The translations under genes were made by a program, and so were the position numbers. Source: Candidatus Woesearchaeota archaeon (GTDB lineage Archaea > Nanobdellota > Nanobdellia > Woesearchaeales > JAZDKJ01). Taken from it: a DNA stretch of 64,000 nucleotides. Under the pieces are notes generated by a model. That model was not told the DNA's origin. It was given only the letters and a program-made list of their open reading frames with translations, and did not search any database. The stretch covers positions 32,001 through 96,000 of the forward strand of contig JAZDKJ010000008.1 of assembly GCA_043803105.1 (NCBI GenBank), read 5' to 3'. The first letter of the stretch is position 1. Every line of letters begins with the position of its first letter. Below are positions 1 to 64,000 of the stretch, piece after piece.

Positions 1-357
1 GATGAAGCAGAGAAGGTTTGCGACAGGATAACTGTAATGGACAAGGGAAAGATCATAGCGGATGGCACAAGCAGGGAGCTTAAGCGCATGATAACTAAAG
101 GTCATATAGTGGAAGTGGAGATAGACAATCCTGGCAAGGAAATAGTCAGAGAGCTGCAAAAACTTCCATTTGTTACGAGAGTCACTCAATCAGCAAGCAT
201 CATAAACCTGACAGTAAAAAACAAAGAGGGCGTATTCTACAAACTCAGCGATTACTTCTGCAGCAAGAAACAAAGAGTGGTTGAGATAAAATTCAAGGAG
301 CCAACACTGGAAGATGTATTCATACAACTAACGAGCAAAGAGCTAAGGGACAAATGA
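1..357 (+). CDS. ABC transporter ATP-binding subunit, C-terminal part (5' truncated by window edge)
   Basis: Frame is open from base 1 (DEAEKVCDRITVMDKGKIIADGT...EPTLEDVFIQLT), the typical C-terminus of ABC-2/DrrA-type ATPases; overlaps the permease start. Confidence 0.85.
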   Translation, partial: DEAEKVCDRITVMDKGKIIADGTSRELKRMITKGHIVEVEIDNPGKEIVRELQKLPFVTRVTQSASIINLTVKNKEGVFYKLSDYFCSKKQRVVEIKFKEPTLEDVFIQLTSKELRDK

Positions 358-1925
358 ATGATAGAAAAGAAAAATTCATAGACATCAAGAAGATAGGCGC
401 CATAATACAGAAGAATTTCATAGTACTTACAAGAGACAAGACAAGACTGGTGCCATTGGTTTTGTTTCCAGTATTCATGATACTTATTTTTGGATACACA
501 TCAGGCAATATTCCCAAGCACATCCCTGCTGCCATAGTGCCGTATGACTACTCAATATTATCCCAGCAGATACAGAAGCAGATACAAGGCAACCAGGTAT
601 TTTCGATTACCAGAACAGTGAGCAGTGAGGGGGAAGCACTGAAGCTCCTTGACAGCGGCAGCGTGAGGGTTATAATCGAGATTCCCGCCAACTTTGAGAG
701 AGACATAAACGCAGGAGTGCAGACTGCAATTACTGTAATTGTTGATGAGTCTGATTCTGCCATAGCGCAGACCTCAAGACAGACGGTGAACCAGATAGTA
801 ATGCAAGCCTCAGCCCAATTGAGTGCGCAAAAGGTGGCAGGATTCCAACAGTCAATAGACAAGGTAACCAGGCAAACTAGCTTTGCACAGAGCAGTGAGT
901 ACAGGCTAATAGCGGCGAACACACAACGAGCAGAAGCACAACTGGTTCAAGCCAGAAAAATAACCGAAGGACTTGGAATGAACCTAATCGACTCGCTTCA
1001 GCTGCCCTCGTTAAGGACTCTTTCGAGTGGCCAACTCAATATTAGCCAAGCCTTCCTTTCAGAACCGCCGGGATTCAGCAGCCAAAAGGCTCAGATACAC
1101 CTCATGCAAACAATAACAGGGCTAATAGCAAGCGCAGAGGCACAAGTGCAGTCAGCCGGCGCAGAGGCAGAGCAAGGCAGCCAAGAGCAACAACTGCTTG
1201 CGCAGGAGAGTGCGCGAAACGCTGCAGAAAGCAGCAAAGTGATAAGAGCTTTCACACAGTATGACACTAAAACCCTGTTAATGCCACTAACCTATACAGA
1301 AAAGCCAGCATATGGGACAGGCAAAAGAACAATAGACTTCCTGATACCTGCGATAATAGCGCTCACGATATTCCAGGGAGCAGTGTTTGGAATGGGAAGG
1401 GCTGTTGCAGGAGAAAAGAGAGATGGCTCACTAACCAGGGTGTTCCTCACACCAACCTCCACTGCTACCATCATCGCAGGAACACTGTCATTTTATGTGT
1501 TCTTCGAGATATTCAGGTCCCTATTCCTCATAGTGGTTTCAATGATGTTCTTTGGGATACACATAGAGGGGAGCTTGCTTGCCATTGGCCTGACCATCGT
1601 TATATACTCGACAGTTGCCACAGGAATAGGAATGATAATATCAAGCGTGGTAAGCACAGAGCAGCAGTACATGGCCCTCTCGATGCTCGTTACGTTACCG
1701 AGCATGTTCCTCGCTGGAGTGTTCTTCCCGCTGCAGGCAATGCCCAAAGTACTGCAAATAATCGCAGGGTTCCTGCCAATCACATACGCAGGAGAGGCGC
1801 TAAGGGGAGTAATGATAAAAGGGTTCTCTGTTGCGACTATAGCCTACCCACTTTTCATACTGCTTGTCTTCCTGGTTTTCGTCCTAACAATTTTGTTCAT
1901 CGTTTTCAAGAGGGATATTGAATGA
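354..1925 (+). CDS. ABC-2 type transporter permease with a large extracytoplasmic, Gln/Ala-rich helical insertion
   Basis: N-terminal TM helix, then a C-terminal multi-TM block containing EKRDGSLTRVFLTP and LAGVFFPLQAMP...LPITYA, both ABC-2 permease motifs. Confidence 0.9.
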   Translation: MNDRKEKFIDIKKIGAIIQKNFIVLTRDKTRLVPLVLFPVFMILIFGYTSGNIPKHIPAAIVPYDYSILSQQIQKQIQGNQVFSITRTVSSEGEALKLLDSGSVRVIIEIPANFERDINAGVQTAITVIVDESDSAIAQTSRQTVNQIVMQASAQLSAQKVAGFQQSIDKVTRQTSFAQSSEYRLIAANTQRAEAQLVQARKITEGLGMNLIDSLQLPSLRTLSSGQLNISQAFLSEPPGFSSQKAQIHLMQTITGLIASAEAQVQSAGAEAEQGSQEQQLLAQESARNAAESSKVIRAFTQYDTKTLLMPLTYTEKPAYGTGKRTIDFLIPAIIALTIFQGAVFGMGRAVAGEKRDGSLTRVFLTPTSTATIIAGTLSFYVFFEIFRSLFLIVVSMMFFGIHIEGSLLAIGLTIVIYSTVATGIGMIISSVVSTEQQYMALSMLVTLPSMFLAGVFFPLQAMPKVLQIIAGFLPITYAGEALRGVMIKGFSVATIAYPLFILLVFLVFVLTILFIVFKRDIE

Positions 1926-1941
1926 TAGGAGGCATGACAAA

Positions 1942-3144
1942 ATGAAAAAACAGTCAATCTTAGCTTGCTTTGCACTGATAATTCTGTTCAGCGCAACAGT
2001 ACAGGCACAGGTTAAGCCAAATGTGATAATATCAAGCTTTCAGGTCAAGCAAGGCAGGGCAGAAGTGGGAAAAGACTTTACCTTGGCACTATTGATGGTA
2101 AACACTGAGCCTTCAGCATGCGCAGCCTCAATAACCGTAAGTTTGCAGGCAGGATTCCCTTTCATAATGAACGGACTTTCCACAATACTTGTTGGAGACC
2201 TTTGCGACAGCTCACCAAAAGAGGTGGATTTCCCGATGAAGATAGACCCGAGCGCAACAGGAGGCTTCTACCAGATAACTGTAACAGCCAATTATGAGAC
2301 AACGAGCTTTGTGGCGCTGTCAAACTCACAGACTGTCAACTTCCTTGTGAACGGAAGCCCAAACATCAATTCCTACATAACAAACTCTATTCCGGTTAAG
2401 GTTTACCCTGGGGACAGCGCAAAAATCACTGTCACAGTGGAGAACGATGGGTCATTCGACGCACAATCAGTTAATGCAATGCTAACAAGCGACAATGAGA
2501 TTGAAGTATCTCCTCTAAACTCTCTTGGTGCAATAGGGTTGCTTCCTGCAAAGCAGAGCAAAAATGTTGACTTCACAGTGGACGTGCCGAAGAACGCAAA
2601 AGGCACGAGCTATCCACTGAACCTGAAGATAAGCTACCTGGATGAACAGCTAAACGAAAAGATGAAATTTTCAACCATTAACTTCCAGGTGCAAAAAAAA
2701 GCGATGTTCAATACAACCGAAACAGGATCACAGTCCCTGCACCCGAACGACAATTCACGGACAGTAAAACTCCTCATCACCAATAAGGGGACAGACAGTG
2801 CACACAGGATACAGGCAAAACTCATACCTCAGTTCCCGTTATCCACAGACGGGAGCACGCGCTATATCGATCAGTTAAATCCTGGTGAGAGCTCAAGCGC
2901 AGAATTCATTGTCAACGTTGACAAGGATGGCACAGCAGGAACCTACGGACTTGACATGCTGCTTGATTATGAGGACAACCAGGGAAAAAGCATGCAAGAC
3001 ACAGCAACAGTCTCGATCACTGTGCAGCCAAAGGGATTAATTAGGACAGTATTCATAAATTTCTGGTACCTGTGGGCTATTGCAATAATCCTTGCCGGAA
3101 TAGTATTCCTAAGAAAGTCAAGGCAGCAGAAAAAGAAGAAATAA
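1942..3144 (+). CDS. Secreted, C-terminally anchored tandem Ig-like (COG1361/CARDB-like S-layer-domain) protein
   Basis: Signal peptide, three beta-sandwich-like repeats (e.g. VYPGDSAKITVTVENDG, LNPGESSSAEF), C-terminal TM helix and Lys tail. Start moved to ATG 1942, downstream of GGAGG. Confidence 0.75.
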   Translation: MKKQSILACFALIILFSATVQAQVKPNVIISSFQVKQGRAEVGKDFTLALLMVNTEPSACAASITVSLQAGFPFIMNGLSTILVGDLCDSSPKEVDFPMKIDPSATGGFYQITVTANYETTSFVALSNSQTVNFLVNGSPNINSYITNSIPVKVYPGDSAKITVTVENDGSFDAQSVNAMLTSDNEIEVSPLNSLGAIGLLPAKQSKNVDFTVDVPKNAKGTSYPLNLKISYLDEQLNEKMKFSTINFQVQKKAMFNTTETGSQSLHPNDNSRTVKLLITNKGTDSAHRIQAKLIPQFPLSTDGSTRYIDQLNPGESSSAEFIVNVDKDGTAGTYGLDMLLDYEDNQGKSMQDTATVSITVQPKGLIRTVFINFWYLWAIAIILAGIVFLRKSRQQKKKK

Positions 3145-3145
3145 C

Positions 3146-3577
3146 TCAAAGTCCCTTGGACTTCATGTAATATTTAAGGAAGTCGCCAACGCCAGCCAGA
3201 AGGTCCTGCTTTAAGGCTTCTGCAGGATGCAACAACAGGTGAGCTTGAATCTTGTGGTCATTCTTGTCAAGCTTGCCAGCAATGTATTTGCAGACAAAAC
3301 AGAAAACGAGGGTGTGCTGGTAATATGTGGAATAGTCCCAGCTCTGCTGGATTGAAATAGGAAGCATTGACTTAACCTCGACAGTCAAGCCAGTCTCCTC
3401 CAATATCTCCCTCTTGACTGTAACATCAAGAGACTCCCCGGGCTCGTTCCTGCCACCAGGAAGCTCCCACTTGAGGTGAGCCTTGGGATTAATTGGCTCA
3501 TACCTCTGGGACAACAAAATCCTGCCGTCAGGAAATTCAACAATGCCAATAGCAACTACCTTAGTCTTCCACTCCAT
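3146..3577 (-). CDS. NUDIX hydrolase (MutT-like)
   Basis: Nudix box WELPGGRNEPGESLDVTVKREILEETGL. Confidence 0.92.
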   Translation of the reverse strand: MEWKTKVVAIGIVEFPDGRILLSQRYEPINPKAHLKWELPGGRNEPGESLDVTVKREILEETGLTVEVKSMLPISIQQSWDYSTYYQHTLVFCFVCKYIAGKLDKNDHKIQAHLLLHPAEALKQDLLAGVGDFLKYYMKSKGL

Positions 3578-3688
3578 GAACAGATGTTTGGAAAAGCAGC
3601 TAATAAAACTTTGCTATAAGTTAGATAAACATGCTTTTAAGCATTTATTCAAGGATATTTTTATAAGAACAAGAGACTTCCTTAGGTC

Positions 3689-4534
3689 ATGAGCCAGGTG
3701 CAGATTAAGAAACCACTGTTCGGAAAAGAGGTAGGAATAACAATATATGATGTAGACGAAAATCTGGCATACGGAGCGATCGAAGAGGCATACAATGAAG
3801 GGCTAAGGCTCTCAAAAATCTTCAACCCCTTTGATTCGGCAAGCGAGCTAACCAAACTCAACAAGGAAAGAGAGAAGAAGGTCTCAGCAGAGCTATTCTA
3901 CGTGATAGAGTCAGCATTAAAGATATGCGAACTGACAGACGGGGCTTATGACATAAGCTTAGGAAAATTGATTGAGCAAAGGAAGAAAAGCCTCAAGGAA
4001 GCAGAGCCTAAATGCTCATTTAGGGATATTAAGATCAGCGGAAATAAAGTAATATTGACTCATTCAGAGGCAATGATTGACCTAGGGAGTATTGCCAAGG
4101 GTTATATTGGAGATAGGATGGCAGAGAAGCTGCAAAAACAAGGCATAAAATCAGGGCTCATCGACGCGCGCGGAGACATAAGGGTTTTCGGAGAAGCAAG
4201 AATAATAAGGATACAACACCCAAGAGAGATGCAGAAAACAATTGGCTCAATTAAGCTTGCCAACAACTCTGTAGCCACTTCAGGCGATTACAGGCAATAT
4301 TATGGGAGCTTTGAGAATTGCCATATAGTCAACAGGAGTGATGCAATATCAGTTACTGCAATTGCAAAGGAGCTCATGTGGGCTGACGGATTTGCCACAG
4401 CGCTTTTTGTGCTGGGCAAGGAATCAAGGGAAGATTTATTAGAAAGAAAAAACACCGTCAGGGCAATGGTAATGGACAATAAGCTAAGGATAGAGAATTA
4501 CAACGGATTTGAGAAATACATGATTGAAGGATGA
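3689..4534 (+). CDS. apbE: FAD:protein FMN transferase (ApbE family), no signal peptide
   Basis: SELTKLN, TDGAYDIS, IDLGSIAKGY, GDIR, VATSGDY and ADGFATALFV motifs. Confidence 0.92.
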   Translation: MSQVQIKKPLFGKEVGITIYDVDENLAYGAIEEAYNEGLRLSKIFNPFDSASELTKLNKEREKKVSAELFYVIESALKICELTDGAYDISLGKLIEQRKKSLKEAEPKCSFRDIKISGNKVILTHSEAMIDLGSIAKGYIGDRMAEKLQKQGIKSGLIDARGDIRVFGEARIIRIQHPREMQKTIGSIKLANNSVATSGDYRQYYGSFENCHIVNRSDAISVTAIAKELMWADGFATALFVLGKESREDLLERKNTVRAMVMDNKLRIENYNGFEKYMIEG

Positions 4535-5844
4535 ATACAAAAAAAATCCTTGGATGGGCAATGCTTGCATTGATAGCAGTAGTACCAGGAATATTATGGT
4601 ATTTTCTCAAGCCAAGCAGCACACTGACAGGGTATGCCTTACTCACGCAAAGCCTTGGGCAACTTGCAGCGCTAACTGGAGTCACGCTTTTTGCACTAAG
4701 CTTTGTACTCTCCACAAGGATGGTATGGATCGAGGACCTTTTCGGAGGACTGGACAAGGTATACGTTGTACATGCAATGGTCGGAGCAACCGCTCTTGTT
4801 CTTCTGCTGTTTCACCCGATACTCCTTGTCCTAAAATATTTTCCTGGACGGTCAGAGACTGCGGCACAGTACCTCTTGCCTGGCTCGCACTGGTCTGTCA
4901 ATTTTGGCATAATAGCACTCACTCTTCTAATCGCGCTTATCTATGTAACCCTTTATACAAAAATCAAGTACAACAAATGGAAGAACACACACACATTCCT
5001 CGGCGCGGTATTCATAATAGCAGTACTGCACATCTTCCTGGTAAGGGGAGATGCATCGAGAGACAGTATCTTCACAGGCTATTACGCGTTTGCCGCAATA
5101 GTCTCTCTCATAGGAATCTCAAGCTTCTCTTACACTTTGCTAATTAAGAAAAGCGGATTACATGAGGCAATATTCACTGTGCAAAAGATAGAAAAGAAAA
5201 AACAAGGAGTCTATGAGATCGGGCTAAAGCCGAAACACAAGCCAATAAGGTATAAATCAGGGCAATTTGTGTTCTTGAGGTTTTACAATGAGGCATTGAC
5301 CACAGAGGCACACCCGTTCTCAATAATATCAAAGAGCAACGAGCCAGAGGTCAAGGTCATAATCAAGGATTTGGGAGACTTCACAAACAAGATAGAGAGG
5401 CTCAAGGTTGAAGATGAGGTTGCAATAGAAGGGCCATATGGCAGATTCAACTACAACAAAAGGTTTAGCTGCGACCAAGTCTGGATTGCTGGTGGGATAG
5501 GCATAACACCATTCATTGGCATGGCAGCAGACTTTGCTGAAATGCGGCAGACTTGCACGATAGACCTTTATCACACAGTGAGGAATAAAGAGGACCTGAT
5601 AGCATTCGATTACCTGAAATCACTTGAAAAAGAGACCAAGCGAAAGTTCAGAATTATCCCCTGGATAAGCAGCGAATCAGGGCATATAGATGCAAAGGTA
5701 ATAGCGCAGTACAGCAAAGAGCTGAAGCACAAGGAAATATTCATATGCGGGCCAAAGGGCTTTAAGGCAGCGTTTACAAAAGGGCTTGCAGAAATGGGTG
5801 TACCGAAAACCAGGATACACCAGGAGGAGTTCAGTTTCAGATGA
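4531..5844 (+). CDS. Ferric-reductase-like transmembrane heme domain fused to an FAD/NAD(P)H-binding FNR domain
   Basis: Six TM helices with His pairs; GQFVFL, HPFS, IEGPYG, IAGGIGITPF, ICGP and terminal EEF motifs. Confidence 0.92.
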   Translation: MNTKKILGWAMLALIAVVPGILWYFLKPSSTLTGYALLTQSLGQLAALTGVTLFALSFVLSTRMVWIEDLFGGLDKVYVVHAMVGATALVLLLFHPILLVLKYFPGRSETAAQYLLPGSHWSVNFGIIALTLLIALIYVTLYTKIKYNKWKNTHTFLGAVFIIAVLHIFLVRGDASRDSIFTGYYAFAAIVSLIGISSFSYTLLIKKSGLHEAIFTVQKIEKKKQGVYEIGLKPKHKPIRYKSGQFVFLRFYNEALTTEAHPFSIISKSNEPEVKVIIKDLGDFTNKIERLKVEDEVAIEGPYGRFNYNKRFSCDQVWIAGGIGITPFIGMAADFAEMRQTCTIDLYHTVRNKEDLIAFDYLKSLEKETKRKFRIIPWISSESGHIDAKVIAQYSKELKHKEIFICGPKGFKAAFTKGLAEMGVPKTRIHQEEFSFR

Positions 5845-6383
5845 ACCTCAAGGCTTTTGTGGCAATACCATTGGCTGCAGGCATCTTTGTTGCAGGAACC
5901 ATAGTGCTTTTCGGGCTGTTCAACAACAGCACAATCATCTTTCCTGCACTCTACTTCTTGTTGTGCCTCGCCTTGCTTTCTTTGGCGCTTATGATGTCAA
6001 GAGAGATGTTCACTGACAAAAGCGACCTGTTGTTTTCATTCTGGATAGGAATATTAGTGTGCGCTTCTGCTGCTTTAAGCGCAACGAGCATAAGGGCTTA
6101 TGTACAGAGTTCTACAGAAAATCCTGGACAGCAAATAAGCCTAGACCTGGACACAATCTCTAAGACAAACGATTATTACCAACAATACATGACCTATTTA
6201 CAGAAGCAGATACAATCCTATCAAGAAAGATCAACAAGTCTGCAGGCGCAAATCAACCAAAAAATCAAGGAGATAAATACAACACAAGTGGTACAGGTGA
6301 TACAACCAGCGCAGATCGTGCAGCAGCCGATTGTTCGGCCACCCAGAATCGAGCGGGAGCGCGAAAGTGAGGAAGATGACTAA
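5841..6383 (+). CDS. Hypothetical membrane protein (3 TM, coiled coil, acidic tail)
   Basis: ATGA overlap with the upstream gene; hydrophobic N-terminal half, Gln-rich coiled coil, ends ERESEEDD. Confidence 0.7.
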   Translation: MNLKAFVAIPLAAGIFVAGTIVLFGLFNNSTIIFPALYFLLCLALLSLALMMSREMFTDKSDLLFSFWIGILVCASAALSATSIRAYVQSSTENPGQQISLDLDTISKTNDYYQQYMTYLQKQIQSYQERSTSLQAQINQKIKEINTTQVVQVIQPAQIVQQPIVRPPRIERERESEEDD

Positions 6384-6747
6384 TGCGATAAAAGCGTTCA
6401 TTGCAGTTATCAGCATTTTACTTGCTGCTCTGCTAATTCTGGCAGCAATCTACTTTGCAAGCCTGCAGAATGCAAGAGAGCTAAACCTAAGGCCTTATTA
6501 TGCAAGAAGAGAAGAGCTGCTCGCAATGCAGGAAAGGCTCAATTCAATGATAGCTGAACTCAATGGCACTCTGCAAAGGGAGGCGGCACTGAATAGCAAG
6601 CTCGGCGAGACATTCAAGAATCTGACCAATCGCCCAAATGCTGCAAGCAATCCTGTAATAACGCCGCAACAAATGGTAACACAGCCACCTTTGATAACGC
6701 AACCTTCGCGGCCTGTGAGCCAACCGGTGGTCACAAGGGCATCATAA
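6376..6747 (+). CDS. Hypothetical single-TM protein with coiled coil, Pro/Gln linker and C-terminal VVTRAS
   Basis: Start reassigned to ATG 6376, which overlaps the upstream stop; last gene of the ApbE operon. Confidence 0.7.
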   Translation: MTNAIKAFIAVISILLAALLILAAIYFASLQNARELNLRPYYARREELLAMQERLNSMIAELNGTLQREAALNSKLGETFKNLTNRPNAASNPVITPQQMVTQPPLITQPSRPVSQPVVTRAS

Positions 6748-6776
6748 GAACAGTCATTTCATGTTTGGGAAAAGAC

Positions 6777-7457
6777 TTAACTGACCTTTTTTTGTACAGG
6801 AATGTTATAACCTGGGACAGGCATGATAACAAATGTCTTATGGAATTTGCTTGCCGGAGAAAACATTGCTGGGCCGTCCGTAATCTGGTAACATTCGTCA
6901 GCTATCTTCTCAAATTTTGACTGCTCGAATATACGACAAAAGCCATAACTTTTATGTCCCTCTTTGATATGAGTGCGGTCATAATCAATAGGAAGAATGT
7001 TGAAGGCCCTAATTGATTCTTCACGCCTTTGAGGATCTGGCTGGAAATAAACCAAGAACTGACGATTTTCCTGAAACTGCAATACGTTAAATGCCAGTAG
7101 GTTAATCCCGATCATATTATCCCTCTGCTTATCGCTATATTGCTTGAGGCTTTTGTATTTCCTTGCATGGGCACTTCGCCCCAGTGGCTTGAAAAAAGTC
7201 TTGCCATCATTATATAAAATGCTGCTTGTGAAAATACCTTTTGAAAAATTTGAATTTAGAATATCAAAATACTCACTTTCAGTCATTGGCTGATTATGGA
7301 GAATCAAATGAATTGTTTTCTTTTGTGCATCAATATCAGGCTTTTGCTCCAAGAGAAGACGCTCAAGGTTAGACTTCAGAACATTGTAGCAGCCAGATTG
7401 CTCCAGCCGAGCAAGAACAAAATCAGCCATCCTTTGCTTTGCTTCCTTGTTTACCAT
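6777..7457 (-). CDS. Hypothetical protein (paralogue of 7523-8119)
   Basis: 226-aa ORF; shares an N-terminal pattern and an LV(Y/F)(F/Y)QP motif with its neighbour. Confidence 0.7.
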   Translation of the reverse strand: MVNKEAKQRMADFVLARLEQSGCYNVLKSNLERLLLEQKPDIDAQKKTIHLILHNQPMTESEYFDILNSNFSKGIFTSSILYNDGKTFFKPLGRSAHARKYKSLKQYSDKQRDNMIGINLLAFNVLQFQENRQFLVYFQPDPQRREESIRAFNILPIDYDRTHIKEGHKSYGFCRIFEQSKFEKIADECYQITDGPAMFSPASKFHKTFVIMPVPGYNIPVQKKVS

Positions 7458-7522
7458 CCTGAATTATGGCAAAACTTCTGGTATATAAATCTTTTGTTTT
7501 TGTTATCACTTATTAGTGACTA

Positions 7523-8119
7523 TTATTTCTCTTGCTGGGTGGCTGGCAGAATAATTGCTGGGCCTTTACCTTTAGCCAAGACATCAATCTTAGCAGGCTG
7601 AGCTGCATCAATCTCGAACCTCTTGGCAGGTCGGTCAAGGTAAACCCTGAAAAGCTGGTCTGCGTTAAGTCCATACGGACCATCTCCATAGCGCGTCGAT
7701 GATTCTTGAACATTCACATCAGAAAATTGATACCCAACCAAACATGCAGGGCTTGATTGAGTTTGCGGTTGGTAAAAGACCAGGGTGTTGAATGGCCTCT
7801 GCTGAGAAAGCACCATCCTTTCGATATCACTTGTTTTCCATGTATCTCCTTTCCTTGCACATTTCTTAACATCTTCCTTGAAGATTATATGGCCTGAAAT
7901 GTAACCGTCTGAAGCCAATCTGGCGTGCAGTTCCTTGTTTTCTTGCAGCCCATAGACTGACGGCAGAAGATGCAAGGCAACTAGTGTGCTTGCCTGAGCA
8001 CCTTTCGGTCGCGCGATGATAAAATCAGGGTGCATTTCAATGATTTGGCACAGTTTTGACTCTTTAATCCTACCTACAATAAAATGACACATTTCCGTTT
8101 TTTGTTGTGGAGTTATCAT
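7523..8119 (-). CDS. Hypothetical protein (paralogue of 6777-7457)
   Basis: 198-aa ORF; see the neighbouring gene. Confidence 0.65.
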   Translation of the reverse strand: MITPQQKTEMCHFIVGRIKESKLCQIIEMHPDFIIARPKGAQASTLVALHLLPSVYGLQENKELHARLASDGYISGHIIFKEDVKKCARKGDTWKTSDIERMVLSQQRPFNTLVFYQPQTQSSPACLVGYQFSDVNVQESSTRYGDGPYGLNADQLFRVYLDRPAKRFEIDAAQPAKIDVLAKGKGPAIILPATQQEK

Positions 8120-8163
8120 AAGGGAGAAAAATCACTGAGATTTTTTAAAGCTTTAGGAAAAAA

Positions 8164-8541
8164 TCAGATCAAGACTGCGTTAACAGTGCCGTCCTGGCCT
8201 GGCCGTGATGTTATTCTTGCCTTGCCCAGGTCTGTATCAACGATGGTGCCTTTGGTGAGGATATTTCTCCTGACAAAATGCCTATTTGCCGGATTTTCCA
8301 GGACAGTCTTTATTTTGGCAACCTTGGATTTCTTATCTTTGCTGTCGAAAACATGAATGGTATTGGCGTACAATGTGCGGACTTTGCGATTGCCCCCTAA
8401 GGTGCGAATGACCTTGGTCTTATTATCATCAAGCCTTGTGTTTGTAGGCACGCGGCCCATGTCTATCTTTCTCTTCTTGCGAAAATCCTTATATTTTGCG
8501 CCAGTTTGCTTCTGCGATGATTTGTATTGGCTGATAACCAT
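8164..8541 (-). CDS. rps8e: 30S ribosomal protein S8e
   Basis: RTLGGNRKVR, ENPANRHFVRRNILTKG and ARITSRPGQDGTVNAVLI. Confidence 0.97.
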   Translation of the reverse strand: MVISQYKSSQKQTGAKYKDFRKKRKIDMGRVPTNTRLDDNKTKVIRTLGGNRKVRTLYANTIHVFDSKDKKSKVAKIKTVLENPANRHFVRRNILTKGTIVDTDLGKARITSRPGQDGTVNAVLI

Positions 8542-8634
8542 GATATCCAGGAATAATAAACGGTTTATAAAACTTTAGGTTTGCAGAGGAAAAAGCATAG
8601 ATTTAAATAGAATACTCGAATCCAAGGATTTACC

Positions 8635-8859
8635 ATGGAAGCAGCAAGACCGCTGGACGCACTCAACAAAGCACGAGACAAAAGAGTGATTGTCGAGCTC
8701 AAAAACGGCAAGCAGTTCGCAGGAATTCTAAGGGCTTTTGACATCCACATCAACGTTGTACTTGAAAACTGTGAAGAGAGGGCAAACGGCGAAGTAACAA
8801 GAAAAATCGGGGTTGCCTTTGTCAGGGGCGACACAATAACAGTTATTTCTCCAGAATAA
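8635..8859 (+). CDS. Sm-like (LSm/SmAP1) RNA-binding protein
   Basis: RPLDAL...[14 protein letters not shown]...VRGD Sm1/Sm2 motifs; conserved adjacency to rpl37e. Confidence 0.95.
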
Positions 8860-8860
8860 A

Positions 8861-9031
8861 ATGGGAACTGGGACTGCTTCTCTAGGAAAGAAATCAGGCA
8901 AAAAGACCCATATAATCTGCAGGCGCTGCGGAAAGAGAACATACCACGTCAGCAAGAAACAATGCTCGAGCTGCGGGTTTGGCAAATCAAAAAAGCTTCG
9001 TTCTTACAGTTGGAAAAAAGCAAGGAAATAG
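8861..9031 (+). CDS. rpl37e: 50S ribosomal protein L37e (56 aa, not in ORF track)
   Basis: Hand translation [56 protein letters not shown]. Confidence 0.95.
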
Positions 9032-9060
9032 GCTAGTTTCTAGGACATATTTTAGCAATG

Positions 9061-9068
9061 TTTAAATA
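9061..9068 (+). promoter_or_regulatory. Probable TATA box for the tRNA transcript
   Basis: TTTAAATA ~70 bp upstream of the tRNA 5' end. Confidence 0.45.
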
Positions 9069-9136
9069 AGAATTTGAAACACTTTACGTACATAGTGCGA
9101 GCAAATGAGACGCGGTCTGAAAGCTCGCAAACCTTT

Positions 9137-9279
9137 GCGAGGATGCCGGAGTGGCCAAACGGGACAGATTGTTCTACAACAGTAGAAAAGTCAAAGCTTA
9201 GGTCGCCAGGTTGGCAGCAACTGGGTGAAAGACACCTGTTAGCTTAGTGCTTGCGTGGGTTCGAATCCTACTCCTCGCA
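9137..9279 (+). tRNA. tRNA-Leu(UAG) with two introns (9168-9195 at position 30/31; 9203-9233 at canonical 37/38)
   Basis: Acceptor stem GCGAGGA/TCCTCGC plus discriminator A, D-arm CCG...CGG, long variable arm, T-arm GTGGG-TTCGAAT-CCTAC. Removing both introns gives anticodon stem ACAGG/CCTGT with loop CT-TAG-GA. Both introns form hairpins with relaxed BHB/BHL junctions. Confidence 0.85.
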
Positions 9280-9447
9280 TTATTCAAAAGATGCTCAGCG
9301 TTTTTTCTTCAATTAAGAAATGACAGAATTTGAAAAAAAGAAATGGGTTCGCATAACCAGGTATTGCGATTGCCTGAAATGTCAGAAATTGTTATAGAAT
9401 TTTTGACAGTTCAAAAGGGATTTGAGAATCCCTGGCCCGGCGCAAAA

Positions 9448-11271
9448 TCAATAATTCACAAGAACTTCAACATCCTTGCCGAAAATCTTCTTCAGGTCAT
9501 CAAAGATCGGCTGCTTGATGAAGACCCGTATAGGAATCTCGATTTTTGCCAAGGCATGATCTAACTCTTCAAGAGAGCTTTTATTTGGCTCACCCAGGGA
9601 ACCGTCAGGGTTGATTACTGCGCGAGAAAGCTCTTTTTCCTCATTGTCGATATCATGGATGATGAAAGCTTCCTTGTCAAGCATAATGACTTCACCATAC
9701 CTGTCACCATGCTTTACCCTAATCTTGGTCCGCTCGATCTCTCTTCCTCTCTTTCTCTGCATATACTCCACAAGGAATTTAACCAATTCACGATAGCTCT
9801 TCTTTACCTTCTCAATCTCTTGCTTTGTGAGCTTGTTTAGGTCGTAGTCTTTCTTAGCCTTGACTATCTGATTAAGAATCCTCAAAAACTTCTCAGGGGC
9901 CTTGCCTTGATGCACCAATTGCTCCTCAAAGAGCTTAACTATGTCGCTGTCACGAGCACGCTCAATTCCTTCCACGCGCAAAGTGTCGCGGATAATCGTA
10001 ACCACATTCTCATAGCTCTGGACAATGTCCTCTTTCTCCTTGATAATATCAATCTCGGTAAATAGCTTCTTTATGCGCTTCAAATAAGCTTCTGCATCAG
10101 TGAGAAGCTCATCAACTTCTTTGCCTGTAAAGTCTTTTTTTGTTCCGTGCTCAATATCCTTTCTGACCTTGACTGTCTTCTCAAGTATATCAATAAACTT
10201 CTCTTCCAGGAGCTTCTCCTTCTTAACAAAAATATCGCGCATCAATTGACCAGTCTCCTTCGGAGCTGGCGGAGGTACTCCAAAAAGCATCAATGCAGCC
10301 TGGCTAGGGGTCAGGATTGCATAGAAGATGTCCTCCATGCCAATGTCCTTTAACTTAAACCTCACGCGCTCAAGCATCTGCTCGCCTGTGCTCATGAACA
10401 TGTCAATAGCTTCCTGCGAGGGCTTGATCTTACCCATCTTCAGGAGCTGTTTCCAGGGCATGAAAATGCCTCGGTCATAGAAAGGAACACCGTCCCTTAA
10501 CAATGTGAAGATGATGGGATTAGCCTCTTTCAAACTGTCCCAGAAATCAGTCAGTATATAGACCTGGACGTTCAGCTTGTTCTTGATGCCAGTCATCTCG
10601 CCAGCCTCAAGGCCCATGCCGATGATGATTGCACGAAGCTTGTCCTTTAACTCAGCCCTAGTCATCTTCTTGACATCAGTGTCGTCAATGACAATCCAGA
10701 CGTCGATGTCAGAAGTGGCTGTGGCTTTTCCTTGGACCAAAGACCCTGCGAGAACATAGCTCACAATATACTTCTCGAACTTCTTTAAGACCATATTCTT
10801 GTGCAACTCAGCGATCTTCACAGCAGAGAGCATGCCTGTATCATAAATCGGGGCAGCCATTGCAACAACCTGCAATACATCGCATTTGCCATCATAACAG
10901 CTCTGCCAGAGCTCTGAGAGAATTACAACCTGGGGAGTGATGTTCTTGTCAATCTCCTCAGCGAACTTTGCAATTATGGAAGCGAGCTTGTCCCGAAGCT
11001 CTTCCTTTGACATCTTCTGAGAATCATTATCATCAACCAGAACGAGAACATGAATCTTATCCTTGTCTTCCTTTCCATCCTCGGTCTTAGGCGGAGGCAG
11101 AAGAGCAATACCGACAATGTACTTGTCAAACTTGTCAACAACCTTTTTCTGGAACTTGTCAAGCTTAACCTTTATTGCCTGCAGTTTTTCCTGCACATCC
11201 TTTGGCAAGTCCTCAAGCTTTGGAATGCCTTGAGGTTGAGGTTCTTGTTCAGGATTCTTCTTGTTAGTCAG
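9448..11271 (-). CDS. Tandem nucleotidyltransferase (MNT)-domain protein with C-terminal HEPN-like helical region
   Basis: Degenerate first NT domain; intact second domain (LAGSLVQGKATATSDIDVWIVIDD); HEPN-like ILTPSQAALMLFGVPPP. Frame extends upstream to a CTG at 11271 lying 6 nt after GGTGA (the ORF track starts at TTG 11208). Confidence 0.85.
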   Translation of the reverse strand: MTNKKNPEQEPQPQGIPKLEDLPKDVQEKLQAIKVKLDKFQKKVVDKFDKYIVGIALLPPPKTEDGKEDKDKIHVLVLVDDNDSQKMSKEELRDKLASIIAKFAEEIDKNITPQVVILSELWQSCYDGKCDVLQVVAMAAPIYDTGMLSAVKIAELHKNMVLKKFEKYIVSYVLAGSLVQGKATATSDIDVWIVIDDTDVKKMTRAELKDKLRAIIIGMGLEAGEMTGIKNKLNVQVYILTDFWDSLKEANPIIFTLLRDGVPFYDRGIFMPWKQLLKMGKIKPSQEAIDMFMSTGEQMLERVRFKLKDIGMEDIFYAILTPSQAALMLFGVPPPAPKETGQLMRDIFVKKEKLLEEKFIDILEKTVKVRKDIEHGTKKDFTGKEVDELLTDAEAYLKRIKKLFTEIDIIKEKEDIVQSYENVVTIIRDTLRVEGIERARDSDIVKLFEEQLVHQGKAPEKFLRILNQIVKAKKDYDLNKLTKQEIEKVKKSYRELVKFLVEYMQRKRGREIERTKIRVKHGDRYGEVIMLDKEAFIIHDIDNEEKELSRAVINPDGSLGEPNKSSLEELDHALAKIEIPIRVFIKQPIFDDLKKIFGKDVEVLVNY

Positions 11272-11408
11272 GCGAAATCACCGAGCATCCGGGATGCGGG
11301 ATAGTATTTAAAGGTTTTTATATATAGTATGGAGTGTATAAGTCGAAGCGAAAGGTTTATATGAGAGTGTTTACTTGGGAATAGTATCTTATTCCTGAGG
11401 TGAGCTAT

Positions 11409-12170
11409 ATGGCTAAAAAGACCGAAAAGAAAATGGAAACAATTGATGATTATATGAATGGAGTGAGAGACCTCCATCCAAAGGATTTGGACGAAGCGCT
11501 AAAACACTATGATAAGATGACTTCAAGCAATGTCATCGAGCCAATGAAAACATTGGTCTTCAAGCCAGCGCAGGAAGAATTATACCATAAACTAGAAGAA
11601 GAACTTGACAAGACCTTCAAGGGTGAGAACGAAAGCGTCCATAACAAGGAAAAAGAGTTACGGCAAGCAGGAATCAAGGCATTGGAGGCGTATTTTGATA
11701 AAGTGATGCCTGGGGTGTCAAAAAGCGCCCAAGACATTGCGGATGAAGAAAAAAGGTTTCACTATTTAGCTAGGCATTATGACCAACACGTTGGAGTCAA
11801 GTCAGGAGAAAAAGGTTCTATATTTGGATTATTGAGTGCAGCAAGCGACAAAGGGGGAAAGGTCCGCGATGTCAAACAATATGCATATACAGTAGCACCA
11901 AACCATATAGAAGGCGCAGGAGAAATGCTTAAGGCAAAAGCGACAAATTTCTATTTGGGTTCTTTCCATCCAACTGACCTTGCACCATCTGTCAAAGACG
12001 ATCTAGAGGAAAGAGGTATTGGGGTAGACGACAAGACTCTTTATGTGCAGCATGAGATACCCACCCTTTTAGAAATCCGCAAGGGTGCACGGAAGGGAAA
12101 ATGGGCAAAGAAGCTTGAAGAATACGGACTAAAATACGAAGAGAAAGAGAAAAACAAAAACGAAGATTAG
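11409..12170 (+). CDS. Hypothetical soluble, charged protein
   Basis: Long ORF; ATG 11409 follows a GAGGTGA SD site. Confidence 0.7.
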   Translation: MAKKTEKKMETIDDYMNGVRDLHPKDLDEALKHYDKMTSSNVIEPMKTLVFKPAQEELYHKLEEELDKTFKGENESVHNKEKELRQAGIKALEAYFDKVMPGVSKSAQDIADEEKRFHYLARHYDQHVGVKSGEKGSIFGLLSAASDKGGKVRDVKQYAYTVAPNHIEGAGEMLKAKATNFYLGSFHPTDLAPSVKDDLEERGIGVDDKTLYVQHEIPTLLEIRKGARKGKWAKKLEEYGLKYEEKEKNKNED

Positions 12171-12224
12171 CTGGAAACTCAGGAAAGGAAAGGTAAATAA
12201 ACCTTAAGATTTTTCTTCTTTTTT

Positions 12225-13040
12225 ATGATTAGACGCAATCACACTTCTCTGGATAAAATAATCGCTGGAATAGTTCTATACAAAGCACTAGAGCGAAAGT
12301 TTCAACCGAACCAATACAACCTTTACGGAATGACAGAAGTGTCAAGGCAAGGTGCTGTGGGAGACTTTGAAGACACAACAGACCAGTACAAAAGAGCAAA
12401 AATCCTGCAAGCTGCGCAAGAGTTGCCTTCTGAATACCAGGAAAATCTCCTGACAAAAGATTATGTTGCGCAATTGCTTCTAAAATATATGGCTTCAAAA
12501 GAAGGGAAAGGAGCAATGAAAAAGTATGGGCTAAACAAAGAAGATATAAGGCCGGCTGCAGCAAGACTTGAAGAAGGGGTTGTGGCTGCAACGACAAAAG
12601 ATGTCTATCCTTATCCTGTGATGAAGAACATTGAAGATCGGGACAGATACATAAGGAGCATACAGGAGAGCGAGCCAAAACTCTCAGCCTATGATGTTGA
12701 GACAATGTGGGTAAGGCACGAGCTAAGGCACCTCTCTCAAGACGCAAGGTTGCTTGCAAGTGCAAGCACATCGCTTGAAAACAGGCTCTATGTGGAAGCA
12801 GACAACATTGCGGGATTGTTCAGGGAGTATGTAGAAGAGATGCAGCAGGCAACAGGCCATAAAAAAGAAGTGCTCGCTGCAAAGGCAAGAGCAACATTGG
12901 GTCATTACCTTGGAACAAAGGCAGGAATGATGGACGAGCGCGGAACGGAGTACAGCGGAAAGGAAGAGCTTACATCCATAGCAAAAGAACTAGAAGGAAA
13001 GCTTGGAACAGAAGACTACAACACGCTCTTCAACCGGTAA
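12225..13040 (+). CDS. Hypothetical protein with HExxH (zincin-like) motif
   Basis: HELRH followed ~19 residues later by Glu (LYVEAD). Confidence 0.6.
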   Translation: MIRRNHTSLDKIIAGIVLYKALERKFQPNQYNLYGMTEVSRQGAVGDFEDTTDQYKRAKILQAAQELPSEYQENLLTKDYVAQLLLKYMASKEGKGAMKKYGLNKEDIRPAAARLEEGVVAATTKDVYPYPVMKNIEDRDRYIRSIQESEPKLSAYDVETMWVRHELRHLSQDARLLASASTSLENRLYVEADNIAGLFREYVEEMQQATGHKKEVLAAKARATLGHYLGTKAGMMDERGTEYSGKEELTSIAKELEGKLGTEDYNTLFNR

Positions 13041-13863
13041 TTCTTAAGATTGCGAAGATTCTCAGGATTGTGAGCAGAGGGAATACTATAACCAGAAGGT
13101 AGAGCAGGAACAGAACAAAGTGGCTTGACAAGAGAAAGCCGAGAATAACGAGCACGGCGATTATAACAAGGCAGGGCAGGAAAGTCAAAAGAATCTTCTT
13201 GTAGTCCTTGAAGCCGACAATAAAAGTCTTCTGAAAGATCTTCTTTAGGCCAGTCTTCCTTAGCAAAGGATAAGAAACAAAAGCAAAATATGCTAAGGCA
13301 AAAGTGCAGATGATGAAAAGCACAGTGACAAAATCCCTGCTCACAAGGGGGAAGATACTAAAGGTTGCGTAAACCGAAAGCTTGACCCAGGTGTAGATAA
13401 AGCAGTAAAACAAGGAAAGCCATATGATGTTAACCGCAAGGAACCGAAGCAAATAACTTGCCTTGGTCCTGCGGTCAACGACTCTGTTGCAGAAGAGCCA
13501 TACAAGACCTTGAAAGACACAGTAAACAACCATAGCTAGGGCCATCAACAAGAGCAGGAGCTGGAGGGCTTTGGTGAAGTAATAGGCAAACTCTGGCTTG
13601 TTGAGCATCACATCAACCATTGAGTTCTGATTTGCAACAAGGCCTGAGACATTGCTTATATCAGTCTGTGCAGCATTCATGAGAAAACCGATGTAATCGA
13701 AAATCCTCTGCTGGATGATTGCGAAGGTGAGGAGAAAGGTCATGAAAAAAAGGATGTCTGAGGCAACTGAAAGAATAAAATAAAGCTTGTTTGAAAGCGG
13801 CAGAAGGAAGGTTTGTTTAATATCCTTCAAAATAGTGTTTCTTAATATTTGGGGCTTACGCAT
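13030..13863 (-). CDS. Multipass membrane protein (paralogue of 22199-22954)
   Basis: About 6 TM helices; VYCVFQGLVW...YLLRFLAVNIIW matches VYSLFQGLVW...YFKRFSLLNLCW in the paralogue. Confidence 0.8.
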   Translation of the reverse strand: MRKPQILRNTILKDIKQTFLLPLSNKLYFILSVASDILFFMTFLLTFAIIQQRIFDYIGFLMNAAQTDISNVSGLVANQNSMVDVMLNKPEFAYYFTKALQLLLLLMALAMVVYCVFQGLVWLFCNRVVDRRTKASYLLRFLAVNIIWLSLFYCFIYTWVKLSVYATFSIFPLVSRDFVTVLFIICTFALAYFAFVSYPLLRKTGLKKIFQKTFIVGFKDYKKILLTFLPCLVIIAVLVILGFLLSSHFVLFLLYLLVIVFPLLTILRIFAILRITG

Positions 13864-16800
13864 GTGATCTCCAGGTTTTGGTCGACAACATTCTTTGCTT
13901 CATCTTCTGCATAAACCCTTGCATAGTCACCGCAGCTGTAGATGGTAGAACCTTGATAAACAGATGGTGTTGCAGCGCTAGGAGGTGTCACCGGAATGTC
14001 TGAAGTGCCGAAATAGATAGTCTTCAATGACTTATCTTCCTGCACGAATATGTTAACAGCATAAGTTACATCGCTCAAAAGATTCCCCTTGAAGTTTGTT
14101 GTCTTGTCAACAGTTACAGACTGGCCTGTGTTGACTGCAGTAAAGACAACTTTCAATATTTCTGGAGCTTTGGTATCAACCTGGGAGCCTGTAGTCACTG
14201 CAGAAGCGGTGGTACAAGGCTCATCCTTACATTCGTCTCCACAACAGTATTGGTTCGGAGAACAAACACCTTTTGGATCGTTCTGGCTGTAAGCAAGCCC
14301 ATTGCAAACACAATAATCTGTCAGTATAGTCTTGCCGTCGTTAACGCAGCCTACAGTATCGACACACTTCTTATCAACGCAATACTTGCCTTCCTTACAA
14401 TCACGAGGTGTGGTAGAAACTATTGCTGTGGTCTCGCAATAACAGTCAAACTGATTTGCCTTTGTTGAAGGGTCAGTGCACCTGCCTGCAGACAGAGCAC
14501 CTTCACCGCACTGGGCATTAAATGGAATTACCTGCTCCTGCTTTACACTGTTGTAAACAGTGACTTGTGTTGAGGGAATCCAGCTCGCACCAGCTTGGGT
14601 TGCGTCAAGTATCTGGAAGTGCGCCTTCCAGGTCTGCTTTCCTGAACTTGCGGAACAGGCATCTGCGGTTGAAGCGGACTGATAAGAAACAACATACCAA
14701 CCCTTTGTGTTAGCTGCAGAGGGTGTGTTCGTTCTAAAACGTATCCTGACACCTGCAGTTTCCACTATCATATTCTCAAATTTTGCACGGCTTCCACGCT
14801 GTTGATTGGAACTGCAGGCAGAATCACCACAGATCTGATACATCACTGTGTCGCCATCCTTGGAAAACAATATGTAAAAAGGGAATAGCGTCTTGTCAAT
14901 ATTTGCTGCAATAATATCACCTTCAGTAACAACATCGTTTGGATTTGCGCCTGTACCTGTTGATACAACAGGCTTTGTGGATGAGGCACCAGTAAAATCA
15001 TCAGCCTTTATCTCCCTTAACTTAATTGAGTCAGTGTACCTTCCCTTAGAGTTCAGGAAGATATAATCAGGATACTGAAAGATGTCGCGACCGTTCTGGT
15101 TCTCAATCCAGACCTTCAAGTACTTTGTGTACTCGCAGTTGTTCTGGCCGCTGCAAGACTGGCAATTCAAGCCTTGGCAGTTGGCCGCATCAGGGATCTG
15201 CTGCTGAATATCAACGCTAAACTGCATCATACTGCCAACCCTAAACGCATCTGCACCATAAGGATATTCAGGAGCTGGCTTGTTTTTGAACATAGCCCAG
15301 TTCTCAGTGCCAACGCCAACTGAGCAGCGGTACATCAATGAACCAACATCCCACTTGCAGATAGCTGGAGGCTTGCCACCAACCTGGCCAATCTTACAGG
15401 TGGATTTGTCAATCACAGTCTTCTTGTTGTTATCAATATAAGTCCACTCAAGGATTGCAGTATCGTACCTCACCTGCAAGTCCTGCTTTGTCTTATAGAT
15501 ATCTCCCTGGTCAAAAATCATCTCGCCCGGAAGCAGGTGATTGGGCAGGCCCTCAATAGTAATCTCCTGAGGCTTTCCAGGGCAATCACAACGGCCATTT
15601 TCAAAACCATCCGAGCTACTGCAGGTAAAACCATCAGAGCAGATAAGCCTCAACCTGATATTATTCAATTCAGCTCCAGCAACAAGGCCTACACCAAAAT
15701 GATAATTCCAAGTAGTAAGTCCGCTCGGATTGCTGACAGGATTAAACGACATGAAGCGGCGCTCGCAAGGATAAAGGAAGCCCTCACTCTTGATTGGTGC
15801 AGAGAACTGCTGGTTCAAGAGACCGGAAACATCAAGGTCCCAAGTGCCTGTGAAAGCAAAAAGGCAGACTGAGTGGACAAGCTTCTTATCAGCAAACATG
15901 GACTGCCACAAAGCAGAATTGCCATAACGGCCGGCAACAGAGCGCTGAACACCTTCGCCGGCACTCGTCAAGGCACCAAAAAAGTTGCCGATAGAGCCGC
16001 CAGAAGCAGAGCGCTGGCCAGACAGGCTGTACTTTTCTGTAACGCAGCTGATAAGGTCATAGATAAAGTCACAGACGTAAACAGTTAGCACTGCCCTACA
16101 AGTGCCTGAACTGCCGTCACCAGTAACGAGAATGGTCTGGAAACAATTCTTTATCGCAGTCAACATATTCTTGTAAAGGGTAAGGTAGCCTGTGACTGCT
16201 GCAATGCAAGCGCACTGGATGCTTCTTAAAAATCCTGATGTCGGTTCAACAATATATTCACGCTCCTTATGGCCAAGCTTTTCCTGGATGCGGTTGTAAA
16301 GGTCAAGTGCTTGCGTCTCACTAATGGTTCCGCATTTCTCCAAATCCTTCCAAAAAGAAGAACACCATTGGTCAAGGCTACAGCGCTTGATAGAACCTTG
16401 CCTTTGAATCTCTTTGCTAGGAACTGAGAAATAGGCTGTCACATCAGGGTCTAGATTACCTATCCTGAAAGCATTCTCTTTTGTTATTGGGGTATCATCA
16501 GTGGCCTTGGAGTTCTTGTTTGTCAATTCAGCAACCCTCTTAGTCGTCAGCATATAGCCACGATGCACCTGATAGTCTGTGTTGCCAGTCAATTTGTTCG
16601 GCGGAAGGATGCGATAATATATCGTGTCATAATCCTCGCGCAGATTGAGCTGGTCATAAAGGCACTGATTGCTCACCGTGTCAGTATTACCAGAAGTAAG
16701 CCTTCCCTTGTACTTCACTCCAGAATCAATGATATCAGCCTGCACCTGGCCGGCAGGAGAGCAGATGCCAGCCACCTTGTTCCAGGTGACCTGGCATTTA

Positions 16801-19800
16801 ATCGGGTCTTCAGCATTAGCGAGTTCAGTGACCTTAGCTTCGTCCTCAGCGATGACACAGACATTCTCCTTCAACTCGTTCATGACAGCACAGGCAGAGT
16901 TCCACTCGTTCATGTACTCCTGGCCGCAACACTGCGCATTTGGAGGATGAAGCCCAGAACATGAAACCTGGTCAGGGCCTGTGGCGGCAGTCTGCATCTT
17001 CTTGTAATCAGCATAAATCTTCTGGGCTTGGGCTGTGTTTAGGGTGAACTTTTTTGAAATGGAGCTAACCGCGGTTGTTGTTTGACCCATGGCAGCCCTC
17101 AAAGCATTCTCATCCTTGTAAAGGCCTGAGGGTGTCCAACCAGTTGTGCCGTCCACTGTACCATCATTCCAAACTTCAACATTGTTGCCTGTAACCTTGT
17201 ATCTTCTGGAGCCGCCAGCGTCAGCAACGACATACTCGGCCTTGTTCTTGACATCTGCAGGGGTTTTTGGCGACTCAACCCATTTGCCTGAGTTATCCTG
17301 GGAATATGCCTTGTCATTTTCAATCTTATATTTGGTGTAGCCTTCATAGCCGCTAGAAATTGAGTATTCATTGGCATCAAGGCTCATCCCGTTAGCGGTG
17401 CTGGCGACAGCAGCGCAATCACTGCCTTTCTTGAATGTAGTTCCTGGAATAGTCCTCACAGGGTTTTGCGCTATTTTGGTGCGGATATACATCTCCAGAG
17501 TCGGGACGCTCGGGCAGAAAATCCTGTCGCAGATCCAGCGCATGTAGACCTCAAAGTTGAGGCGCTTCTGGATAGCGTCCCTGCATTTGACGCACTGGTT
17601 GTTCAGCTCAGTCTTTGGCTTGTCTCCCTGTATAGGATAGACCTGGTCACACTTGTTTATCTGGGCAACATCCTTGTCAAAACGATCAGCAGGACTTAAC
17701 TTAGCGACTGCATTGACTGTGCTTATGGCGCTCGCAAACTGGCAGCTCCAACCCTCTTGCAGCCAGAAATAAAAGTCAATAACCCAGGAAGCAGCACAGC
17801 CGTAAAAAACATATTCCTTGATCGTGTTAAGAGGTTTTAGGACAGCATCGATAATGGTGATTGTGGCATTCAGGACATCAATGGAGGCCTTCAAGAAAGC
17901 CTCAGGGATCATGTTGCTAGGTATGCGCCTGTCAATAGTGACCATAACATCAAAACAATGCCTCTGCTGGAGCGTGTAGTTGTAATTCGGAAGCTCAAAG
18001 TCAACGACAAGCATCAAAGGCACCTTTACGCAGCCCAGGCCAGGCACACCGCACTGGCCTATACGGTGATTGCTAAGGTTTGCTTCCTTGTCAAGCATGG
18101 TCATGTTCTTGCCGTGCGAAGGATCCTGGGGCAAGACCTTAAGCATAACATAACCCTGCCTCTTGTTTGTGCTTTTGACAATGTCAGAAATTACCCAGCT
18201 CTTATCCCAGTCCTTTTCCTCTGCAGCGCTCAGGGGCCTATTACGCAAATAGATATCGCGGATAGTGCCATTATTCCAACCGCCCTGCCAGGAGATGTTG
18301 ACAGAAAGCCCTATCATATCCATTCCCTCAATCATCAACCTGGGAGTTAGCATGTTGGGAGTGGGCTTGGAAATGTCGACCTTCCACCAGCTGCCAAGCC
18401 CGCATTGGGCAAGGATAACTGAGCTTTTCTTCTCATCCTTCAATCCTGCATCATCAATCGCGACAATCCTTACATCATTCCTCCAAGCGTCAGCAACCTT
18501 GATTTCCATAGCAGAGACTGGAAGGTTGCGATTCGTGGTTGAGTCAAAATGGTCAACCGCAACATCACGCCTAAGCTTGACATCAACCTTGAAATTACCC
18601 TTGTCATCAGTCTTGGTCATTGAAGATGGGCTGGTGTCATTGTTGATAAAGACAGCAATAGTGGCTTTTTCACTTACCTTGCCTATCAAGGTAACATCAG
18701 GAATGTAGGTCGGAGAGATCATGCCCAGATTGTCCTCAAGAATCTTAGGCGCTTGTGTGTCAAAGAGCGTCTGGTTCTCGAAAACAGCAACATTGCCTGC
18801 GCGGTCTCTTGCTTCAATCTTCAGATTATTTATGCCCTGTGATAATGTCACTGACTCTGAAAAATCACCGCTCAGGTTAATGCTCTTTTCAAAAATGTGC
18901 TGCTTGCAGGAAAGATTCACCTCGCTTGGAGTCTTGTTGTATACAGACCCGCCAGCCATGGTGCGTACAACAAGGTCCTTGGACTTGAGGCCTTCATTGC
19001 AATTGGTATCCACCGCAGCAACATTATAGGTATAGGCCTTGCCTGAATCAATAGTGGCGCCAACATCAACAAACACAGTCTCTTTGGTTGTGGTGATACG
19101 CTTTTGGTTCCTGAAAACAGAATACATCAGGAGATCCTCTTCCTTGTTCTTGCTCCAGACAAGCTTGACAGAATTCGTAGCAAGCGAACCATTAGTCAAG
19201 CCACTAACCTGGCTAGGAGCAAGAAGGTCTTTAGCAGAAGAGACAGTAAAAGTGATGGCAGAAAGCTCATTGACAGAGCCGTCAATCTGCATGGATTGTT
19301 GTGTTGCAACCCTGGAGACATTCTTTATTGTGAGCACAGGCGGGTTAGAGTCAAGAGTCACCTTATACTCCTTGACAGCAACATTGCCGACAAGATCCTT
19401 TGCTTCCAGGCGAACCAGGTTAGTCTGGTCAGAGAGCTCCAGGCCAATCACCTTGAAGCTGCCTGCAGAATCAGCCTTTGCCCAACGCTGGAGCTGATTG
19501 TTGACAAAAACGTTAACGTCTGCCAATGGGTCAGTCTTGCCAGAAAAGGTCAGCAGGCGGTTGTTAAAGAACTCTGGGATTGAGGCTTCAATTGAAGGAG
19601 GCGTAAGGTCAGCGCCTGCGATAAAGGTTCTAGCAGAAGAATTTATGCAATTCTTGTGTGTGTCACACATGCCGACCTTAAAATAATAAATTGTTCCATT
19701 TGAAACAGCAAGGGTGAGGGAATGCTGCTTTGCCAGATTACCATCATTTGCCATGAACCCGAAGCCTTGGGTGGTGCCGTAGAAAACAGCACTTGTTGAA

Positions 19801-20249
19801 GGCTCATCAGTTGCCCATTCCACAACAGCCTGTGCATCAGACGGAAGTTTCAAGGTAATGTTTGAGGCGAGCCTTGGCGGAACCCTATCAGGGGCTTGGG
19901 TTGTTTTCAGGCTAAAAGGATTTCCTGCATTCCTTGTGGTAATGGAAAAACCAGAGGCATTTGTCGAAACAAGCTCGTAAAAATACTGAGTGCTGTTCTG
20001 CAAGCCTTTGATGATGACAGTATGCTTCTTCAGAAGCGAGCTGTTTTCAGCTGACTGATCAAGATTTGTCGATGTTAGGCCAAAATTCACTTTTGCTGCA
20101 GCAGGCTCGGTAGTTGTCCATGCAATGGTGGCGTTGTTGTAAGAGATTACAGGCCTTGCATCATAAGAGACCTCAAGCCTTGCCAGGGCAAATGGGAAAA
20201 GTATCATAAGCTCTGCGATCCACAATGCCATCAGCTGGTTCATCCTCAT
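13842..20249 (-). CDS. Giant (2135 aa) secreted protein: FN3/Ig-like repeats, Cys-rich helical core, Cys-rich C-terminal modules
   Basis: Signal peptide; WTTTEPA and WATDEPS FN3-like repeats; EAKDLVGN/EARDRAGN Big-type repeats; many Cys in the C-terminal two-thirds. Confidence 0.85.
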   Translation of the reverse strand: MRMNQLMALWIAELMILFPFALARLEVSYDARPVISYNNATIAWTTTEPAAAKVNFGLTSTNLDQSAENSSLLKKHTVIIKGLQNSTQYFYELVSTNASGFSITTRNAGNPFSLKTTQAPDRVPPRLASNITLKLPSDAQAVVEWATDEPSTSAVFYGTTQGFGFMANDGNLAKQHSLTLAVSNGTIYYFKVGMCDTHKNCINSSARTFIAGADLTPPSIEASIPEFFNNRLLTFSGKTDPLADVNVFVNNQLQRWAKADSAGSFKVIGLELSDQTNLVRLEAKDLVGNVAVKEYKVTLDSNPPVLTIKNVSRVATQQSMQIDGSVNELSAITFTVSSAKDLLAPSQVSGLTNGSLATNSVKLVWSKNKEEDLLMYSVFRNQKRITTTKETVFVDVGATIDSGKAYTYNVAAVDTNCNEGLKSKDLVVRTMAGGSVYNKTPSEVNLSCKQHIFEKSINLSGDFSESVTLSQGINNLKIEARDRAGNVAVFENQTLFDTQAPKILEDNLGMISPTYIPDVTLIGKVSEKATIAVFINNDTSPSSMTKTDDKGNFKVDVKLRRDVAVDHFDSTTNRNLPVSAMEIKVADAWRNDVRIVAIDDAGLKDEKKSSVILAQCGLGSWWKVDISKPTPNMLTPRLMIEGMDMIGLSVNISWQGGWNNGTIRDIYLRNRPLSAAEEKDWDKSWVISDIVKSTNKRQGYVMLKVLPQDPSHGKNMTMLDKEANLSNHRIGQCGVPGLGCVKVPLMLVVDFELPNYNYTLQQRHCFDVMVTIDRRIPSNMIPEAFLKASIDVLNATITIIDAVLKPLNTIKEYVFYGCAASWVIDFYFWLQEGWSCQFASAISTVNAVAKLSPADRFDKDVAQINKCDQVYPIQGDKPKTELNNQCVKCRDAIQKRLNFEVYMRWICDRIFCPSVPTLEMYIRTKIAQNPVRTIPGTTFKKGSDCAAVASTANGMSLDANEYSISSGYEGYTKYKIENDKAYSQDNSGKWVESPKTPADVKNKAEYVVADAGGSRRYKVTGNNVEVWNDGTVDGTTGWTPSGLYKDENALRAAMGQTTTAVSSISKKFTLNTAQAQKIYADYKKMQTAATGPDQVSCSGLHPPNAQCCGQEYMNEWNSACAVMNELKENVCVIAEDEAKVTELANAEDPIKCQVTWNKVAGICSPAGQVQADIIDSGVKYKGRLTSGNTDTVSNQCLYDQLNLREDYDTIYYRILPPNKLTGNTDYQVHRGYMLTTKRVAELTNKNSKATDDTPITKENAFRIGNLDPDVTAYFSVPSKEIQRQGSIKRCSLDQWCSSFWKDLEKCGTISETQALDLYNRIQEKLGHKEREYIVEPTSGFLRSIQCACIAAVTGYLTLYKNMLTAIKNCFQTILVTGDGSSGTCRAVLTVYVCDFIYDLISCVTEKYSLSGQRSASGGSIGNFFGALTSAGEGVQRSVAGRYGNSALWQSMFADKKLVHSVCLFAFTGTWDLDVSGLLNQQFSAPIKSEGFLYPCERRFMSFNPVSNPSGLTTWNYHFGVGLVAGAELNNIRLRLICSDGFTCSSSDGFENGRCDCPGKPQEITIEGLPNHLLPGEMIFDQGDIYKTKQDLQVRYDTAILEWTYIDNNKKTVIDKSTCKIGQVGGKPPAICKWDVGSLMYRCSVGVGTENWAMFKNKPAPEYPYGADAFRVGSMMQFSVDIQQQIPDAANCQGLNCQSCSGQNNCEYTKYLKVWIENQNGRDIFQYPDYIFLNSKGRYTDSIKLREIKADDFTGASSTKPVVSTGTGANPNDVVTEGDIIAANIDKTLFPFYILFSKDGDTVMYQICGDSACSSNQQRGSRAKFENMIVETAGVRIRFRTNTPSAANTKGWYVVSYQSASTADACSASSGKQTWKAHFQILDATQAGASWIPSTQVTVYNSVKQEQVIPFNAQCGEGALSAGRCTDPSTKANQFDCYCETTAIVSTTPRDCKEGKYCVDKKCVDTVGCVNDGKTILTDYCVCNGLAYSQNDPKGVCSPNQYCCGDECKDEPCTTASAVTTGSQVDTKAPEILKVVFTAVNTGQSVTVDKTTNFKGNLLSDVTYAVNIFVQEDKSLKTIYFGTSDIPVTPPSAATPSVYQGSTIYSCGDYARVYAEDEAKNVVDQNLEITCVSPKY

Positions 20250-22183
20250 TTTAGTTCTGGCTTAAGCTTGTCCTTATAATTACCCTCAAACAGATAAGAG
20301 GCCATATTTAGCTTTTGCTCTTCAGTGACAGGGGAGGGCCGATAATCCACAACATGCAAAGTAACAGACTCTGCCTGGGCAACCTCTGAAATAGAGAGAT
20401 GGAAATTATTATTTGTGTAACCGCCGACATGATCATTATTGTGCAGGAAGACAATGTCAAGGGAATAATCAGCATTGTCCTCAACAAAACCAAGGCTTAC
20501 TGTTAAGTTCTGGAACTGAGCAAATTGCCTAAATGAATTGTTGAGAAGATCCAAGGCAATAACGACCTTCTCATCAGACGCGAGAGGCTCTGCTTCACCT
20601 AAGGTTTTAGAGGATTCCTGGTAGACGTGCTTGACCACATTAAGGTTCAACTGCTTAATTTTTTTCATAGGTACGTTTACTGCAGGCGCAAGAACCTGCT
20701 GCCTGGCAGGCAGATAGCCAGTCTTGTTAGCGATAATGTAGGGGTTTGTGCAACCTGACGGCAGATAAGCATTAAGACGATAATGACCAGAGTCAGCCTT
20801 TGTCTTTCCAAGAGAACAATGGTAATTAAGACACTCGTAGGAAATATCAACGTCAGGGATTTCCATGTCAGTGTAACCCTCAAAAGTGCCGAATGCTGTA
20901 AAGGAATACTGGTCCTCGCCTCTAGATTGGCAAAAGCCCTGGCCTCTTGAAGGAGTCTCAAACACCATGGCTCCGCGATCAGCCCTATCAGGCTTGTTCT
21001 GATGGATGGTAACAGGGAAAGCGAATGCAAAAAGATAACCAGTACCTCCGAAGGCAGAGTCATCCCTTACCCAGACCTCAACAGGATAGGTAATATCATA
21101 AGTGAAATGGTAGATGTTGACGCACAAGAACTGAAGATACTGGCCCTGGCCTTCAACAAGAGAGGACTTAAGCACCCCATCGGCCGAAGGATAACCCATC
21201 AAATCCATCCCATACTGTGGCTTGTAGATAAATTTAGCCTTTAGCGATGGGTCAGAGCTGCCGACATCAAGGAGAAAATGATTGAACTCATAAGCATCTG
21301 CAGGAGGATTTGTTGCCGGAAGATTGCCTTCGTTGATGTCTTTCATCGTATACTTCTTGAATTTCTCATAAACACTCTTTGGCTGGTCAAAGGCTGCAAA
21401 ATCAGTATTGTCGATCCTGATTCTTGGAATATTATAGAACAGTGTGGATTGCAGTTCAGACTTTATGCCTGCAATCGGCCATTCCAGTGAACCGCACTGA
21501 AACTCCATTCCGGTAAAAGGAATTGTTGGGTCAGCAGCCATAAGGTCGATGGTAATATTCTCAAGGTACTTGCGGTTGTTCTCAGCGTCCATGATATCTG
21601 TGGCAAGCTTATAGACAGACTTCAACTTCACAGGCAAATCTGCAGTGAAATTAGCCATACGAACAACCTTTTCGAGCTTAAGATAATGAATCTCAACAGG
21701 ATAATTGACATTCACAGAGACTGACTTGTCCTGCAAGGCAGCTGTTGCGATAGGGGGCCCTGTCCTGATGTCAAACTCCTTACTAAATACCTTGAAGTCG
21801 CAAGAAGGAAGGTTTTGCTCAACATACCTTGCTATCTGATATCTTAGGTAGTTCTCGTTAGGAATACGGGCCTGGCCGCGATAATACCAGTAAGGGCGAA
21901 TGACAAGGCCAAATGGGTCAACAGAGATGTAGCTTGCAGGATTTCGGCCAATATCAGGCGGGATTTCAATAAAACCTGACTGAAGCCCAAGCTTTACAAC
22001 AGCATCCTTTGCTAAATCATAAACACACTGGTCAATGTATTGGCGAATGGGCATCACTTCTTCAGGAATGATGACATCGGGCTCGAACTTTGTCTGGGCA
22101 TTCTGCAAAATGAAAAAAAGCGAAAAGGCAAGAAGCATAGCAAGGCCCAAGATGATAAAGACAGTAAGTTGACCTCTTTTCAT
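20246..22183 (-). CDS. Large class III signal peptide (type IV pilin-like N-terminus) protein (paralogue of 30145-32241)
   Basis: MKRG/QLTVFIILGL prepilin-peptidase-type site; shares YI..C, LG..GG/SG.I, PYW, Y.F.YD..PV.V and CSLGKT motifs with the paralogue. Confidence 0.8.
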   Translation of the reverse strand: MKRGQLTVFIILGLAMLLAFSLFFILQNAQTKFEPDVIIPEEVMPIRQYIDQCVYDLAKDAVVKLGLQSGFIEIPPDIGRNPASYISVDPFGLVIRPYWYYRGQARIPNENYLRYQIARYVEQNLPSCDFKVFSKEFDIRTGPPIATAALQDKSVSVNVNYPVEIHYLKLEKVVRMANFTADLPVKLKSVYKLATDIMDAENNRKYLENITIDLMAADPTIPFTGMEFQCGSLEWPIAGIKSELQSTLFYNIPRIRIDNTDFAAFDQPKSVYEKFKKYTMKDINEGNLPATNPPADAYEFNHFLLDVGSSDPSLKAKFIYKPQYGMDLMGYPSADGVLKSSLVEGQGQYLQFLCVNIYHFTYDITYPVEVWVRDDSAFGGTGYLFAFAFPVTIHQNKPDRADRGAMVFETPSRGQGFCQSRGEDQYSFTAFGTFEGYTDMEIPDVDISYECLNYHCSLGKTKADSGHYRLNAYLPSGCTNPYIIANKTGYLPARQQVLAPAVNVPMKKIKQLNLNVVKHVYQESSKTLGEAEPLASDEKVVIALDLLNNSFRQFAQFQNLTVSLGFVEDNADYSLDIVFLHNNDHVGGYTNNNFHLSISEVAQAESVTLHVVDYRPSPVTEEQKLNMASYLFEGNYKDKLKPELK

Positions 22184-22198
22184 AACACCCTCTTTTTT

Positions 22199-22954
22199 TT
22201 ATATCAGTTTAGCAAAATAGATCCTGGCTGAAGCAAAGTACATCAAGCTGACAATGACAAAAAAGACTGTATCAAGACCGTAAGCTGGAAGGATTTTGAA
22301 GATCCAGCCGAACTGCATGACAACAATGTACGCTAAAATAATTAGGAGATAAGGGATGACAAAGCGATGAATCCTCCAACCCCTTGATATTGTGGTGGAG
22401 AGCGCCTGCCTTACCTTCTGGGTTCGTGTGAAATCGACAGCAAGCACCAGAGTGAAGTGCACCATAAGCCCAAAAACAACCAGGATGACAAAGGTTCCAA
22501 CACCAGGCTTTAATGCAAGAGCCAAAGCAACAAGCAAGAGAGTCCATGCAAAAAACCAGCAGAGATTAAGCAAGGAAAAACGCTTAAAGTAAGTCCAACT
22601 GAACCTCTTGCGCAAAACAGTCGACCAGACAAGGCCCTGGAACAATGAATAGACCAAAGCGAAAACCACAAAAAGAGCAATAGCTGAAATCAATGCGATT
22701 ATGAGAAAATTTGTCATCGACTGCACTGCAACATTAACCATAGCTTCATTAGTTACATCAAATGAAGGAGGATTGAACTGGACTTTTGCGTCCTGCCAGG
22801 CAATAAGCCTGGTCCAGCCAAGATAACAAAAAAGAGAGACAGCCCAAAAAGCAAGGTCGTGGACGGCTATTAAGAAAATCCTCTTGTCGATGTCAAGCAA
22901 ACCTTTTCTTAAGTTCTTGAAAAATTGCTGGAAATATTGCTTTAGTCGGTTCAT
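22199..22954 (-). CDS. Multipass membrane protein (paralogue of 13030-13863)
   Basis: About 6 TM helices; shared FQGLVW motif. Confidence 0.8.
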   Translation of the reverse strand: MNRLKQYFQQFFKNLRKGLLDIDKRIFLIAVHDLAFWAVSLFCYLGWTRLIAWQDAKVQFNPPSFDVTNEAMVNVAVQSMTNFLIIALISAIALFVVFALVYSLFQGLVWSTVLRKRFSWTYFKRFSLLNLCWFFAWTLLLVALALALKPGVGTFVILVVFGLMVHFTLVLAVDFTRTQKVRQALSTTISRGWRIHRFVIPYLLIILAYIVVMQFGWIFKILPAYGLDTVFFVIVSLMYFASARIYFAKLI

Positions 22955-25887
22955 ATAGTATTCACTTCCGCTTTCTTTGAGGTAGAGGATGTTGCTGCAG
23001 CCTGGGCTTGGGGGACATAGCCTGTTGGAGAACCCTTGAATTCAGTGATAATATTACAGACCTCACTAGTCTCTACACCGTCTGCGCTGAATACAGGCTC
23101 CTTAAATTGTATGCAAATCTGTTTGTAGAGGTTGTTAGAGAACTGGACAATCATCGCGCTTCCAGTCTTGGAAAATGTCTTGCCTGGCTGCACATTAATG
23201 TCCTGCTTGAACAAAGTGGTTTGCTTTCCAGGGCCAATCAATACAACATTGAAATTCATCTCCTGCACAACGCTCTGGCCGCTCTTAGAAGGCTTTTCCG
23301 GGTTCTTGACAAAAAGGCTGATCTTGTAGAAAAACTGCTGCTGATAGCCAGAGGCATTAGTGAATTCTATAAGTTGGCGGTCTGCCTCAACATGAGCACC
23401 GATGCCGACCATGTTTGCTCCGTCAGGGATAGTGATATACATGGTGCCTTCAGGAGGCCTTGAAATATAGTGCTGGCAAGCAGTCTCTTCCCAATTGCCG
23501 CTTATGACCTGGCCCAAGACGCTGTAAACAAAGAACTGGTCAGTAGCCCTTCTCCAAGCGCTGTCTTCCATGCCGAGCAAAATGGATAGAGCCCTTCCAC
23601 CCTGAGCAGCCTGATAGACCTGGTTTATTGAGGTGCCGATCATCTGGTTATTGACAAATTGGCTGTAGGTATACTTGTCGCCATTCTGCATAGTGACATA
23701 CCATTGGCCGTTATCGCTTTGGGTGTAAGGCCTGAATTCACCATCGGGACCTTTTATTTGCATTGAGTCAAAAATATCGGTCTCGCCAGGCATTGGCTTT
23801 GCCTCAACCTTCTGATTGTTGATTACGGTAAAGTATTGTCCGCTTTTTGTTTCCAAAACATACAGACCCAAGTAATCATTATAGTAGCTGTTTTTCTCGA
23901 CAAAATCACTCCCCAGATTAATCCATCCTTTATCTTTATCCGCACCTTTAGGGAGGTACTGTGCTGTATAAGTTTCGCTTGTCGCTGAGGCTTTTGCAAG
24001 GTATATAACATCTCCATTGTCACTTGCCCATTCATAATTGCCGTCATAACCAGAGCGTTTCCAGGTGTTTGCGGTGGAATCATAAGACAAGCCGAGCTGG
24101 CTGACGACTGTTTGCTGGTCAGTAGTTAGTGCCAGTGGTGTAGAAGCTTCGACCAAGGCCTTTGCCTTTGCGTCAAAAGCTGCTTTGTCCATGAAAGAGT
24201 TCTTGATATCATTATAATTGGTTCCAGTATATTTTTCTGCTTCCAAAACACCCAAAATATTTCCTTGATTGTCGGTCTTGAGCACTGAACCATCATCAAA
24301 GATCTGATATCTCACATTTGGCTCATCCGCCCTAGTGTAATAAATTCCATCGCTAGATGCGGTAAAGCCATCAAAAGCGTAGGCAGAGGCTTGAGGTTGG
24401 GCTGCTGCTCCTGGCTGAAACGAATTGAGCAAAGCAGAATTCCCTGTTGCATCCTTCACATAGATATTGCCTTTTGAGTCAACAGAATCCACCTGAAGCC
24501 AGCCTTTATCGGTAAGAACATAGCCAGCCTCATTTTCCTGCGAATACTGGTATGTCTTACCATTCAAAAACAAGGATGTTTGGCCATTTTGTGTGATAAT
24601 CGTGCCGGTTCCCATAACATAAACTTCTACCGGGCCTGCGGTTTGTATTTCGTTACCCTGTCCGTCGAGAAAGTGAAATACTCCATCCGAGCCTGCATAA
24701 AATTTTTCTGTTCCTTGTGGAGAAACAACCCCTGGTGGGAGAGAAGGTGTCGGCAATGGCACATAAGTGCTTATTGTTCCGGGAAAGGCTGCTTTCAGCT
24801 GATCTTCAGTTTGATAGGCAGATTTGTGCCATTGACCGTTGATGTCCTTCCAGAACAACAGAGTAGTTCCTGTCTTGTCAGTCCCTTTACCATACTCAGT
24901 AGGTGGTGAACTTTTGTAAGAGCTTGTACCCCAGTCAACAATGAAAGCTGCTGTGGCTGGGGGATTGTACTGACTTTGCCAACCTTGCAAGGCAAATGCA
25001 TCCTGGTCATAAGCTTTCAACATTTTTCCTGTTTTGTCATCCTTATATTGATATTCCCAATGTTGTCCGTTGAATGTATAACTGCCCCAGGTTGTACCCA
25101 CATCCGGAACCAACTGGCCTGAAGTTCCGCTTGTTGATTGTGAGGGCGCAGTGTCAAGCCCTGAATTCGTTGCCCTTGAACTAACCAAAAGTTTGGCCAG
25201 GTCGGGTGCAACGTTAGGATAGATACCGGCAGCATCCATTTTGTTGATTGCATCTGGATTCGCCGGGTTTTTCTGATTGTAACTGAACAGGACTTCTGCA
25301 AATTTTTTATCTTCGCCTGCCTGTCTAAACTGAGTGGTGTCAATAATTTCTGCAACTTTTTGCGCTCCAGCATCAATGTTGTATTGTGCCTGCTTGAGCT
25401 GCTCCACTGAGTAGCCTCCATTGCTTCCTGAGTCTTTAGAGTAGATCTGCAAGAAACCGATCTCACTGTTCCCATTAAGCGGCTTATTCACTCCATTTGA
25501 TTCAACAATAATAAGGCGTTCCAAAAAAAGTTGGTCCTTGTATGGTTGCAAGGTATAGTAATTCTGGTACGCCTTTTGGACAGCCTCTTTCAAACCCGGA
25601 TTATTTGCGTACATACTTTCAATCCGGGAAAGAATCTTCTGATTATTGTAAGGAGTATTTCCAGTGACCTTGAGCATCAGACCTGTTGGAACATTTGCTT
25701 CGTCCGACAGCCGGACATTATTTTGGTCGAAGTACATAGCCCCAAGGCTCAAAATAAAGAACGCCAAGACAAACAAGGCAGCTTTCTGCTGGGTGGGGTG
25801 CTCTCTCTGGATGGATCTCTTCACATCGAGCTTGGCTGATTTCACTAGGTCAAGGAGGAACATTGATCGCTTTGGGATCTTTTTCAT
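22951..25887 (-). CDS. Membrane-anchored protein with SLT (lytic transglycosylase-like) domain, aromatic/Gly-rich middle and Cys-containing C-terminal domain
   Basis: N-terminal TM; LIIVESNG (motif I Glu), IGFLQI (motif II), NIDAGA and SYNQ (motif III) in SLT order. Confidence 0.75.
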   Translation of the reverse strand: MKKIPKRSMFLLDLVKSAKLDVKRSIQREHPTQQKAALFVLAFFILSLGAMYFDQNNVRLSDEANVPTGLMLKVTGNTPYNNQKILSRIESMYANNPGLKEAVQKAYQNYYTLQPYKDQLFLERLIIVESNGVNKPLNGNSEIGFLQIYSKDSGSNGGYSVEQLKQAQYNIDAGAQKVAEIIDTTQFRQAGEDKKFAEVLFSYNQKNPANPDAINKMDAAGIYPNVAPDLAKLLVSSRATNSGLDTAPSQSTSGTSGQLVPDVGTTWGSYTFNGQHWEYQYKDDKTGKMLKAYDQDAFALQGWQSQYNPPATAAFIVDWGTSSYKSSPPTEYGKGTDKTGTTLLFWKDINGQWHKSAYQTEDQLKAAFPGTISTYVPLPTPSLPPGVVSPQGTEKFYAGSDGVFHFLDGQGNEIQTAGPVEVYVMGTGTIITQNGQTSLFLNGKTYQYSQENEAGYVLTDKGWLQVDSVDSKGNIYVKDATGNSALLNSFQPGAAAQPQASAYAFDGFTASSDGIYYTRADEPNVRYQIFDDGSVLKTDNQGNILGVLEAEKYTGTNYNDIKNSFMDKAAFDAKAKALVEASTPLALTTDQQTVVSQLGLSYDSTANTWKRSGYDGNYEWASDNGDVIYLAKASATSETYTAQYLPKGADKDKGWINLGSDFVEKNSYYNDYLGLYVLETKSGQYFTVINNQKVEAKPMPGETDIFDSMQIKGPDGEFRPYTQSDNGQWYVTMQNGDKYTYSQFVNNQMIGTSINQVYQAAQGGRALSILLGMEDSAWRRATDQFFVYSVLGQVISGNWEETACQHYISRPPEGTMYITIPDGANMVGIGAHVEADRQLIEFTNASGYQQQFFYKISLFVKNPEKPSKSGQSVVQEMNFNVVLIGPGKQTTLFKQDINVQPGKTFSKTGSAMIVQFSNNLYKQICIQFKEPVFSADGVETSEVCNIITEFKGSPTGYVPQAQAAATSSTSKKAEVNTI

Positions 25888-26516
25888 TTGTTCACCTTGA
25901 AGACTGCAGGCATCCAGATGTCTTTTTTTCTGTATTTCACATTCTGGCTTTTAAACAAGTCTTCAAAAGGCTTCAATTTTTCGTAAGGAACAATAATGGA
26001 AGATGGGCCTATTCTTTCTGCGTGCAAAACCCTAACCAGACCTTGCGACCGAGAAATATAGGTTTTTCCCTTGTAACGCTTTTGGGAAATATACCCCTCA
26101 AGTGCTCTGGCTAATCTGTCTCTTTTGCTCTTGTCAGGTCCAAAATTAAAATTAATTATTATGAAGGGTTCCAGCAGAAGTTTTTCTGCCCTTACAGTCG
26201 GAATATTGCCATAGATGACAATGCCCTCCTTAAGAATAGTTTCAACGAAATTTCTGTCCAAACCTTCAAAGTTTTTCTTGGAAAAAACCATCTGAACAGT
26301 CTTTTCATATTTTGCTCCCAAATCCTGAGAAATACTGAACATCTTTTTCTCGTCACTTGAACCAATTTTATCAAGTAATACCAGTACATCGATGTCAGAC
26401 CTTTTATCTGCGTCTCCCCTGGCAACACTTCCAAACACTACAACAGCCCTGATACTATCAAAATCGCTTGCCTTTTTTGCTAATTCAAACACCAAATCTC
26501 TAAATTCCTTCTGCAT
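25884..26516 (-). CDS. Minimal nucleotidyltransferase (MNT antitoxin-like) with extra C-terminal alpha/beta domain
   Basis: VVFGSVARGDADKRSDIDVLV. Start reassigned to ATG 26516, because the upstream extension overlaps the HEPN gene. Confidence 0.85.
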   Translation of the reverse strand: MQKEFRDLVFELAKKASDFDSIRAVVVFGSVARGDADKRSDIDVLVLLDKIGSSDEKKMFSISQDLGAKYEKTVQMVFSKKNFEGLDRNFVETILKEGIVIYGNIPTVRAEKLLLEPFIIINFNFGPDKSKRDRLARALEGYISQKRYKGKTYISRSQGLVRVLHAERIGPSSIIVPYEKLKPFEDLFKSQNVKYRKKDIWMPAVFKVNK

Positions 26517-26943
26517 TTTCGTGATATTTTTCTTGCGAAAACCCCATTTTTGAGCTTTTCGTGATATTTTTCTTGCGAAAATCTTTAACAGTTTTTTCAC
26601 ATATCTCAAATATAAACGCAGCCAATTCCTTTGCTTTCTGCAGGTTTTCTCCATTGATTTTGCCACCGTAAAGCTGACCTGGCCTGACCTTATTTTCGAG
26701 GTCCTGAAATTTGGACCATACACTCATTGTTTCTTGTCCGAAAATTACTTTGTTTTGCTCAAGTACTCTCCTGACATCCTGGTGCTTATTTATATGAATA
26801 CCAAACAAAACAGCACAAGATTCAATGGCATGAAACGATGCCTCGAAATATGAATTGATCCTAGTCATGGGTGAGTTATCACTGTTCTCAGCATCCTTTC
26901 TGAACAAAAGATATTTTTTCTCATGGATTTCGAATGATGACAT
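26500..26943 (-). CDS. HEPN-like protein (putative toxin partner of MNT)
   Basis: Helical ~130-aa core with YFEASFHAIE...HINKH...R..QLYG; adjacent to an MNT gene. Confidence 0.65.
   Translation of the reverse strand: MSSFEIHEKKYLLFRKDAENSDNSPMTRINSYFEASFHAIESCAVLFGIHINKHQDVRRVLEQNKVIFGQETMSVWSKFQDLENKVRPGQLYGGKINGENLQKAKELAAFIFEICEKTVKDFRKKNITKSSKMGFSQEKYHENAEGI
26516..26581. repeat. Two identical 26-bp direct repeats (TTTTCGTGATATTTTTCTTGCGAAAA), period 40 bp, each with TTTTCG/CGAAAA palindromic ends
   Basis: Copies at 26516-26541 and 26556-26581, immediately upstream of the MNT start. Confidence 0.9.
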
Positions 26944-26992
26944 CTTGTTTACTCAAATATAATATATCCTCGATAGTATTTTGCTATTGTTT

Positions 26993-29900
26993 TCATGTTG
27001 TTGTTGCAGCAGCCTTCGGCTTTGCAGCAGGCTGAGTTGTGACCTTCTCGAGCTCTTTGCACATATCGTTAGCTGGCTTGAACAAATTCTTGATATTGTT
27101 GAAAGTGTTGGAGAGATCAACAATCACCTTTGAAAACTCTGCCACAAACTTCTGGGCAACGCAGAGGAAATGGCCCTGTGGATTTGTTGTCACAAGAGGG
27201 GTGCAGATGAGCTGGGTGATGCTGAAGACCATGGAGAAGGGATCAGAGAAAATGGTATAGATGTAATTGCCCAATTGCTTGAAGGTGTTTGCGAAAGGTA
27301 TTATCTGGAAAATCTCACCAAAGATGAATTTGCACTCAAGATAAGACTTCTGGTCCTCGCAGACCTTCAATGGAATCCTTTGGTTGGTGCTCTGCTGCAA
27401 GCAAACACCGTAGTTGCATTGGATCTGGCGCCACTGCTGCAATTTGTCGATAATGCCAGGAAGACAACCAGTGGCAAGGCTTAAGACAAGGCTATCCTTC
27501 GGGCTTTGAGGCCAGGGAGCTGACTTGAAGCCGTACTTGTCAAGGAGATTTATTTTCTGGTTGGAAAAATCCCATGTGCCAAGGTTAATGAGGCTGCCGT
27601 GCTGAGAACCTGAGGTTAGGTCACTAAAACTCTTGATATAACCATTATACCAGCTGCCCCACAAAGTAACGTCACAACTCACCATCATGCAAAACTTGTA
27701 GACTGAACCTGTCCAGGTAGTCTTGATCTTATCATTGAAATCAACGCCGAAACGCCATGATGTCGCGGCTGGCTGTGCTGCAGTGGTGGTTTTGGCAATG
27801 ATGTTCAGAGCTTGTCCAATCATGTTACCATAATAGACAATCTGGTTCCAGGTCTTGATTATAGAACACATGGTCTTTGCAAAACTCATGAACTTCTCCA
27901 AAGTGCTAATGAAGCTGAGCTTCACAAATGCGCTGTTCTTCACATCCTCAATTTTCTGCTTAGCCTCAGAAGTGAACTCTCCCAGAGGAAGGTTGTAGAA
28001 AAGCACGGTGACAGTAGCATTCTCTATTTCAGGGTTTTGGACAACAAAAAAGTTCTGTCCAGAAGAAACCTTTGACATAATGGTTAGAGGGCAAGTGAAC
28101 TTAAGCTGTGAAATCTTCATTGCTGTGGCCTTTAGAGTCACCTTAAGGAAAGGATCTCTGCTTCCAGGACCATCATTGAAGAGGCTAATATCACTGATGA
28201 AATCCATAGAATTGTTTGCAAGGCTAACACACTTTCCTTTGTCAAGGCTGATGCCCAAAGTGTCAGCACCGCTAAAGCCCGCAACCAGATGGACGTCACA
28301 GAAAACTCTCTGCTCAATAAGGGTGGTAACCTGTCTGTCAATCTTGTCTGGAGAGCAAGTAACCTCAGAAGTCCAATAATTGGGATTGGTCTCATTCTTT
28401 ATACCCTGCACAGAAACCATTACAGAAACAGTCACCTTGTTGTTTACAAAATCCTTGAAAGTGAAGTAAACAGGAGCCTTGAAAGGACCAGAACGGTCAA
28501 TCGGAGAGCTGTCCCAGACACATTCCCAGATTGTGCCTGTAATCAGTGAGCAAGCACCCTGAAGCCTTGAATCAGTGCTTATGACACGGGAAAAATTAGC
28601 AGAAGCTGTAACTTGCGAAGCGTCGCTAAGATTGGCACGGACTGCAAGCTTATCACCCTTAACAGTGTAGTTGACTCCCGGAACAACAAGAGAGCCGTGA
28701 ACAGTATTGATAACGATGCTCCTGACCTGGACAGGTGATGTGTCAACCTTAACAGTAATTGATTTTGCAGAATCTGCCTTATTGCCGAGGTCATCTGAAG
28801 AATCAAGGCTAACTACCACATCAGCCTCTGTACCTGTAGGAGCAGAAACAAGCCTGTTGTACCAATAGCATGTGTAAGAGCCAGTGCAATTGTCAGCCTG
28901 CTGCACACCCAGGTCAAGGCCTGAGAGGTCCAGGAAAATGTTGTGGTTCACCAGATTGCCTGCATTCTCCTGCACCTCAGCGATAAAAGTAGCATTGTGT
29001 CCAACAATCCATTGGCCATTCAACTGACCCATATTAGTGCGAATAGCTGTAACAACAGGGCCCTGGTTGTCAAAGGTCAGCTGCTGCAAGCTAATGGACA
29101 GAGGGCCAATAGAATTGCCTGCATTGTCGCGGCCGTAAACTTTTATAGTGGGCGTCTTGGTCTGGGAGAGCTGCACATTCAAGTTGAAGCGGACTACAGT
29201 ATTATCATCTACGACAGAAACGCTAATGGGACTCAAGTTGCCTGACTGGCCGTTAATGCCTGAGATGTCTGCTTTAATCGAAGACTGGAAAAGATCTGTA
29301 CCAGAAATATTAACTATCAAAAAGGACTGTATTGCAGAAGAGCCAACAAACTGCAACAGCAATGCATTGTCAGCACGATAGAGCCTCGCTGACCTGATTG
29401 AAGGAGCAAGCTTGTCAACAGTAAAGGAATCACAGCCAGCCCCTGACACTTGGTCAAAGCGGTCAGTAACCTTGCAGCAGATCCTTGACAATCCTGAAAT
29501 ATCAGTAACTGAAAGCTTGAAATTAGAGGATATGGAGCATTGCGAAGGGTCTGAGGGCTCAATCATTTTCAGGAGCGGGCCAGAAAAGTCATCCCGAAAA
29601 AACTCTATCTTCTTTATGCCTGAGCACTTAGAGGTATCGCCTTCGACATCAGCATAGTCTTCAGCAACAGAGTCAACAGTTATGTTCACACCATTAGTCA
29701 GATGCGGTGAGACAGAGATGGACTTAACAACAGGAGCCAAGAGATCTGTCGTTACGTAAACAGCCTCTGAACGCATCATCTTTCCAGAATCATTGAGGAG
29801 CTTTACCTGGTAACTGACTGTGCCAGAACGATAACCAGTCTCATAATACTTGCAGTTAAAAGCTCCACCAGAACCTGTGCAGGAATTAAACCAGAAAGAA

Positions 29901-30148
29901 TTTGCCTGGACCTGGCTTCGATTAATGTCTGCATCATTATCGATCTGGGCATCAACATCAATGGTCAGATTATCAAAATATTTCCTGTAGCCGTGCTTGG
30001 GAGCATTCTCAGACTGGGTATAAATGCCATCCTTCCCGGAAATGCTGTTGACCCGAAGGAACGAGCCTGCAAGGGCAGAAGTAAAACAAAATGGCATGCT
30101 TATGACAAGCACAATCAACCACAATGCTACCGAATGGTTCAAACTCAT
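26993..30148 (-). CDS. Large (1051 aa) secreted Ig-repeat protein with Cys-rich helical C-terminal core (partial paralogue of 13842-20249)
   Basis: Signal peptide; D..AP.V/DNAGN/DDLGN Ig-like repeats; PKDSLVLSLATGCLPG...C...C...C pattern matches PTSGFLRSIQCACIAA...C...C...C of the 2135-aa protein. Confidence 0.8.
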   Translation of the reverse strand: MSLNHSVALWLIVLVISMPFCFTSALAGSFLRVNSISGKDGIYTQSENAPKHGYRKYFDNLTIDVDAQIDNDADINRSQVQANSFWFNSCTGSGGAFNCKYYETGYRSGTVSYQVKLLNDSGKMMRSEAVYVTTDLLAPVVKSISVSPHLTNGVNITVDSVAEDYADVEGDTSKCSGIKKIEFFRDDFSGPLLKMIEPSDPSQCSISSNFKLSVTDISGLSRICCKVTDRFDQVSGAGCDSFTVDKLAPSIRSARLYRADNALLLQFVGSSAIQSFLIVNISGTDLFQSSIKADISGINGQSGNLSPISVSVVDDNTVVRFNLNVQLSQTKTPTIKVYGRDNAGNSIGPLSISLQQLTFDNQGPVVTAIRTNMGQLNGQWIVGHNATFIAEVQENAGNLVNHNIFLDLSGLDLGVQQADNCTGSYTCYWYNRLVSAPTGTEADVVVSLDSSDDLGNKADSAKSITVKVDTSPVQVRSIVINTVHGSLVVPGVNYTVKGDKLAVRANLSDASQVTASANFSRVISTDSRLQGACSLITGTIWECVWDSSPIDRSGPFKAPVYFTFKDFVNNKVTVSVMVSVQGIKNETNPNYWTSEVTCSPDKIDRQVTTLIEQRVFCDVHLVAGFSGADTLGISLDKGKCVSLANNSMDFISDISLFNDGPGSRDPFLKVTLKATAMKISQLKFTCPLTIMSKVSSGQNFFVVQNPEIENATVTVLFYNLPLGEFTSEAKQKIEDVKNSAFVKLSFISTLEKFMSFAKTMCSIIKTWNQIVYYGNMIGQALNIIAKTTTAAQPAATSWRFGVDFNDKIKTTWTGSVYKFCMMVSCDVTLWGSWYNGYIKSFSDLTSGSQHGSLINLGTWDFSNQKINLLDKYGFKSAPWPQSPKDSLVLSLATGCLPGIIDKLQQWRQIQCNYGVCLQQSTNQRIPLKVCEDQKSYLECKFIFGEIFQIIPFANTFKQLGNYIYTIFSDPFSMVFSITQLICTPLVTTNPQGHFLCVAQKFVAEFSKVIVDLSNTFNNIKNLFKPANDMCKELEKVTTQPAAKPKAAATTT

Positions 30149-32241
30149 GTTATCTTTGGAGCCAAAAGCTGCCTGTACGAATTGGAATAATCGCCTATCC
30201 TGCTAATCTGGTCAAGGTCTTCTATAACGCGGTCCTGCTCTGGAACATCAGCCAGGTCGACCTCTATCACGTAAAAGGTTATCTTCTTCTTGGAAAGGTC
30301 AGAAAATGTATAGTTAGCTACGATACCGCCAACAGGAGCAGGGGCATCTATTGTCATAAGTTCCTGAGGGACATAGAAACAATTGCTTGTCAAGAGTGAG
30401 TTTTCGCACCGCTTTTGAGGCCTGAAAATAATAGGCTGGTTCAAAAGCAGGCTAGCCTGGACAGAATAGGCACCGGGCGCAAGAGAAATCTCCTGTGGTG
30501 AATTGTTGAACTGCACAAGGAGAGAGTATTGTTCCTCACCAAGGGTTCCTAGCCTTTGCAGGTTCAAGGTGCCCCACTCGTCATTATCAAGGCCAACAGG
30601 ATTATCCCGCAACACCCATTTGCCAGCAGACTTCACAAGCTTATATTGCTGGACAGAAAGCTCAAGTGTAACCATTGGAACAAGCTCGAAAGTAAGAGAA
30701 TCCTGCTTTCCAATCTCTGTTGACAAGAACTTTGACTGCGAGACAAAACCTTCAGAAAGCACAGAAACCACACCGCCTAAACAGACAGGGAACTGGGCTT
30801 TAATGATACCGGATGAGGTCTTGCCAAGCGAGCAGCTTTCCTCAGCACAGCTGTAAGTAATCTGGGCTGCGTCGACAGGTGATTTATCATTTGCATTTTT
30901 CACAGCAATCGTGATGTTTCCTGAGTTTCTCTTGTCAGGATCACAAAACATGGAGGATTCTGAAGGCACAATACTGGACAATGGAACATAGGTGGTGTTG
31001 AGAGGCTCGTTTGCCCGGATGTTGCCTTCAAGAAAAAACTGGAATATGTAACCGCGATTATTCAATGCCTTAGGATCACTGATTGCCACAAGAACAGGAA
31101 ATGAGACATCATAAAGGAAATTATACCTTTGCACTCCAATAAGACTCACAATGTTGGATGAGGCAGACTCGTGACCACAGACATCGCCGTTGCAGTTAAG
31201 GCTAAAGTAAATCGGCCAGACAGGAAGGTAATTGAACTCGACAGCAAGGCTGGGAAAGGTCTTTTCTGAACGGACAAGCATTCCACTATTGTAAAGGGTT
31301 TCCCTGAAAGCATCTCCTGTTATAACAACAGGATGGTAGTTCATTGATTGGTAGACCTGAAGAGCGGGAATGTCGCGCACAAGGAGGTCTTGCACAAGAG
31401 ACTTAACCTTGGATTGGGACCAGAACTTGCCAGAACCAAACTCAAAATCGGTAGCGGCCATTGGGGGAAGCTTGCTCTCGTCAACTCCAGAATAGCCAAC
31501 AATAAGGTTGAGCAGGTCCTTTTCGAGGAACTTGTAATGAGCTTCCAATTCTGTAATGACTGAAGCCTGCTCATAAATCGACCTTAGGTCTACGGGAATC
31601 CTGAGGAAGAACTCATTCATATCATGCGAATTCCCATCCTTGGTTATCTTCAAAGGATAGTTCACGAAGAAACCAACATCCTTGCTGTAGACACTCGTTG
31701 TTGTCTTAATAGGACCAGACTGTTCAATTGTAAAACCCTGGAAAAGTGAGCTTGAGGCAAGGCAGTCAGCAAGATGAGAGTTCATGTATTCGTCAAGTTG
31801 GCCTTCAATAGATGGCTCGCCTTCGCTCCTGTAAAGATGGGGCCGATTGTAAGAGAACTCGCAGTTCATTGTGCAGGCATTATCACTCTTGAGAAAAAAC
31901 CAATAAGGAGAAACCAAACCTGAGCCTGGGACAAACTCAACAGCAGAAGCACTAGTGGGCTGCAGAGGATTTGTCAGCAAGCCAGATTGCATGGGGTTGA
32001 TGTAGCCTCCACCTAGCCCGATTTTTCTTAAGGCTTCCTCACCATAGCGGGCAATGCAGCTCTCTACGTAAGCGCTGATTGGCTGGAACTCAAGAGGAAC
32101 CTCTTTTACTGTGGGAATCTGTTCCTGTTCAAGGGTTGAAGTTGTGCGAAGGCTGTAGAAATAAAAGACAGTCGCGAAGAGAATCAACAGAACAAGTCCA
32201 AGAATGATGAATACTGTAATCTGCCCTTTCCTCTGCAACAT
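30145..32241 (-). CDS. Large class III signal peptide protein (paralogue of 20246-22183)
   Basis: MLQRKG/QITVFIILGL; start reassigned to ATG 32241, which follows GAGGA. Confidence 0.8.
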   Translation of the reverse strand: MLQRKGQITVFIILGLVLLILFATVFYFYSLRTTSTLEQEQIPTVKEVPLEFQPISAYVESCIARYGEEALRKIGLGGGYINPMQSGLLTNPLQPTSASAVEFVPGSGLVSPYWFFLKSDNACTMNCEFSYNRPHLYRSEGEPSIEGQLDEYMNSHLADCLASSSLFQGFTIEQSGPIKTTTSVYSKDVGFFVNYPLKITKDGNSHDMNEFFLRIPVDLRSIYEQASVITELEAHYKFLEKDLLNLIVGYSGVDESKLPPMAATDFEFGSGKFWSQSKVKSLVQDLLVRDIPALQVYQSMNYHPVVITGDAFRETLYNSGMLVRSEKTFPSLAVEFNYLPVWPIYFSLNCNGDVCGHESASSNIVSLIGVQRYNFLYDVSFPVLVAISDPKALNNRGYIFQFFLEGNIRANEPLNTTYVPLSSIVPSESSMFCDPDKRNSGNITIAVKNANDKSPVDAAQITYSCAEESCSLGKTSSGIIKAQFPVCLGGVVSVLSEGFVSQSKFLSTEIGKQDSLTFELVPMVTLELSVQQYKLVKSAGKWVLRDNPVGLDNDEWGTLNLQRLGTLGEEQYSLLVQFNNSPQEISLAPGAYSVQASLLLNQPIIFRPQKRCENSLLTSNCFYVPQELMTIDAPAPVGGIVANYTFSDLSKKKITFYVIEVDLADVPEQDRVIEDLDQISRIGDYSNSYRQLLAPKIT

Positions 32242-32401
32242 GTCAATCCTCGTTTTTTTTTGCGGCCAGCAAATCAGCAATAAACTGGCCTAGAGCCCTT
32301 TTTGTAAACCTGTATAAAGACTATATATAAAGGTTTTGATTAGTTTGGGCGATAAAGACACTTTGAAAAAATTTATAAAGAGGCACATCAACCGCTGAGG
32401 T

Positions 32402-33463
32402 ATGGTAAGCCTCGGACCTTTAAGCTTTTTAACCAAATATGACCTGTTAGCCGCATTGGTGATCCTTGCATTGTCTTTCGTTGTGTCAAAGCTTGTAAAC
32501 CTAATAGTTGCAGAACTCGTGCACCACTTTGCAAAAAGAACCAAGACAACACTTGACGATGAAATACTGCATGCGATAAAGAGGCCGATATTCTTCTCAG
32601 TACTCTTGCTTGGGCTTTACCTTGCAGTTGAGACAGTTAGTTTCCTTGCGCCCTACAAAGCAACATTTGACAGGATTGCCGCAGTGCTTGGCATTGCAAT
32701 GCTTTTCTATGCATTGGTAAGGGTTGTGAACGGGCTTTTCCACTGGTACACACTTGACGTTACGAAGCGGACAAAGACTGAAGTCGACGACAAATACATA
32801 GTGATAGTGAAAAGAGTTCTTGACATTGTCATATATATCATAGCAGCGCTTGTGATCCTTAGGTATTTTGGAGTTGAGATAACACCCATCCTCGCAAGCC
32901 TGGGCATTGGCGGACTTGCTGTGGCGTTGGCGCTACAAGACACGCTTGCCAACTTTTTTGCAGGATTCTATACACTTACTGAGAAATCGATAAGAGTGGG
33001 GGACTTCATAGAACTGGAGAATGGGTTAAAGGGCTATGTCGATGACATCACCTGGAGAACAACAAGGATCAAGACACTCACTGACAACTTTGTGATAATT
33101 CCAAATTCCAAACTGGCACAATCCGTAACCACAAATTATTCGCTCGGCAGGACAGAGACTGCAATAAGCATACCGGTAGGGATATCTTATGATAGTGACC
33201 TGGAAGCGGCAGAGAAGGTTGCAATGCAAGTGGCCAAGGATGTGCAGGAACACCAGGAGAGGGCGGTTAAAGACCATGTGCCTTCGGTGAGATTCACTGA
33301 GTTTGGCGAGAGCACAATAAATTTCAATGTCAACCTTAAGGTACGCAAGTATAGCGACCAGTTCATCGTAAGGCACGAATTCATCAAGCAACTGAAAAAA
33401 GCCTTTGAAAAGAAAAAGTTAGAGTTCGCGTTCCCAACCAGGATAGTGTACATTCGCAAATAA
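32402..33463 (+). CDS. mscS: Small-conductance mechanosensitive channel
   Basis: LGIGGLAVALALQDTLANFFAG, IRVGDFI, IIPNS and FAFPTR. Confidence 0.95.
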   Translation: MVSLGPLSFLTKYDLLAALVILALSFVVSKLVNLIVAELVHHFAKRTKTTLDDEILHAIKRPIFFSVLLLGLYLAVETVSFLAPYKATFDRIAAVLGIAMLFYALVRVVNGLFHWYTLDVTKRTKTEVDDKYIVIVKRVLDIVIYIIAALVILRYFGVEITPILASLGIGGLAVALALQDTLANFFAGFYTLTEKSIRVGDFIELENGLKGYVDDITWRTTRIKTLTDNFVIIPNSKLAQSVTTNYSLGRTETAISIPVGISYDSDLEAAEKVAMQVAKDVQEHQERAVKDHVPSVRFTEFGESTINFNVNLKVRKYSDQFIVRHEFIKQLKKAFEKKKLEFAFPTRIVYIRK

Positions 33464-33523
33464 TTGATGTAGCACAGATATTCTTAAAAGTGTCTATGGC
33501 TTATATGCGACCGAGGTGATTGA

Positions 33524-33877
33524 ATGAGATGGATTATTCTTGCAGTTATTTTTGGACTGTGGCTCGGTCAGATTGGGATGATTCGGTACGAGCAACAAGC
33601 AAGGGCCGGGGATGAATTAGTTGTGCACGTAAATGCTGTCAACAATGGTGGGCACTTTTTGGAGAATGTGAAGGTAAGGCTCTATATTCCTGAACTTGGG
33701 ATCATTCGGAGCATATCAGGATTTGAACTGGATCGCGAAGAAAAGGCTGGAAGGTACATATCAATGGAAATACCACCCGGAACAGGAGCCGGGGACTATC
33801 TTATGATAGTGCAAGCGAGCAACAGGGATGATGTGAATTTCAGGGCAAGAGAATACAGGTATTTCACAGTAATCTGA
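33524..33877 (+). CDS. Small secreted Ig-like (CARDB-like) protein
   Basis: GAGGTGA SD, hydrophobic N-terminus, beta-sandwich pattern (IPPGTGAGDYLM). Confidence 0.6.
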   Translation: MRWIILAVIFGLWLGQIGMIRYEQQARAGDELVVHVNAVNNGGHFLENVKVRLYIPELGIIRSISGFELDREEKAGRYISMEIPPGTGAGDYLMIVQASNRDDVNFRAREYRYFTVI

Positions 33878-33963
33878 ATCCGCAATTTCGAATAAAATCA
33901 TATCCTGTTAGAAACTTTTATATACCAGTTGCCTGTTTCGTATATTCTCGACGGAGGTTTCAA

Positions 33964-34761
33964 ATGAGGAAGATCTGCATAGTAAACCAGAAAGGCGGAG
34001 TTGCAAAATCGACGACAGCAATAAACCTGGCTGCGGGGCTAGCACTCGCAGGAAAAAAGGTGCTACTCCTTGACCTTGACCCTCAAGGCCACGTGGCAAC
34101 ATATTTTCCTATAAAAGAGTACAAAAAGAACATGTACGACCTTCTCACAAACGGCGCGTCAGCAGAAGAATGCATATACACAGTCGGCACAAACCTTGAC
34201 GTAATAATCTCTAGCAAGGAAATGCGTGGAGCAGAGCCAATACTATACAAAAAAGCAGACGGGGCAGGGGTATTACTGGCAAAACTAGAAAAGGTAAAGG
34301 GATATGATTATGTCATATCAGACAGCCCGCCCTCAGTAGGGATTCTAAGCCAGAATGCGATGCTATTTGCAGACGAGGCAATTATACCCACAACAGCAGA
34401 TCCTTTAGGCCTGGATGGAATGAAAAAGATGATACGCACGATAACAGAGTTCAACGAGCACTCAGGGCATAAGCTGAAGATAAGCAGGATAGTGCCTACA
34501 ATGTTCGACAAGAGAAACAAGATATGCAAGACAGTCTACGACGAGATGAGAAACGAATATTATGAACTTGTATCTGAGCCGATAAGCATAAACTCAAAAC
34601 TCAAGGAAGCGCCGAGGGCAATGAAATCAATATTCACTTATGCGCCGACCTCAAGCGGGGCACTCGATTACAAAAGACTTGTTGAGTCTGTCATAAGCGA
34701 AGAGCCATTGTGTGAGAGGCATAGGGTAAGCGAAAGAAAGACTGTAAAACTCACTGTGTAA
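33964..34761 (+). CDS. ParA/Soj/MinD family ATPase
   Basis: NQKGGVAKST deviant Walker A, DLDPQG, DSPPS and PTMFDKR. Confidence 0.93.
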   Translation: MRKICIVNQKGGVAKSTTAINLAAGLALAGKKVLLLDLDPQGHVATYFPIKEYKKNMYDLLTNGASAEECIYTVGTNLDVIISSKEMRGAEPILYKKADGAGVLLAKLEKVKGYDYVISDSPPSVGILSQNAMLFADEAIIPTTADPLGLDGMKKMIRTITEFNEHSGHKLKISRIVPTMFDKRNKICKTVYDEMRNEYYELVSEPISINSKLKEAPRAMKSIFTYAPTSSGALDYKRLVESVISEEPLCERHRVSERKTVKLTV

Positions 34762-34797
34762 GAAGTGTTTTATACCTGAGGCTTTTTCTTTTTTGTT

Positions 34798-35826
34798 ATG
34801 AGCATAAGAGAAGGCAGAGGCATAATTTCCGGAACAAAGGAAGAAAAGGTCACCTCGAGGATGGAGGTCTTCTACAACCCTGTGATGAAACACAACAGGG
34901 ACGTGTCAGTAATGGTCCTTAAGACAATAGGCGGCAAGATGCTTAAAATATGCCTGCCTTTGGAAGCGAGCGGAATTCGCGGGATCAGATTCTTCAAAGA
35001 ACTTCCGAAAGGAATGATAGAGAAAATCTATTTCAACGACCACAACGAAAAAGCTGTAAAGGCAATCAAGGCAAACCTGAAATTAAACAAGATAAAGACA
35101 AGATATGAGATATCCTGCCAGGACGCAAACCTTTTCATGCGAACAGGACAAGGTTTTGATTACATAGACATAGACCCGTTTGGAACACCTAACCCATTCT
35201 TGGATTCTGCAATACAAGCGATAAGCAGGAACGGGATAATTGCCGTAACTGCGACAGACACAGCAGCACTTTGCGGTACAAGCGAAAAAGCCTGCCTGAG
35301 AAAATACTGGGCAAAGCCGATGCACGATAGTTGCATGCATGAAACTGGACTGAGGATACTCATACGCAAGGTGCAATTGATAGGGGCGCAGTACAGCAAG
35401 GCGCTCATACCGATGTACAGCTACAGCAAAGACCACTATATGAGAATTTTTTTCAAGGTCGTAAAGGGAAAGGAAGAGACAGAAAGAATCCTAAGCCAGC
35501 ACGACTATTTCAAAGGCTTTGGGCCAATGTGGATTGGCAGGCTATGGGACAAGGAACTGGCTAAAGAACTTGCAAAGCAAGATACAGACAAGGAATTAAG
35601 CAAAATGCTGATCGCAATTGAGGCTGAATCAAGGATTAACACAATTGGGTTTTATGACTTGCATGAAATATCTGGAAGGCTGAAACATGAGGTGCCAAAA
35701 ACAGAGGATTTGATGAAAAGCATCAGAAAGGCAGGACATAAGGCCACAATAACACATTTCTTGCCTTATGGGATCAGAAGCACAATCACTGAAAAGGAGC
35801 TTGCCAGAATAATTTCTAACCTATAG
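34798..35826 (+). CDS. trm1: tRNA (guanine26-N2)-dimethyltransferase
   Basis: VFYNPVM..NRD, ASGIRGIR, IDIDPFGTP, TATDTAALCG and HETGLRIL. Confidence 0.95.
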   Translation: MSIREGRGIISGTKEEKVTSRMEVFYNPVMKHNRDVSVMVLKTIGGKMLKICLPLEASGIRGIRFFKELPKGMIEKIYFNDHNEKAVKAIKANLKLNKIKTRYEISCQDANLFMRTGQGFDYIDIDPFGTPNPFLDSAIQAISRNGIIAVTATDTAALCGTSEKACLRKYWAKPMHDSCMHETGLRILIRKVQLIGAQYSKALIPMYSYSKDHYMRIFFKVVKGKEETERILSQHDYFKGFGPMWIGRLWDKELAKELAKQDTDKELSKMLIAIEAESRINTIGFYDLHEISGRLKHEVPKTEDLMKSIRKAGHKATITHFLPYGIRSTITEKELARIISNL

Positions 35827-36091
35827 CTCGCCTGACATCAGTAATCTCCACTGACTGTACCTGAGGAATTTTGGAAACACTTTCTTCAAGGGTTTCGGTT
35901 GAGCCGAGTGACTCATCCATCACAAAGATCAGGACCAGAGACTTCAGGCCGAAAGCGACAGGCTCGACGTCCACCTTGCCTACAGAGCCGCCAAACTCAG
36001 CTATCTCATGTGTAGCCTTAGACTCAATCTTTTTCAGATCAGCCGCAGGGCTATCAGGCATTATCTTCATAGAAACAACAACCTGTGCCAT
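35816..36091 (-). CDS. ef1b: Archaeal elongation factor 1-beta
   Basis: KIMPDSP...EPVAFGLKSL. Confidence 0.95.
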   Translation of the reverse strand: MAQVVVSMKIMPDSPAADLKKIESKATHEIAEFGGSVGKVDVEPVAFGLKSLVLIFVMDESLGSTETLEESVSKIPQVQSVEITDVRRAIG

Positions 36092-36092
36092 C

Positions 36093-36266
36093 TTAGTTTG
36101 GACCTACAAAGCCGCACAAGGGGCACTTGTACTTAACAACAATCTCACGGCAATGCTTGCATCTAACAATGGTAGACTTCATGCACTGAGGGCACTGGAA
36201 CTTTGCAGTGCCAGCAAGATTAGTTATATCTCTTGAGCACGATGTGCAAACCGCTTGTTCAGACAT
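36093..36266 (-). CDS. Zinc-ribbon small protein (DUF1610/HVO_2753-like; 57 aa, not in ORF track)
   Basis: Hand translation MSEQAVCTSC...FQCPQC...RCKHCR...YKCPLCGFVGPN; conserved position upstream of aEF-1beta. Confidence 0.9.
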   Translation of the reverse strand: MSEQAVCTSCSRDITNLAGTAKFQCPQCMKSTIVRCKHCREIVVKYKCPLCGFVGPN

Positions 36267-36367
36267 GTTCAATTGAGAAACTACAGGCTTTTTAAAAAGG
36301 TTGCGGTCTATGCAACATGCGGGCGGAAGACAAAAGATTTAAAAACTAGGCACACTGATAAGAAAGC

Positions 36368-38059
36368 ATGGCACTTACCATACAACCGCCAAAGCCTCCT
36401 TCACAGAAACCAGAAAGGCAAGAATTCACTTTTTCTGTAGCACCAGCGAAACTCGACCAAAAATATGATGCTGAAGAGAAATTCATCGCAACACGAAAGG
36501 AAGACCTGGAAAAGAGAGAACAAGTAATCAAACTAAGGGAAGAAGCTTACAAGAGGGAAATAGCAGACGTGGAGGACAGCCGCAAAAGGCTTGATGCTGA
36601 AATCCAAGAGCGTAGAATCTTCCTTCAAAACATGGAAAGGGAACTTGGAGAGAAGCAGGAACTGCTTTGGCAAAAAGAGCAGACACTCCAAAAAAAGGAG
36701 AAACTGCTGAAGGATACAGGCAACCTCAAGGATGCATACCTAAAAACAGAAATATCTGCGCTAAGAGAAAAAGCAGGTTTGCCAGGAATGGATGAAACGC
36801 TTAAAACCAAGGCAGACCTGTTGAAAAGGAAAGAGGAGCTCTTGAAGAACTATGAGCAATCACTGAAGGAATTCGCAAATTCATCAAGCGCGAAGGCAGA
36901 TGAGTCACTAAACGAAGACCTCCGCAAGCACATGGAGATGCTGCAGACAGGTCATGATACAATACAGGACAGGCAGACGGCACTAAACAGAATCGAGAAA
37001 GACCTTGAAGATAAAGAGGCAAGAATAAGCAAACAAGAGAACCAGCTAAATCAGATAAGATCATTGCTCGAAGCAAAGGAGACTGAGCTCTCCAAGAAAG
37101 AAGGGCTCCTAAGGGAACACTTTGAGAACATGGAACATGACAACACTGAGCAGGAGAGTAGCAAACTAGAAACTCCAAGACCGCAAGAGCTCACAGGAGA
37201 GAGACTGCCTGAAACCATCGCAAAACTTGGCAAGATCAGGGAAGAATGGGAAATCAAGGAAGGTATGCTAAAAGAGAAATCAGCAAGGGTGCTAGAAGAC
37301 AAGGTAAAGGTGGAACGAATGCTCGAGAAAATCGAGGCGGATGTTTCACTATTAGATGGAAAAGAGGAGGACATATTGCAGAAAATAGACACTCTCGAAC
37401 GAGACAAAAAGCTGCTGGACAAGGAAGAGGAACAGATAATTGCGAAGGTAAGAAAGCTTGAATTTGCAGAGGAGGGGCTGAAGAAAAGAGAGGCGACAGT
37501 AAAAGAGTTTGAAAGAACAATAGGGAAAGAGGAGCAAAGAATCACAGAAGCTGCAAAAAAGGTAGACAATGCCAAGGAATACCAAAAGGAGATACCCAAG
37601 CTTGAGAGGCACTACAACAAACTCAGAAAGCAATACCTGAAGATAGAGGAGGAGGCACTCGCAAAGAGCGCGATGATAAAGAGAGAGCATGAGACACTTA
37701 CCCAGAAAGAAACAGACCTCGAAGCAAGGGAGATAATACTAAAGCAGAAAGAGAGCCAGCTCATAAGCGAGGAGTATGAACTAATACACGCCAAGGAAAC
37801 GCTTGAAAAGGGAATACTGCACGACTATGCGCCAACAGAAATGATTGGCACGCCAGTAAATGATACGATACAGTATGCAAAGATGCAGGCATTGGTTAAC
37901 AAGGCCAGGGACGATATTTCCAAAGGCGCATTGGATGAGGCAAAACGCACGGTTGATGCAATAGAGAACCTGATGCAGAGCATGCAGGAAGGGGAAAAGA
38001 GACAGCTTGTCTATGACCTGATGGAATTGAAAACAGACATAAGGCTTGCAACGCTTTAG
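36368..38059 (+). CDS. Long coiled-coil protein of unknown function
   Basis: E/K/L-rich heptads throughout; no TM helix or Walker motif. Confidence 0.75.
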   Translation: MALTIQPPKPPSQKPERQEFTFSVAPAKLDQKYDAEEKFIATRKEDLEKREQVIKLREEAYKREIADVEDSRKRLDAEIQERRIFLQNMERELGEKQELLWQKEQTLQKKEKLLKDTGNLKDAYLKTEISALREKAGLPGMDETLKTKADLLKRKEELLKNYEQSLKEFANSSSAKADESLNEDLRKHMEMLQTGHDTIQDRQTALNRIEKDLEDKEARISKQENQLNQIRSLLEAKETELSKKEGLLREHFENMEHDNTEQESSKLETPRPQELTGERLPETIAKLGKIREEWEIKEGMLKEKSARVLEDKVKVERMLEKIEADVSLLDGKEEDILQKIDTLERDKKLLDKEEEQIIAKVRKLEFAEEGLKKREATVKEFERTIGKEEQRITEAAKKVDNAKEYQKEIPKLERHYNKLRKQYLKIEEEALAKSAMIKREHETLTQKETDLEAREIILKQKESQLISEEYELIHAKETLEKGILHDYAPTEMIGTPVNDTIQYAKMQALVNKARDDISKGALDEAKRTVDAIENLMQSMQEGEKRQLVYDLMELKTDIRLATL

Positions 38060-39111
38060 CAGGTCACAAGCCTGTCCTTGAAAGCAAAACGAACATCCAA
38101 GAATTTCTCGATAACATAAGCGTTCGTGCGGCAGTGAGGTGTTATTTCTGAAGTCAGGAAAGAGGCTTTTGGCGCAAAAACCAAAAAAGGCAGCAGCTGA
38201 TCTGCAAGAAAAGAATCAACAAGGCAGCCAGACTCTATCTGCTTTGAGAGGTTTGATGCAGCGAGCTTGCCAACAGACTCTGCAGAAACACCCTTCTTGC
38301 CAAGAGCGTCAGCACCAATGATGACAGGCCAAACACCATCATCCTCGAACTCTGCCCACAAAGTGATGCCTGAGCCAGGAGAGGCAGTATCATCATAACT
38401 GGCTGAAATATCTACCTTGCCAAAATGTTTCAAACTGGTTTGTGCAGAACTTGCCTGACGCTCCGCAACACTGCTTGACTTAAGGCTAAGCGAGGCATGA
38501 GAAATTCCCTTGATAGACTTAAGTTTGCCCCGATCAAGAGCAGAAAACGCAGGTATCGCCTTGTTTTTCAACAACTCAAGGAAATCACCGGCAGAGCCAA
38601 ATCTTGGCTTTATCGTGAGCTTAATCCTGCCCTGGCCCTTAGGATAATAGCCCCGACGCAATAGCTCGAGATCGAAAGAAGCAAAATGCCTGAGGTATGG
38701 CAAAAGAACGAACCGAAAGTAATCAACAGGCTGGCTCCATGGAACATCAGTGCCACCGGTAACAGAAATTGTGAAATCTTTAGCTGCAAAGCAAGAGGGC
38801 GAGAGAATGGACTGCATGAGCAAGGTTATAGAGCCTGCAGTGCCTATGTCGACAGAGATATCCTTTACAGACAGCTTAGCCGGCTCAAATGCAACGCTTG
38901 TTGAGCCCAAGGTTGCGCCAGAAACCGTTGCATTGCACAGCTCCTGTGCGGCCCTGACACAAGACAAATGCTGAGCCTGCAAACCAGGGTTGCAGCGGCC
39001 CTTCCTGATGTCGCGTATAGTAAAGGCTTTGCCTGTCAGGGATGACAAACCGAGACTTGTGCGAAGTATCTGGCCGCCACCTTCGAGAAAAGAACCGTCA
39101 ATCTCAATCAT
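38056..39111 (-). CDS. rtcA: RNA 3'-terminal phosphate cyclase
   Basis: DGSFLEGGGQILR, TAGSITL, GGTDV, RGYYPKG and ADQLLP. Confidence 0.95.
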   Translation of the reverse strand: MIEIDGSFLEGGGQILRTSLGLSSLTGKAFTIRDIRKGRCNPGLQAQHLSCVRAAQELCNATVSGATLGSTSVAFEPAKLSVKDISVDIGTAGSITLLMQSILSPSCFAAKDFTISVTGGTDVPWSQPVDYFRFVLLPYLRHFASFDLELLRRGYYPKGQGRIKLTIKPRFGSAGDFLELLKNKAIPAFSALDRGKLKSIKGISHASLSLKSSSVAERQASSAQTSLKHFGKVDISASYDDTASPGSGITLWAEFEDDGVWPVIIGADALGKKGVSAESVGKLAASNLSKQIESGCLVDSFLADQLLPFLVFAPKASFLTSEITPHCRTNAYVIEKFLDVRFAFKDRLVTC

Positions 39112-39193
39112 TTACTCGAATAAACGCTGCATCTTAAAAAAGGTTGCGGCTGCACAAGATTTAAATATTGAATTCTTACAGGACGCATCAACT

Positions 39194-40751
39194 GATGGAA
39201 ACCAGGCTTAACATACTATTGCAGACAAAAAAAGAGTTGGAAGACTTCAGGCGCTTTCTAGCAACACCGACAAAGGATGCGGCCAGAACAATAGAAGAAT
39301 TAGAATTAGAGCTCGAGGAACTCAAAAAAAGGTTCGCGAACCTAAGAGATTCATACCCAAGGGATGGGGAACTGTTCAGGATCATACAGTATTACATCGA
39401 TAAGCTAACCAATGTAAGGCTAGACCCAAACCAGGGGTTCCAAGTCCAAGCCTATGAGGAGATAGTCAAGAAAGATTTCTGGCAAATTGAGAGTGAACTC
39501 ATTCCCAAGCTTCAGAAAAACGACCTTGAGGAGAGAGTAAGCGCAGTGTACAAGCTTTTCATAGAAGGCTGCAGGCAAAGCAAGCTTTACCTTCACAGAT
39601 GCGAGTACATAGGAGAGACTATTGCCGATAGAAGAAGTTTCCACCTGTTTAATATAAGCACCTTCGAAGACACCACACTCAGCACGCAGATAATGATGAG
39701 CGAGGACGGAAAGGACTTCTTAGTCATAGGGTTCAGCGACTATTATATCTACAAAAGAAAACTTAGCGAGCAGGAAAAGGCGACAATGACGCGCAGAAAG
39801 TTCTTCTGGACAAGCTTTGCCGCACTCACGGGAGCATCGCTGTACCTACACGAAATGTATGTGAAAGACTATCTGCAGGGGACTGCGACAGTAATCGAGA
39901 TGGGAGTTGCTTTGGGGAGAGAGGGTTTAGAGGCAATTAACCTCCTCGCAAGGAAACATAGACTCGAGAGGGAACTTGACGAGCTACAAACAAAACAGAC
40001 TGAGGCACTCCAAGGCCAAATTGGATATGAAATAGAAGAGATAAGGCAATTACTTAGGCAAGGGCCTGGCGTGCGCGCAAGACTGGGGATAACAGCAGAC
40101 AAGTGGACACAGATAAGCTCCCCATTGTTCAGAAAGAGCCCTGTAGGCAAAATACCGAGTACACCAGGATTGTCAATCGGACACAAGATCAACAAATTCC
40201 TTTTTGGACTGAGCCAAAAGGCGCAAGGCAGGCACCAGGCAGATGACAAGATATATGCAGAGAATTTTGTCAAAATAACAACCGTAGAAGACGGCCTACT
40301 GAAGGGAATAAAGTACACAAAGGAAGAGCTGGCAAATCTCTTTGAAAAAGTTAACAAGACAAACAACCTGACTGTAGCAGAAAAACAGAAACTATTGTCA
40401 ATGATGGCAAGCTGGGAGCTCTTCCTAAAAGAGTACAAAAACGTCTCTGACCTGGACAGGCTTAACACGTCAAGACTGAAATCACAAGACCCTGCACTGC
40501 TGCACGTACAAAAGGAGATAGAGGAGATAGAGAGAAATCTAAGGAGCAACCCCCAATACATGGTGGCTTTAGAGAGATACAACAACAGGGACAGGCTGTT
40601 AAGCAGAATGAGCCCTTGGCTCGGTAGGGGAGCATCACTATACGTTTCATACAGGGCAGCAAAATGGGTAACATCAGGTGCAATGGTCACAAGAAGGGGA
40701 TTTTTGGGTATACAGAAAATATCAAACTTATTCAAGAAGAACGGGAGGTGA
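39194..40751 (+). CDS. Hypothetical coiled-coil/membrane protein with two internal RRxF motifs
   Basis: Long ORF; MTRRKFF followed by a hydrophobic helix mid-protein, and VTRRGFL near the C-terminus. Start is approximate. Confidence 0.65.
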
Positions 40752-40756
40752 GCGAG

Positions 40757-41152
40757 ATGCTCAGAAAATTCAAGTTATATCCAGCGCATACAGTAATTGA
40801 GACTGACACCATCGAGAAGACAGCAAAGTACATGAAAAAGCATAATGCAAGATATGTTTATGTGGTGGACAAGGCAAAAAAACCAGTTGGTGTAATTTCA
40901 CTCTATGACATAGTTTTCAGGGTTGTGGCTGAAAAGGAAAATCCTTCAAAGACCGTGGCAAAGAAAATAATGCAAAGCCCTGTAGACCATGTTGATATAG
41001 GCCATGCGCCTGAATTTGCATTGAACATCATGATGAAGAGGCATACCTATGCCTGCCTTGTAACAGAAAAAGGCAAGGTGAAGGGATTGGTCGACTACAA
41101 ATCAGTTTTCGAGCAAGTTCTCAAGAACATGAAAGAGCGTGAGGCAAAGTGA
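40757..41152 (+). CDS. CBS-domain pair protein
   Basis: VYVVD...PVGVISLYDI and KVKGLVDYKS; ATG 40757 follows GGAGGTGA. Confidence 0.88.
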   Translation: MLRKFKLYPAHTVIETDTIEKTAKYMKKHNARYVYVVDKAKKPVGVISLYDIVFRVVAEKENPSKTVAKKIMQSPVDHVDIGHAPEFALNIMMKRHTYACLVTEKGKVKGLVDYKSVFEQVLKNMKEREAK

Positions 41153-41805
41153 GTCTTGAGGATTTTGTTAAGAAAGCAGGCCGGGGCTTTGATAAGGTAA
41201 GGGAGTATATCTCAGGGCCTGAAAAACTCGATAACATGGTACAATATGGGGTTGACCACTATCTAACAGATGAGAACAGGAGACTTTTGTTTGACAACAA
41301 GAGTGAAACACAACGGCAGCAACTCATGGGCTCACTAAAGCTAAAGATGCAGGAGAAAAGACTGGAGTACCAGGACTCACTTGACAAGCTTTCGCTCAAA
41401 GTTGCTGGAAAAGGCGGGCTTGCAGTATTGGCAAGCGATGTATACCACACTCTTAGGGGAACCCCATTTGAAATATTCTGGCCATTCAAGTATGGAATAG
41501 CGTCAATAAAGGGATTGCTGGAATTGCCAGCAATGTACCAGTATGTCAAAAAATCATGGGACCTTTATAGCGCAGTGGAATGGCTGGGCTATAAGGCAGT
41601 CTCGATGTTTATACCAGTCATTGGGCCTGCTCTTGACTACAACTCAGCCCAGAGAATCATAAGGAAAGGCATAGTGAGCGAGGGAGTAAAAGAATGGCTA
41701 AAGGAGCAGAAGCTCTATGAAGAGAAGGAGCCTTTGCTTGAAAGAGTCAAAAAACACGTAAAAGACGTTGTTAACAGCCCAGAACCTGCGCTTCAGCCTG
41801 CATAA
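41149..41805 (+). CDS. Hypothetical protein
   Basis: 218-aa ORF overlapping the CBS gene stop. Confidence 0.7.
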   Translation: MSLEDFVKKAGRGFDKVREYISGPEKLDNMVQYGVDHYLTDENRRLLFDNKSETQRQQLMGSLKLKMQEKRLEYQDSLDKLSLKVAGKGGLAVLASDVYHTLRGTPFEIFWPFKYGIASIKGLLELPAMYQYVKKSWDLYSAVEWLGYKAVSMFIPVIGPALDYNSAQRIIRKGIVSEGVKEWLKEQKLYEEKEPLLERVKKHVKDVVNSPEPALQPA

Positions 41806-41835
41806 CAGCCTAACCAGCGATTTGTGAGTGTTAGT

Positions 41836-42308
41836 ATCTCAGCTATCTAGAGATATTTCAAAATCCTCAATAGTGAACTCTCACTTTTTAGATTTTTGGC
41901 ACTATTTACTAGTGCCCACAAATGTTTTTATAGCTGTTTCGAATGGTTTTGGCTGAAAAAGTACTTCAGGAACATGTTCCAGCTCGGAATTCTCACTTTT
42001 TGATTGATTGGTGTGAATGACAACAGGTTTTGCCTAGGAATGGGGCATATATAATTGGTAGGACCTATAACCAGCATGTAATACTGGAAGGACAAAGTCT
42101 GGCAAGCAGTCTAACGCTTCTCTAATAGGAAAAACCTCTGGAAAAGAGCGAAAATAGGGAAAAAGTGAGATTGTGAGTAGGGTAAATTTATCACAAGGCT
42201 GAAAACATATGCTATGGGCACTATAAAATGCATCGTTTTTCGTAAAAAGTGAGAGTTGGTCATGTAGGCTCTGTGAGCACTAGGTATCAAGATAGTTTTT
42301 GCTGAGAT
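41836..42308. repeat. Non-coding region with nested inverted repeats (candidate replication origin or structured RNA/MITE)
   Basis: ATCTCAGC 41836-43 pairs with 42301-08; AACTCTCACTTTTTA 41876-90 with 42243-57; TAGTGCCCA 41910-18 with 42215-23; TCTCACTTTTT 41991-42001 with 42160-70. Confidence 0.75.
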
Positions 42309-42461
42309 TTGTATATGCTTTTGGATGGGTGAGTAATGGGTGCTTGAGTGAGTTAGGGGGCAAGAGCTAAAAGCCATCAAAAATGAGGGGCTGCAATTGC
42401 TGGGCAGCAATTGTACAGCACAACAAAAGCTTCTTAAATATTGGAGAGCTAGCTAAGGTTA

Positions 42462-43640
42462 ATGGACAAGAGATCTCTAGTGATCGCAGGGATAGACCCT
42501 GGCACAACCACAGGCTTTTGCCTTATTGACCTGCAAGGCAGAATAATAAGCTTGCAATCAGGAAAGCAGCTTACCCTTGAACGACTGATCAGCAAGACAG
42601 TAGACAGCGGCAGGATAATCCTGGCAGGCTGCGACAAGAAAAATGTGCCTCTAATGGTCCAGAAGTTTTCTGCGCAATTCAATATCAAGGTAGAGGCTCC
42701 TGTTCATGACCTTCTACAAGATGAAAAAAAGGAGCTTGTTGGCAACACCAAGACAATGAACACGCATGAGTTTGACAGCGTAGCCTCTGCTAGCTTTGCA
42801 TTGAAGCAGGTAAGCCCTTTAGTACGGAAGATAAGGTTCTTGCTAAAAGAACAGAACAGGCAGGATTTGTTCGACAGAGTGGCTGAAATCGTGATAAGGA
42901 AAAGGATCAGCGTCAGACTTGCTTTCGACATGATAACCAAACCACAAAAAGAAGAGGTCAAGGTGGCGGTTAGCGCAACCCAGGAAGAAAGGGTGAGCAA
43001 AGAGAGGGTGCTCAAGCTGTATGAAGGTTTGCAGCAGGAAAAGTCTTTCAATGCACTCCTCAAACAGGAAAACCAACAGCTCAGAAAAGAACTAGAAAAG
43101 CAAAAAGAAATTGCCTCTTACCTAAGGGGAAAGATCGACAAGCTGTCACGAGAAGACGGGTCAGAGCAAAGGCAGATGTATAAGCAAGAGCAGCAGAACA
43201 ATCTAAAAAGCCGGCTGAGGGCACTGTACGCAGAGATTGAAGAGCTGAAGAGAGAGTTGCACAACGAGAGGTCGGTCTTGGCTGACTCAGGAGACAAGAC
43301 AATTGCCAAGAAGCTGAGAAACCTGGGCTCGCAGGAATTTGAGAAGAAATCAAGATTCATAAGACAGGGAGACGTCCTAGTCGTGGATGACCCGGGGATT
43401 GTTAGCGAAAGCGTGATAGAAAGGCTCAAGCAACTGCATGCTGTACTTATAGTGAAGAAGCACATGAGCCCAAAGGCGTTAAGAGAGATTGAGCTTCCAG
43501 TTGCCAATGCTGAGACTGTAAGAATGAAAGAGAGCAGGTACTTTGCGAGCATCGACAAGAAAGCTGTAGAGAGAATAAGCACACAAAGGGAGTTCTTGAA
43601 AAAGATAGTCAAGAGCTATCAGGCAGAAAGAAGATCATAA
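42462..43640 (+). CDS. DUF460 family protein (RNase H-like N-terminus plus coiled coil)
   Basis: IAGIDPGTTTG, HEFDSVASA and C-terminal IVKSYQAER. Confidence 0.85.
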   Translation: MDKRSLVIAGIDPGTTTGFCLIDLQGRIISLQSGKQLTLERLISKTVDSGRIILAGCDKKNVPLMVQKFSAQFNIKVEAPVHDLLQDEKKELVGNTKTMNTHEFDSVASASFALKQVSPLVRKIRFLLKEQNRQDLFDRVAEIVIRKRISVRLAFDMITKPQKEEVKVAVSATQEERVSKERVLKLYEGLQQEKSFNALLKQENQQLRKELEKQKEIASYLRGKIDKLSREDGSEQRQMYKQEQQNNLKSRLRALYAEIEELKRELHNERSVLADSGDKTIAKKLRNLGSQEFEKKSRFIRQGDVLVVDDPGIVSESVIERLKQLHAVLIVKKHMSPKALREIELPVANAETVRMKESRYFASIDKKAVERISTQREFLKKIVKSYQAERRS

Positions 43641-44039
43641 CCCAGAGTATGGAATCCATCTCTTGGTCATATCTTCAAGATTCTGAACAAAAACCTTACT
43701 GCCAACAGAGAGCACACGAAACTGCCTGCCGCGAATGACTACAAGGTCACCCTTCTTTATGTTGTAACATCGGAACAACACAGTGACGCGATAGACATCC
43801 TTTCCAGTCTGCCTGTTCCTCGTAAAGATGGTCCGACTGGTCTTGAGCTCACCTGCAAAACTTTTTTGAAGGGTTTTCCCAAGAGCCCGCAAGGAACGCT
43901 GCGAGACAAAATAGTAATCAAGGCCATTCTTTGCCTTCTTGACCTGGGAAATATCCTCGCCAGAAGACTCAACATAATCTATGACAACCTCGGTAGGATT
44001 CCTCAGCTGTAGTATCCCTTCAAAATAATCAGAGTGCAT
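43635..44039 (-). CDS. NMD3-related protein (short form lacking the N-terminal Zn ribbons)
   Basis: YFEGILQLR, KNGLDYY and TGKDVYRVTVLFR. Confidence 0.8.
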   Translation of the reverse strand: MHSDYFEGILQLRNPTEVVIDYVESSGEDISQVKKAKNGLDYYFVSQRSLRALGKTLQKSFAGELKTSRTIFTRNRQTGKDVYRVTVLFRCYNIKKGDLVVIRGRQFRVLSVGSKVFVQNLEDMTKRWIPYSGL

Positions 44040-44093
44040 GGACGATAAAAAAAACAGTAAGGTTTATAAGAGTTGCTAAGCGTCTGCAAGCGA

Positions 44094-44675
44094 ATGGACT
44101 GGAAGAACACTCTCAAAAAGGCTTGGTATTTCATATGGGAGGATGACTCAATATTAAGCTGGCTTGTGAATATAGTGCTTGCGTTTGTGCTGATAAAATT
44201 CCTTGTTTATCCAGGACTGGGGTTATTGCTTGGAACAACGCATCCAGTTGTTGCTGTTGTCTCAGGAAGCATGGAGCACGACGGCAGTTTCTCAAATTGG
44301 TGGGAAAGCCAGAAAGGCTTCTATGATGCTTACAACATAACCGATGCAGAATTCAAGGATTACAGGTTCAACAACGGATTCAATAAAGGGGATATCATGA
44401 TCCTCAAGGGAGTGGCTCCGGAAGACATCAGGGTGGGTGATGTCCTGGTATACAGAACAGCAAGGCCTGACCCTATAATCCATAGGACAATCAAGATATA
44501 CGCTGATAACGGCAAACTGTACTTCCAGGCAAAGGGAGACCACAACTATGCTTCAAACCAAGACGAAACACGTATCAGCGAGGGCCAGATCGTAGGAAGG
44601 GCATTCATAAGAGTCCCATTATTGGGCTGGATAAAGATAGGATTTGTTGAGCTACTAAAACTGGTGATACCATGA
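44094..44675 (+). CDS. Signal peptidase I (SEC11/S26B type)
   Basis: VVSGSME, KGDI, IIHR and KGDHN. Confidence 0.93.
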   Translation: MDWKNTLKKAWYFIWEDDSILSWLVNIVLAFVLIKFLVYPGLGLLLGTTHPVVAVVSGSMEHDGSFSNWWESQKGFYDAYNITDAEFKDYRFNNGFNKGDIMILKGVAPEDIRVGDVLVYRTARPDPIIHRTIKIYADNGKLYFQAKGDHNYASNQDETRISEGQIVGRAFIRVPLLGWIKIGFVELLKLVIP

Positions 44676-44992
44676 TGTTCTGACCAAAGTGCGGATCGAT
44701 TCTAACGATAAGGGAAGTGAAGGGAAAAAAAGTGCTTGCGTGCAGCTGCGGTTATGTGGCAAAGGATAAGCAGGCAGGAACAATAAAGGAACAGATCAAT
44801 TTATCTTCAAAGAAAATTGATATAGTTCGCGACGAGGAGAAGTCCATACTTCCGAGGACATCTGCAACATGCCCAAAGTGCGGCCATGAAACTGCGTACT
44901 ATTGGCTTGTACAGACAAGGGCTGGGGATGAACCTGAGACAAAGTTTCTCAAGTGCGAGAAGTGCGAGACAGTGTGGCGGGATTATAACTGA
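44672..44992 (+). CDS. tfs: Transcription factor S (TFS) with an in-frame TGA at the first zinc-ligand Cys (44681-44683)
   Basis: ATG ATG TTC TGA CCA AAG TGC reads MMF*PKCGS...CSCGY...CPKCG...QTRAGDEPET...CEKC; GGTGA SD and ATGA overlap with the upstream gene. Confidence 0.85.
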
Positions 44993-45011
44993 TTATCCTG
45001 CTTTAGAGAAC

Positions 45012-45263
45012 ATGGATATTTCTGAAAGGCTTGTGGCAGATTTGAAATCTGGCAAAGTCAAGGTAGTAATCAGGCCGAAAGCGGTCAATACCAGCATTGT
45101 AAGTTATAATGGCGAGAGCTACAAAATGGATGTCAAAGCAGCACCAGTAAAAGGAGAGGCAAATATTGAATTAGTCAAGTTCGTATCCAGGTTAGTAAAG
45201 CAAAGAGTTGAGATTGTGAGCGGACTAACAAGCAGGACGAAAATCCTGCGGTTTAGCCGTTAA
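45012..45263 (+). CDS. DUF167/UPF0235 (YggU-like) protein
   Basis: VKAAPVKGEANIELVKF...IVSGLTSRTK. Confidence 0.88.
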   Translation: MDISERLVADLKSGKVKVVIRPKAVNTSIVSYNGESYKMDVKAAPVKGEANIELVKFVSRLVKQRVEIVSGLTSRTKILRFSR

Positions 45264-45302
45264 GAAGCAAAAGTTTTCTGCAAAAGGTTTATTTTTGGCT
45301 GA

Positions 45303-45551
45303 ATGTTGAACAAATTGATGTCACAGGTTGTATTAATAACCATAAAACAGGGGCTACTGAAATCAAGAGAATGCCATTTCAGGGAGGCAATTGGAATGTT
45401 CAACAGCCCTACCTTGGAAGGAGAAATAATGGACTCGGGCTACATACTTGTGGATTTTGACTCAAAAACAATTGTCAACAAGCAATCAGCATTCTCAAGG
45501 ACAGACTTGAAAGGCAAGGTTTTGGAGTTTGACTGGATTGAGCTTATCTGA
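45303..45551 (+). CDS. Small hypothetical protein
   Basis: ORF fills the intergenic space; no recognised motif. Confidence 0.5.
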   Translation: MLNKLMSQVVLITIKQGLLKSRECHFREAIGMFNSPTLEGEIMDSGYILVDFDSKTIVNKQSAFSRTDLKGKVLEFDWIELI

Positions 45552-46044
45552 TCTTGATATCACTTGCTATCTGGTAGAAGGTGCCATAGGAATTGCATAC
45601 ATTGGAAGGGCAGGCGTAAGTCAGGGTGTAAATCCTGTTTTGCTGCTTTGCAAAGATTTGAGTAAATGTCATACTGTTTTGACCGACTGTGCCGTTGAAC
45701 TGCACCTGCAAACCGTCAAGCTGGCCTAGCTTTGCCTTCCTGGCCTTTGTTATAATATTGAGGTCCTTGAATTTTTGTTTTGCGTTTGTCAGGCCTAGGT
45801 CAATAAGCTTCTCGAGGCTTTGGGACATATTAAGAGGCACTACGCTTATGAAAAAACTGATGCGCTCTCCAGAATCCTTTGCGGTTGGAGTGTAGCTGTA
45901 AATCCCTGAATCCTCTTTCTCAGTCCAGGTCAAGGGTTTTGCTATGGAGAAATTTCCGTGGTCAATAAGCTCTGTCTTGGTTGCGAGATTGGTGCAGCCA
46001 GCAAGTAAAAGCAATAGAATTGTGAAAACCAAAGCCTTGTTCAT
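45544..46044 (-). CDS. Lipoprotein, PsbP/DcrB-like fold
   Basis: LLAGC lipobox; FSIAKPLTW...IYTLTY pattern. Confidence 0.7.
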   Translation of the reverse strand: MNKALVFTILLLLLAGCTNLATKTELIDHGNFSIAKPLTWTEKEDSGIYSYTPTAKDSGERISFFISVVPLNMSQSLEKLIDLGLTNAKQKFKDLNIITKARKAKLGQLDGLQVQFNGTVGQNSMTFTQIFAKQQNRIYTLTYACPSNVCNSYGTFYQIASDIKIR

Positions 46045-46128
46045 GACAGGAGGGTTATCCATAGGGCTTAAAAAGCTAATGGCAAGTGAGAGTAAAGCTT
46101 TAAAAAAACAAAGGATTTTGCATTTATC

Positions 46129-46953
46129 ATGGATGAATCAAAATTCGTTGTTTCAGAATATGGTTCTGAGGTAAAATACCTTTGGCAAGGCTTTCTCCCA
46201 TTGGAATCAGTAGTTGTGATAAAGAGCGGAAAAAGGTTTGAGCCTGACAAAGCTGCAAAAGACAAGATTGCAGCATATATACTGGAGAGCCTGAAAGAAG
46301 ACCCTAAATGGTTTGACGGTGCAAAACTCAGGTTTGACAACTTCTATGAGCAGGGCACAACACTTTTCATAAATGCAGGCTGGACAAAGTTCTCAGAAAA
46401 CAAGGTGATGTCAAAGATACCCAGGCACACAATGGAGTGGTATCCGAACGAGTTGTCTGTTGATACGCTTCAGGAGACTGTTGACGGATATTTTCCACTT
46501 GGCAAAAGGGGAAAGAGCAATATCTTCCCAGGGTTCATTGATTCTTATGGCTGCGGCACTTACGGCACCAAGGTAAATACTGCGGAAACTGTAGAAGATG
46601 AATGCAAGGAAGAGACAAAATACTTGTTCACGAGAGAGCCATTTGACATAACAAATGCAAGGGCAATGGCACTGATATGGGGAATGAGCCACAATACTAC
46701 GCTCGGGATTTACCTTCCGATTAAAGTCAAGGAGGCACACCTTGCACCCGGGAATGATGAACACAACGAGATAGTGCTCCTTCCGAACAGCAGGGAAAAT
46801 ATTGAACAACTTCTGAATACAGGCAAGATAGGAGAGGCAATCGTGTTCGACCATACGATAGGTCTTATAGAGCAGTACATAAAAAACAGGACTGATGGCA
46901 ATATCAAGCCTGTTAGGGTGCATAGCGGACTTCAGCGAATCATTGAAAGGTAA
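46129..46953 (+). CDS. Degenerate NUDIX-fold protein
   Basis: LQETVDGYFPLGKR...PG...ECKEET resembles a relaxed Nudix box. Confidence 0.55.
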   Translation: MDESKFVVSEYGSEVKYLWQGFLPLESVVVIKSGKRFEPDKAAKDKIAAYILESLKEDPKWFDGAKLRFDNFYEQGTTLFINAGWTKFSENKVMSKIPRHTMEWYPNELSVDTLQETVDGYFPLGKRGKSNIFPGFIDSYGCGTYGTKVNTAETVEDECKEETKYLFTREPFDITNARAMALIWGMSHNTTLGIYLPIKVKEAHLAPGNDEHNEIVLLPNSRENIEQLLNTGKIGEAIVFDHTIGLIEQYIKNRTDGNIKPVRVHSGLQRIIER

Positions 46954-46992
46954 CCAAAACCTTTAAAAACAGACTTCTAATCCACTGAGAAC

Positions 46993-47520
46993 ATGGCAAA
47001 ACTCAGAAAGGCGTGCGCCTACAGAAGGATAGAGCGGCCGCACACAAGGATAAGCAAGTTCAGGAAAAAGTCTTTTGTAAGGGCAAGGCCTGCGTCAAAA
47101 GTGGTCAGGTATGACATGGGGGATCCTGTCAAGAGCTTCAAGTACACACTAAACCTAGTCTCAAAACAATCATTCCAGTTAAGGCATAATGCGATAGAAT
47201 CAGGAAGGCAGAGCGCAAACAAGTTGCTGGAGAAGAACCTTGGAAAGTCAGGATATTACCTTAAGATCAGAGTGTATCCGCACCACATACTAAGAGAGAA
47301 TCCCCTGGCATCAGGAGCAGGAGCTGACAGGATGAGCACAGGAATGGCGCGAGCGTTTGGTAAGCCCATAGGAATAGCTGCCCAAATAAAGAGGGGACAA
47401 CCGGTTGTGCTAATCAGGGTGGACGAGCAGAACATACGGGTAGCGAGGGATGCGCTCAAGAAGTTCTCATACAAGTTCCCGGGAAGCTACAGTATACAGA
47501 TGGTACAATCAGAAGCCTGA
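46993..47520 (+). CDS. rpl10e: 50S ribosomal protein L10e (uL16)
   Basis: IRVYPHHILREN...GAGADRMSTGM..AFGKPIG. Confidence 0.97.
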   Translation: MAKLRKACAYRRIERPHTRISKFRKKSFVRARPASKVVRYDMGDPVKSFKYTLNLVSKQSFQLRHNAIESGRQSANKLLEKNLGKSGYYLKIRVYPHHILRENPLASGAGADRMSTGMARAFGKPIGIAAQIKRGQPVVLIRVDEQNIRVARDALKKFSYKFPGSYSIQMVQSEA

Positions 47521-48045
47521 AAGCAGGTCAGATTTTGTAATCACACCCTTTATCTTTCCTTTTTCTGCGACAAGCACCAAGGGATAATGCCTGAGCAGCT
47601 GCGAGACAACAAGCACGCTGACAGTCTGTGACACAACAGGAGGGGGCTCTTGCATGATATCTGATACGTTCTTGCCTTTGCCATCCATGAGTGAATCAAG
47701 GATGTTTGCCTCAGAGACAAGGCCGACAACCTGCTCATTGTCTACCACAGGCAATTGGCTGACCTCATGCCTCTTCATCATCTCAACTGCGCGGGAGATC
47801 CTTGCGTCAGGGGGAACTGACAAGAGCTTCCTCTGCATGATCCTGCGAATGTCCAGGTCAAGACCTTCCCGTGCTTTCTCAAGTGCATTGAAGATGCGAA
47901 CTGCATTGGTGTAGGTAGGGTCGACCCTGCCTGACTCGATCTTTGCAATCAGGCTCTGAGAAACTCCAGAACGGTTTGCAAGCTCCTGCTGGGTAAGGTT
48001 CAAACGCCTTCGCAGAAACTTTATCTCCTTTAAATCAGGTATCAC
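47509..48045 (-). CDS. XRE-HTH plus CBS-domain transcriptional regulator
   Basis: LTQQELANRSGVSQSLIAKIESG followed by a CBS pair. Confidence 0.92.
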   Translation of the reverse strand: MIPDLKEIKFLRRRLNLTQQELANRSGVSQSLIAKIESGRVDPTYTNAVRIFNALEKAREGLDLDIRRIMQRKLLSVPPDARISRAVEMMKRHEVSQLPVVDNEQVVGLVSEANILDSLMDGKGKNVSDIMQEPPPVVSQTVSVLVVSQLLRHYPLVLVAEKGKIKGVITKSDLLSGF

Positions 48046-48187
48046 AAGGCTACAAAAGAAGCAGCATATTTAAGTTTTTGCGCTACTATGGGCTGTTAAT
48101 TTAACGAGTGGTTGCTCTAAAGGTAGTTCACAACCAGTATTTTCGGAAAATCTTAAATAATAAACGTTCCTAACAGCCTCTTTAAGG

Positions 48188-48634
48188 GTGGTTCAAACGG
48201 CAGATTTTGAAAAATGGATGAAGTACAGTTTCTTAACCTCTATCTGTTTAGGGATTATCTCATTTATACTATTTGCCATGAATAGTAAAATGTTATATTT
48301 TGGTTTCATTTTGATGATAGTAATTTACTATATAGGGTATTTTGTGATATTGCTCGACATCATAAAAAAGGGTGCAAGGGGTTGGTGGATATTCCTCTGG
48401 TTAATAGGTCTATACCCCCTTATTGGTGTCCCTTATACGATAATTTATTATTTGGTCGGAAAAGATAGCGTTTCAGAAAAGACTTTCGCTGAAAAGGCAA
48501 AGATTAATGTTAATATTAACACCAAGAATTTTGACTTGTATTCACCAATAAAAGCTTCAAAGCATTGTTCGCATTGTGGCAAACCTATCAAACCAAATGT
48601 TAAGTTTTGCGAACATTGTGGGGTGAAACAGTAG
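48188..48634 (+). CDS. Passenger: membrane protein with C-terminal zinc ribbon
   Basis: 3-4 TM helices; CSHCG...FCEHCG. Confidence 0.75.
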   Translation: MVQTADFEKWMKYSFLTSICLGIISFILFAMNSKMLYFGFILMIVIYYIGYFVILLDIIKKGARGWWIFLWLIGLYPLIGVPYTIIYYLVGKDSVSEKTFAEKAKINVNINTKNFDLYSPIKASKHCSHCGKPIKPNVKFCEHCGVKQ

Positions 48635-48642
48635 AGGTATAA

Positions 48643-48915
48643 ATGGAATATAATAAAGAAGATATTATGTGGATTTTAGCTTGGTTAAGCTTTTTTGGTA
48701 TTACCTTTAAGATAATTTTTCAGGTTGTAATAGGGCCACTTATTAATTGGATTGTTGAGGATTTTTTCCCTACAATTACGCTAATGTTAAACTCAGTTAC
48801 CAATTACCTAGATACAACGTTCTTTAACGGCTTTAGTTTGATATGTATATGTTATCTAATCTGGTACTTATTCGGTAAGAAACCCAATAAAACCAAGGAT
48901 AACATATATAACTAA
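48643..48915 (+). CDS. Passenger: small 2-TM protein
   Basis: GAGG SD; two hydrophobic segments. Confidence 0.65.
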   Translation: MEYNKEDIMWILAWLSFFGITFKIIFQVVIGPLINWIVEDFFPTITLMLNSVTNYLDTTFFNGFSLICICYLIWYLFGKKPNKTKDNIYN

Positions 48916-49066
48916 GGTTAAAATAAAAGCTATTATCATCATTTTGTATTCCTTTTTCATATTAATCACCTTTTCCTATTTGATTTATTTTCCATAGTGT
49001 AAATAATTAGTTGGGATAAAGCTTAAATAATCGTATTCCAATATAGTCTAATCGGGGGGTGTCAGA

Positions 49067-49780
49067 ATGGCTTATTGTCCTGAATGTGGAACTAAAGTAC
49101 AAAGTCATCATAAATTTTGCCAAGATTGTGGGGCAAAAATTGATAGCAAACATAAACCCGAACATAAAGTTGAAAGCCACAAAAAACCAAGTGATAATCA
49201 TAAACAAGTAATTATTGGAATACTCACAAGTGTTATACTCGTCAGTATGATAGCTATTTTCTTTCTTTATCCTATCCCATATCAAAGAGTAGAATTTACT
49301 ACTAAAACAAGCCAATACCAGACACAAGAATCATATCAAGAAACTGTAAATTCAGATAATTGTGATAACGCACCAAGTTGCGTTTGCAGCCAGCGTGGTG
49401 GTTTTCTATGGCTTACTTGTGTGCAATGCAGTTGTACTAGGACTAGAAATGTTGTTGCTAATAAGTTAGTTCTTGACCAAGTAACAATAACAGACCAATG
49501 TTCATTATTTGATATGGCACGAGGTGTAAGAGTATCAAAAACTCACGCTCAAGATATTGTTACAAGATTTTTATCTGTACTGACAAGTATTAGAACCCCT
49601 AATTCGCCAGTTACAATTGGTGACACAAATTTGGAGAATGGGGTGTGGAAAGTCCAAATATTTGAGGGAGGTAGTACATTCGAATCCATAAATGTTAATG
49701 CTCAAAATGGGGATATTGTTTCTGTAACAGTTGGTGGAGTCACCGCCCCTATCGAAAATCTTATTGCCACATACTCATGA
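49067..49780 (+). CDS. Passenger: zinc ribbon, TM helix, Cys-rich/PepSY-like extracellular domain
   Basis: YCPECG...FCQDCG, a TM helix, a CxC cluster and WKV...INVNAQNGDIV. Confidence 0.75.
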   Translation: MAYCPECGTKVQSHHKFCQDCGAKIDSKHKPEHKVESHKKPSDNHKQVIIGILTSVILVSMIAIFFLYPIPYQRVEFTTKTSQYQTQESYQETVNSDNCDNAPSCVCSQRGGFLWLTCVQCSCTRTRNVVANKLVLDQVTITDQCSLFDMARGVRVSKTHAQDIVTRFLSVLTSIRTPNSPVTIGDTNLENGVWKVQIFEGGSTFESINVNAQNGDIVSVTVGGVTAPIENLIATYS

Positions 49781-49862
49781 AAAAACTACAACCCCCAAAT
49801 AGCGAAGATAAGAATAGAGTTGGATGGGAAAGGACGGTTCAAAAAAGAATAATGTGTTCAAT

Positions 49863-50174
49863 CTAAAAGATTAGTATCAAAATTGAGACTAACATTAATA
49901 TCAAACCTATAAAGGCGCTATAAAAAGAATTTTTCAAATTATCAGTATTTTCAAACTCGTATGACCTAGTATTAAATGCTTTATAAATAAATACATAGGT
50001 CACCAGAAATGAAGCAAACCCTATTCCGAAACAGATTAAAGATGCTGACGGAATATTATACGTAGCAGATGCCGTTTTCTGATAAATATTTATTAGAGTA
50101 AAAAATCCAATTAGAATACTCCCTCCAGTAGAATTTATTGCAAGTACCATATCATTAAACTCTTTCTTAGCCAA
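49863..50174 (-). CDS. Passenger: small 3-TM protein
   Basis: Hydrophobic; overlaps the upstream gene's stop. Confidence 0.65.
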   Translation of the reverse strand: MAKKEFNDMVLAINSTGGSILIGFFTLINIYQKTASATYNIPSASLICFGIGFASFLVTYVFIYKAFNTRSYEFENTDNLKNSFYSAFIGLILMLVSILILIF

Positions 50175-50616
50175 CTTGAAACCTCTCTTTGAAATTTAGC
50201 TGCGAAATATCAACAACTATCGAAGTGTTTGTTGTTCCAAACGCAAAGGCACGGTCTTGTAGCTGATATACATTGGTCGAACCTACAGCCTTATACATAT
50301 TTAGGTCATACATCTTCGCATGGATTAGATTATGGTCTATTGTAATTGTGAGGGGTGTATCGCCGAAGTAATTACTTGGAACATTACCATAAATAAAGAT
50401 ATATGATAACAAGGACACACTCTTTTGTGATACTTTGACTTGAGTAGTAGACCCGACTGTTACAGTAACCACTAAGATATTAGATATTGGTACTATAAGC
50501 AAAAGAACTATAATCAGAATTGCGACTCCATACTGGTTAAACAATGCTTGAAGAAACCCGCCTTTACCCCCCATTTCTTCTTCTGGGACTTTTTGACTAT
50601 TTAAATCCTTCTTCAT
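50167..50616 (-). CDS. Passenger: single-TM exported protein
   Basis: ATG (MKKDLN) after GAGGTG; TM helix followed by a beta-rich domain. Confidence 0.65.
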   Translation of the reverse strand: MKKDLNSQKVPEEEMGGKGGFLQALFNQYGVAILIIVLLLIVPISNILVVTVTVGSTTQVKVSQKSVSLLSYIFIYGNVPSNYFGDTPLTITIDHNLIHAKMYDLNMYKAVGSTNVYQLQDRAFAFGTTNTSIVVDISQLNFKERFQVG

Positions 50617-50800
50617 AAAGAACACCTCAAACAAATGTCCAGTGCTTTTTTATTGCCTTCCTAGACGCTGAGAAGCCCGAATTCTGCCTTTTCAGACGCT
50701 GCTTGTCGTCGTGGTCACTGGACATTCACGACTAAAGTATATAAAGAAAAACTCCTTAATTAAATAAAGGAAATCGACGGGAAATTACGAGTTTCCCGTC

Positions 50801-51766
50801 GTGGAGTCAAAAATGCGCCGTCAAGCACAAATCCAAACTCCAGAAAGCGGAAAGGCTTCTGGATATAAAATAGTTGTCAAATGTCCATTCTGCAAAAGCC
50901 AAAAATATGCAAAATGGGGCAAAAGAGTAACAGAGAATCGCGGCAAGATACAACTTTACAAATGTCAAGACTGCAACAAAAGATTTAGTAACGACGAAGG
51001 ATTTTATCGAATGAGAAACAATGAAAAAATAATAACCATGAGCATTGACATGTACCTGTCAAACCTAAGCAGTAGAAAAATGCGAAACCAACTAAACAGG
51101 CATTTTGGAACAAAGATTAGCCACATATCAATACTTGATTGGGTGAGAAAATACGTTATGAAAGTTCAAAAATATGTTAACAAATTCCAGCCAAAACTTG
51201 GAGGAAAAATCTATGCTGACGAAACAATTTGTATGCGAAAGAAAAACCAAGATGTTTTCTGGTGTTCGGTGGATTGGGACACAAGATTCATCAACGCCAC
51301 TTTATACAGTCCGCAAGACCAAAATCTCACAGACGCAACACAATTTATGAACAGCATACGAAAATCAAGCAACAGTATTTCAGAAGTAACGACTGACTCT
51401 TTAGGAGTCTATATTCCTGCATTTAAGAAGGTTTTTTACAGCAACAAAGGAAAACGAACTGAACAAACAAAACATACAGCAATCAATTTTAGCAAATCAG
51501 GAAAACATAATGTTAGGATTGAAACTGTGTTCAGCAAAATCAAAGACAGAGTCTATGACTTCCGAGGACTGAAAGCGTTATGGAGCGCTCCAATATTGTT
51601 GGCAGGAATCGTTTTACAACACAACTGGATTGAACAACACACTACGCTCAAGGATTATCCTTGCCAAAGAGCAGGACTAAAATTAGAAACAGGGCAGAAC
51701 AGGTGGCTAGGGCTTATTAGAATTGCTACAACCAGCGCAAGTAAAACAGAATTACCAAAACTATAA
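50801..51766 (+). CDS. DDE transposase, IS6/IS240-like with N-terminal zinc ribbon
   Basis: CPFC...CQDC, HTH, YADET (D), TTDS (D) and HNVRIETVFSKIKDR..FRGLK (E). Confidence 0.88.
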   Translation: MESKMRRQAQIQTPESGKASGYKIVVKCPFCKSQKYAKWGKRVTENRGKIQLYKCQDCNKRFSNDEGFYRMRNNEKIITMSIDMYLSNLSSRKMRNQLNRHFGTKISHISILDWVRKYVMKVQKYVNKFQPKLGGKIYADETICMRKKNQDVFWCSVDWDTRFINATLYSPQDQNLTDATQFMNSIRKSSNSISEVTTDSLGVYIPAFKKVFYSNKGKRTEQTKHTAINFSKSGKHNVRIETVFSKIKDRVYDFRGLKALWSAPILLAGIVLQHNWIEQHTTLKDYPCQRAGLKLETGQNRWLGLIRIATTSASKTELPKL

Positions 51767-52112
51767 TTATCAAACTTATAATCAATGAGATGCTGTGCTT
51801 TCTTAGGAACTGCAATAAAGGAATATCCTCTTTCTCGTTTTGATTTTTCGGAATTTTGTCAAAATCTTTCTTAACTTTCACCCACTCAATAACATTTTTA
51901 ATTTTTTGAATTTTCTTTTCAGCGTAGTATGAACTGCTCATCTCAGCCAACCCATATACTGAGATGATAACACCAAAGACAAAAAGACTCCAACGAATCG
52001 TTGTATTGCCATATGCATTAGCATTTGAGAATGCAAAATATACAATGAAGATACCCAATATTGCAATAAAGAAATCATACCGAACATACTTTGGAATATC
52101 TTCTGGCGACAT
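51726..52112 (-). CDS. Passenger: 3-TM membrane protein
   Basis: Three hydrophobic segments. Confidence 0.65.
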   Translation of the reverse strand: MSPEDIPKYVRYDFFIAILGIFIVYFAFSNANAYGNTTIRWSLFVFGVIISVYGLAEMSSSYYAEKKIQKIKNVIEWVKVKKDFDKIPKNQNEKEDIPLLQFLRKHSISLIISLIIIVLVILFYLRWL

Positions 52113-52121
52113 GGGTCTTCC

Positions 52122-52325
52122 TTATGAAATTAAATCATAAAACTGGTTCTTAAATATCATCAATAAGAAAGCTGCTACAAGAAACAAGGCACCAGTCTGG
52201 TTAATTTTGACTGCAAAAAAATACCATGCAGCAAGTAAACTTAAAGCAATTAGGGTAATATGCAAATTCTTTTTAACTCCCATATTGGATTTGTTACTAA
52301 AGACTATATTTAAATCTTCCTTCAT
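52122..52325 (-). CDS. Passenger: small 2-TM protein
   Basis: GGAGGTG SD; MKEDLN start. Confidence 0.6.
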   Translation of the reverse strand: MKEDLNIVFSNKSNMGVKKNLHITLIALSLLAAWYFFAVKINQTGALFLVAAFLLMIFKNQFYDLIS

Positions 52326-52521
52326 TTCAACACCTCCATTCCTCTAGAGGATGTAAAGTATTAATGTGGTTGTGAACTACCTTTTCCCATTCAGGTTTTG
52401 AATGGAAAGCATATTTAAAGAGGTCGAGAAAGCTCACGCTAACTTGAACCAACACCACTCGTTAAGTTTACATCTCAGCGCTACTAAAGATTTATAAATG
52501 TAAAGGACTTTCAAAAAACCA

Positions 52522-52680
52522 ATGGACCAGGAACTAATAATAAACATCGGGATTATCCTAACAATCGTTGCGGTTTATTTGCTCACAAGGAACAAGAGCA
52601 AGGGCAGCAAGGAATACTCAAAGCTGTACGAAGACATAATCAATGGCGACGAGCACAAGGTAAAGGGAAAGCATTATTAG
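52522..52680 (+). CDS. Small single-TM protein (52 aa, not in ORF track)
   Basis: MDQELIINIGIILTIVAVYLLTRNK...DIINGDEHKVKGKHY, downstream of a TTTATAAA box. Confidence 0.6.
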   Translation: MDQELIINIGIILTIVAVYLLTRNKSKGSKEYSKLYEDIINGDEHKVKGKHY

Positions 52681-52742
52681 ATTTCTCATGGGAATATTTA
52701 TATAGGCAGCAGCCAGTAGAGAATAAAAAAAGGGGTGCTTGG

Positions 52743-54500
52743 TTGATAGCCAGGTATAAGTTCGGAGACAAAGAGCTGCAAAAAGAGGTAGAAGGATTAG
52801 GCATAATCCTCTGCAACCGGAATGGCGGTTTCTGTTTCTTTGAAGATAGCACGAAAAGCAAGTACAATGGAGTGTTCTTTCGTGATGAACGGATTTACAA
52901 AGTGATTGAAGAGATAAGAATTAATGGCGAGATTCTAGGCATAACAAACAAGCTGTGGCAAGTTGAAAGGGAAAGAAAAGGGTTTAGGGAAACCTTCTTC
53001 ATGCCCTGTGGCACCAACAGCTTTGTCCACGAAACAGACAAGCGTGTAGAGGTACAGCTGATTCTTGACGTCAGGGAGCCGTATGATCAAAGCGAATGGG
53101 GCAGGATGTATTCGATTGAGCAGGAGAAGAATTGCATTATCATCAGGTATGACAAGAAAAGGGACGAGCGCGAAGGGAGCCAAGAAGAGTTCACGAGATA
53201 CCTTGCTATAAGCGGGAGAATAGAATCATTCAGGGAAAACAAAGAATGGATCAGGCAAAGTTATGAAAAAGACGCTCTGCGAAAAGACGTTCATTATGAA
53301 AGGTTTGTTTTCAACGCGCTGTGTTTTGAGACTGACTGCTTTGTGGCAAGCTTTAGTGCAAATCGCAAGAAGGCGATTGCTGAGTCCAGGGAGGTTTACA
53401 GGAAACTGGGGAAGATGAAGGATTTGGCAAGAAAAGAGGCACATCAGGAACTCACACAATCAGAGGAAGGCTTTGCCGCGCTTTGTGCAAGGCACTCGCT
53501 CCTTGGGCTATATCAACAGCCGCTTCAGGGAATTTATGCAGGGCTACCTTGGTTCTTCCAATTATGGACTCGAGACGAGCTTATTTCTGCACGTGCGCTT
53601 TCTATGATTGACTTTGAGGCTGGCAAGAAAATACTTTTCAAGCAACTGGGGGCAATAGGGTACGACGGGAAAATGCCGAGCATGCCGGACTCGCAGCTTG
53701 CGTCCTGCGATGCCCCAGGGTGGCTTTTCATGCTTGGAAAGGAGATCTATACAAAGCTCACAAAAAAGGAACAAAATCTTCTCATTGAAGGGTTGTTGCA
53801 TGTGCTTTACCTCGTGATAAAGTTCCAGACCCAGGATGAACTAATGTTCAACAAGGGAAAAGAGACCTGGATGGACACAAGCTTTGGGGATGATGAGCGG
53901 GCAGGCTACTGCATAGAGATGCAGGCAATGCTACTTTTCATGTACAAGACCATGTATGAGCTTACGATGAACAGCAGATACAAGGTGTTTGAAGAGAAGC
54001 TAAAGGAGAAGGTTAGGGATAAATTCTGGAATGGGGAATGGCTGAAGGATAGGGTTGGAGACGACACAAAAAGGCCTAATGTGTTCATCGCAGCGTATTT
54101 TTATCCAGGGCTCTTGAGTTCAGAAGAATGGAGAAAATGCTTCACAAATATTCTTGATGCATTGTGGCTGGACTGGGGGGGATTGTCAAGCATCGACAAG
54201 CAGAGCCCATTGTTTGTGGAGCAATACACGGGAACTGACAACAGGAGCTATCATAGAGGAGACTCATGGTATTATCTGAACAACATGGCTGCAGTGGTGC
54301 TTGCCCGGCTTGGCGGCTTTGATGATTATGTCAAGAAGATTGTGGATGCGAGCACAAAAGAGATACTCTGGCAGGGAGCAAGCGGACATCATGCAGAGGT
54401 CAGTTCAGCAAAGGAGCAAAGAAGCGAGGGATGCGTTGCACAGGCGTGGAGCGCTGCAACATATCTTGAGATGGTCAATGAAGCAAAAGCTTTGCGATAA
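52743..54500 (+). CDS. Amylo-alpha-1,6-glucosidase (glycogen debranching enzyme)
   Basis: YAGLPWFFQLWTRDELIS, ETWMDT, RPN, SYHRGDSW and QAWSAA. Confidence 0.9.
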   Translation: MIARYKFGDKELQKEVEGLGIILCNRNGGFCFFEDSTKSKYNGVFFRDERIYKVIEEIRINGEILGITNKLWQVERERKGFRETFFMPCGTNSFVHETDKRVEVQLILDVREPYDQSEWGRMYSIEQEKNCIIIRYDKKRDEREGSQEEFTRYLAISGRIESFRENKEWIRQSYEKDALRKDVHYERFVFNALCFETDCFVASFSANRKKAIAESREVYRKLGKMKDLARKEAHQELTQSEEGFAALCARHSLLGLYQQPLQGIYAGLPWFFQLWTRDELISARALSMIDFEAGKKILFKQLGAIGYDGKMPSMPDSQLASCDAPGWLFMLGKEIYTKLTKKEQNLLIEGLLHVLYLVIKFQTQDELMFNKGKETWMDTSFGDDERAGYCIEMQAMLLFMYKTMYELTMNSRYKVFEEKLKEKVRDKFWNGEWLKDRVGDDTKRPNVFIAAYFYPGLLSSEEWRKCFTNILDALWLDWGGLSSIDKQSPLFVEQYTGTDNRSYHRGDSWYYLNNMAAVVLARLGGFDDYVKKIVDASTKEILWQGASGHHAEVSSAKEQRSEGCVAQAWSAATYLEMVNEAKALR

Positions 54501-54906
54501 ACAGCCCGATGATGATGCCAAGGGCAATGCCGCCGAAAAAATCCAGCAGGCCAGAATTGATATGCTCTGCGTGCGTTTTATGGTTTATAGGTTCTTCAGA
54601 ATGTTCAGGCTCTTCAGACAATCCCTGGCTTGAAGTCAACGAAAGTATGCGTGTCCTGACAGCAGCAATCATGTCCTCCTGAGCTGGCTTTTCAGAGAAC
54701 TCTGTTGCGAGGAGAGAGTCCTGCAGGACAACATCTGTCCATGACTTGAAATCATTCTTATCCTGGTTCACGTGGTGGGCAAAGGTCTCTTGGCTCATGA
54801 TTGCGAGCCTGTCATGAAGCTCGAAAATGTTCTTTATCACAGTGCCGTCATGGACATAAAAATAGTGCTCAGGCATGACATCATCAAGCAGGGTTTTTTC
54901 ACTCAT
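54475..54906 (-). CDS. DUF5752-like small domain with C-terminal TM
   Basis: FYVHDG..IKNI.EL...FAHHVNQDKNDF..W. Confidence 0.7.
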   Translation of the reverse strand: MSEKTLLDDVMPEHYFYVHDGTVIKNIFELHDRLAIMSQETFAHHVNQDKNDFKSWTDVVLQDSLLATEFSEKPAQEDMIAAVRTRILSLTSSQGLSEEPEHSEEPINHKTHAEHINSGLLDFFGGIALGIIIGLFIAKLLLH

Positions 54907-55277
54907 TTTTTGTGCTCAAGACTCTTAACCATCTTTCGCAGAAGCACGAGCTCTGCATCAAGCTTTGAGTTTATATTCCTCAATTCGTTCGCGAGTTCGG
55001 GCTCTTCAAACACATCATTCACCCAGTTGCTAAAGTCATTGCGCTCGTCATTGACATGATGCCTGAAAACATCGTCGGGCATATCCTGCAGCGCATGGAT
55101 AAGGTCATAGAGGCTGTTTAGCCTTCGGCCATCAGCGAGCAAAAAACCGACCTCTTCAGGGGCCTTGCCCAAGACCTTCCTTACCACCTTCAACTGCACC
55201 GGGTGCTCTACACGCTTAGGTTGCTTTGAAGTGTGCTTAGAATGCTTTACAGTAGGATGCTTCTTCAACTGTACCAC
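54903..55277 (-). CDS. DUF5752-like small protein
   Basis: FLLADG..LNSL.DL...FRHHVNDERNDFSNWV; paralogue of its neighbour. Confidence 0.75.
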   Translation of the reverse strand: MVQLKKHPTVKHSKHTSKQPKRVEHPVQLKVVRKVLGKAPEEVGFLLADGRRLNSLYDLIHALQDMPDDVFRHHVNDERNDFSNWVNDVFEEPELANELRNINSKLDAELVLLRKMVKSLEHKK

Positions 55278-55284
55278 CTCTTTT

Positions 55285-56508
55285 TTAAACTAACTGTGAA
55301 AGTGCTGGAGCACTGGTATTTAAATTCTTTCCTTTTATGCGCTGCTGCAGGTCATTCATGATGTTCATGAAAGCGATAAAGCCCTCATAAGGAGTTTCGT
55401 AAGGGTTGAAGTACTTGTGGACATCACCATCGTTGAACCACTTGGTGCACATGTAATAGAAATGGTCAGAGGTCTGCAGCTTTCTCCAATCCTCAAGTAC
55501 CTTAGGGTCATTTGACGCCTTGACTGAATTCTCCATGGCAAAGATGTGATGCATGGCAGACTGCTGCATCCTGTTGCCGAGCCAGGCAGAGAGGTCACGC
55601 TCGATATCTGCCCAAGAAACAGGGTGATGGATGTCAAGATATCCGACAGAAGGGTAGCTATCCACCACCTGACTTGGAGTCTTAAAATTATTGTCAGGAT
55701 GCTTCAAAAGCTCAAATGGAAGATGGGACATGAAATTGAATATGCCTGTATCCTCCCACTGATGCTCGCCAAAGGTCTCGTAATCCATGAAAAGGTTCAC
55801 AACATGGCCATTGCCGTTCACAGCATTAACCCAGTTTGAATATTTCTCCACATTAAGGGGCCACTCTTTCCAGCCCTTGTCAGAGAACCTGAAAGCAATA
55901 TCATCAGACAAACGATAATTCTTCAGGAGAAGCTTAATCGATTTTGTGGTTGCCGGGCTATAAACAAAGTTAGGAGACCTCCAGCCAAGAATGTGGTCAG
56001 CACCCTCTGCAAGAATGCCTTTGTAGCCGAGACCCTCGATATAATGGGCAAGCTCGTTATTGTAAATCAATTCAGTGTTCCTAAAGACCTTAGGCGTCTG
56101 ATGAAACAGCCCCTGAATTTTCTTCCTATGTAAGGCGAGCTGTTCCCTAAACTCTTCCTTGGAATAGAGAAAGGATAAGCTATGATGATAAGTCTCTCCA
56201 AGAAACTCAACATTGCCGGTTGAAGCCAATTCCTGGAAACTGTCAATCACTTTAGGAGCAAAACTTTCGAACTGCTCCAAGGCAACGCCGGTGATGCTGT
56301 AAGCAATCTTAAAGCGGCCGTCAGTCCGATGGATTAAGTCAAGCATTAGCTTGTTAGTCGGAAGATAGCATTTCCTTGCAACCTTTTCAATGATCGCCTT
56401 GTTCTTCGCGTCGTCATAATAATTAGAGCCGCTGCCAATCTCAAAGACAGAATACTTCCTTAGGCGCGTAGGTTGGTGCACCTGAAAATAAAAGCAGACA
56501 CTGACCAT
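55285..56508 (-). CDS. Glycoside hydrolase family 57 (alpha-amylase-like)
   Basis: FQVHQP, FRNTEL, DYETFGEH and QTSDHFYY. Confidence 0.95.
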   Translation of the reverse strand: MVSVCFYFQVHQPTRLRKYSVFEIGSGSNYYDDAKNKAIIEKVARKCYLPTNKLMLDLIHRTDGRFKIAYSITGVALEQFESFAPKVIDSFQELASTGNVEFLGETYHHSLSFLYSKEEFREQLALHRKKIQGLFHQTPKVFRNTELIYNNELAHYIEGLGYKGILAEGADHILGWRSPNFVYSPATTKSIKLLLKNYRLSDDIAFRFSDKGWKEWPLNVEKYSNWVNAVNGNGHVVNLFMDYETFGEHQWEDTGIFNFMSHLPFELLKHPDNNFKTPSQVVDSYPSVGYLDIHHPVSWADIERDLSAWLGNRMQQSAMHHIFAMENSVKASNDPKVLEDWRKLQTSDHFYYMCTKWFNDGDVHKYFNPYETPYEGFIAFMNIMNDLQQRIKGKNLNTSAPALSQLV

Positions 56509-57732
56509 CTAAGTGATCCCCAACACCTGATTGTAGACCTTTATGCACTTTGCGGCAGGCTCGTTCCAGTTAAACTTCCTGACCTCAAGGCTCCCTGAAT
56601 CTGAAAGGCACTCATGCAATTCTTTGTAGCGCAGCACGCTGATGATCTTGTTTGCCATCTCATCAATATCCCAGAAATCAATCTTGAAGCAATGATTGAT
56701 GACTTCAGAGACGCCTGATTGTTTTGAGATAATGACTGGGGTACCGTTTCTCATGGCCTCCAATGGGGTTATCCCAAAGGGCTCTGAGACAGAGGGCATG
56801 ACATAAAGGTCTGCCATCTTGTAAGCGCGGTCAATGTCTTTGCCTCGCATAAAGCCAGCGAAGAGGACCTTGTCAGCAATACCAAGCTCAGCAGCCTTGT
56901 CAATCATGAAGTGCTCCATGTCGCCTGTGCCAACCACAAGGAATTTGACATTCTTCTCATAATCCAAGACCTTTCTTGCAGCATAAAGGAAATACTCAGG
57001 CCCTTTCTGCAATGTAATCCTGCCGAGGAACAAGACAATCCTGTCGTTCTTCTTTATCGGGAAATCCTGATAAGGCATCGGATCAGAAAACTCGACTGCA
57101 TTGTGTACAACCTCAACCTTGTCAGGAGAGACGCCGTAATGCTCGACCACCTTCTGCTTTGTAAAATTGCTCACTGCACAGATCTTGTCTGCAGTATGAA
57201 ATCCTTCGCGCTCGATATCATAGACGACCTGGTTCGGGTTTCCGCCAGTCCTGTCAAACTCTGTTGCGTGGATGTGAAGCACAAGGGGCTTTTTAGTCAT
57301 GCGCTTGACCTGAATTCCGGCAGGATAAGTCATCCAATCATGGCAGTGGATTACATCAAACTTTGTTTGCTTTGCAATGTGGCGAGCCTGCTGGGAATAC
57401 CTGTAAACCTCCTGGTAGAGATTTGAGCCGTACATTGTCTTTGAATCATTTGCTTTCTTTGACGCGAAATCTCTCAATCTTGCACTGTACGCTACCGAGC
57501 TTATGTACGGTACCAGCAGTGAATCAATCTCCTTGATTTTTAATCCACGCTTAACCTGGTCTGCGACAACAAGGTCAACATGGCTTTTGCCGAGCTCGCC
57601 TAAAGCCTTTGGAATAACAAAGGTAACGTCCACGCCTTGATTTGTCAAACCTTTAGTGAGACCAAAACAAGCAGTGCCAAGGCCTCCGCTGTTGTATGGA
57701 GGGAACTCCCAACCGAACATCAACACACGCAC
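56509..57732 (-). CDS. GT4 glycosyltransferase (glycogen/alpha-glucan synthesis)
   Basis: VLMFGWEFPP..SGGLG, HCHDW and SEPFGITPLEA; GTG start at 57732 after GAGGTG. Confidence 0.92.
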   Translation of the reverse strand: MRVLMFGWEFPPYNSGGLGTACFGLTKGLTNQGVDVTFVIPKALGELGKSHVDLVVADQVKRGLKIKEIDSLLVPYISSVAYSARLRDFASKKANDSKTMYGSNLYQEVYRYSQQARHIAKQTKFDVIHCHDWMTYPAGIQVKRMTKKPLVLHIHATEFDRTGGNPNQVVYDIEREGFHTADKICAVSNFTKQKVVEHYGVSPDKVEVVHNAVEFSDPMPYQDFPIKKNDRIVLFLGRITLQKGPEYFLYAARKVLDYEKNVKFLVVGTGDMEHFMIDKAAELGIADKVLFAGFMRGKDIDRAYKMADLYVMPSVSEPFGITPLEAMRNGTPVIISKQSGVSEVINHCFKIDFWDIDEMANKIISVLRYKELHECLSDSGSLEVRKFNWNEPAAKCIKVYNQVLGIT

Positions 57733-57977
57733 AAGAGCACCTCTAGAGAATAGAATATACCAAACACTCCTTTTTTCATGTGAATGTCTCTTTTTTATCG
57801 GATTCTTGACTATCCAGGTACATTTTCGCACTTGCCCATATATATATTTTTCCGTTTTAAAATAGACTCAACGTTTGCTCAGGAATTGGTAATGGAAACA
57901 TATTTATAGCAGTTGGCAGGAGGCAACTGACAAGGGCATGTACTTTATTGCATTAACAAGACACAAACTGGTGGAAA

Positions 57978-58559
57978 ATGGTAAGACTTGACAAGCAGGA
58001 AGTGGAGATTGTAAGACAGCTTGTCCTGGATCCAAGGATATCTGACAACCAGATAAGCAAGAACGCAAAGATACCTTTGAAGTCTGTGAACAGGAAAAGA
58101 AAAAACCTCGAGGCAAAGGGGCTATTGTACTATTTTACATACCTTGACACCAGCAGCACAGGCACAGGGGCCTTTGGTGCAAGAGACATGTACATTATCA
58201 AATTAAGGCTTGGAATCACGAGAAAGGAATTCATAGAAAAAATAATGGGGCTCGAGTCAAACTATCTCAAGCAGAAACACGTGCTTGCCTCAGCAGTAGG
58301 AGAGTATGAAGGCAGGCTCGCGTTTGTCATGATAATCGAGTCAAGGCTTGCGACAGACATCATGGAGATTTTTAATGCAGAATTCGTGCCGGAACTAAAC
58401 AAGGTGTTTGGCGCCGGAGCAATAGACAAGGTTATCACAATAAGGCTTGACACAATCCTCAGACTACTCCATAATTACATACCGCCAGTCAACATGAAGG
58501 CAGGCTATATCATCAAGGAATGGGGCCACAAGAACGTTTTTGTTGATGACATAGATTAG
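57978..58559 (+). CDS. Lrp/AsnC-like HTH regulator
   Basis: LDKQEVEIVRQL..DPRISD..IS......KSV.RKRK.LE. Confidence 0.75.
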   Translation: MVRLDKQEVEIVRQLVLDPRISDNQISKNAKIPLKSVNRKRKNLEAKGLLYYFTYLDTSSTGTGAFGARDMYIIKLRLGITRKEFIEKIMGLESNYLKQKHVLASAVGEYEGRLAFVMIIESRLATDIMEIFNAEFVPELNKVFGAGAIDKVITIRLDTILRLLHNYIPPVNMKAGYIIKEWGHKNVFVDDID

Positions 58560-58647
58560 TACGCTTCTATTATAGTTGTCGGTTGGCACAGAACAAAAAG
58601 TTATTATAGTGGGAACAATGAACCAAGCATAAAAAAGGGGTGAAATA

Positions 58648-60441
58648 ACGGTAGAAAGGAAAGCGGACATTCTATTTGAAGCATCGTGGGAAATATGCAA
58701 CAAAGTCGGTGGAATATACACTGTGGTAAAGTCCAAGATCAGGCCGACGCAGGAGAGGTACGGAGAGAACTATTTCCTATTCGGGCCATACTTCCCAAAA
58801 AAGGTGCAGGGAGAATTTGAAGAGAAAGTGCCGCGCGATTTCCTGAGGCAGCCGTTCGATACGGTGCGAAAGGAAGGAATTGTCTGCCACTTTGGGAACT
58901 GGCTTGTGCCCGGAAACCCGAACACTATACTCATAGACTTCTCAAACTATGCAGTGCAGAAGAACTCGATAAAGACGATGTACTGGGAAGAGTACAAGAT
59001 AGACTCGATGAACACAGAGTATTTTGACTATGACGAGCCTATGGTATGGTCAACAGCTGTCGGCAGGGTGATTGAAGAAATAATGAAAGAGCTCAAAGAC
59101 AAGAAGGCTGTGGCACACCTGCACGAATGGCTTGCTGGGGGAGCACTGCTTCATCTCGCTTCAAGGAAAGTGAAGATAGGGACAGTATTCACTACACATG
59201 CGACAATGCTCGGGAGAACGCTTGCATCACATAACATAAACCTTTATTCAGAGTTGAAGAGCATTGATCCAGAAAAGGCTGCATACACATACAAAGTGGC
59301 AACAAAATTCCAGACTGAAAGGGCGTGTGCGCAGCACGCAAGCGTATTTACCACAGTGTCAGAAATAACAGGAATGGAGGCAGAGCATTTCTTTTCGAGA
59401 AAGCCTGACATACTATTATTGAACGGGCTTGACCTCACAAAATTCCCGACATTTGAGGAGAGCACAATAAAGCATCGGGCATTCAGGACACACATAAGGG
59501 AATTCCTGATGTACTACTTTTTCCCGTACTACTCATTCAACCTGCAGGAAACACTGATATATTTCATCTGCGGAAGGTACGAGTTCCATGACAAGGGAAT
59601 CGACATACTGATAAAAGCGCTGGGCAAACTGAACGAGCAACTCAAAAAAGAGAAGTCATCAAGAAATGTCGTATGCTTTTTTTGGATACCAGGAAACATC
59701 AAGGGAATAAAGCCTGAGCTTCTTGAAAGCAAAACATACTACAACGATGTCAAGGATTCGCTTGATGATTCAATGGAAGACATAAAGAACAGGCTAGTGT
59801 TCAGGACGATTGCAGATGAGAAAATCTCGACAGAGACACTGTTTGACCATGAGCTTGTCCAGGAGATTAAACGCAAGGTGCTAAAGCTAAAGAGGAATGG
59901 CTCACCTGGGCTTTGCACCCATGACCTTTATGATGAGGGAAACGATGCAATACTTAATGCGCTGAAAAAAGAAAGGCTGCTAAACAAGAAGGATGACAAA
60001 GTCAGGGTGGTCTATTACCCGATCTACCTAACCGGGGCAGACGGTATGCTGGACCTCGGCTATTACGAAAGCATGCAGGGAAGCCATCTGGGAATATTCC
60101 CGTCAGTCTACGAGCCTTGGGGATACACTCCTCTCGAATCAGGCGCATTAGGCGTACCTGCAATAACAACTGACCTTGCAGGATTTGGAAGGTATATCAG
60201 CGGGCACATCAATGAGGAAGCTCCCGGAATATTTGTGCTTCACAGGTTCAACAAGACAGATGACGAGGCAACAGAGGAACTGGCAGGAATACTCTTAAAC
60301 TTTGCAAAGCTCACAAAGCAGAAAAGAGTCCAGAACAAGATAGAGGCAAAAAACCTAGCAGCAACAGCAGACTGGAAGAAGTTCATAGAGCTTTACATCA
60401 CAGCGCACAACATGGCGATTGAAAGGGCGTATTCTAAATAG
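58648..60441 (+). CDS. GT3 glycogen (starch) synthase, probable ACG start
   Basis: Conserved LFEASWEICNKVGGIYTV lies upstream of the track's start (58723); also HEW, FTTHAT.LGR, GRYEF..KG and YEPWGYTPLE. Confidence 0.92.
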   Translation, partial: TVERKADILFEASWEICNKVGGIYTVVKSKIRPTQERYGENYFLFGPYFPKKVQGEFEEKVPRDFLRQPFDTVRKEGIVCHFGNWLVPGNPNTILIDFSNYAVQKNSIKTMYWEEYKIDSMNTEYFDYDEPMVWSTAVGRVIEEIMKELKDKKAVAHLHEWLAGGALLHLASRKVKIGTVFTTHATMLGRTLASHNINLYSELKSIDPEKAAYTYKVATKFQTERACAQHASVFTTVSEITGMEAEHFFSRKPDILLLNGLDLTKFPTFEESTIKHRAFRTHIREFLMYYFFPYYSFNLQETLIYFICGRYEFHDKGIDILIKALGKLNEQLKKEKSSRNVVCFFWIPGNIKGIKPELLESKTYYNDVKDSLDDSMEDIKNRLVFRTIADEKISTETLFDHELVQEIKRKVLKLKRNGSPGLCTHDLYDEGNDAILNALKKERLLNKKDDKVRVVYYPIYLTGADGMLDLGYYESMQGSHLGIFPSVYEPWGYTPLESGALGVPAITTDLAGFGRYISGHINEEAPGIFVLHRFNKTDDEATEELAGILLNFAKLTKQKRVQNKIEAKNLAATADWKKFIELYITAHNMAIERAYSK

Positions 60442-60598
60442 GGATTAGGATTTGGAGTTGAAATGGTCAATGTAAAACAACATCGCAAGGCGACGTAATC
60501 ATTTGGAACTTTCGGTCAAGCTATTTTCTGTCTGTCTGAATTAATTTGTCGAAACCTTTATATATACGACGACACGGATAATAATTGGGTGGTGTCTT

Positions 60599-61555
60599 GT
60601 GGAACAAAATAAGGTGCCTGTTCTCTTTGTTGTTTCATGTTTGCTCACATTGAGTCTCTTAAATGGTTGTGCTCGGCAGTCAACACAAGCGGAATCTACC
60701 GATAAGCAACTAGAGATTTCAACACATGATGAAATAGGATCAGTGCAACCTTCAGAATTTTCACCTTCGAATATTCGTCTCTTTGGCGCAACAAGTGAGG
60801 GTGAATCTATACGGTTCTTTTTCTTGCTTGAAGATAATCAGGGAACAAACACGCTTGGAGAAGGGACTGTAAGATTAGTAGTTTCTGATGACATGAACGA
60901 GTCGTTGTATGACCAAGAATTTAAAGTGAACCCGAGCGAGTTCGTTGATTACCAATTTCAAATGACTGGGCAACCTGTAGGGAAAGCTTTTGAATGGAGA
61001 GTCCGGAAATCAGACATAAAGAAAGGAGTTTCATTTATTGGTCTGGGAACAGCAGTCCTGACTTTTGAAACCCTAGATGGAAAAACGTTGAAAGCCACGC
61101 CTCAACCTGTTGAAATACCAGCTTATTCCGATGAAGAGTTGAGCCAAATGGCAGAGGATGATTATGATAAGACAGCAGTCACCATAGGCCAAAAGCTAAC
61201 CAAGAGTAGTTTTGAAATAAATGTCACAAAAGCGGGCTTCTATTCTACTATTGAGATGGGTCAAAAAGAAAAATACTTTCGTATTGACATGGAAATAAAG
61301 AATGTTGCTCGTAGCAGTCAATACTTCAGTCCAAGCAAAATGGCGTTAATTGATTCGCAAGGTAATCAGTATGATATTTCCTATAGGAGCACACTAAAAG
61401 GATTTTCAACAATGTACCCGGATGTTGTTAAGAAGGGGTTTATATTGTTTGAGAATGTACCGGCTGATATGACTTCAGCCAAGTTGGTTTTTGAACTTGG
61501 GATGGACATACATTACCAACCAAATTTACTTGAATACACGATGAAATTGAAATGA
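60599..61555 (+). CDS. Lipoprotein with C-terminal DUF4352-like Ig domain
   Basis: LNGC lipobox; LIDSQGNQY...G.I.F..VP...KLVF. Confidence 0.7.
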   Translation: MEQNKVPVLFVVSCLLTLSLLNGCARQSTQAESTDKQLEISTHDEIGSVQPSEFSPSNIRLFGATSEGESIRFFFLLEDNQGTNTLGEGTVRLVVSDDMNESLYDQEFKVNPSEFVDYQFQMTGQPVGKAFEWRVRKSDIKKGVSFIGLGTAVLTFETLDGKTLKATPQPVEIPAYSDEELSQMAEDDYDKTAVTIGQKLTKSSFEINVTKAGFYSTIEMGQKEKYFRIDMEIKNVARSSQYFSPSKMALIDSQGNQYDISYRSTLKGFSTMYPDVVKKGFILFENVPADMTSAKLVFELGMDIHYQPNLLEYTMKLK

Positions 61556-61582
61556 GACTGAAAAAATTTCTGGGGGATTGAA

Positions 61583-62038
61583 ATGAATGCAATAAACGTG
61601 ATTTCGGTGATTCTGGCTGTTGGGGTATTATTTTTAATGTCAGGCTGTTCAGCTGGTGACCGTATCAGCGGCGTAATTACCCTTCAAAACAGGACAGTGT
61701 ACTCTAATCAACAGATATCAATTCAAGTTGACCTGTCTTACAATGATGCATTAAAGAGAGATGAAATTCAAGAATATAGTATTAATGTGTTAGTAAACGG
61801 GAATCATCTATGGATTCAAAAAAACGGTCAGACCATTGGAAGAGACAACGCAGAAGTTATTTCATTTGGAAAAGGTCGTACCAATCATGTACTAAATTAT
61901 ACAATACAGGCGACAACAGTTTCGGGAAACGAATACGTTGAGACGGTTGTTGTGTTTATTTCAACTATAAAGGGAGTTGTCAAGACACTTACAAGCGAAT
62001 TTATTACTATTAAAGCACCGCCCGTTGGGAGAGGGTAG
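61583..62038 (+). CDS. Hypothetical lipoprotein
   Basis: MSGC lipobox; beta-rich. Confidence 0.65.
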   Translation: MNAINVISVILAVGVLFLMSGCSAGDRISGVITLQNRTVYSNQQISIQVDLSYNDALKRDEIQEYSINVLVNGNHLWIQKNGQTIGRDNAEVISFGKGRTNHVLNYTIQATTVSGNEYVETVVVFISTIKGVVKTLTSEFITIKAPPVGRG

Positions 62039-62045
62039 ATAGTAA

Positions 62046-62630
62046 ATGGACCCTTTTCTGGCGGCGTGTTTTAGCCTATTAAAAGAGACAGTTGGCTTCT
62101 TTAAATTGAATAAATGGATTTCTGGCTTCTTAGCGGCGTGTTTATTATTTTTCTGGGTATTAGCCTCAAGTAATTTCTTTGATTATAATCATATAACTTT
62201 CGTTTCTCACGGAAAACCCATAGTCAGAAATTTAACTGAACCGCTCAAGCTAGGACTTATTGAGGAACCTAACGGTGAAAGAATCTACAAGTATGAAATC
62301 TCTTTTGGCAATTATTCTTCACCCTGTATCGAAAATACGGAAATAAAGATTAATGCTGACGAGCAAGCACTTCAAAGATTTTTACAAAAATGGTGTCAAG
62401 GAGACCTTTTACCAATTGAACTCAATGAGTATACGATTAAACTAAAGCAAGTTTCTGAACGGGACAACCAGTTGTCATATGAATTGGATACAAAGACGAA
62501 GTGGTCTTGGCGATGGTTTTTTGTCTTGATTGGTTCGATTTTCTTGATAGCTCTTATTTATAAAGTGATAGAACCAAAGATAAGCGATGAAAAGAAAAAA
62601 GGTGAGGGTGGCACCAGCATCAAGATGTAG
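62046..62630 (+). CDS. Hypothetical 2-TM protein
   Basis: N- and C-terminal TM helices. Confidence 0.65.
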   Translation: MDPFLAACFSLLKETVGFFKLNKWISGFLAACLLFFWVLASSNFFDYNHITFVSHGKPIVRNLTEPLKLGLIEEPNGERIYKYEISFGNYSSPCIENTEIKINADEQALQRFLQKWCQGDLLPIELNEYTIKLKQVSERDNQLSYELDTKTKWSWRWFFVLIGSIFLIALIYKVIEPKISDEKKKGEGGTSIKM

Positions 62631-62726
62631 ATTTGTCAAGAAGTTCTTTTTTTCATCATTAAGCAAAAGATTTATATATATTATATATTTATACTATATT
62701 ATAAGTTTATAGGATTGTGATTTGAA

Positions 62727-63017
62727 ATGCAGCTAATAATCAAGAGAGCAAAAAATGAAGTACTACACTACCCAAGGCTTGACACCATACTTAAGGTGGA
62801 GAATATCCTTAGGCATGCTGCTGGTCCGGTATCAAAGAATGAGATAGACAGGAGAATAGGCAAAACAATCATGAGGCCAACACTAAACGTTATACTGGAT
62901 TATTTGGACAACAGTGGCAAAATTGCGACATTAAAAGAAGGGATAATCTGGATTTACAAAGAGGATATTAGCGGAAGGCTCAAGGAAAAACTTAGAAAGG
63001 GAATTACAGTGATGTAA
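62727..63017 (+). CDS. Winged-helix protein, putative antitoxin
   Basis: HYPRLDTIL.VE..L...TLNVILDYL..SGKI; directly upstream of a RelE-like gene, after a very AT-rich promoter. Confidence 0.65.
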   Translation: MQLIIKRAKNEVLHYPRLDTILKVENILRHAAGPVSKNEIDRRIGKTIMRPTLNVILDYLDNSGKIATLKEGIIWIYKEDISGRLKEKLRKGITVM

Positions 63018-63018
63018 T

Positions 63019-63387
63019 ATGGACAAGGAAGTGATCATAAGATTTGATGAAGACGCATTCAAGGAGTATAAGGAATTACAAGACCTTGTTGCGAAGGAGA
63101 TATCCTCTACCAAGAAGCCAACCTATTCACAACTCCTTTCTTCAATAAATATTGCCCTGAGAAACATCAAGGCTAACCCTCGATACGGAGACTTGATACC
63201 GCGAAAATACATTTCAAAAGGTGTGGTCCAGAGATACGGAACTGACAAGATTCTAAGAGTGGAACTTGTAGGTTATTGGAGACTTCTTTACACCCTGATT
63301 GGCGATGAAGCACAGGTAATAGCTTTTATTCTTGAGTACATGGACCACGACAAGTACAACAAGGTATTTGCATACAAGAAGAGGTAA
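63019..63387 (+). CDS. RelE/ParE-like toxin
   Basis: NP.YGD.I...LRVEL..YWRLLYT...ILEYMDH..Y.K.F.Y. Confidence 0.7.
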   Translation: MDKEVIIRFDEDAFKEYKELQDLVAKEISSTKKPTYSQLLSSINIALRNIKANPRYGDLIPRKYISKGVVQRYGTDKILRVELVGYWRLLYTLIGDEAQVIAFILEYMDHDKYNKVFAYKKR

Positions 63388-63441
63388 GTTTCAACAGTTC
63401 TCAAAGCAAAATATTAAATATTGACCATAGAACTAAGGGTC

Positions 63442-64000
63442 ATGCAGAAAAGAGTTTCAATCGTGAAATGCGAAAGCTATAACGAATGCGAGGCAGCCAT
63501 TGACAGAAGCGTAAGACTAATCGGCGGGTGGAAGAGGTTTGTCAAAAAGAACGACCAAGTGCTGATAAAACCGAACATGCTTGTGGGAAAGGGGCCGGAG
63601 CATGCAGTCACAACTCATCCTGCAATGATCGAAGCAATAATAAAGAAAGTGCAGGAGCAAGGCGCAGAAGTAATTGTTGGGGACAGCTCAGCATCAAGGA
63701 ATTTTTCTCAGGTCGCAGACAAGACACAATTAGGGCAAATGTGCAAAAGGCTAGGAGTGAGGCTGATTGAATTGGAGAAGCCTGTATGGATTGATTCTAA
63801 CGGAACACTAGTCAAGAAATTCCCCATCAGCAATACTGTAATGAAGGCAGACCTTGTAATCAATGTGCCAAAGCTCAAGACGCACATTTTTACTGCATAC
63901 ACAGGCGCTGTAAAAAACCTTTTTGGAACCTTGCCAGGGCACCTGAAATCGCACTTCCACTTAAAGTACATGGACAAGACCAAATTCAGCGAGATGCTGC
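63442..64000 (+). CDS. DUF362-domain (Fe-S) protein, 3' truncated by window edge
   Basis: Hand translation MQKRVSIVKCESY...VLIKPN...AVTTHP...INVPKLKTH...TGAVKNLFG. Confidence 0.88.
   Translation, partial: MQKRVSIVKCESYNECEAAIDRSVRLIGGWKRFVKKNDQVLIKPNMLVGKGPEHAVTTHPAMIEAIIKKVQEQGAEVIVGDSSASRNFSQVADKTQLGQMCKRLGVRLIELEKPVWIDSNGTLVKKFPISNTVMKADLVINVPKLKTHIFTAYTGAVKNLFGTLPGHLKSHFHLKYMDKTKFSEML

Follow-up and report, generated by a model that had tools for sequence, protein, structure and literature searches.

Few uncultured archaea are as widespread as Woesearchaeota and Pacearchaeota, which are considered dependent on other cells; the locus described here may bear on both their attachment to partners and the composition of their surfaces. 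The window, i.e., the whole stretch of 64,000 nucleotides that was analysed from one contig of a Candidatus Woesearchaeota archaeon, contains a 19-kb gene cluster without prior annotation, and the question is what kind of structure, if any, its products form at the cell surface. A first reading made from the sequence alone (hereafter, the sequence-only reading) had seen in it a heteromeric surface or filament-tip complex, built of two paralogous half-modules around a lytic transglycosylase. We understand the cluster as a conserved operon whose products would form a surface complex anchored in the cell envelope, most likely serving adhesion or cell-cell contact, and hold this view at about even confidence.

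Gene order and duplication of the A-B-D unit

The cluster is composed of nine intact ORFs between positions 13030 and 32241, all on the minus strand and at the places given by the sequence-only reading. In transcription order, these are A1 (30145-32241; 698 aa counted from the ATG), B1 (26993-30148; 1051 aa, with a Sec signal), a 147-aa ORF (26500-26943) upstream of a gene for an MNT-type nucleotidyltransferase (25884-26516, with its ATG at 26516), C (22951-25887; 978 aa, signal-anchored), D1 (22199-22954; 251 aa, a polytopic membrane protein), A2 (20246-22183; 645 aa), B2 (13842-20249; a giant of 2135 aa with a Sec signal) and, as the last gene, D2 (13030-13863; 277 aa, likewise a polytopic membrane protein). 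All four of the 4-bp junctions of the ATGA type that had been listed are present on the coding strand (30145-48, 25884-87, 22951-54 and 20246-49); the reading frames of B2 and D2 share 22 nt, and 15 nt lie between D1 and A2. The four ATGA overlaps suggest that the operon genes are translationally coupled. A GAGG motif can be read 8 nt ahead of the A1 ATG, and a TTTATATATA box on the minus strand (32322-32331), about 80 nt upstream of the same ATG, is a possible, putative archaeal TATA element for the operon.

Across Woesearchaeota genomes, the order A1-B1-C-D1-A2-B2-D2 recurs, in agreement with the proposal of a single conserved operon with two paralogous modules. In 70 of 73 loci, A2 has B2 as its immediate downstream neighbour; a D-family gene comes directly after B2 in 32 of 45 and is no more than 3.2 kb away in 38 of these 45. 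On the upstream side, B1 is found in 23/32 loci, an A1 orthologue in 18/25 loci with sufficient flank, and a C gene recognisable by HMM precedes A2 in 23/40. Of 201 genomes belonging to the order, 195 have the A family (192 of 198 when three unpublished genomes are left aside), which places the operon in about 97% of the order's sampled genomes; among the other orders of the class, 24 of 28 genomes have it. In the latter, a simpler A-B(-D) module prevails in the six regions fetched: A is in each case directly followed by a giant with a Sec signal (1587-2339 aa), and a D gene follows the giant in two of the six according to the HMM, with one further region having an unrecognised 7-helix ORF; the core A-B(-D) unit extends across the class. 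Pfam and NCBIfam offered no family matching A, B or D, nor one for the conserved portion of C, and a description of the operon was not found in the literature searched; the cluster lacks a counterpart among named systems, and its four protein families are all without a name.

The two modules are related, albeit to different degrees. A1 and A2 are paralogues, as had been claimed (BLASTP E 2e-35, 25% identity over 513 columns; hhalign probability 100 for the family profiles over 619 columns), and so are D1 and D2 (BLASTP 2e-5; hhalign 99.6 over 248 columns). For B1 and B2, BLASTP gives only 7e-4; their pairing holds for the N-terminal Ig-like part, with a profile probability of 98.1, and for a common Cys spacing in the helical core read by eye from the translations, but the profile comparison of the Cys core itself reaches only 34.6. 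The genome carries a third module, arranged D-A-B (C6:372426-377271), whose 649-aa B protein is a core alone, without the stalk. Further A-like genes occur, several per genome, some of them adjoining giant proteins. In the tree, A1, A2 and the A proteins of the other orders form separate groups with supports of 0.999, 0.992 and 0.999. Judged from these comparisons, the complete A-B-D unit is duplicated as one unit, and the two units of the Woesearchaeota, A1-B1-(C)-D1 and A2-B2-D2, represent an ancient duplication.

This bears on the simplest alternative, namely, that the products form no complex at all and are unrelated surface and membrane proteins sharing an operon for co-regulation only. 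While fused A-B forms, the search for which yielded none (weak evidence in itself), would have spoken for a physical association, the adjacency of A and B within the order and across orders, the start-stop overlaps, and the joint duplication of A, B and D including the third unit in the same genome make co-regulation alone quite improbable.

The A proteins and the type IV pilus question

A1 starts with MLQRKG followed, after the predicted cleavage site, by QITVFIILG, and A2 correspondingly with MKRG and QLTVFIILG. In A1, this class III-type signal leads into a hydrophobic helix and a large, predicted extracellular part. The N-terminus is strongly conserved throughout the family as [KR][GAS]-Q-[IVL]-[TS]-x-F, and 93 of the 108 members of the A1/A2 family have the longer pattern [KR][KR][GAS]-Q-[IVL]-[TS]-[VIL]-F...G; among the other 15, nine are cut off at contig ends. 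Gln at +1 is seen in 93/93 motif-bearing members, a count in which the search pattern itself demanded Gln. Among the six full-length members outside the pattern, four have Gln before the helix (GGQ, QAQ, TAQ, GAQ), and the remaining two have Ala (KGA) or Gly (RGG). At position +5, Phe, not Glu, is present in 90 of the 93.

The prepilin peptidase EppA needs Gln+1, and its known processing sites are KGQI, KGQL and RAQ (PMC4371748). The same source lists KGQI, KGQL, KGQV and RAQI as Epd-type sites, and the EppA-processed Epd pilins of Methanococcus maripaludis resemble A in their Lys/Arg, Gly/Ala, invariant Gln+1 and ensuing hydrophobic helix. At the level of sequence, the N-termini of A fit class III processing sites of this EppA type, in line with the signals that the sequence-only reading had assigned to A1 and A2. 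In contrast to the Epd pilins, A proteins are not small, carry Phe in place of Glu at +5 and have a cleavage that is predicted, and genes for an ATPase, a platform protein or small pilins are not near the operon in the 80 loci compared. A would extend the known substrates with class III signals to proteins of 650-700 aa having Gln+1 without Glu+5. Precedent for large, non-pilin envelope proteins with pilin-type processing sites is provided by the bindosome of Sulfolobus solfataricus, in which large proteins that bind substrates bear class III signals (PMC4371748). The bindosome, however, needs an ATPase and platform operon of its own (bas), of which there is none linked to the A-B-D operon, and comprises neither a giant partner nor a D-type membrane protein; a substrate-binding-protein fold or family was not found for A.

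The components for processing and assembly are encoded elsewhere in the genome, where the sequence-only reading had proposed looking for them. A Peptidase_A24 match lies at C5:54252-54569 (54.4 bits), and an A24 peptidase occurs in 117 of the 121 genomes making up the class sample; of the 115 with an A gene, 112 have it. Matches to the ATPase (T2SSE) and the platform (T2SSF), with two platform genes, are located on contigs C10 and C6 and not on C8, and the window has neither an assembly ATPase nor a platform gene, as had been stated. The small pilins of the genome's own type IV pilus locus start with M(QK)RAQ(A/T)xxE(F/Y)L, having Glu at +5.

From these observations arises the possibility that the cluster encodes a tip or priming complex of a type IV pilus, with A1 and A2 as large minor pilins assembled by the C10 ATPase and platform, and B1 and B2 as tip adhesins. 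In bacteria, PilY1 is carried by minor pilins, and a missing Glu5 is typical of GspK, the tip subunit of type II secretion pseudopili. A pilin-signal protein beside a large, Sec-exported, adhesin-like protein recalls the PilY1 tip, and the absence of Glu+5 from A recalls GspK, the largest subunit of the pseudopilus tip. A also shares its [KR][GA]-Q site with the small pilins of the genome's own locus, the ATPase, platform genes and peptidase exist, and the N-terminal 21 residues of A are conserved well above what a plain anchor needs. Nevertheless, we regard this reading as unlikely. When homologues of the genome's own ATPase, platform, peptidase and small pilins were searched for within 10 kb of the operon in 80 loci, none was found except for one weak ATPase match (E 7.6e-6). 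Further, the model of A2 shows, instead of one continuous pilin helix, a helix at residues 3-30, a low-confidence linker at 31-40 that is poorly conserved and joins the membrane helix to the globular part, and a second helix at 41-67, followed by a novel alpha/beta domain to about residue 400 and two beta-sandwich domains. The linker fits a plain anchor and is uninformative as to what A holds. A pilin-fold match was not seen for residues 40-400, a region barely probed by the fold searches, which were dominated by the C-terminal beta-sandwich. A relation in sequence or fold to the PilY1 and GspK tips was not seen: B1 and B2 give no Pfam match to a C-terminal propeller, vWA or DUF2341 domain, and the B1 model, with its Ig-like domains and helical core, shows no PilY1-like propeller or vWA domain. 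Finally, a pilus tip leaves the polytopic D proteins without a role. Of the earlier proposal, the surface complex is thus retained as most likely, while the filament tip is disfavoured.

The B and D proteins and the proposed surface complex

B1 is modelled as an adhesin-like array of Ig/FnIII/PKD-like beta-sandwich domains (residues ~30-720) adjoining an all-helical core with invariant cysteines (residues ~724-1040); the core was modelled at low confidence, and searches with the model did not identify a known fold for it. B2 has N-terminal Ig/Fn3-like domains, for which Pfam gives weak beta-sandwich matches only, a conserved Cys-containing core that is best conserved at about residues 1350-1550, and, at its C-terminus, 500 aa of variable sequence. 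Both B1 and B2 lack a membrane anchor. Their description as Cys-rich giants needs tempering: the 66 cysteines of B2 (3.1%) place it above the genome's 90th percentile of 2.8%, but B1, at 2.6%, stays below it (genome median 1.2%). As to the D proteins, which had been described as having six transmembrane segments, a simple hydropathy scan gives this number for D2, whereas D1 gives seven. None of the 32 family members scanned (16 each of D1 and D2) matches a Pfam family, and informative relatives were not found; the Atlas structural neighbours of D1, of the GPDPase_memb/DUF975/BrkB type with TM 0.5-0.64, serve as leads only.

From these features, we infer a basic unit of three genes, A, B and D, common to the class of Woesearchaeota and Pacearchaeota. 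A prepilin peptidase would probably cut A before Gln+1 of its EppA-type class III signal, and the conserved hydrophobic N-terminus may keep A membrane-bound or fixed in a short stub resembling a pilus. B, Sec-exported and anchorless, probably docks via its conserved, presumably disulfide-rich helical core and would project an arm of Ig-like domains, whereas D, with its six to seven helices, is probably the membrane partner. C, anchored by its signal, would be an accessory protein whose outer part is variable and specific to the lineage. The genes, their paralogy and conservation, the N-terminal motif and the folds of A and B are shown by the analysis, while cleavage of A, mutual binding of A, B and D, and an adhesive role would be expected under this arrangement.

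The near-universal presence of the family fits a general envelope component equally well as an adhesin. It marks the unit as a core feature of the class, and the operon could specify an S-layer-like coat or its anchor, with B as canopy, A as stalk or anchor and D as membrane base; the density of glycosylation sequons in B1, just over the genome's 90th percentile (1.43 vs. 1.29 per 100 aa), points in the same direction. SlaA/SlaB, the two-component S-layer of Sulfolobales, offers a parallel in that an anchorless, large secreted protein stands beside a smaller, membrane-anchored beta-sandwich partner, as B does beside A. However, SlaB is anchored C-terminally and A N-terminally by its class III-type signal, B has a Cys-containing helical core, and the structural link between the two systems is a generic beta-sandwich match only. 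Moreover, the genome has a separate candidate for an S-layer protein: at C6:358.5-360.9 kb, a frame of 808 aa carries two S_layer_C matches (28.2 and 27.3 bits), both exceeding the cut-off. S_layer_C matches in the genome are located at C6:358-361 kb and on C13, S_layer_N matches number zero genome-wide, and B1 and B2 match neither family. Full-length B2 orthologues range in size from ~890 to 3330 aa, which, together with the poorly conserved C-terminal 500 aa, speaks against a coat, and the several further A-like genes per genome fit a diversifying repertoire of adhesins better than one lattice. We therefore consider a structural coat a minority option, and keep the adhesion or contact complex as the preferred reading.

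A bolder version of the latter sees in A-B-D a class-wide host-contact organelle unrelated to described secretion or pilus systems, in which A and D would hold B and the disulfide-locked core of B would engage, or insert into, the partner envelope; variable outer parts, the SLT-like stretch of C being one, would fit the apparatus to its hosts, whether bacteria or archaea. Host contact by the operon products is conceivable, but the organelle as a whole is put forward as a tentative and rather doubtful proposal. If the cluster does encode an attachment or envelope complex, A, the core of B, and D constitute concrete targets for antibodies, cryo-ET labelling, proteomics and host-range comparisons.

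Protein C and lineage-specific additions

C is unrelated to B by hhalign. The alignment of 12 orthologues reveals that C varies over its N-terminal and middle portions and is conserved in a C-terminal domain (~23038-23640), which includes the residues W778, R779, D783 and C804. The putative lytic transglycosylase is an SLT-like stretch within the variable part (residues 112-207; 25267-25554, minus strand), which is borderline: it scores 18.1 bits against Pfam SLT by hmmscan, under the cut-off of 21.3, and 22.4 bits, above it, in a six-frame search. Glu-Ser, G-F-L-Q and Y-N motifs are readable by eye in the translation, and a sequence match in the PDB was not found. The stretch stands opposite gaps in all 11 aligned orthologues, and neither SLT nor any other Pfam family was detected in the 23 C orthologues scanned (E <= 0.01). 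An operon centred on a lytic transglycosylase was, hence, rejected; by its distribution, the SLT-like stretch is a lineage-specific add-on confined to the C protein of this genome. Castelle et al. (2021) propose that transglycosylase domains of the murein type act outside the cell in contacts with bacteria and describe, from the same taxa (Pacearchaeota and Woesearchaeota), the "Module 98" families, most of which have no assigned function and which are predicted to sit in the membrane or outside the cell, along with a family of large SLT-domain proteins, fam00969 (PMC8204110); the portion of that paper available to us treats lineage-specific families, and not the A-B-D unit or the operon.

A second addition is the pair formed by the 147-aa ORF and the MNT gene, which the sequence-only reading had taken for a HEPN-MNT pair and counted among the parts of the machine. 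Orthologues of either gene are found in just one of 80 loci, that of the closest relative, L008 (E 2e-56 for the 147-aa ORF). The pair is, on this distribution, a lineage-specific insert outside the conserved operon. The HEPN assignment could not be confirmed: neither the 147-aa ORF nor its L008 orthologue has a HEPN match in Pfam or NCBIfam (E <= 1); in L008, L071 and L086, the same search did detect HEPN in neighbouring inserts. The MNT domain was recovered, with Pfam matches to Polbeta (3.8e-13, 49.8 bits) and NTP_transf_2 (7.2e-10, 39.6 bits), both over their cut-offs, and an NCBIfam MntA match of 48.4 bits, under the cut-off of 60; the MNT gene is probably antitoxin-like.

Operon layout, gene order and small inserts

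The operon is located on the minus strand at 13030-32241 of the window (C8:32001-96000) in a 1.56-Mb, 96% complete genome and comprises nine intact genes in the transcription order A1, B1, a 147-aa ORF, an MNT nucleotidyltransferase gene, C, D1, A2, B2 and D2. A1 and A2 (~650–700 aa) carry a class III-type signal, B1 (1051 aa) and B2 (2135 aa) are giants with a Sec signal, C is a 978-aa signal-anchored protein, and D1 and D2 are polytopic membrane proteins. The four ATGA overlaps proposed in an earlier sequence-only reading are all found in the sequence, along with a 22-nt overlap of B2 and D2 and a 15-nt gap between D1 and A2. Plus-strand genes border the operon on either side, one for an MscS channel at 32402 and an unknown one that ends at 13040, and a box, TTTATATATA, located ~80 nt before the A1 start codon is a candidate promoter element. 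Genes for the archaeal ribosomal proteins S8e and L10e as well as for Trm1 and NMD3 lie in the vicinity, and homologues of the cluster genes are found in records named Woesearchaeota or Nanoarchaeota.

The gene order A1-B1-C-D1-A2-B2-D2 noted in the same reading recurs in related loci. Scanning of one genome per species yielded 128 A2 relatives, 80 of whose loci were retained, each with at most 10 kb of flank; their ORFs were classed by family HMMs (the B2 model being built from 29 of 73 family sequences), and gene order was counted only where the flanking sequence sufficed. B2 directly follows A2 in 70/73 loci, and a D gene directly follows B2 in 32/45, or lies within 3.2 kb in 38/45. Upstream of A2, a D gene is the direct neighbour in 34/64 loci and is present within 2.2 kb in 45/64; C lies upstream in 23/40, B1 in 23/32 and A1 in 18/25. 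The value for C is an undercount, since at least five further loci contain an unrecognised signal-anchored protein in the C slot. About eight loci contain A2-B2(-D2) without any gene of module 1, i.e., A1-B1-(C)-D1, in the 10 kb upstream.

Within the order Woesearchaeales, the A family is present in 195/201 sampled genomes and in 149/152 high-quality ones; leaving out three unpublished genomes (G112, G121, G182) gives 192/198 and 148/151. In other orders of the class Nanobdellia, 24 of the 28 genomes of the phylum sample possess it. All six regions inspected from other orders encode an A2-like A protein followed directly by a Sec-signal giant of 1587–2339 aa; a D gene comes next in two of them by HMM, and a 249-aa ORF with seven helices in a third. 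No fused A-B form was found among the searched proteins of 1130–3225 aa, which is a weak negative.

The two small genes between B1 and C (window 25884-26943) had been labelled as a HEPN/MNT pair. The MNT gene is real; the 147-aa ORF preceding it has no HEPN match in Pfam or NCBIfam. As a part of the machine the pair is not supported, being shared with just one of the 80 loci (L008). In other loci, the operon junctions B1/C, C/D1 and D1/A2 are occupied by PIN genes or by pairs verified as HEPN+MNT, and toxin-antitoxin-type genes within the operon are found at L008:5058-6204, L071:2308-3430 and L086:263-921, as well as at L009:3641-4024, L010:8631-9023 and L021:8755-9165. Small pairs of this type seem to have settled in the operon repeatedly.

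Paralogous modules and the architecture of A and B

The paralogy proposed for the two halves of the operon was confirmed for A1/A2 over the full length (BLASTP 2e-35; family-profile probability 100 over 619 columns) and, at the profile level, for D1/D2 (probability 99.6 over 248 columns), where the pairwise E-value is just 2e-5. For B1/B2, it holds for the N-terminal Ig-like part (profile probability 98.1), while the cores match weakly by profile (34.6); by eye, the best-conserved stretch of each core, as translated, shows a common cysteine spacing, C-21-C-14/15-C-9-C. The idea that C might be a further paralogue of B was rejected by hhalign (probability of at most 6).

In an unrooted FastTree of 52 A proteins, for which every third A2 sequence of 600–720 aa was used, A1 (20/20, support 0.999), A2 (25/25, support 0.992) and the A proteins of other orders (6/6, support 0.999) form separate groups. 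Judging from this separation, the A1/A2 duplication is older than the sampled woesearchaeal lineages. The genome itself contains a third, compact D-A-B module (C6:372426-377271; D 247 aa, A 723 aa, B 649 aa), whose B protein is composed of a signal peptide and the helical Cys core alone, without the Ig-like arm.

Conservation of B1 is highest in the core, with a peak at residues 851–950, and that of B2 peaks at residues 1351–1550, the last 500 residues being the least conserved. For B2 residues 951–1100 (window 17250-17400), there is hardly any equivalent among 28 orthologues (column identity 0.04–0.13); the stretch is a lineage-specific insertion within the conserved core region. Both B1 and B2 are devoid of a membrane anchor, the signal peptide being the sole strong hydrophobic segment in each. 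A search of 1.84 billion proteins with the core profile returned 1412 cluster representatives, 678 of them at 1e-30, and the best 150 of the 1412 all have a B1-like architecture or are shorter pieces. When the B1 core was looked up in the Atlas, the top score (0.80) did not rise above chance, and a cluster bearing TrbL (0.75) was discarded as noise.

Four shorter or Cys-rich proteins of the same genome match A over the first ~240 residues only, some of them adjoining other giants. At C12:58-15311 and C3:9916-13080, this N-terminal part is fused to Cys-rich extensions, resulting in proteins of 877 aa with 39 Cys and 1054 aa with 46 Cys; one such fusion adjoins two giants, one of 2509 aa with 111 Cys and the other of 1222 aa with 58 Cys. 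When residues 1–240 of A2 were used in a word-index search, nothing beyond the same close family was returned.

The C and D proteins and known families

In C, conservation is confined to the C-terminal ~220 residues. The lytic transglycosylase that had been placed at the centre of the operon did not withstand comparison, given that the SLT-like stretch (C residues 112–207) lies in a segment gapped in 11/11 aligned orthologues. The stretch itself is borderline, scoring 18.1 bits (under the cut-off) in one search and 22.4 bits (over it) in another, and neither SLT nor any other Pfam family was found in 23 C orthologues. Two clearer SLT domains are encoded elsewhere in the genome. The variable middle of C (residues ~260–730, window 23700-25100) comprises many short aromatic- and Gly-rich units (e.g., NGQWYVTMQNGDKYTY and DGSVLKTDNQGNILG) reminiscent of cell-wall-binding repeats; Pfam repeat families gave no match at E <= 0.1.

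The D proteins contain six to seven membrane helices, and no Pfam family was found in 32 scanned D1/D2 members. The structural neighbours of D1 in the Atlas (GPDPase_memb, DUF975, UPF0259 and BrkB) gave no function. A reading as a conjugation or type IV secretion system, combining an SLT protein, a VirB6-like polytopic protein and a pilin, was dropped because the SLT domain is not conserved and a VirB4-type ATPase did not come to light. Among the 45 other ORFs of the window with ~120 aa or more, Pfam identified none, and the T2SSE-family matches of the genome all lie outside the window.

A, B, D and the conserved part of C are without a covering family in Pfam, NCBIfam or the PDB. Profile searches of the PDB with the families of A2, B1 and C, and a single-sequence phmmer search with B2, returned only chance-level or generic Ig matches. 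In the fold searches, coverage of the N-domain of A was slight. The first impression that this is not a named system agrees with the literature searched: the operon is not described in the excerpts of PMC4858521, PMC13705601, PMC9258230, PMC8204110, PMC11537232 and PMC4371748. According to excerpts of Castelle et al. 2021 (PMC8204110), Pacearchaeota and Woesearchaeota have 51 specific, mostly unknown families ("Module 98") and large SLT-domain proteins; the operon does not appear in those excerpts. We have filed the cluster as akin to systems in which class III-signal surface proteins are paired with large exported partners; by the tests of membership applied, it belongs neither to the type IV filament loci nor to the Epd pilins or SLT-centred systems.

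Class III sites, pilus machinery and the cell surface

The class III-type N-termini predicted for A recur as the motif [KR][KR][GAS]-Q-[IVL]-[TS]-[VIL]-F-I-I-x-G in 93/108 members of the A1/A2 family, and Phe occupies +5 in 90 of these 93, with Gly at +9 (86/93) and Tyr at +21 (70/93); of the 15 members lacking the motif, nine are interrupted by a contig end. In Methanococcus maripaludis, according to excerpts of a review (PMC4371748), EppA processes its substrates at RAQI, KGQV, KGQL and KGQI, requires Gln+1, and acts on pilins that also carry Glu+5. The putative site in A is of the same type, with Gln+1, but lacks Glu+5. Next to its own pilus ATPase, the genome encodes small pilins that begin with RAQ(A/T)xxE(F/Y)L; hence, they share Gln+1 with A and, in contrast to A, possess Glu+5.

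The sequence-only reading had suggested searching the rest of the genome for a pilus ATPase and a prepilin peptidase, and both are encoded there. A type IV pilus locus on C10 comprises an ATPase, two platform genes, small pilins and larger pilin-like proteins, a second ATPase-like gene is located on C6, and C5 encodes an A24 peptidase (C5:54204-55088). Across the class sample, A is accompanied by an A24 peptidase in 112 genomes and occurs without it in three, while five genomes have the peptidase only and one neither; this co-occurrence fits processing but does not discriminate, because both are so common. The shared Gln+1 site and the missing Glu+5 of A would be compatible with a pilus tip formed by A and its partners. 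Linkage to pilus genes is lacking, however: apart from one weak ATPase match, no homologue of a pilus ATPase, platform, peptidase or pilin was found within 10 kb in the 80 loci. Considering also the linker predicted in the A2 model, we regard a pilus tip as unlikely.

The tight and ancient linkage of A and B, the duplication of the whole A-B-D unit, the anchorless B proteins and the conserved putative processing site of A with its hydrophobic N-terminus point to a surface complex, a reading that we hold with about even confidence. A, and probably D, would keep B at the membrane, with the Ig-like arm of B pointing outward. From this architecture and the presumed lifestyle of these archaea, we infer a putative role in adhesion or host contact. 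A complex prediction for the A1 ectodomain (residues 36–698) and the B1 helical core (720–1051) scored 0.16 against a mark of 0.32, the partner's own fold being uncertain, and has no bearing on whether the two bind. A purely structural coat would be in line with the universality of the family, but the size variation and the paralogue families of A and B, together with a separate S_layer_C-type protein, make it improbable. The latter, a candidate for the S-layer protein, corresponds to an 808-aa frame at C6:358589-360838, some 12 kb away from the third D-A-B module; two S_layer_C (PF05124) matches in this frame exceed the cut-off. That the genes are simply co-regulated and form no complex we consider very unlikely.

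Four tandem paralogues of 506–544 aa (C12:37826-44695) start with MVSKRGDSYTVLYG, followed by a hydrophobic helix, and may constitute another family with a class III-like N-terminus, in which Asp or Ser, not Gln, follows the Gly. In the window itself, 48001-52000 is of low GC content (0.33–0.37 versus ~0.44 elsewhere), encodes two zinc-ribbon proteins and an IS240-type DDE transposase (50801-51766), and is probably a mobile insertion. A glycogen metabolism cluster (52743-60441) comprises an amylo-alpha-1,6-glucosidase, a GH57 enzyme, a GT4/GT5 starch-synthase-like enzyme and a eukaryote-type glycogen synthase (PF05693, E 4e-146).
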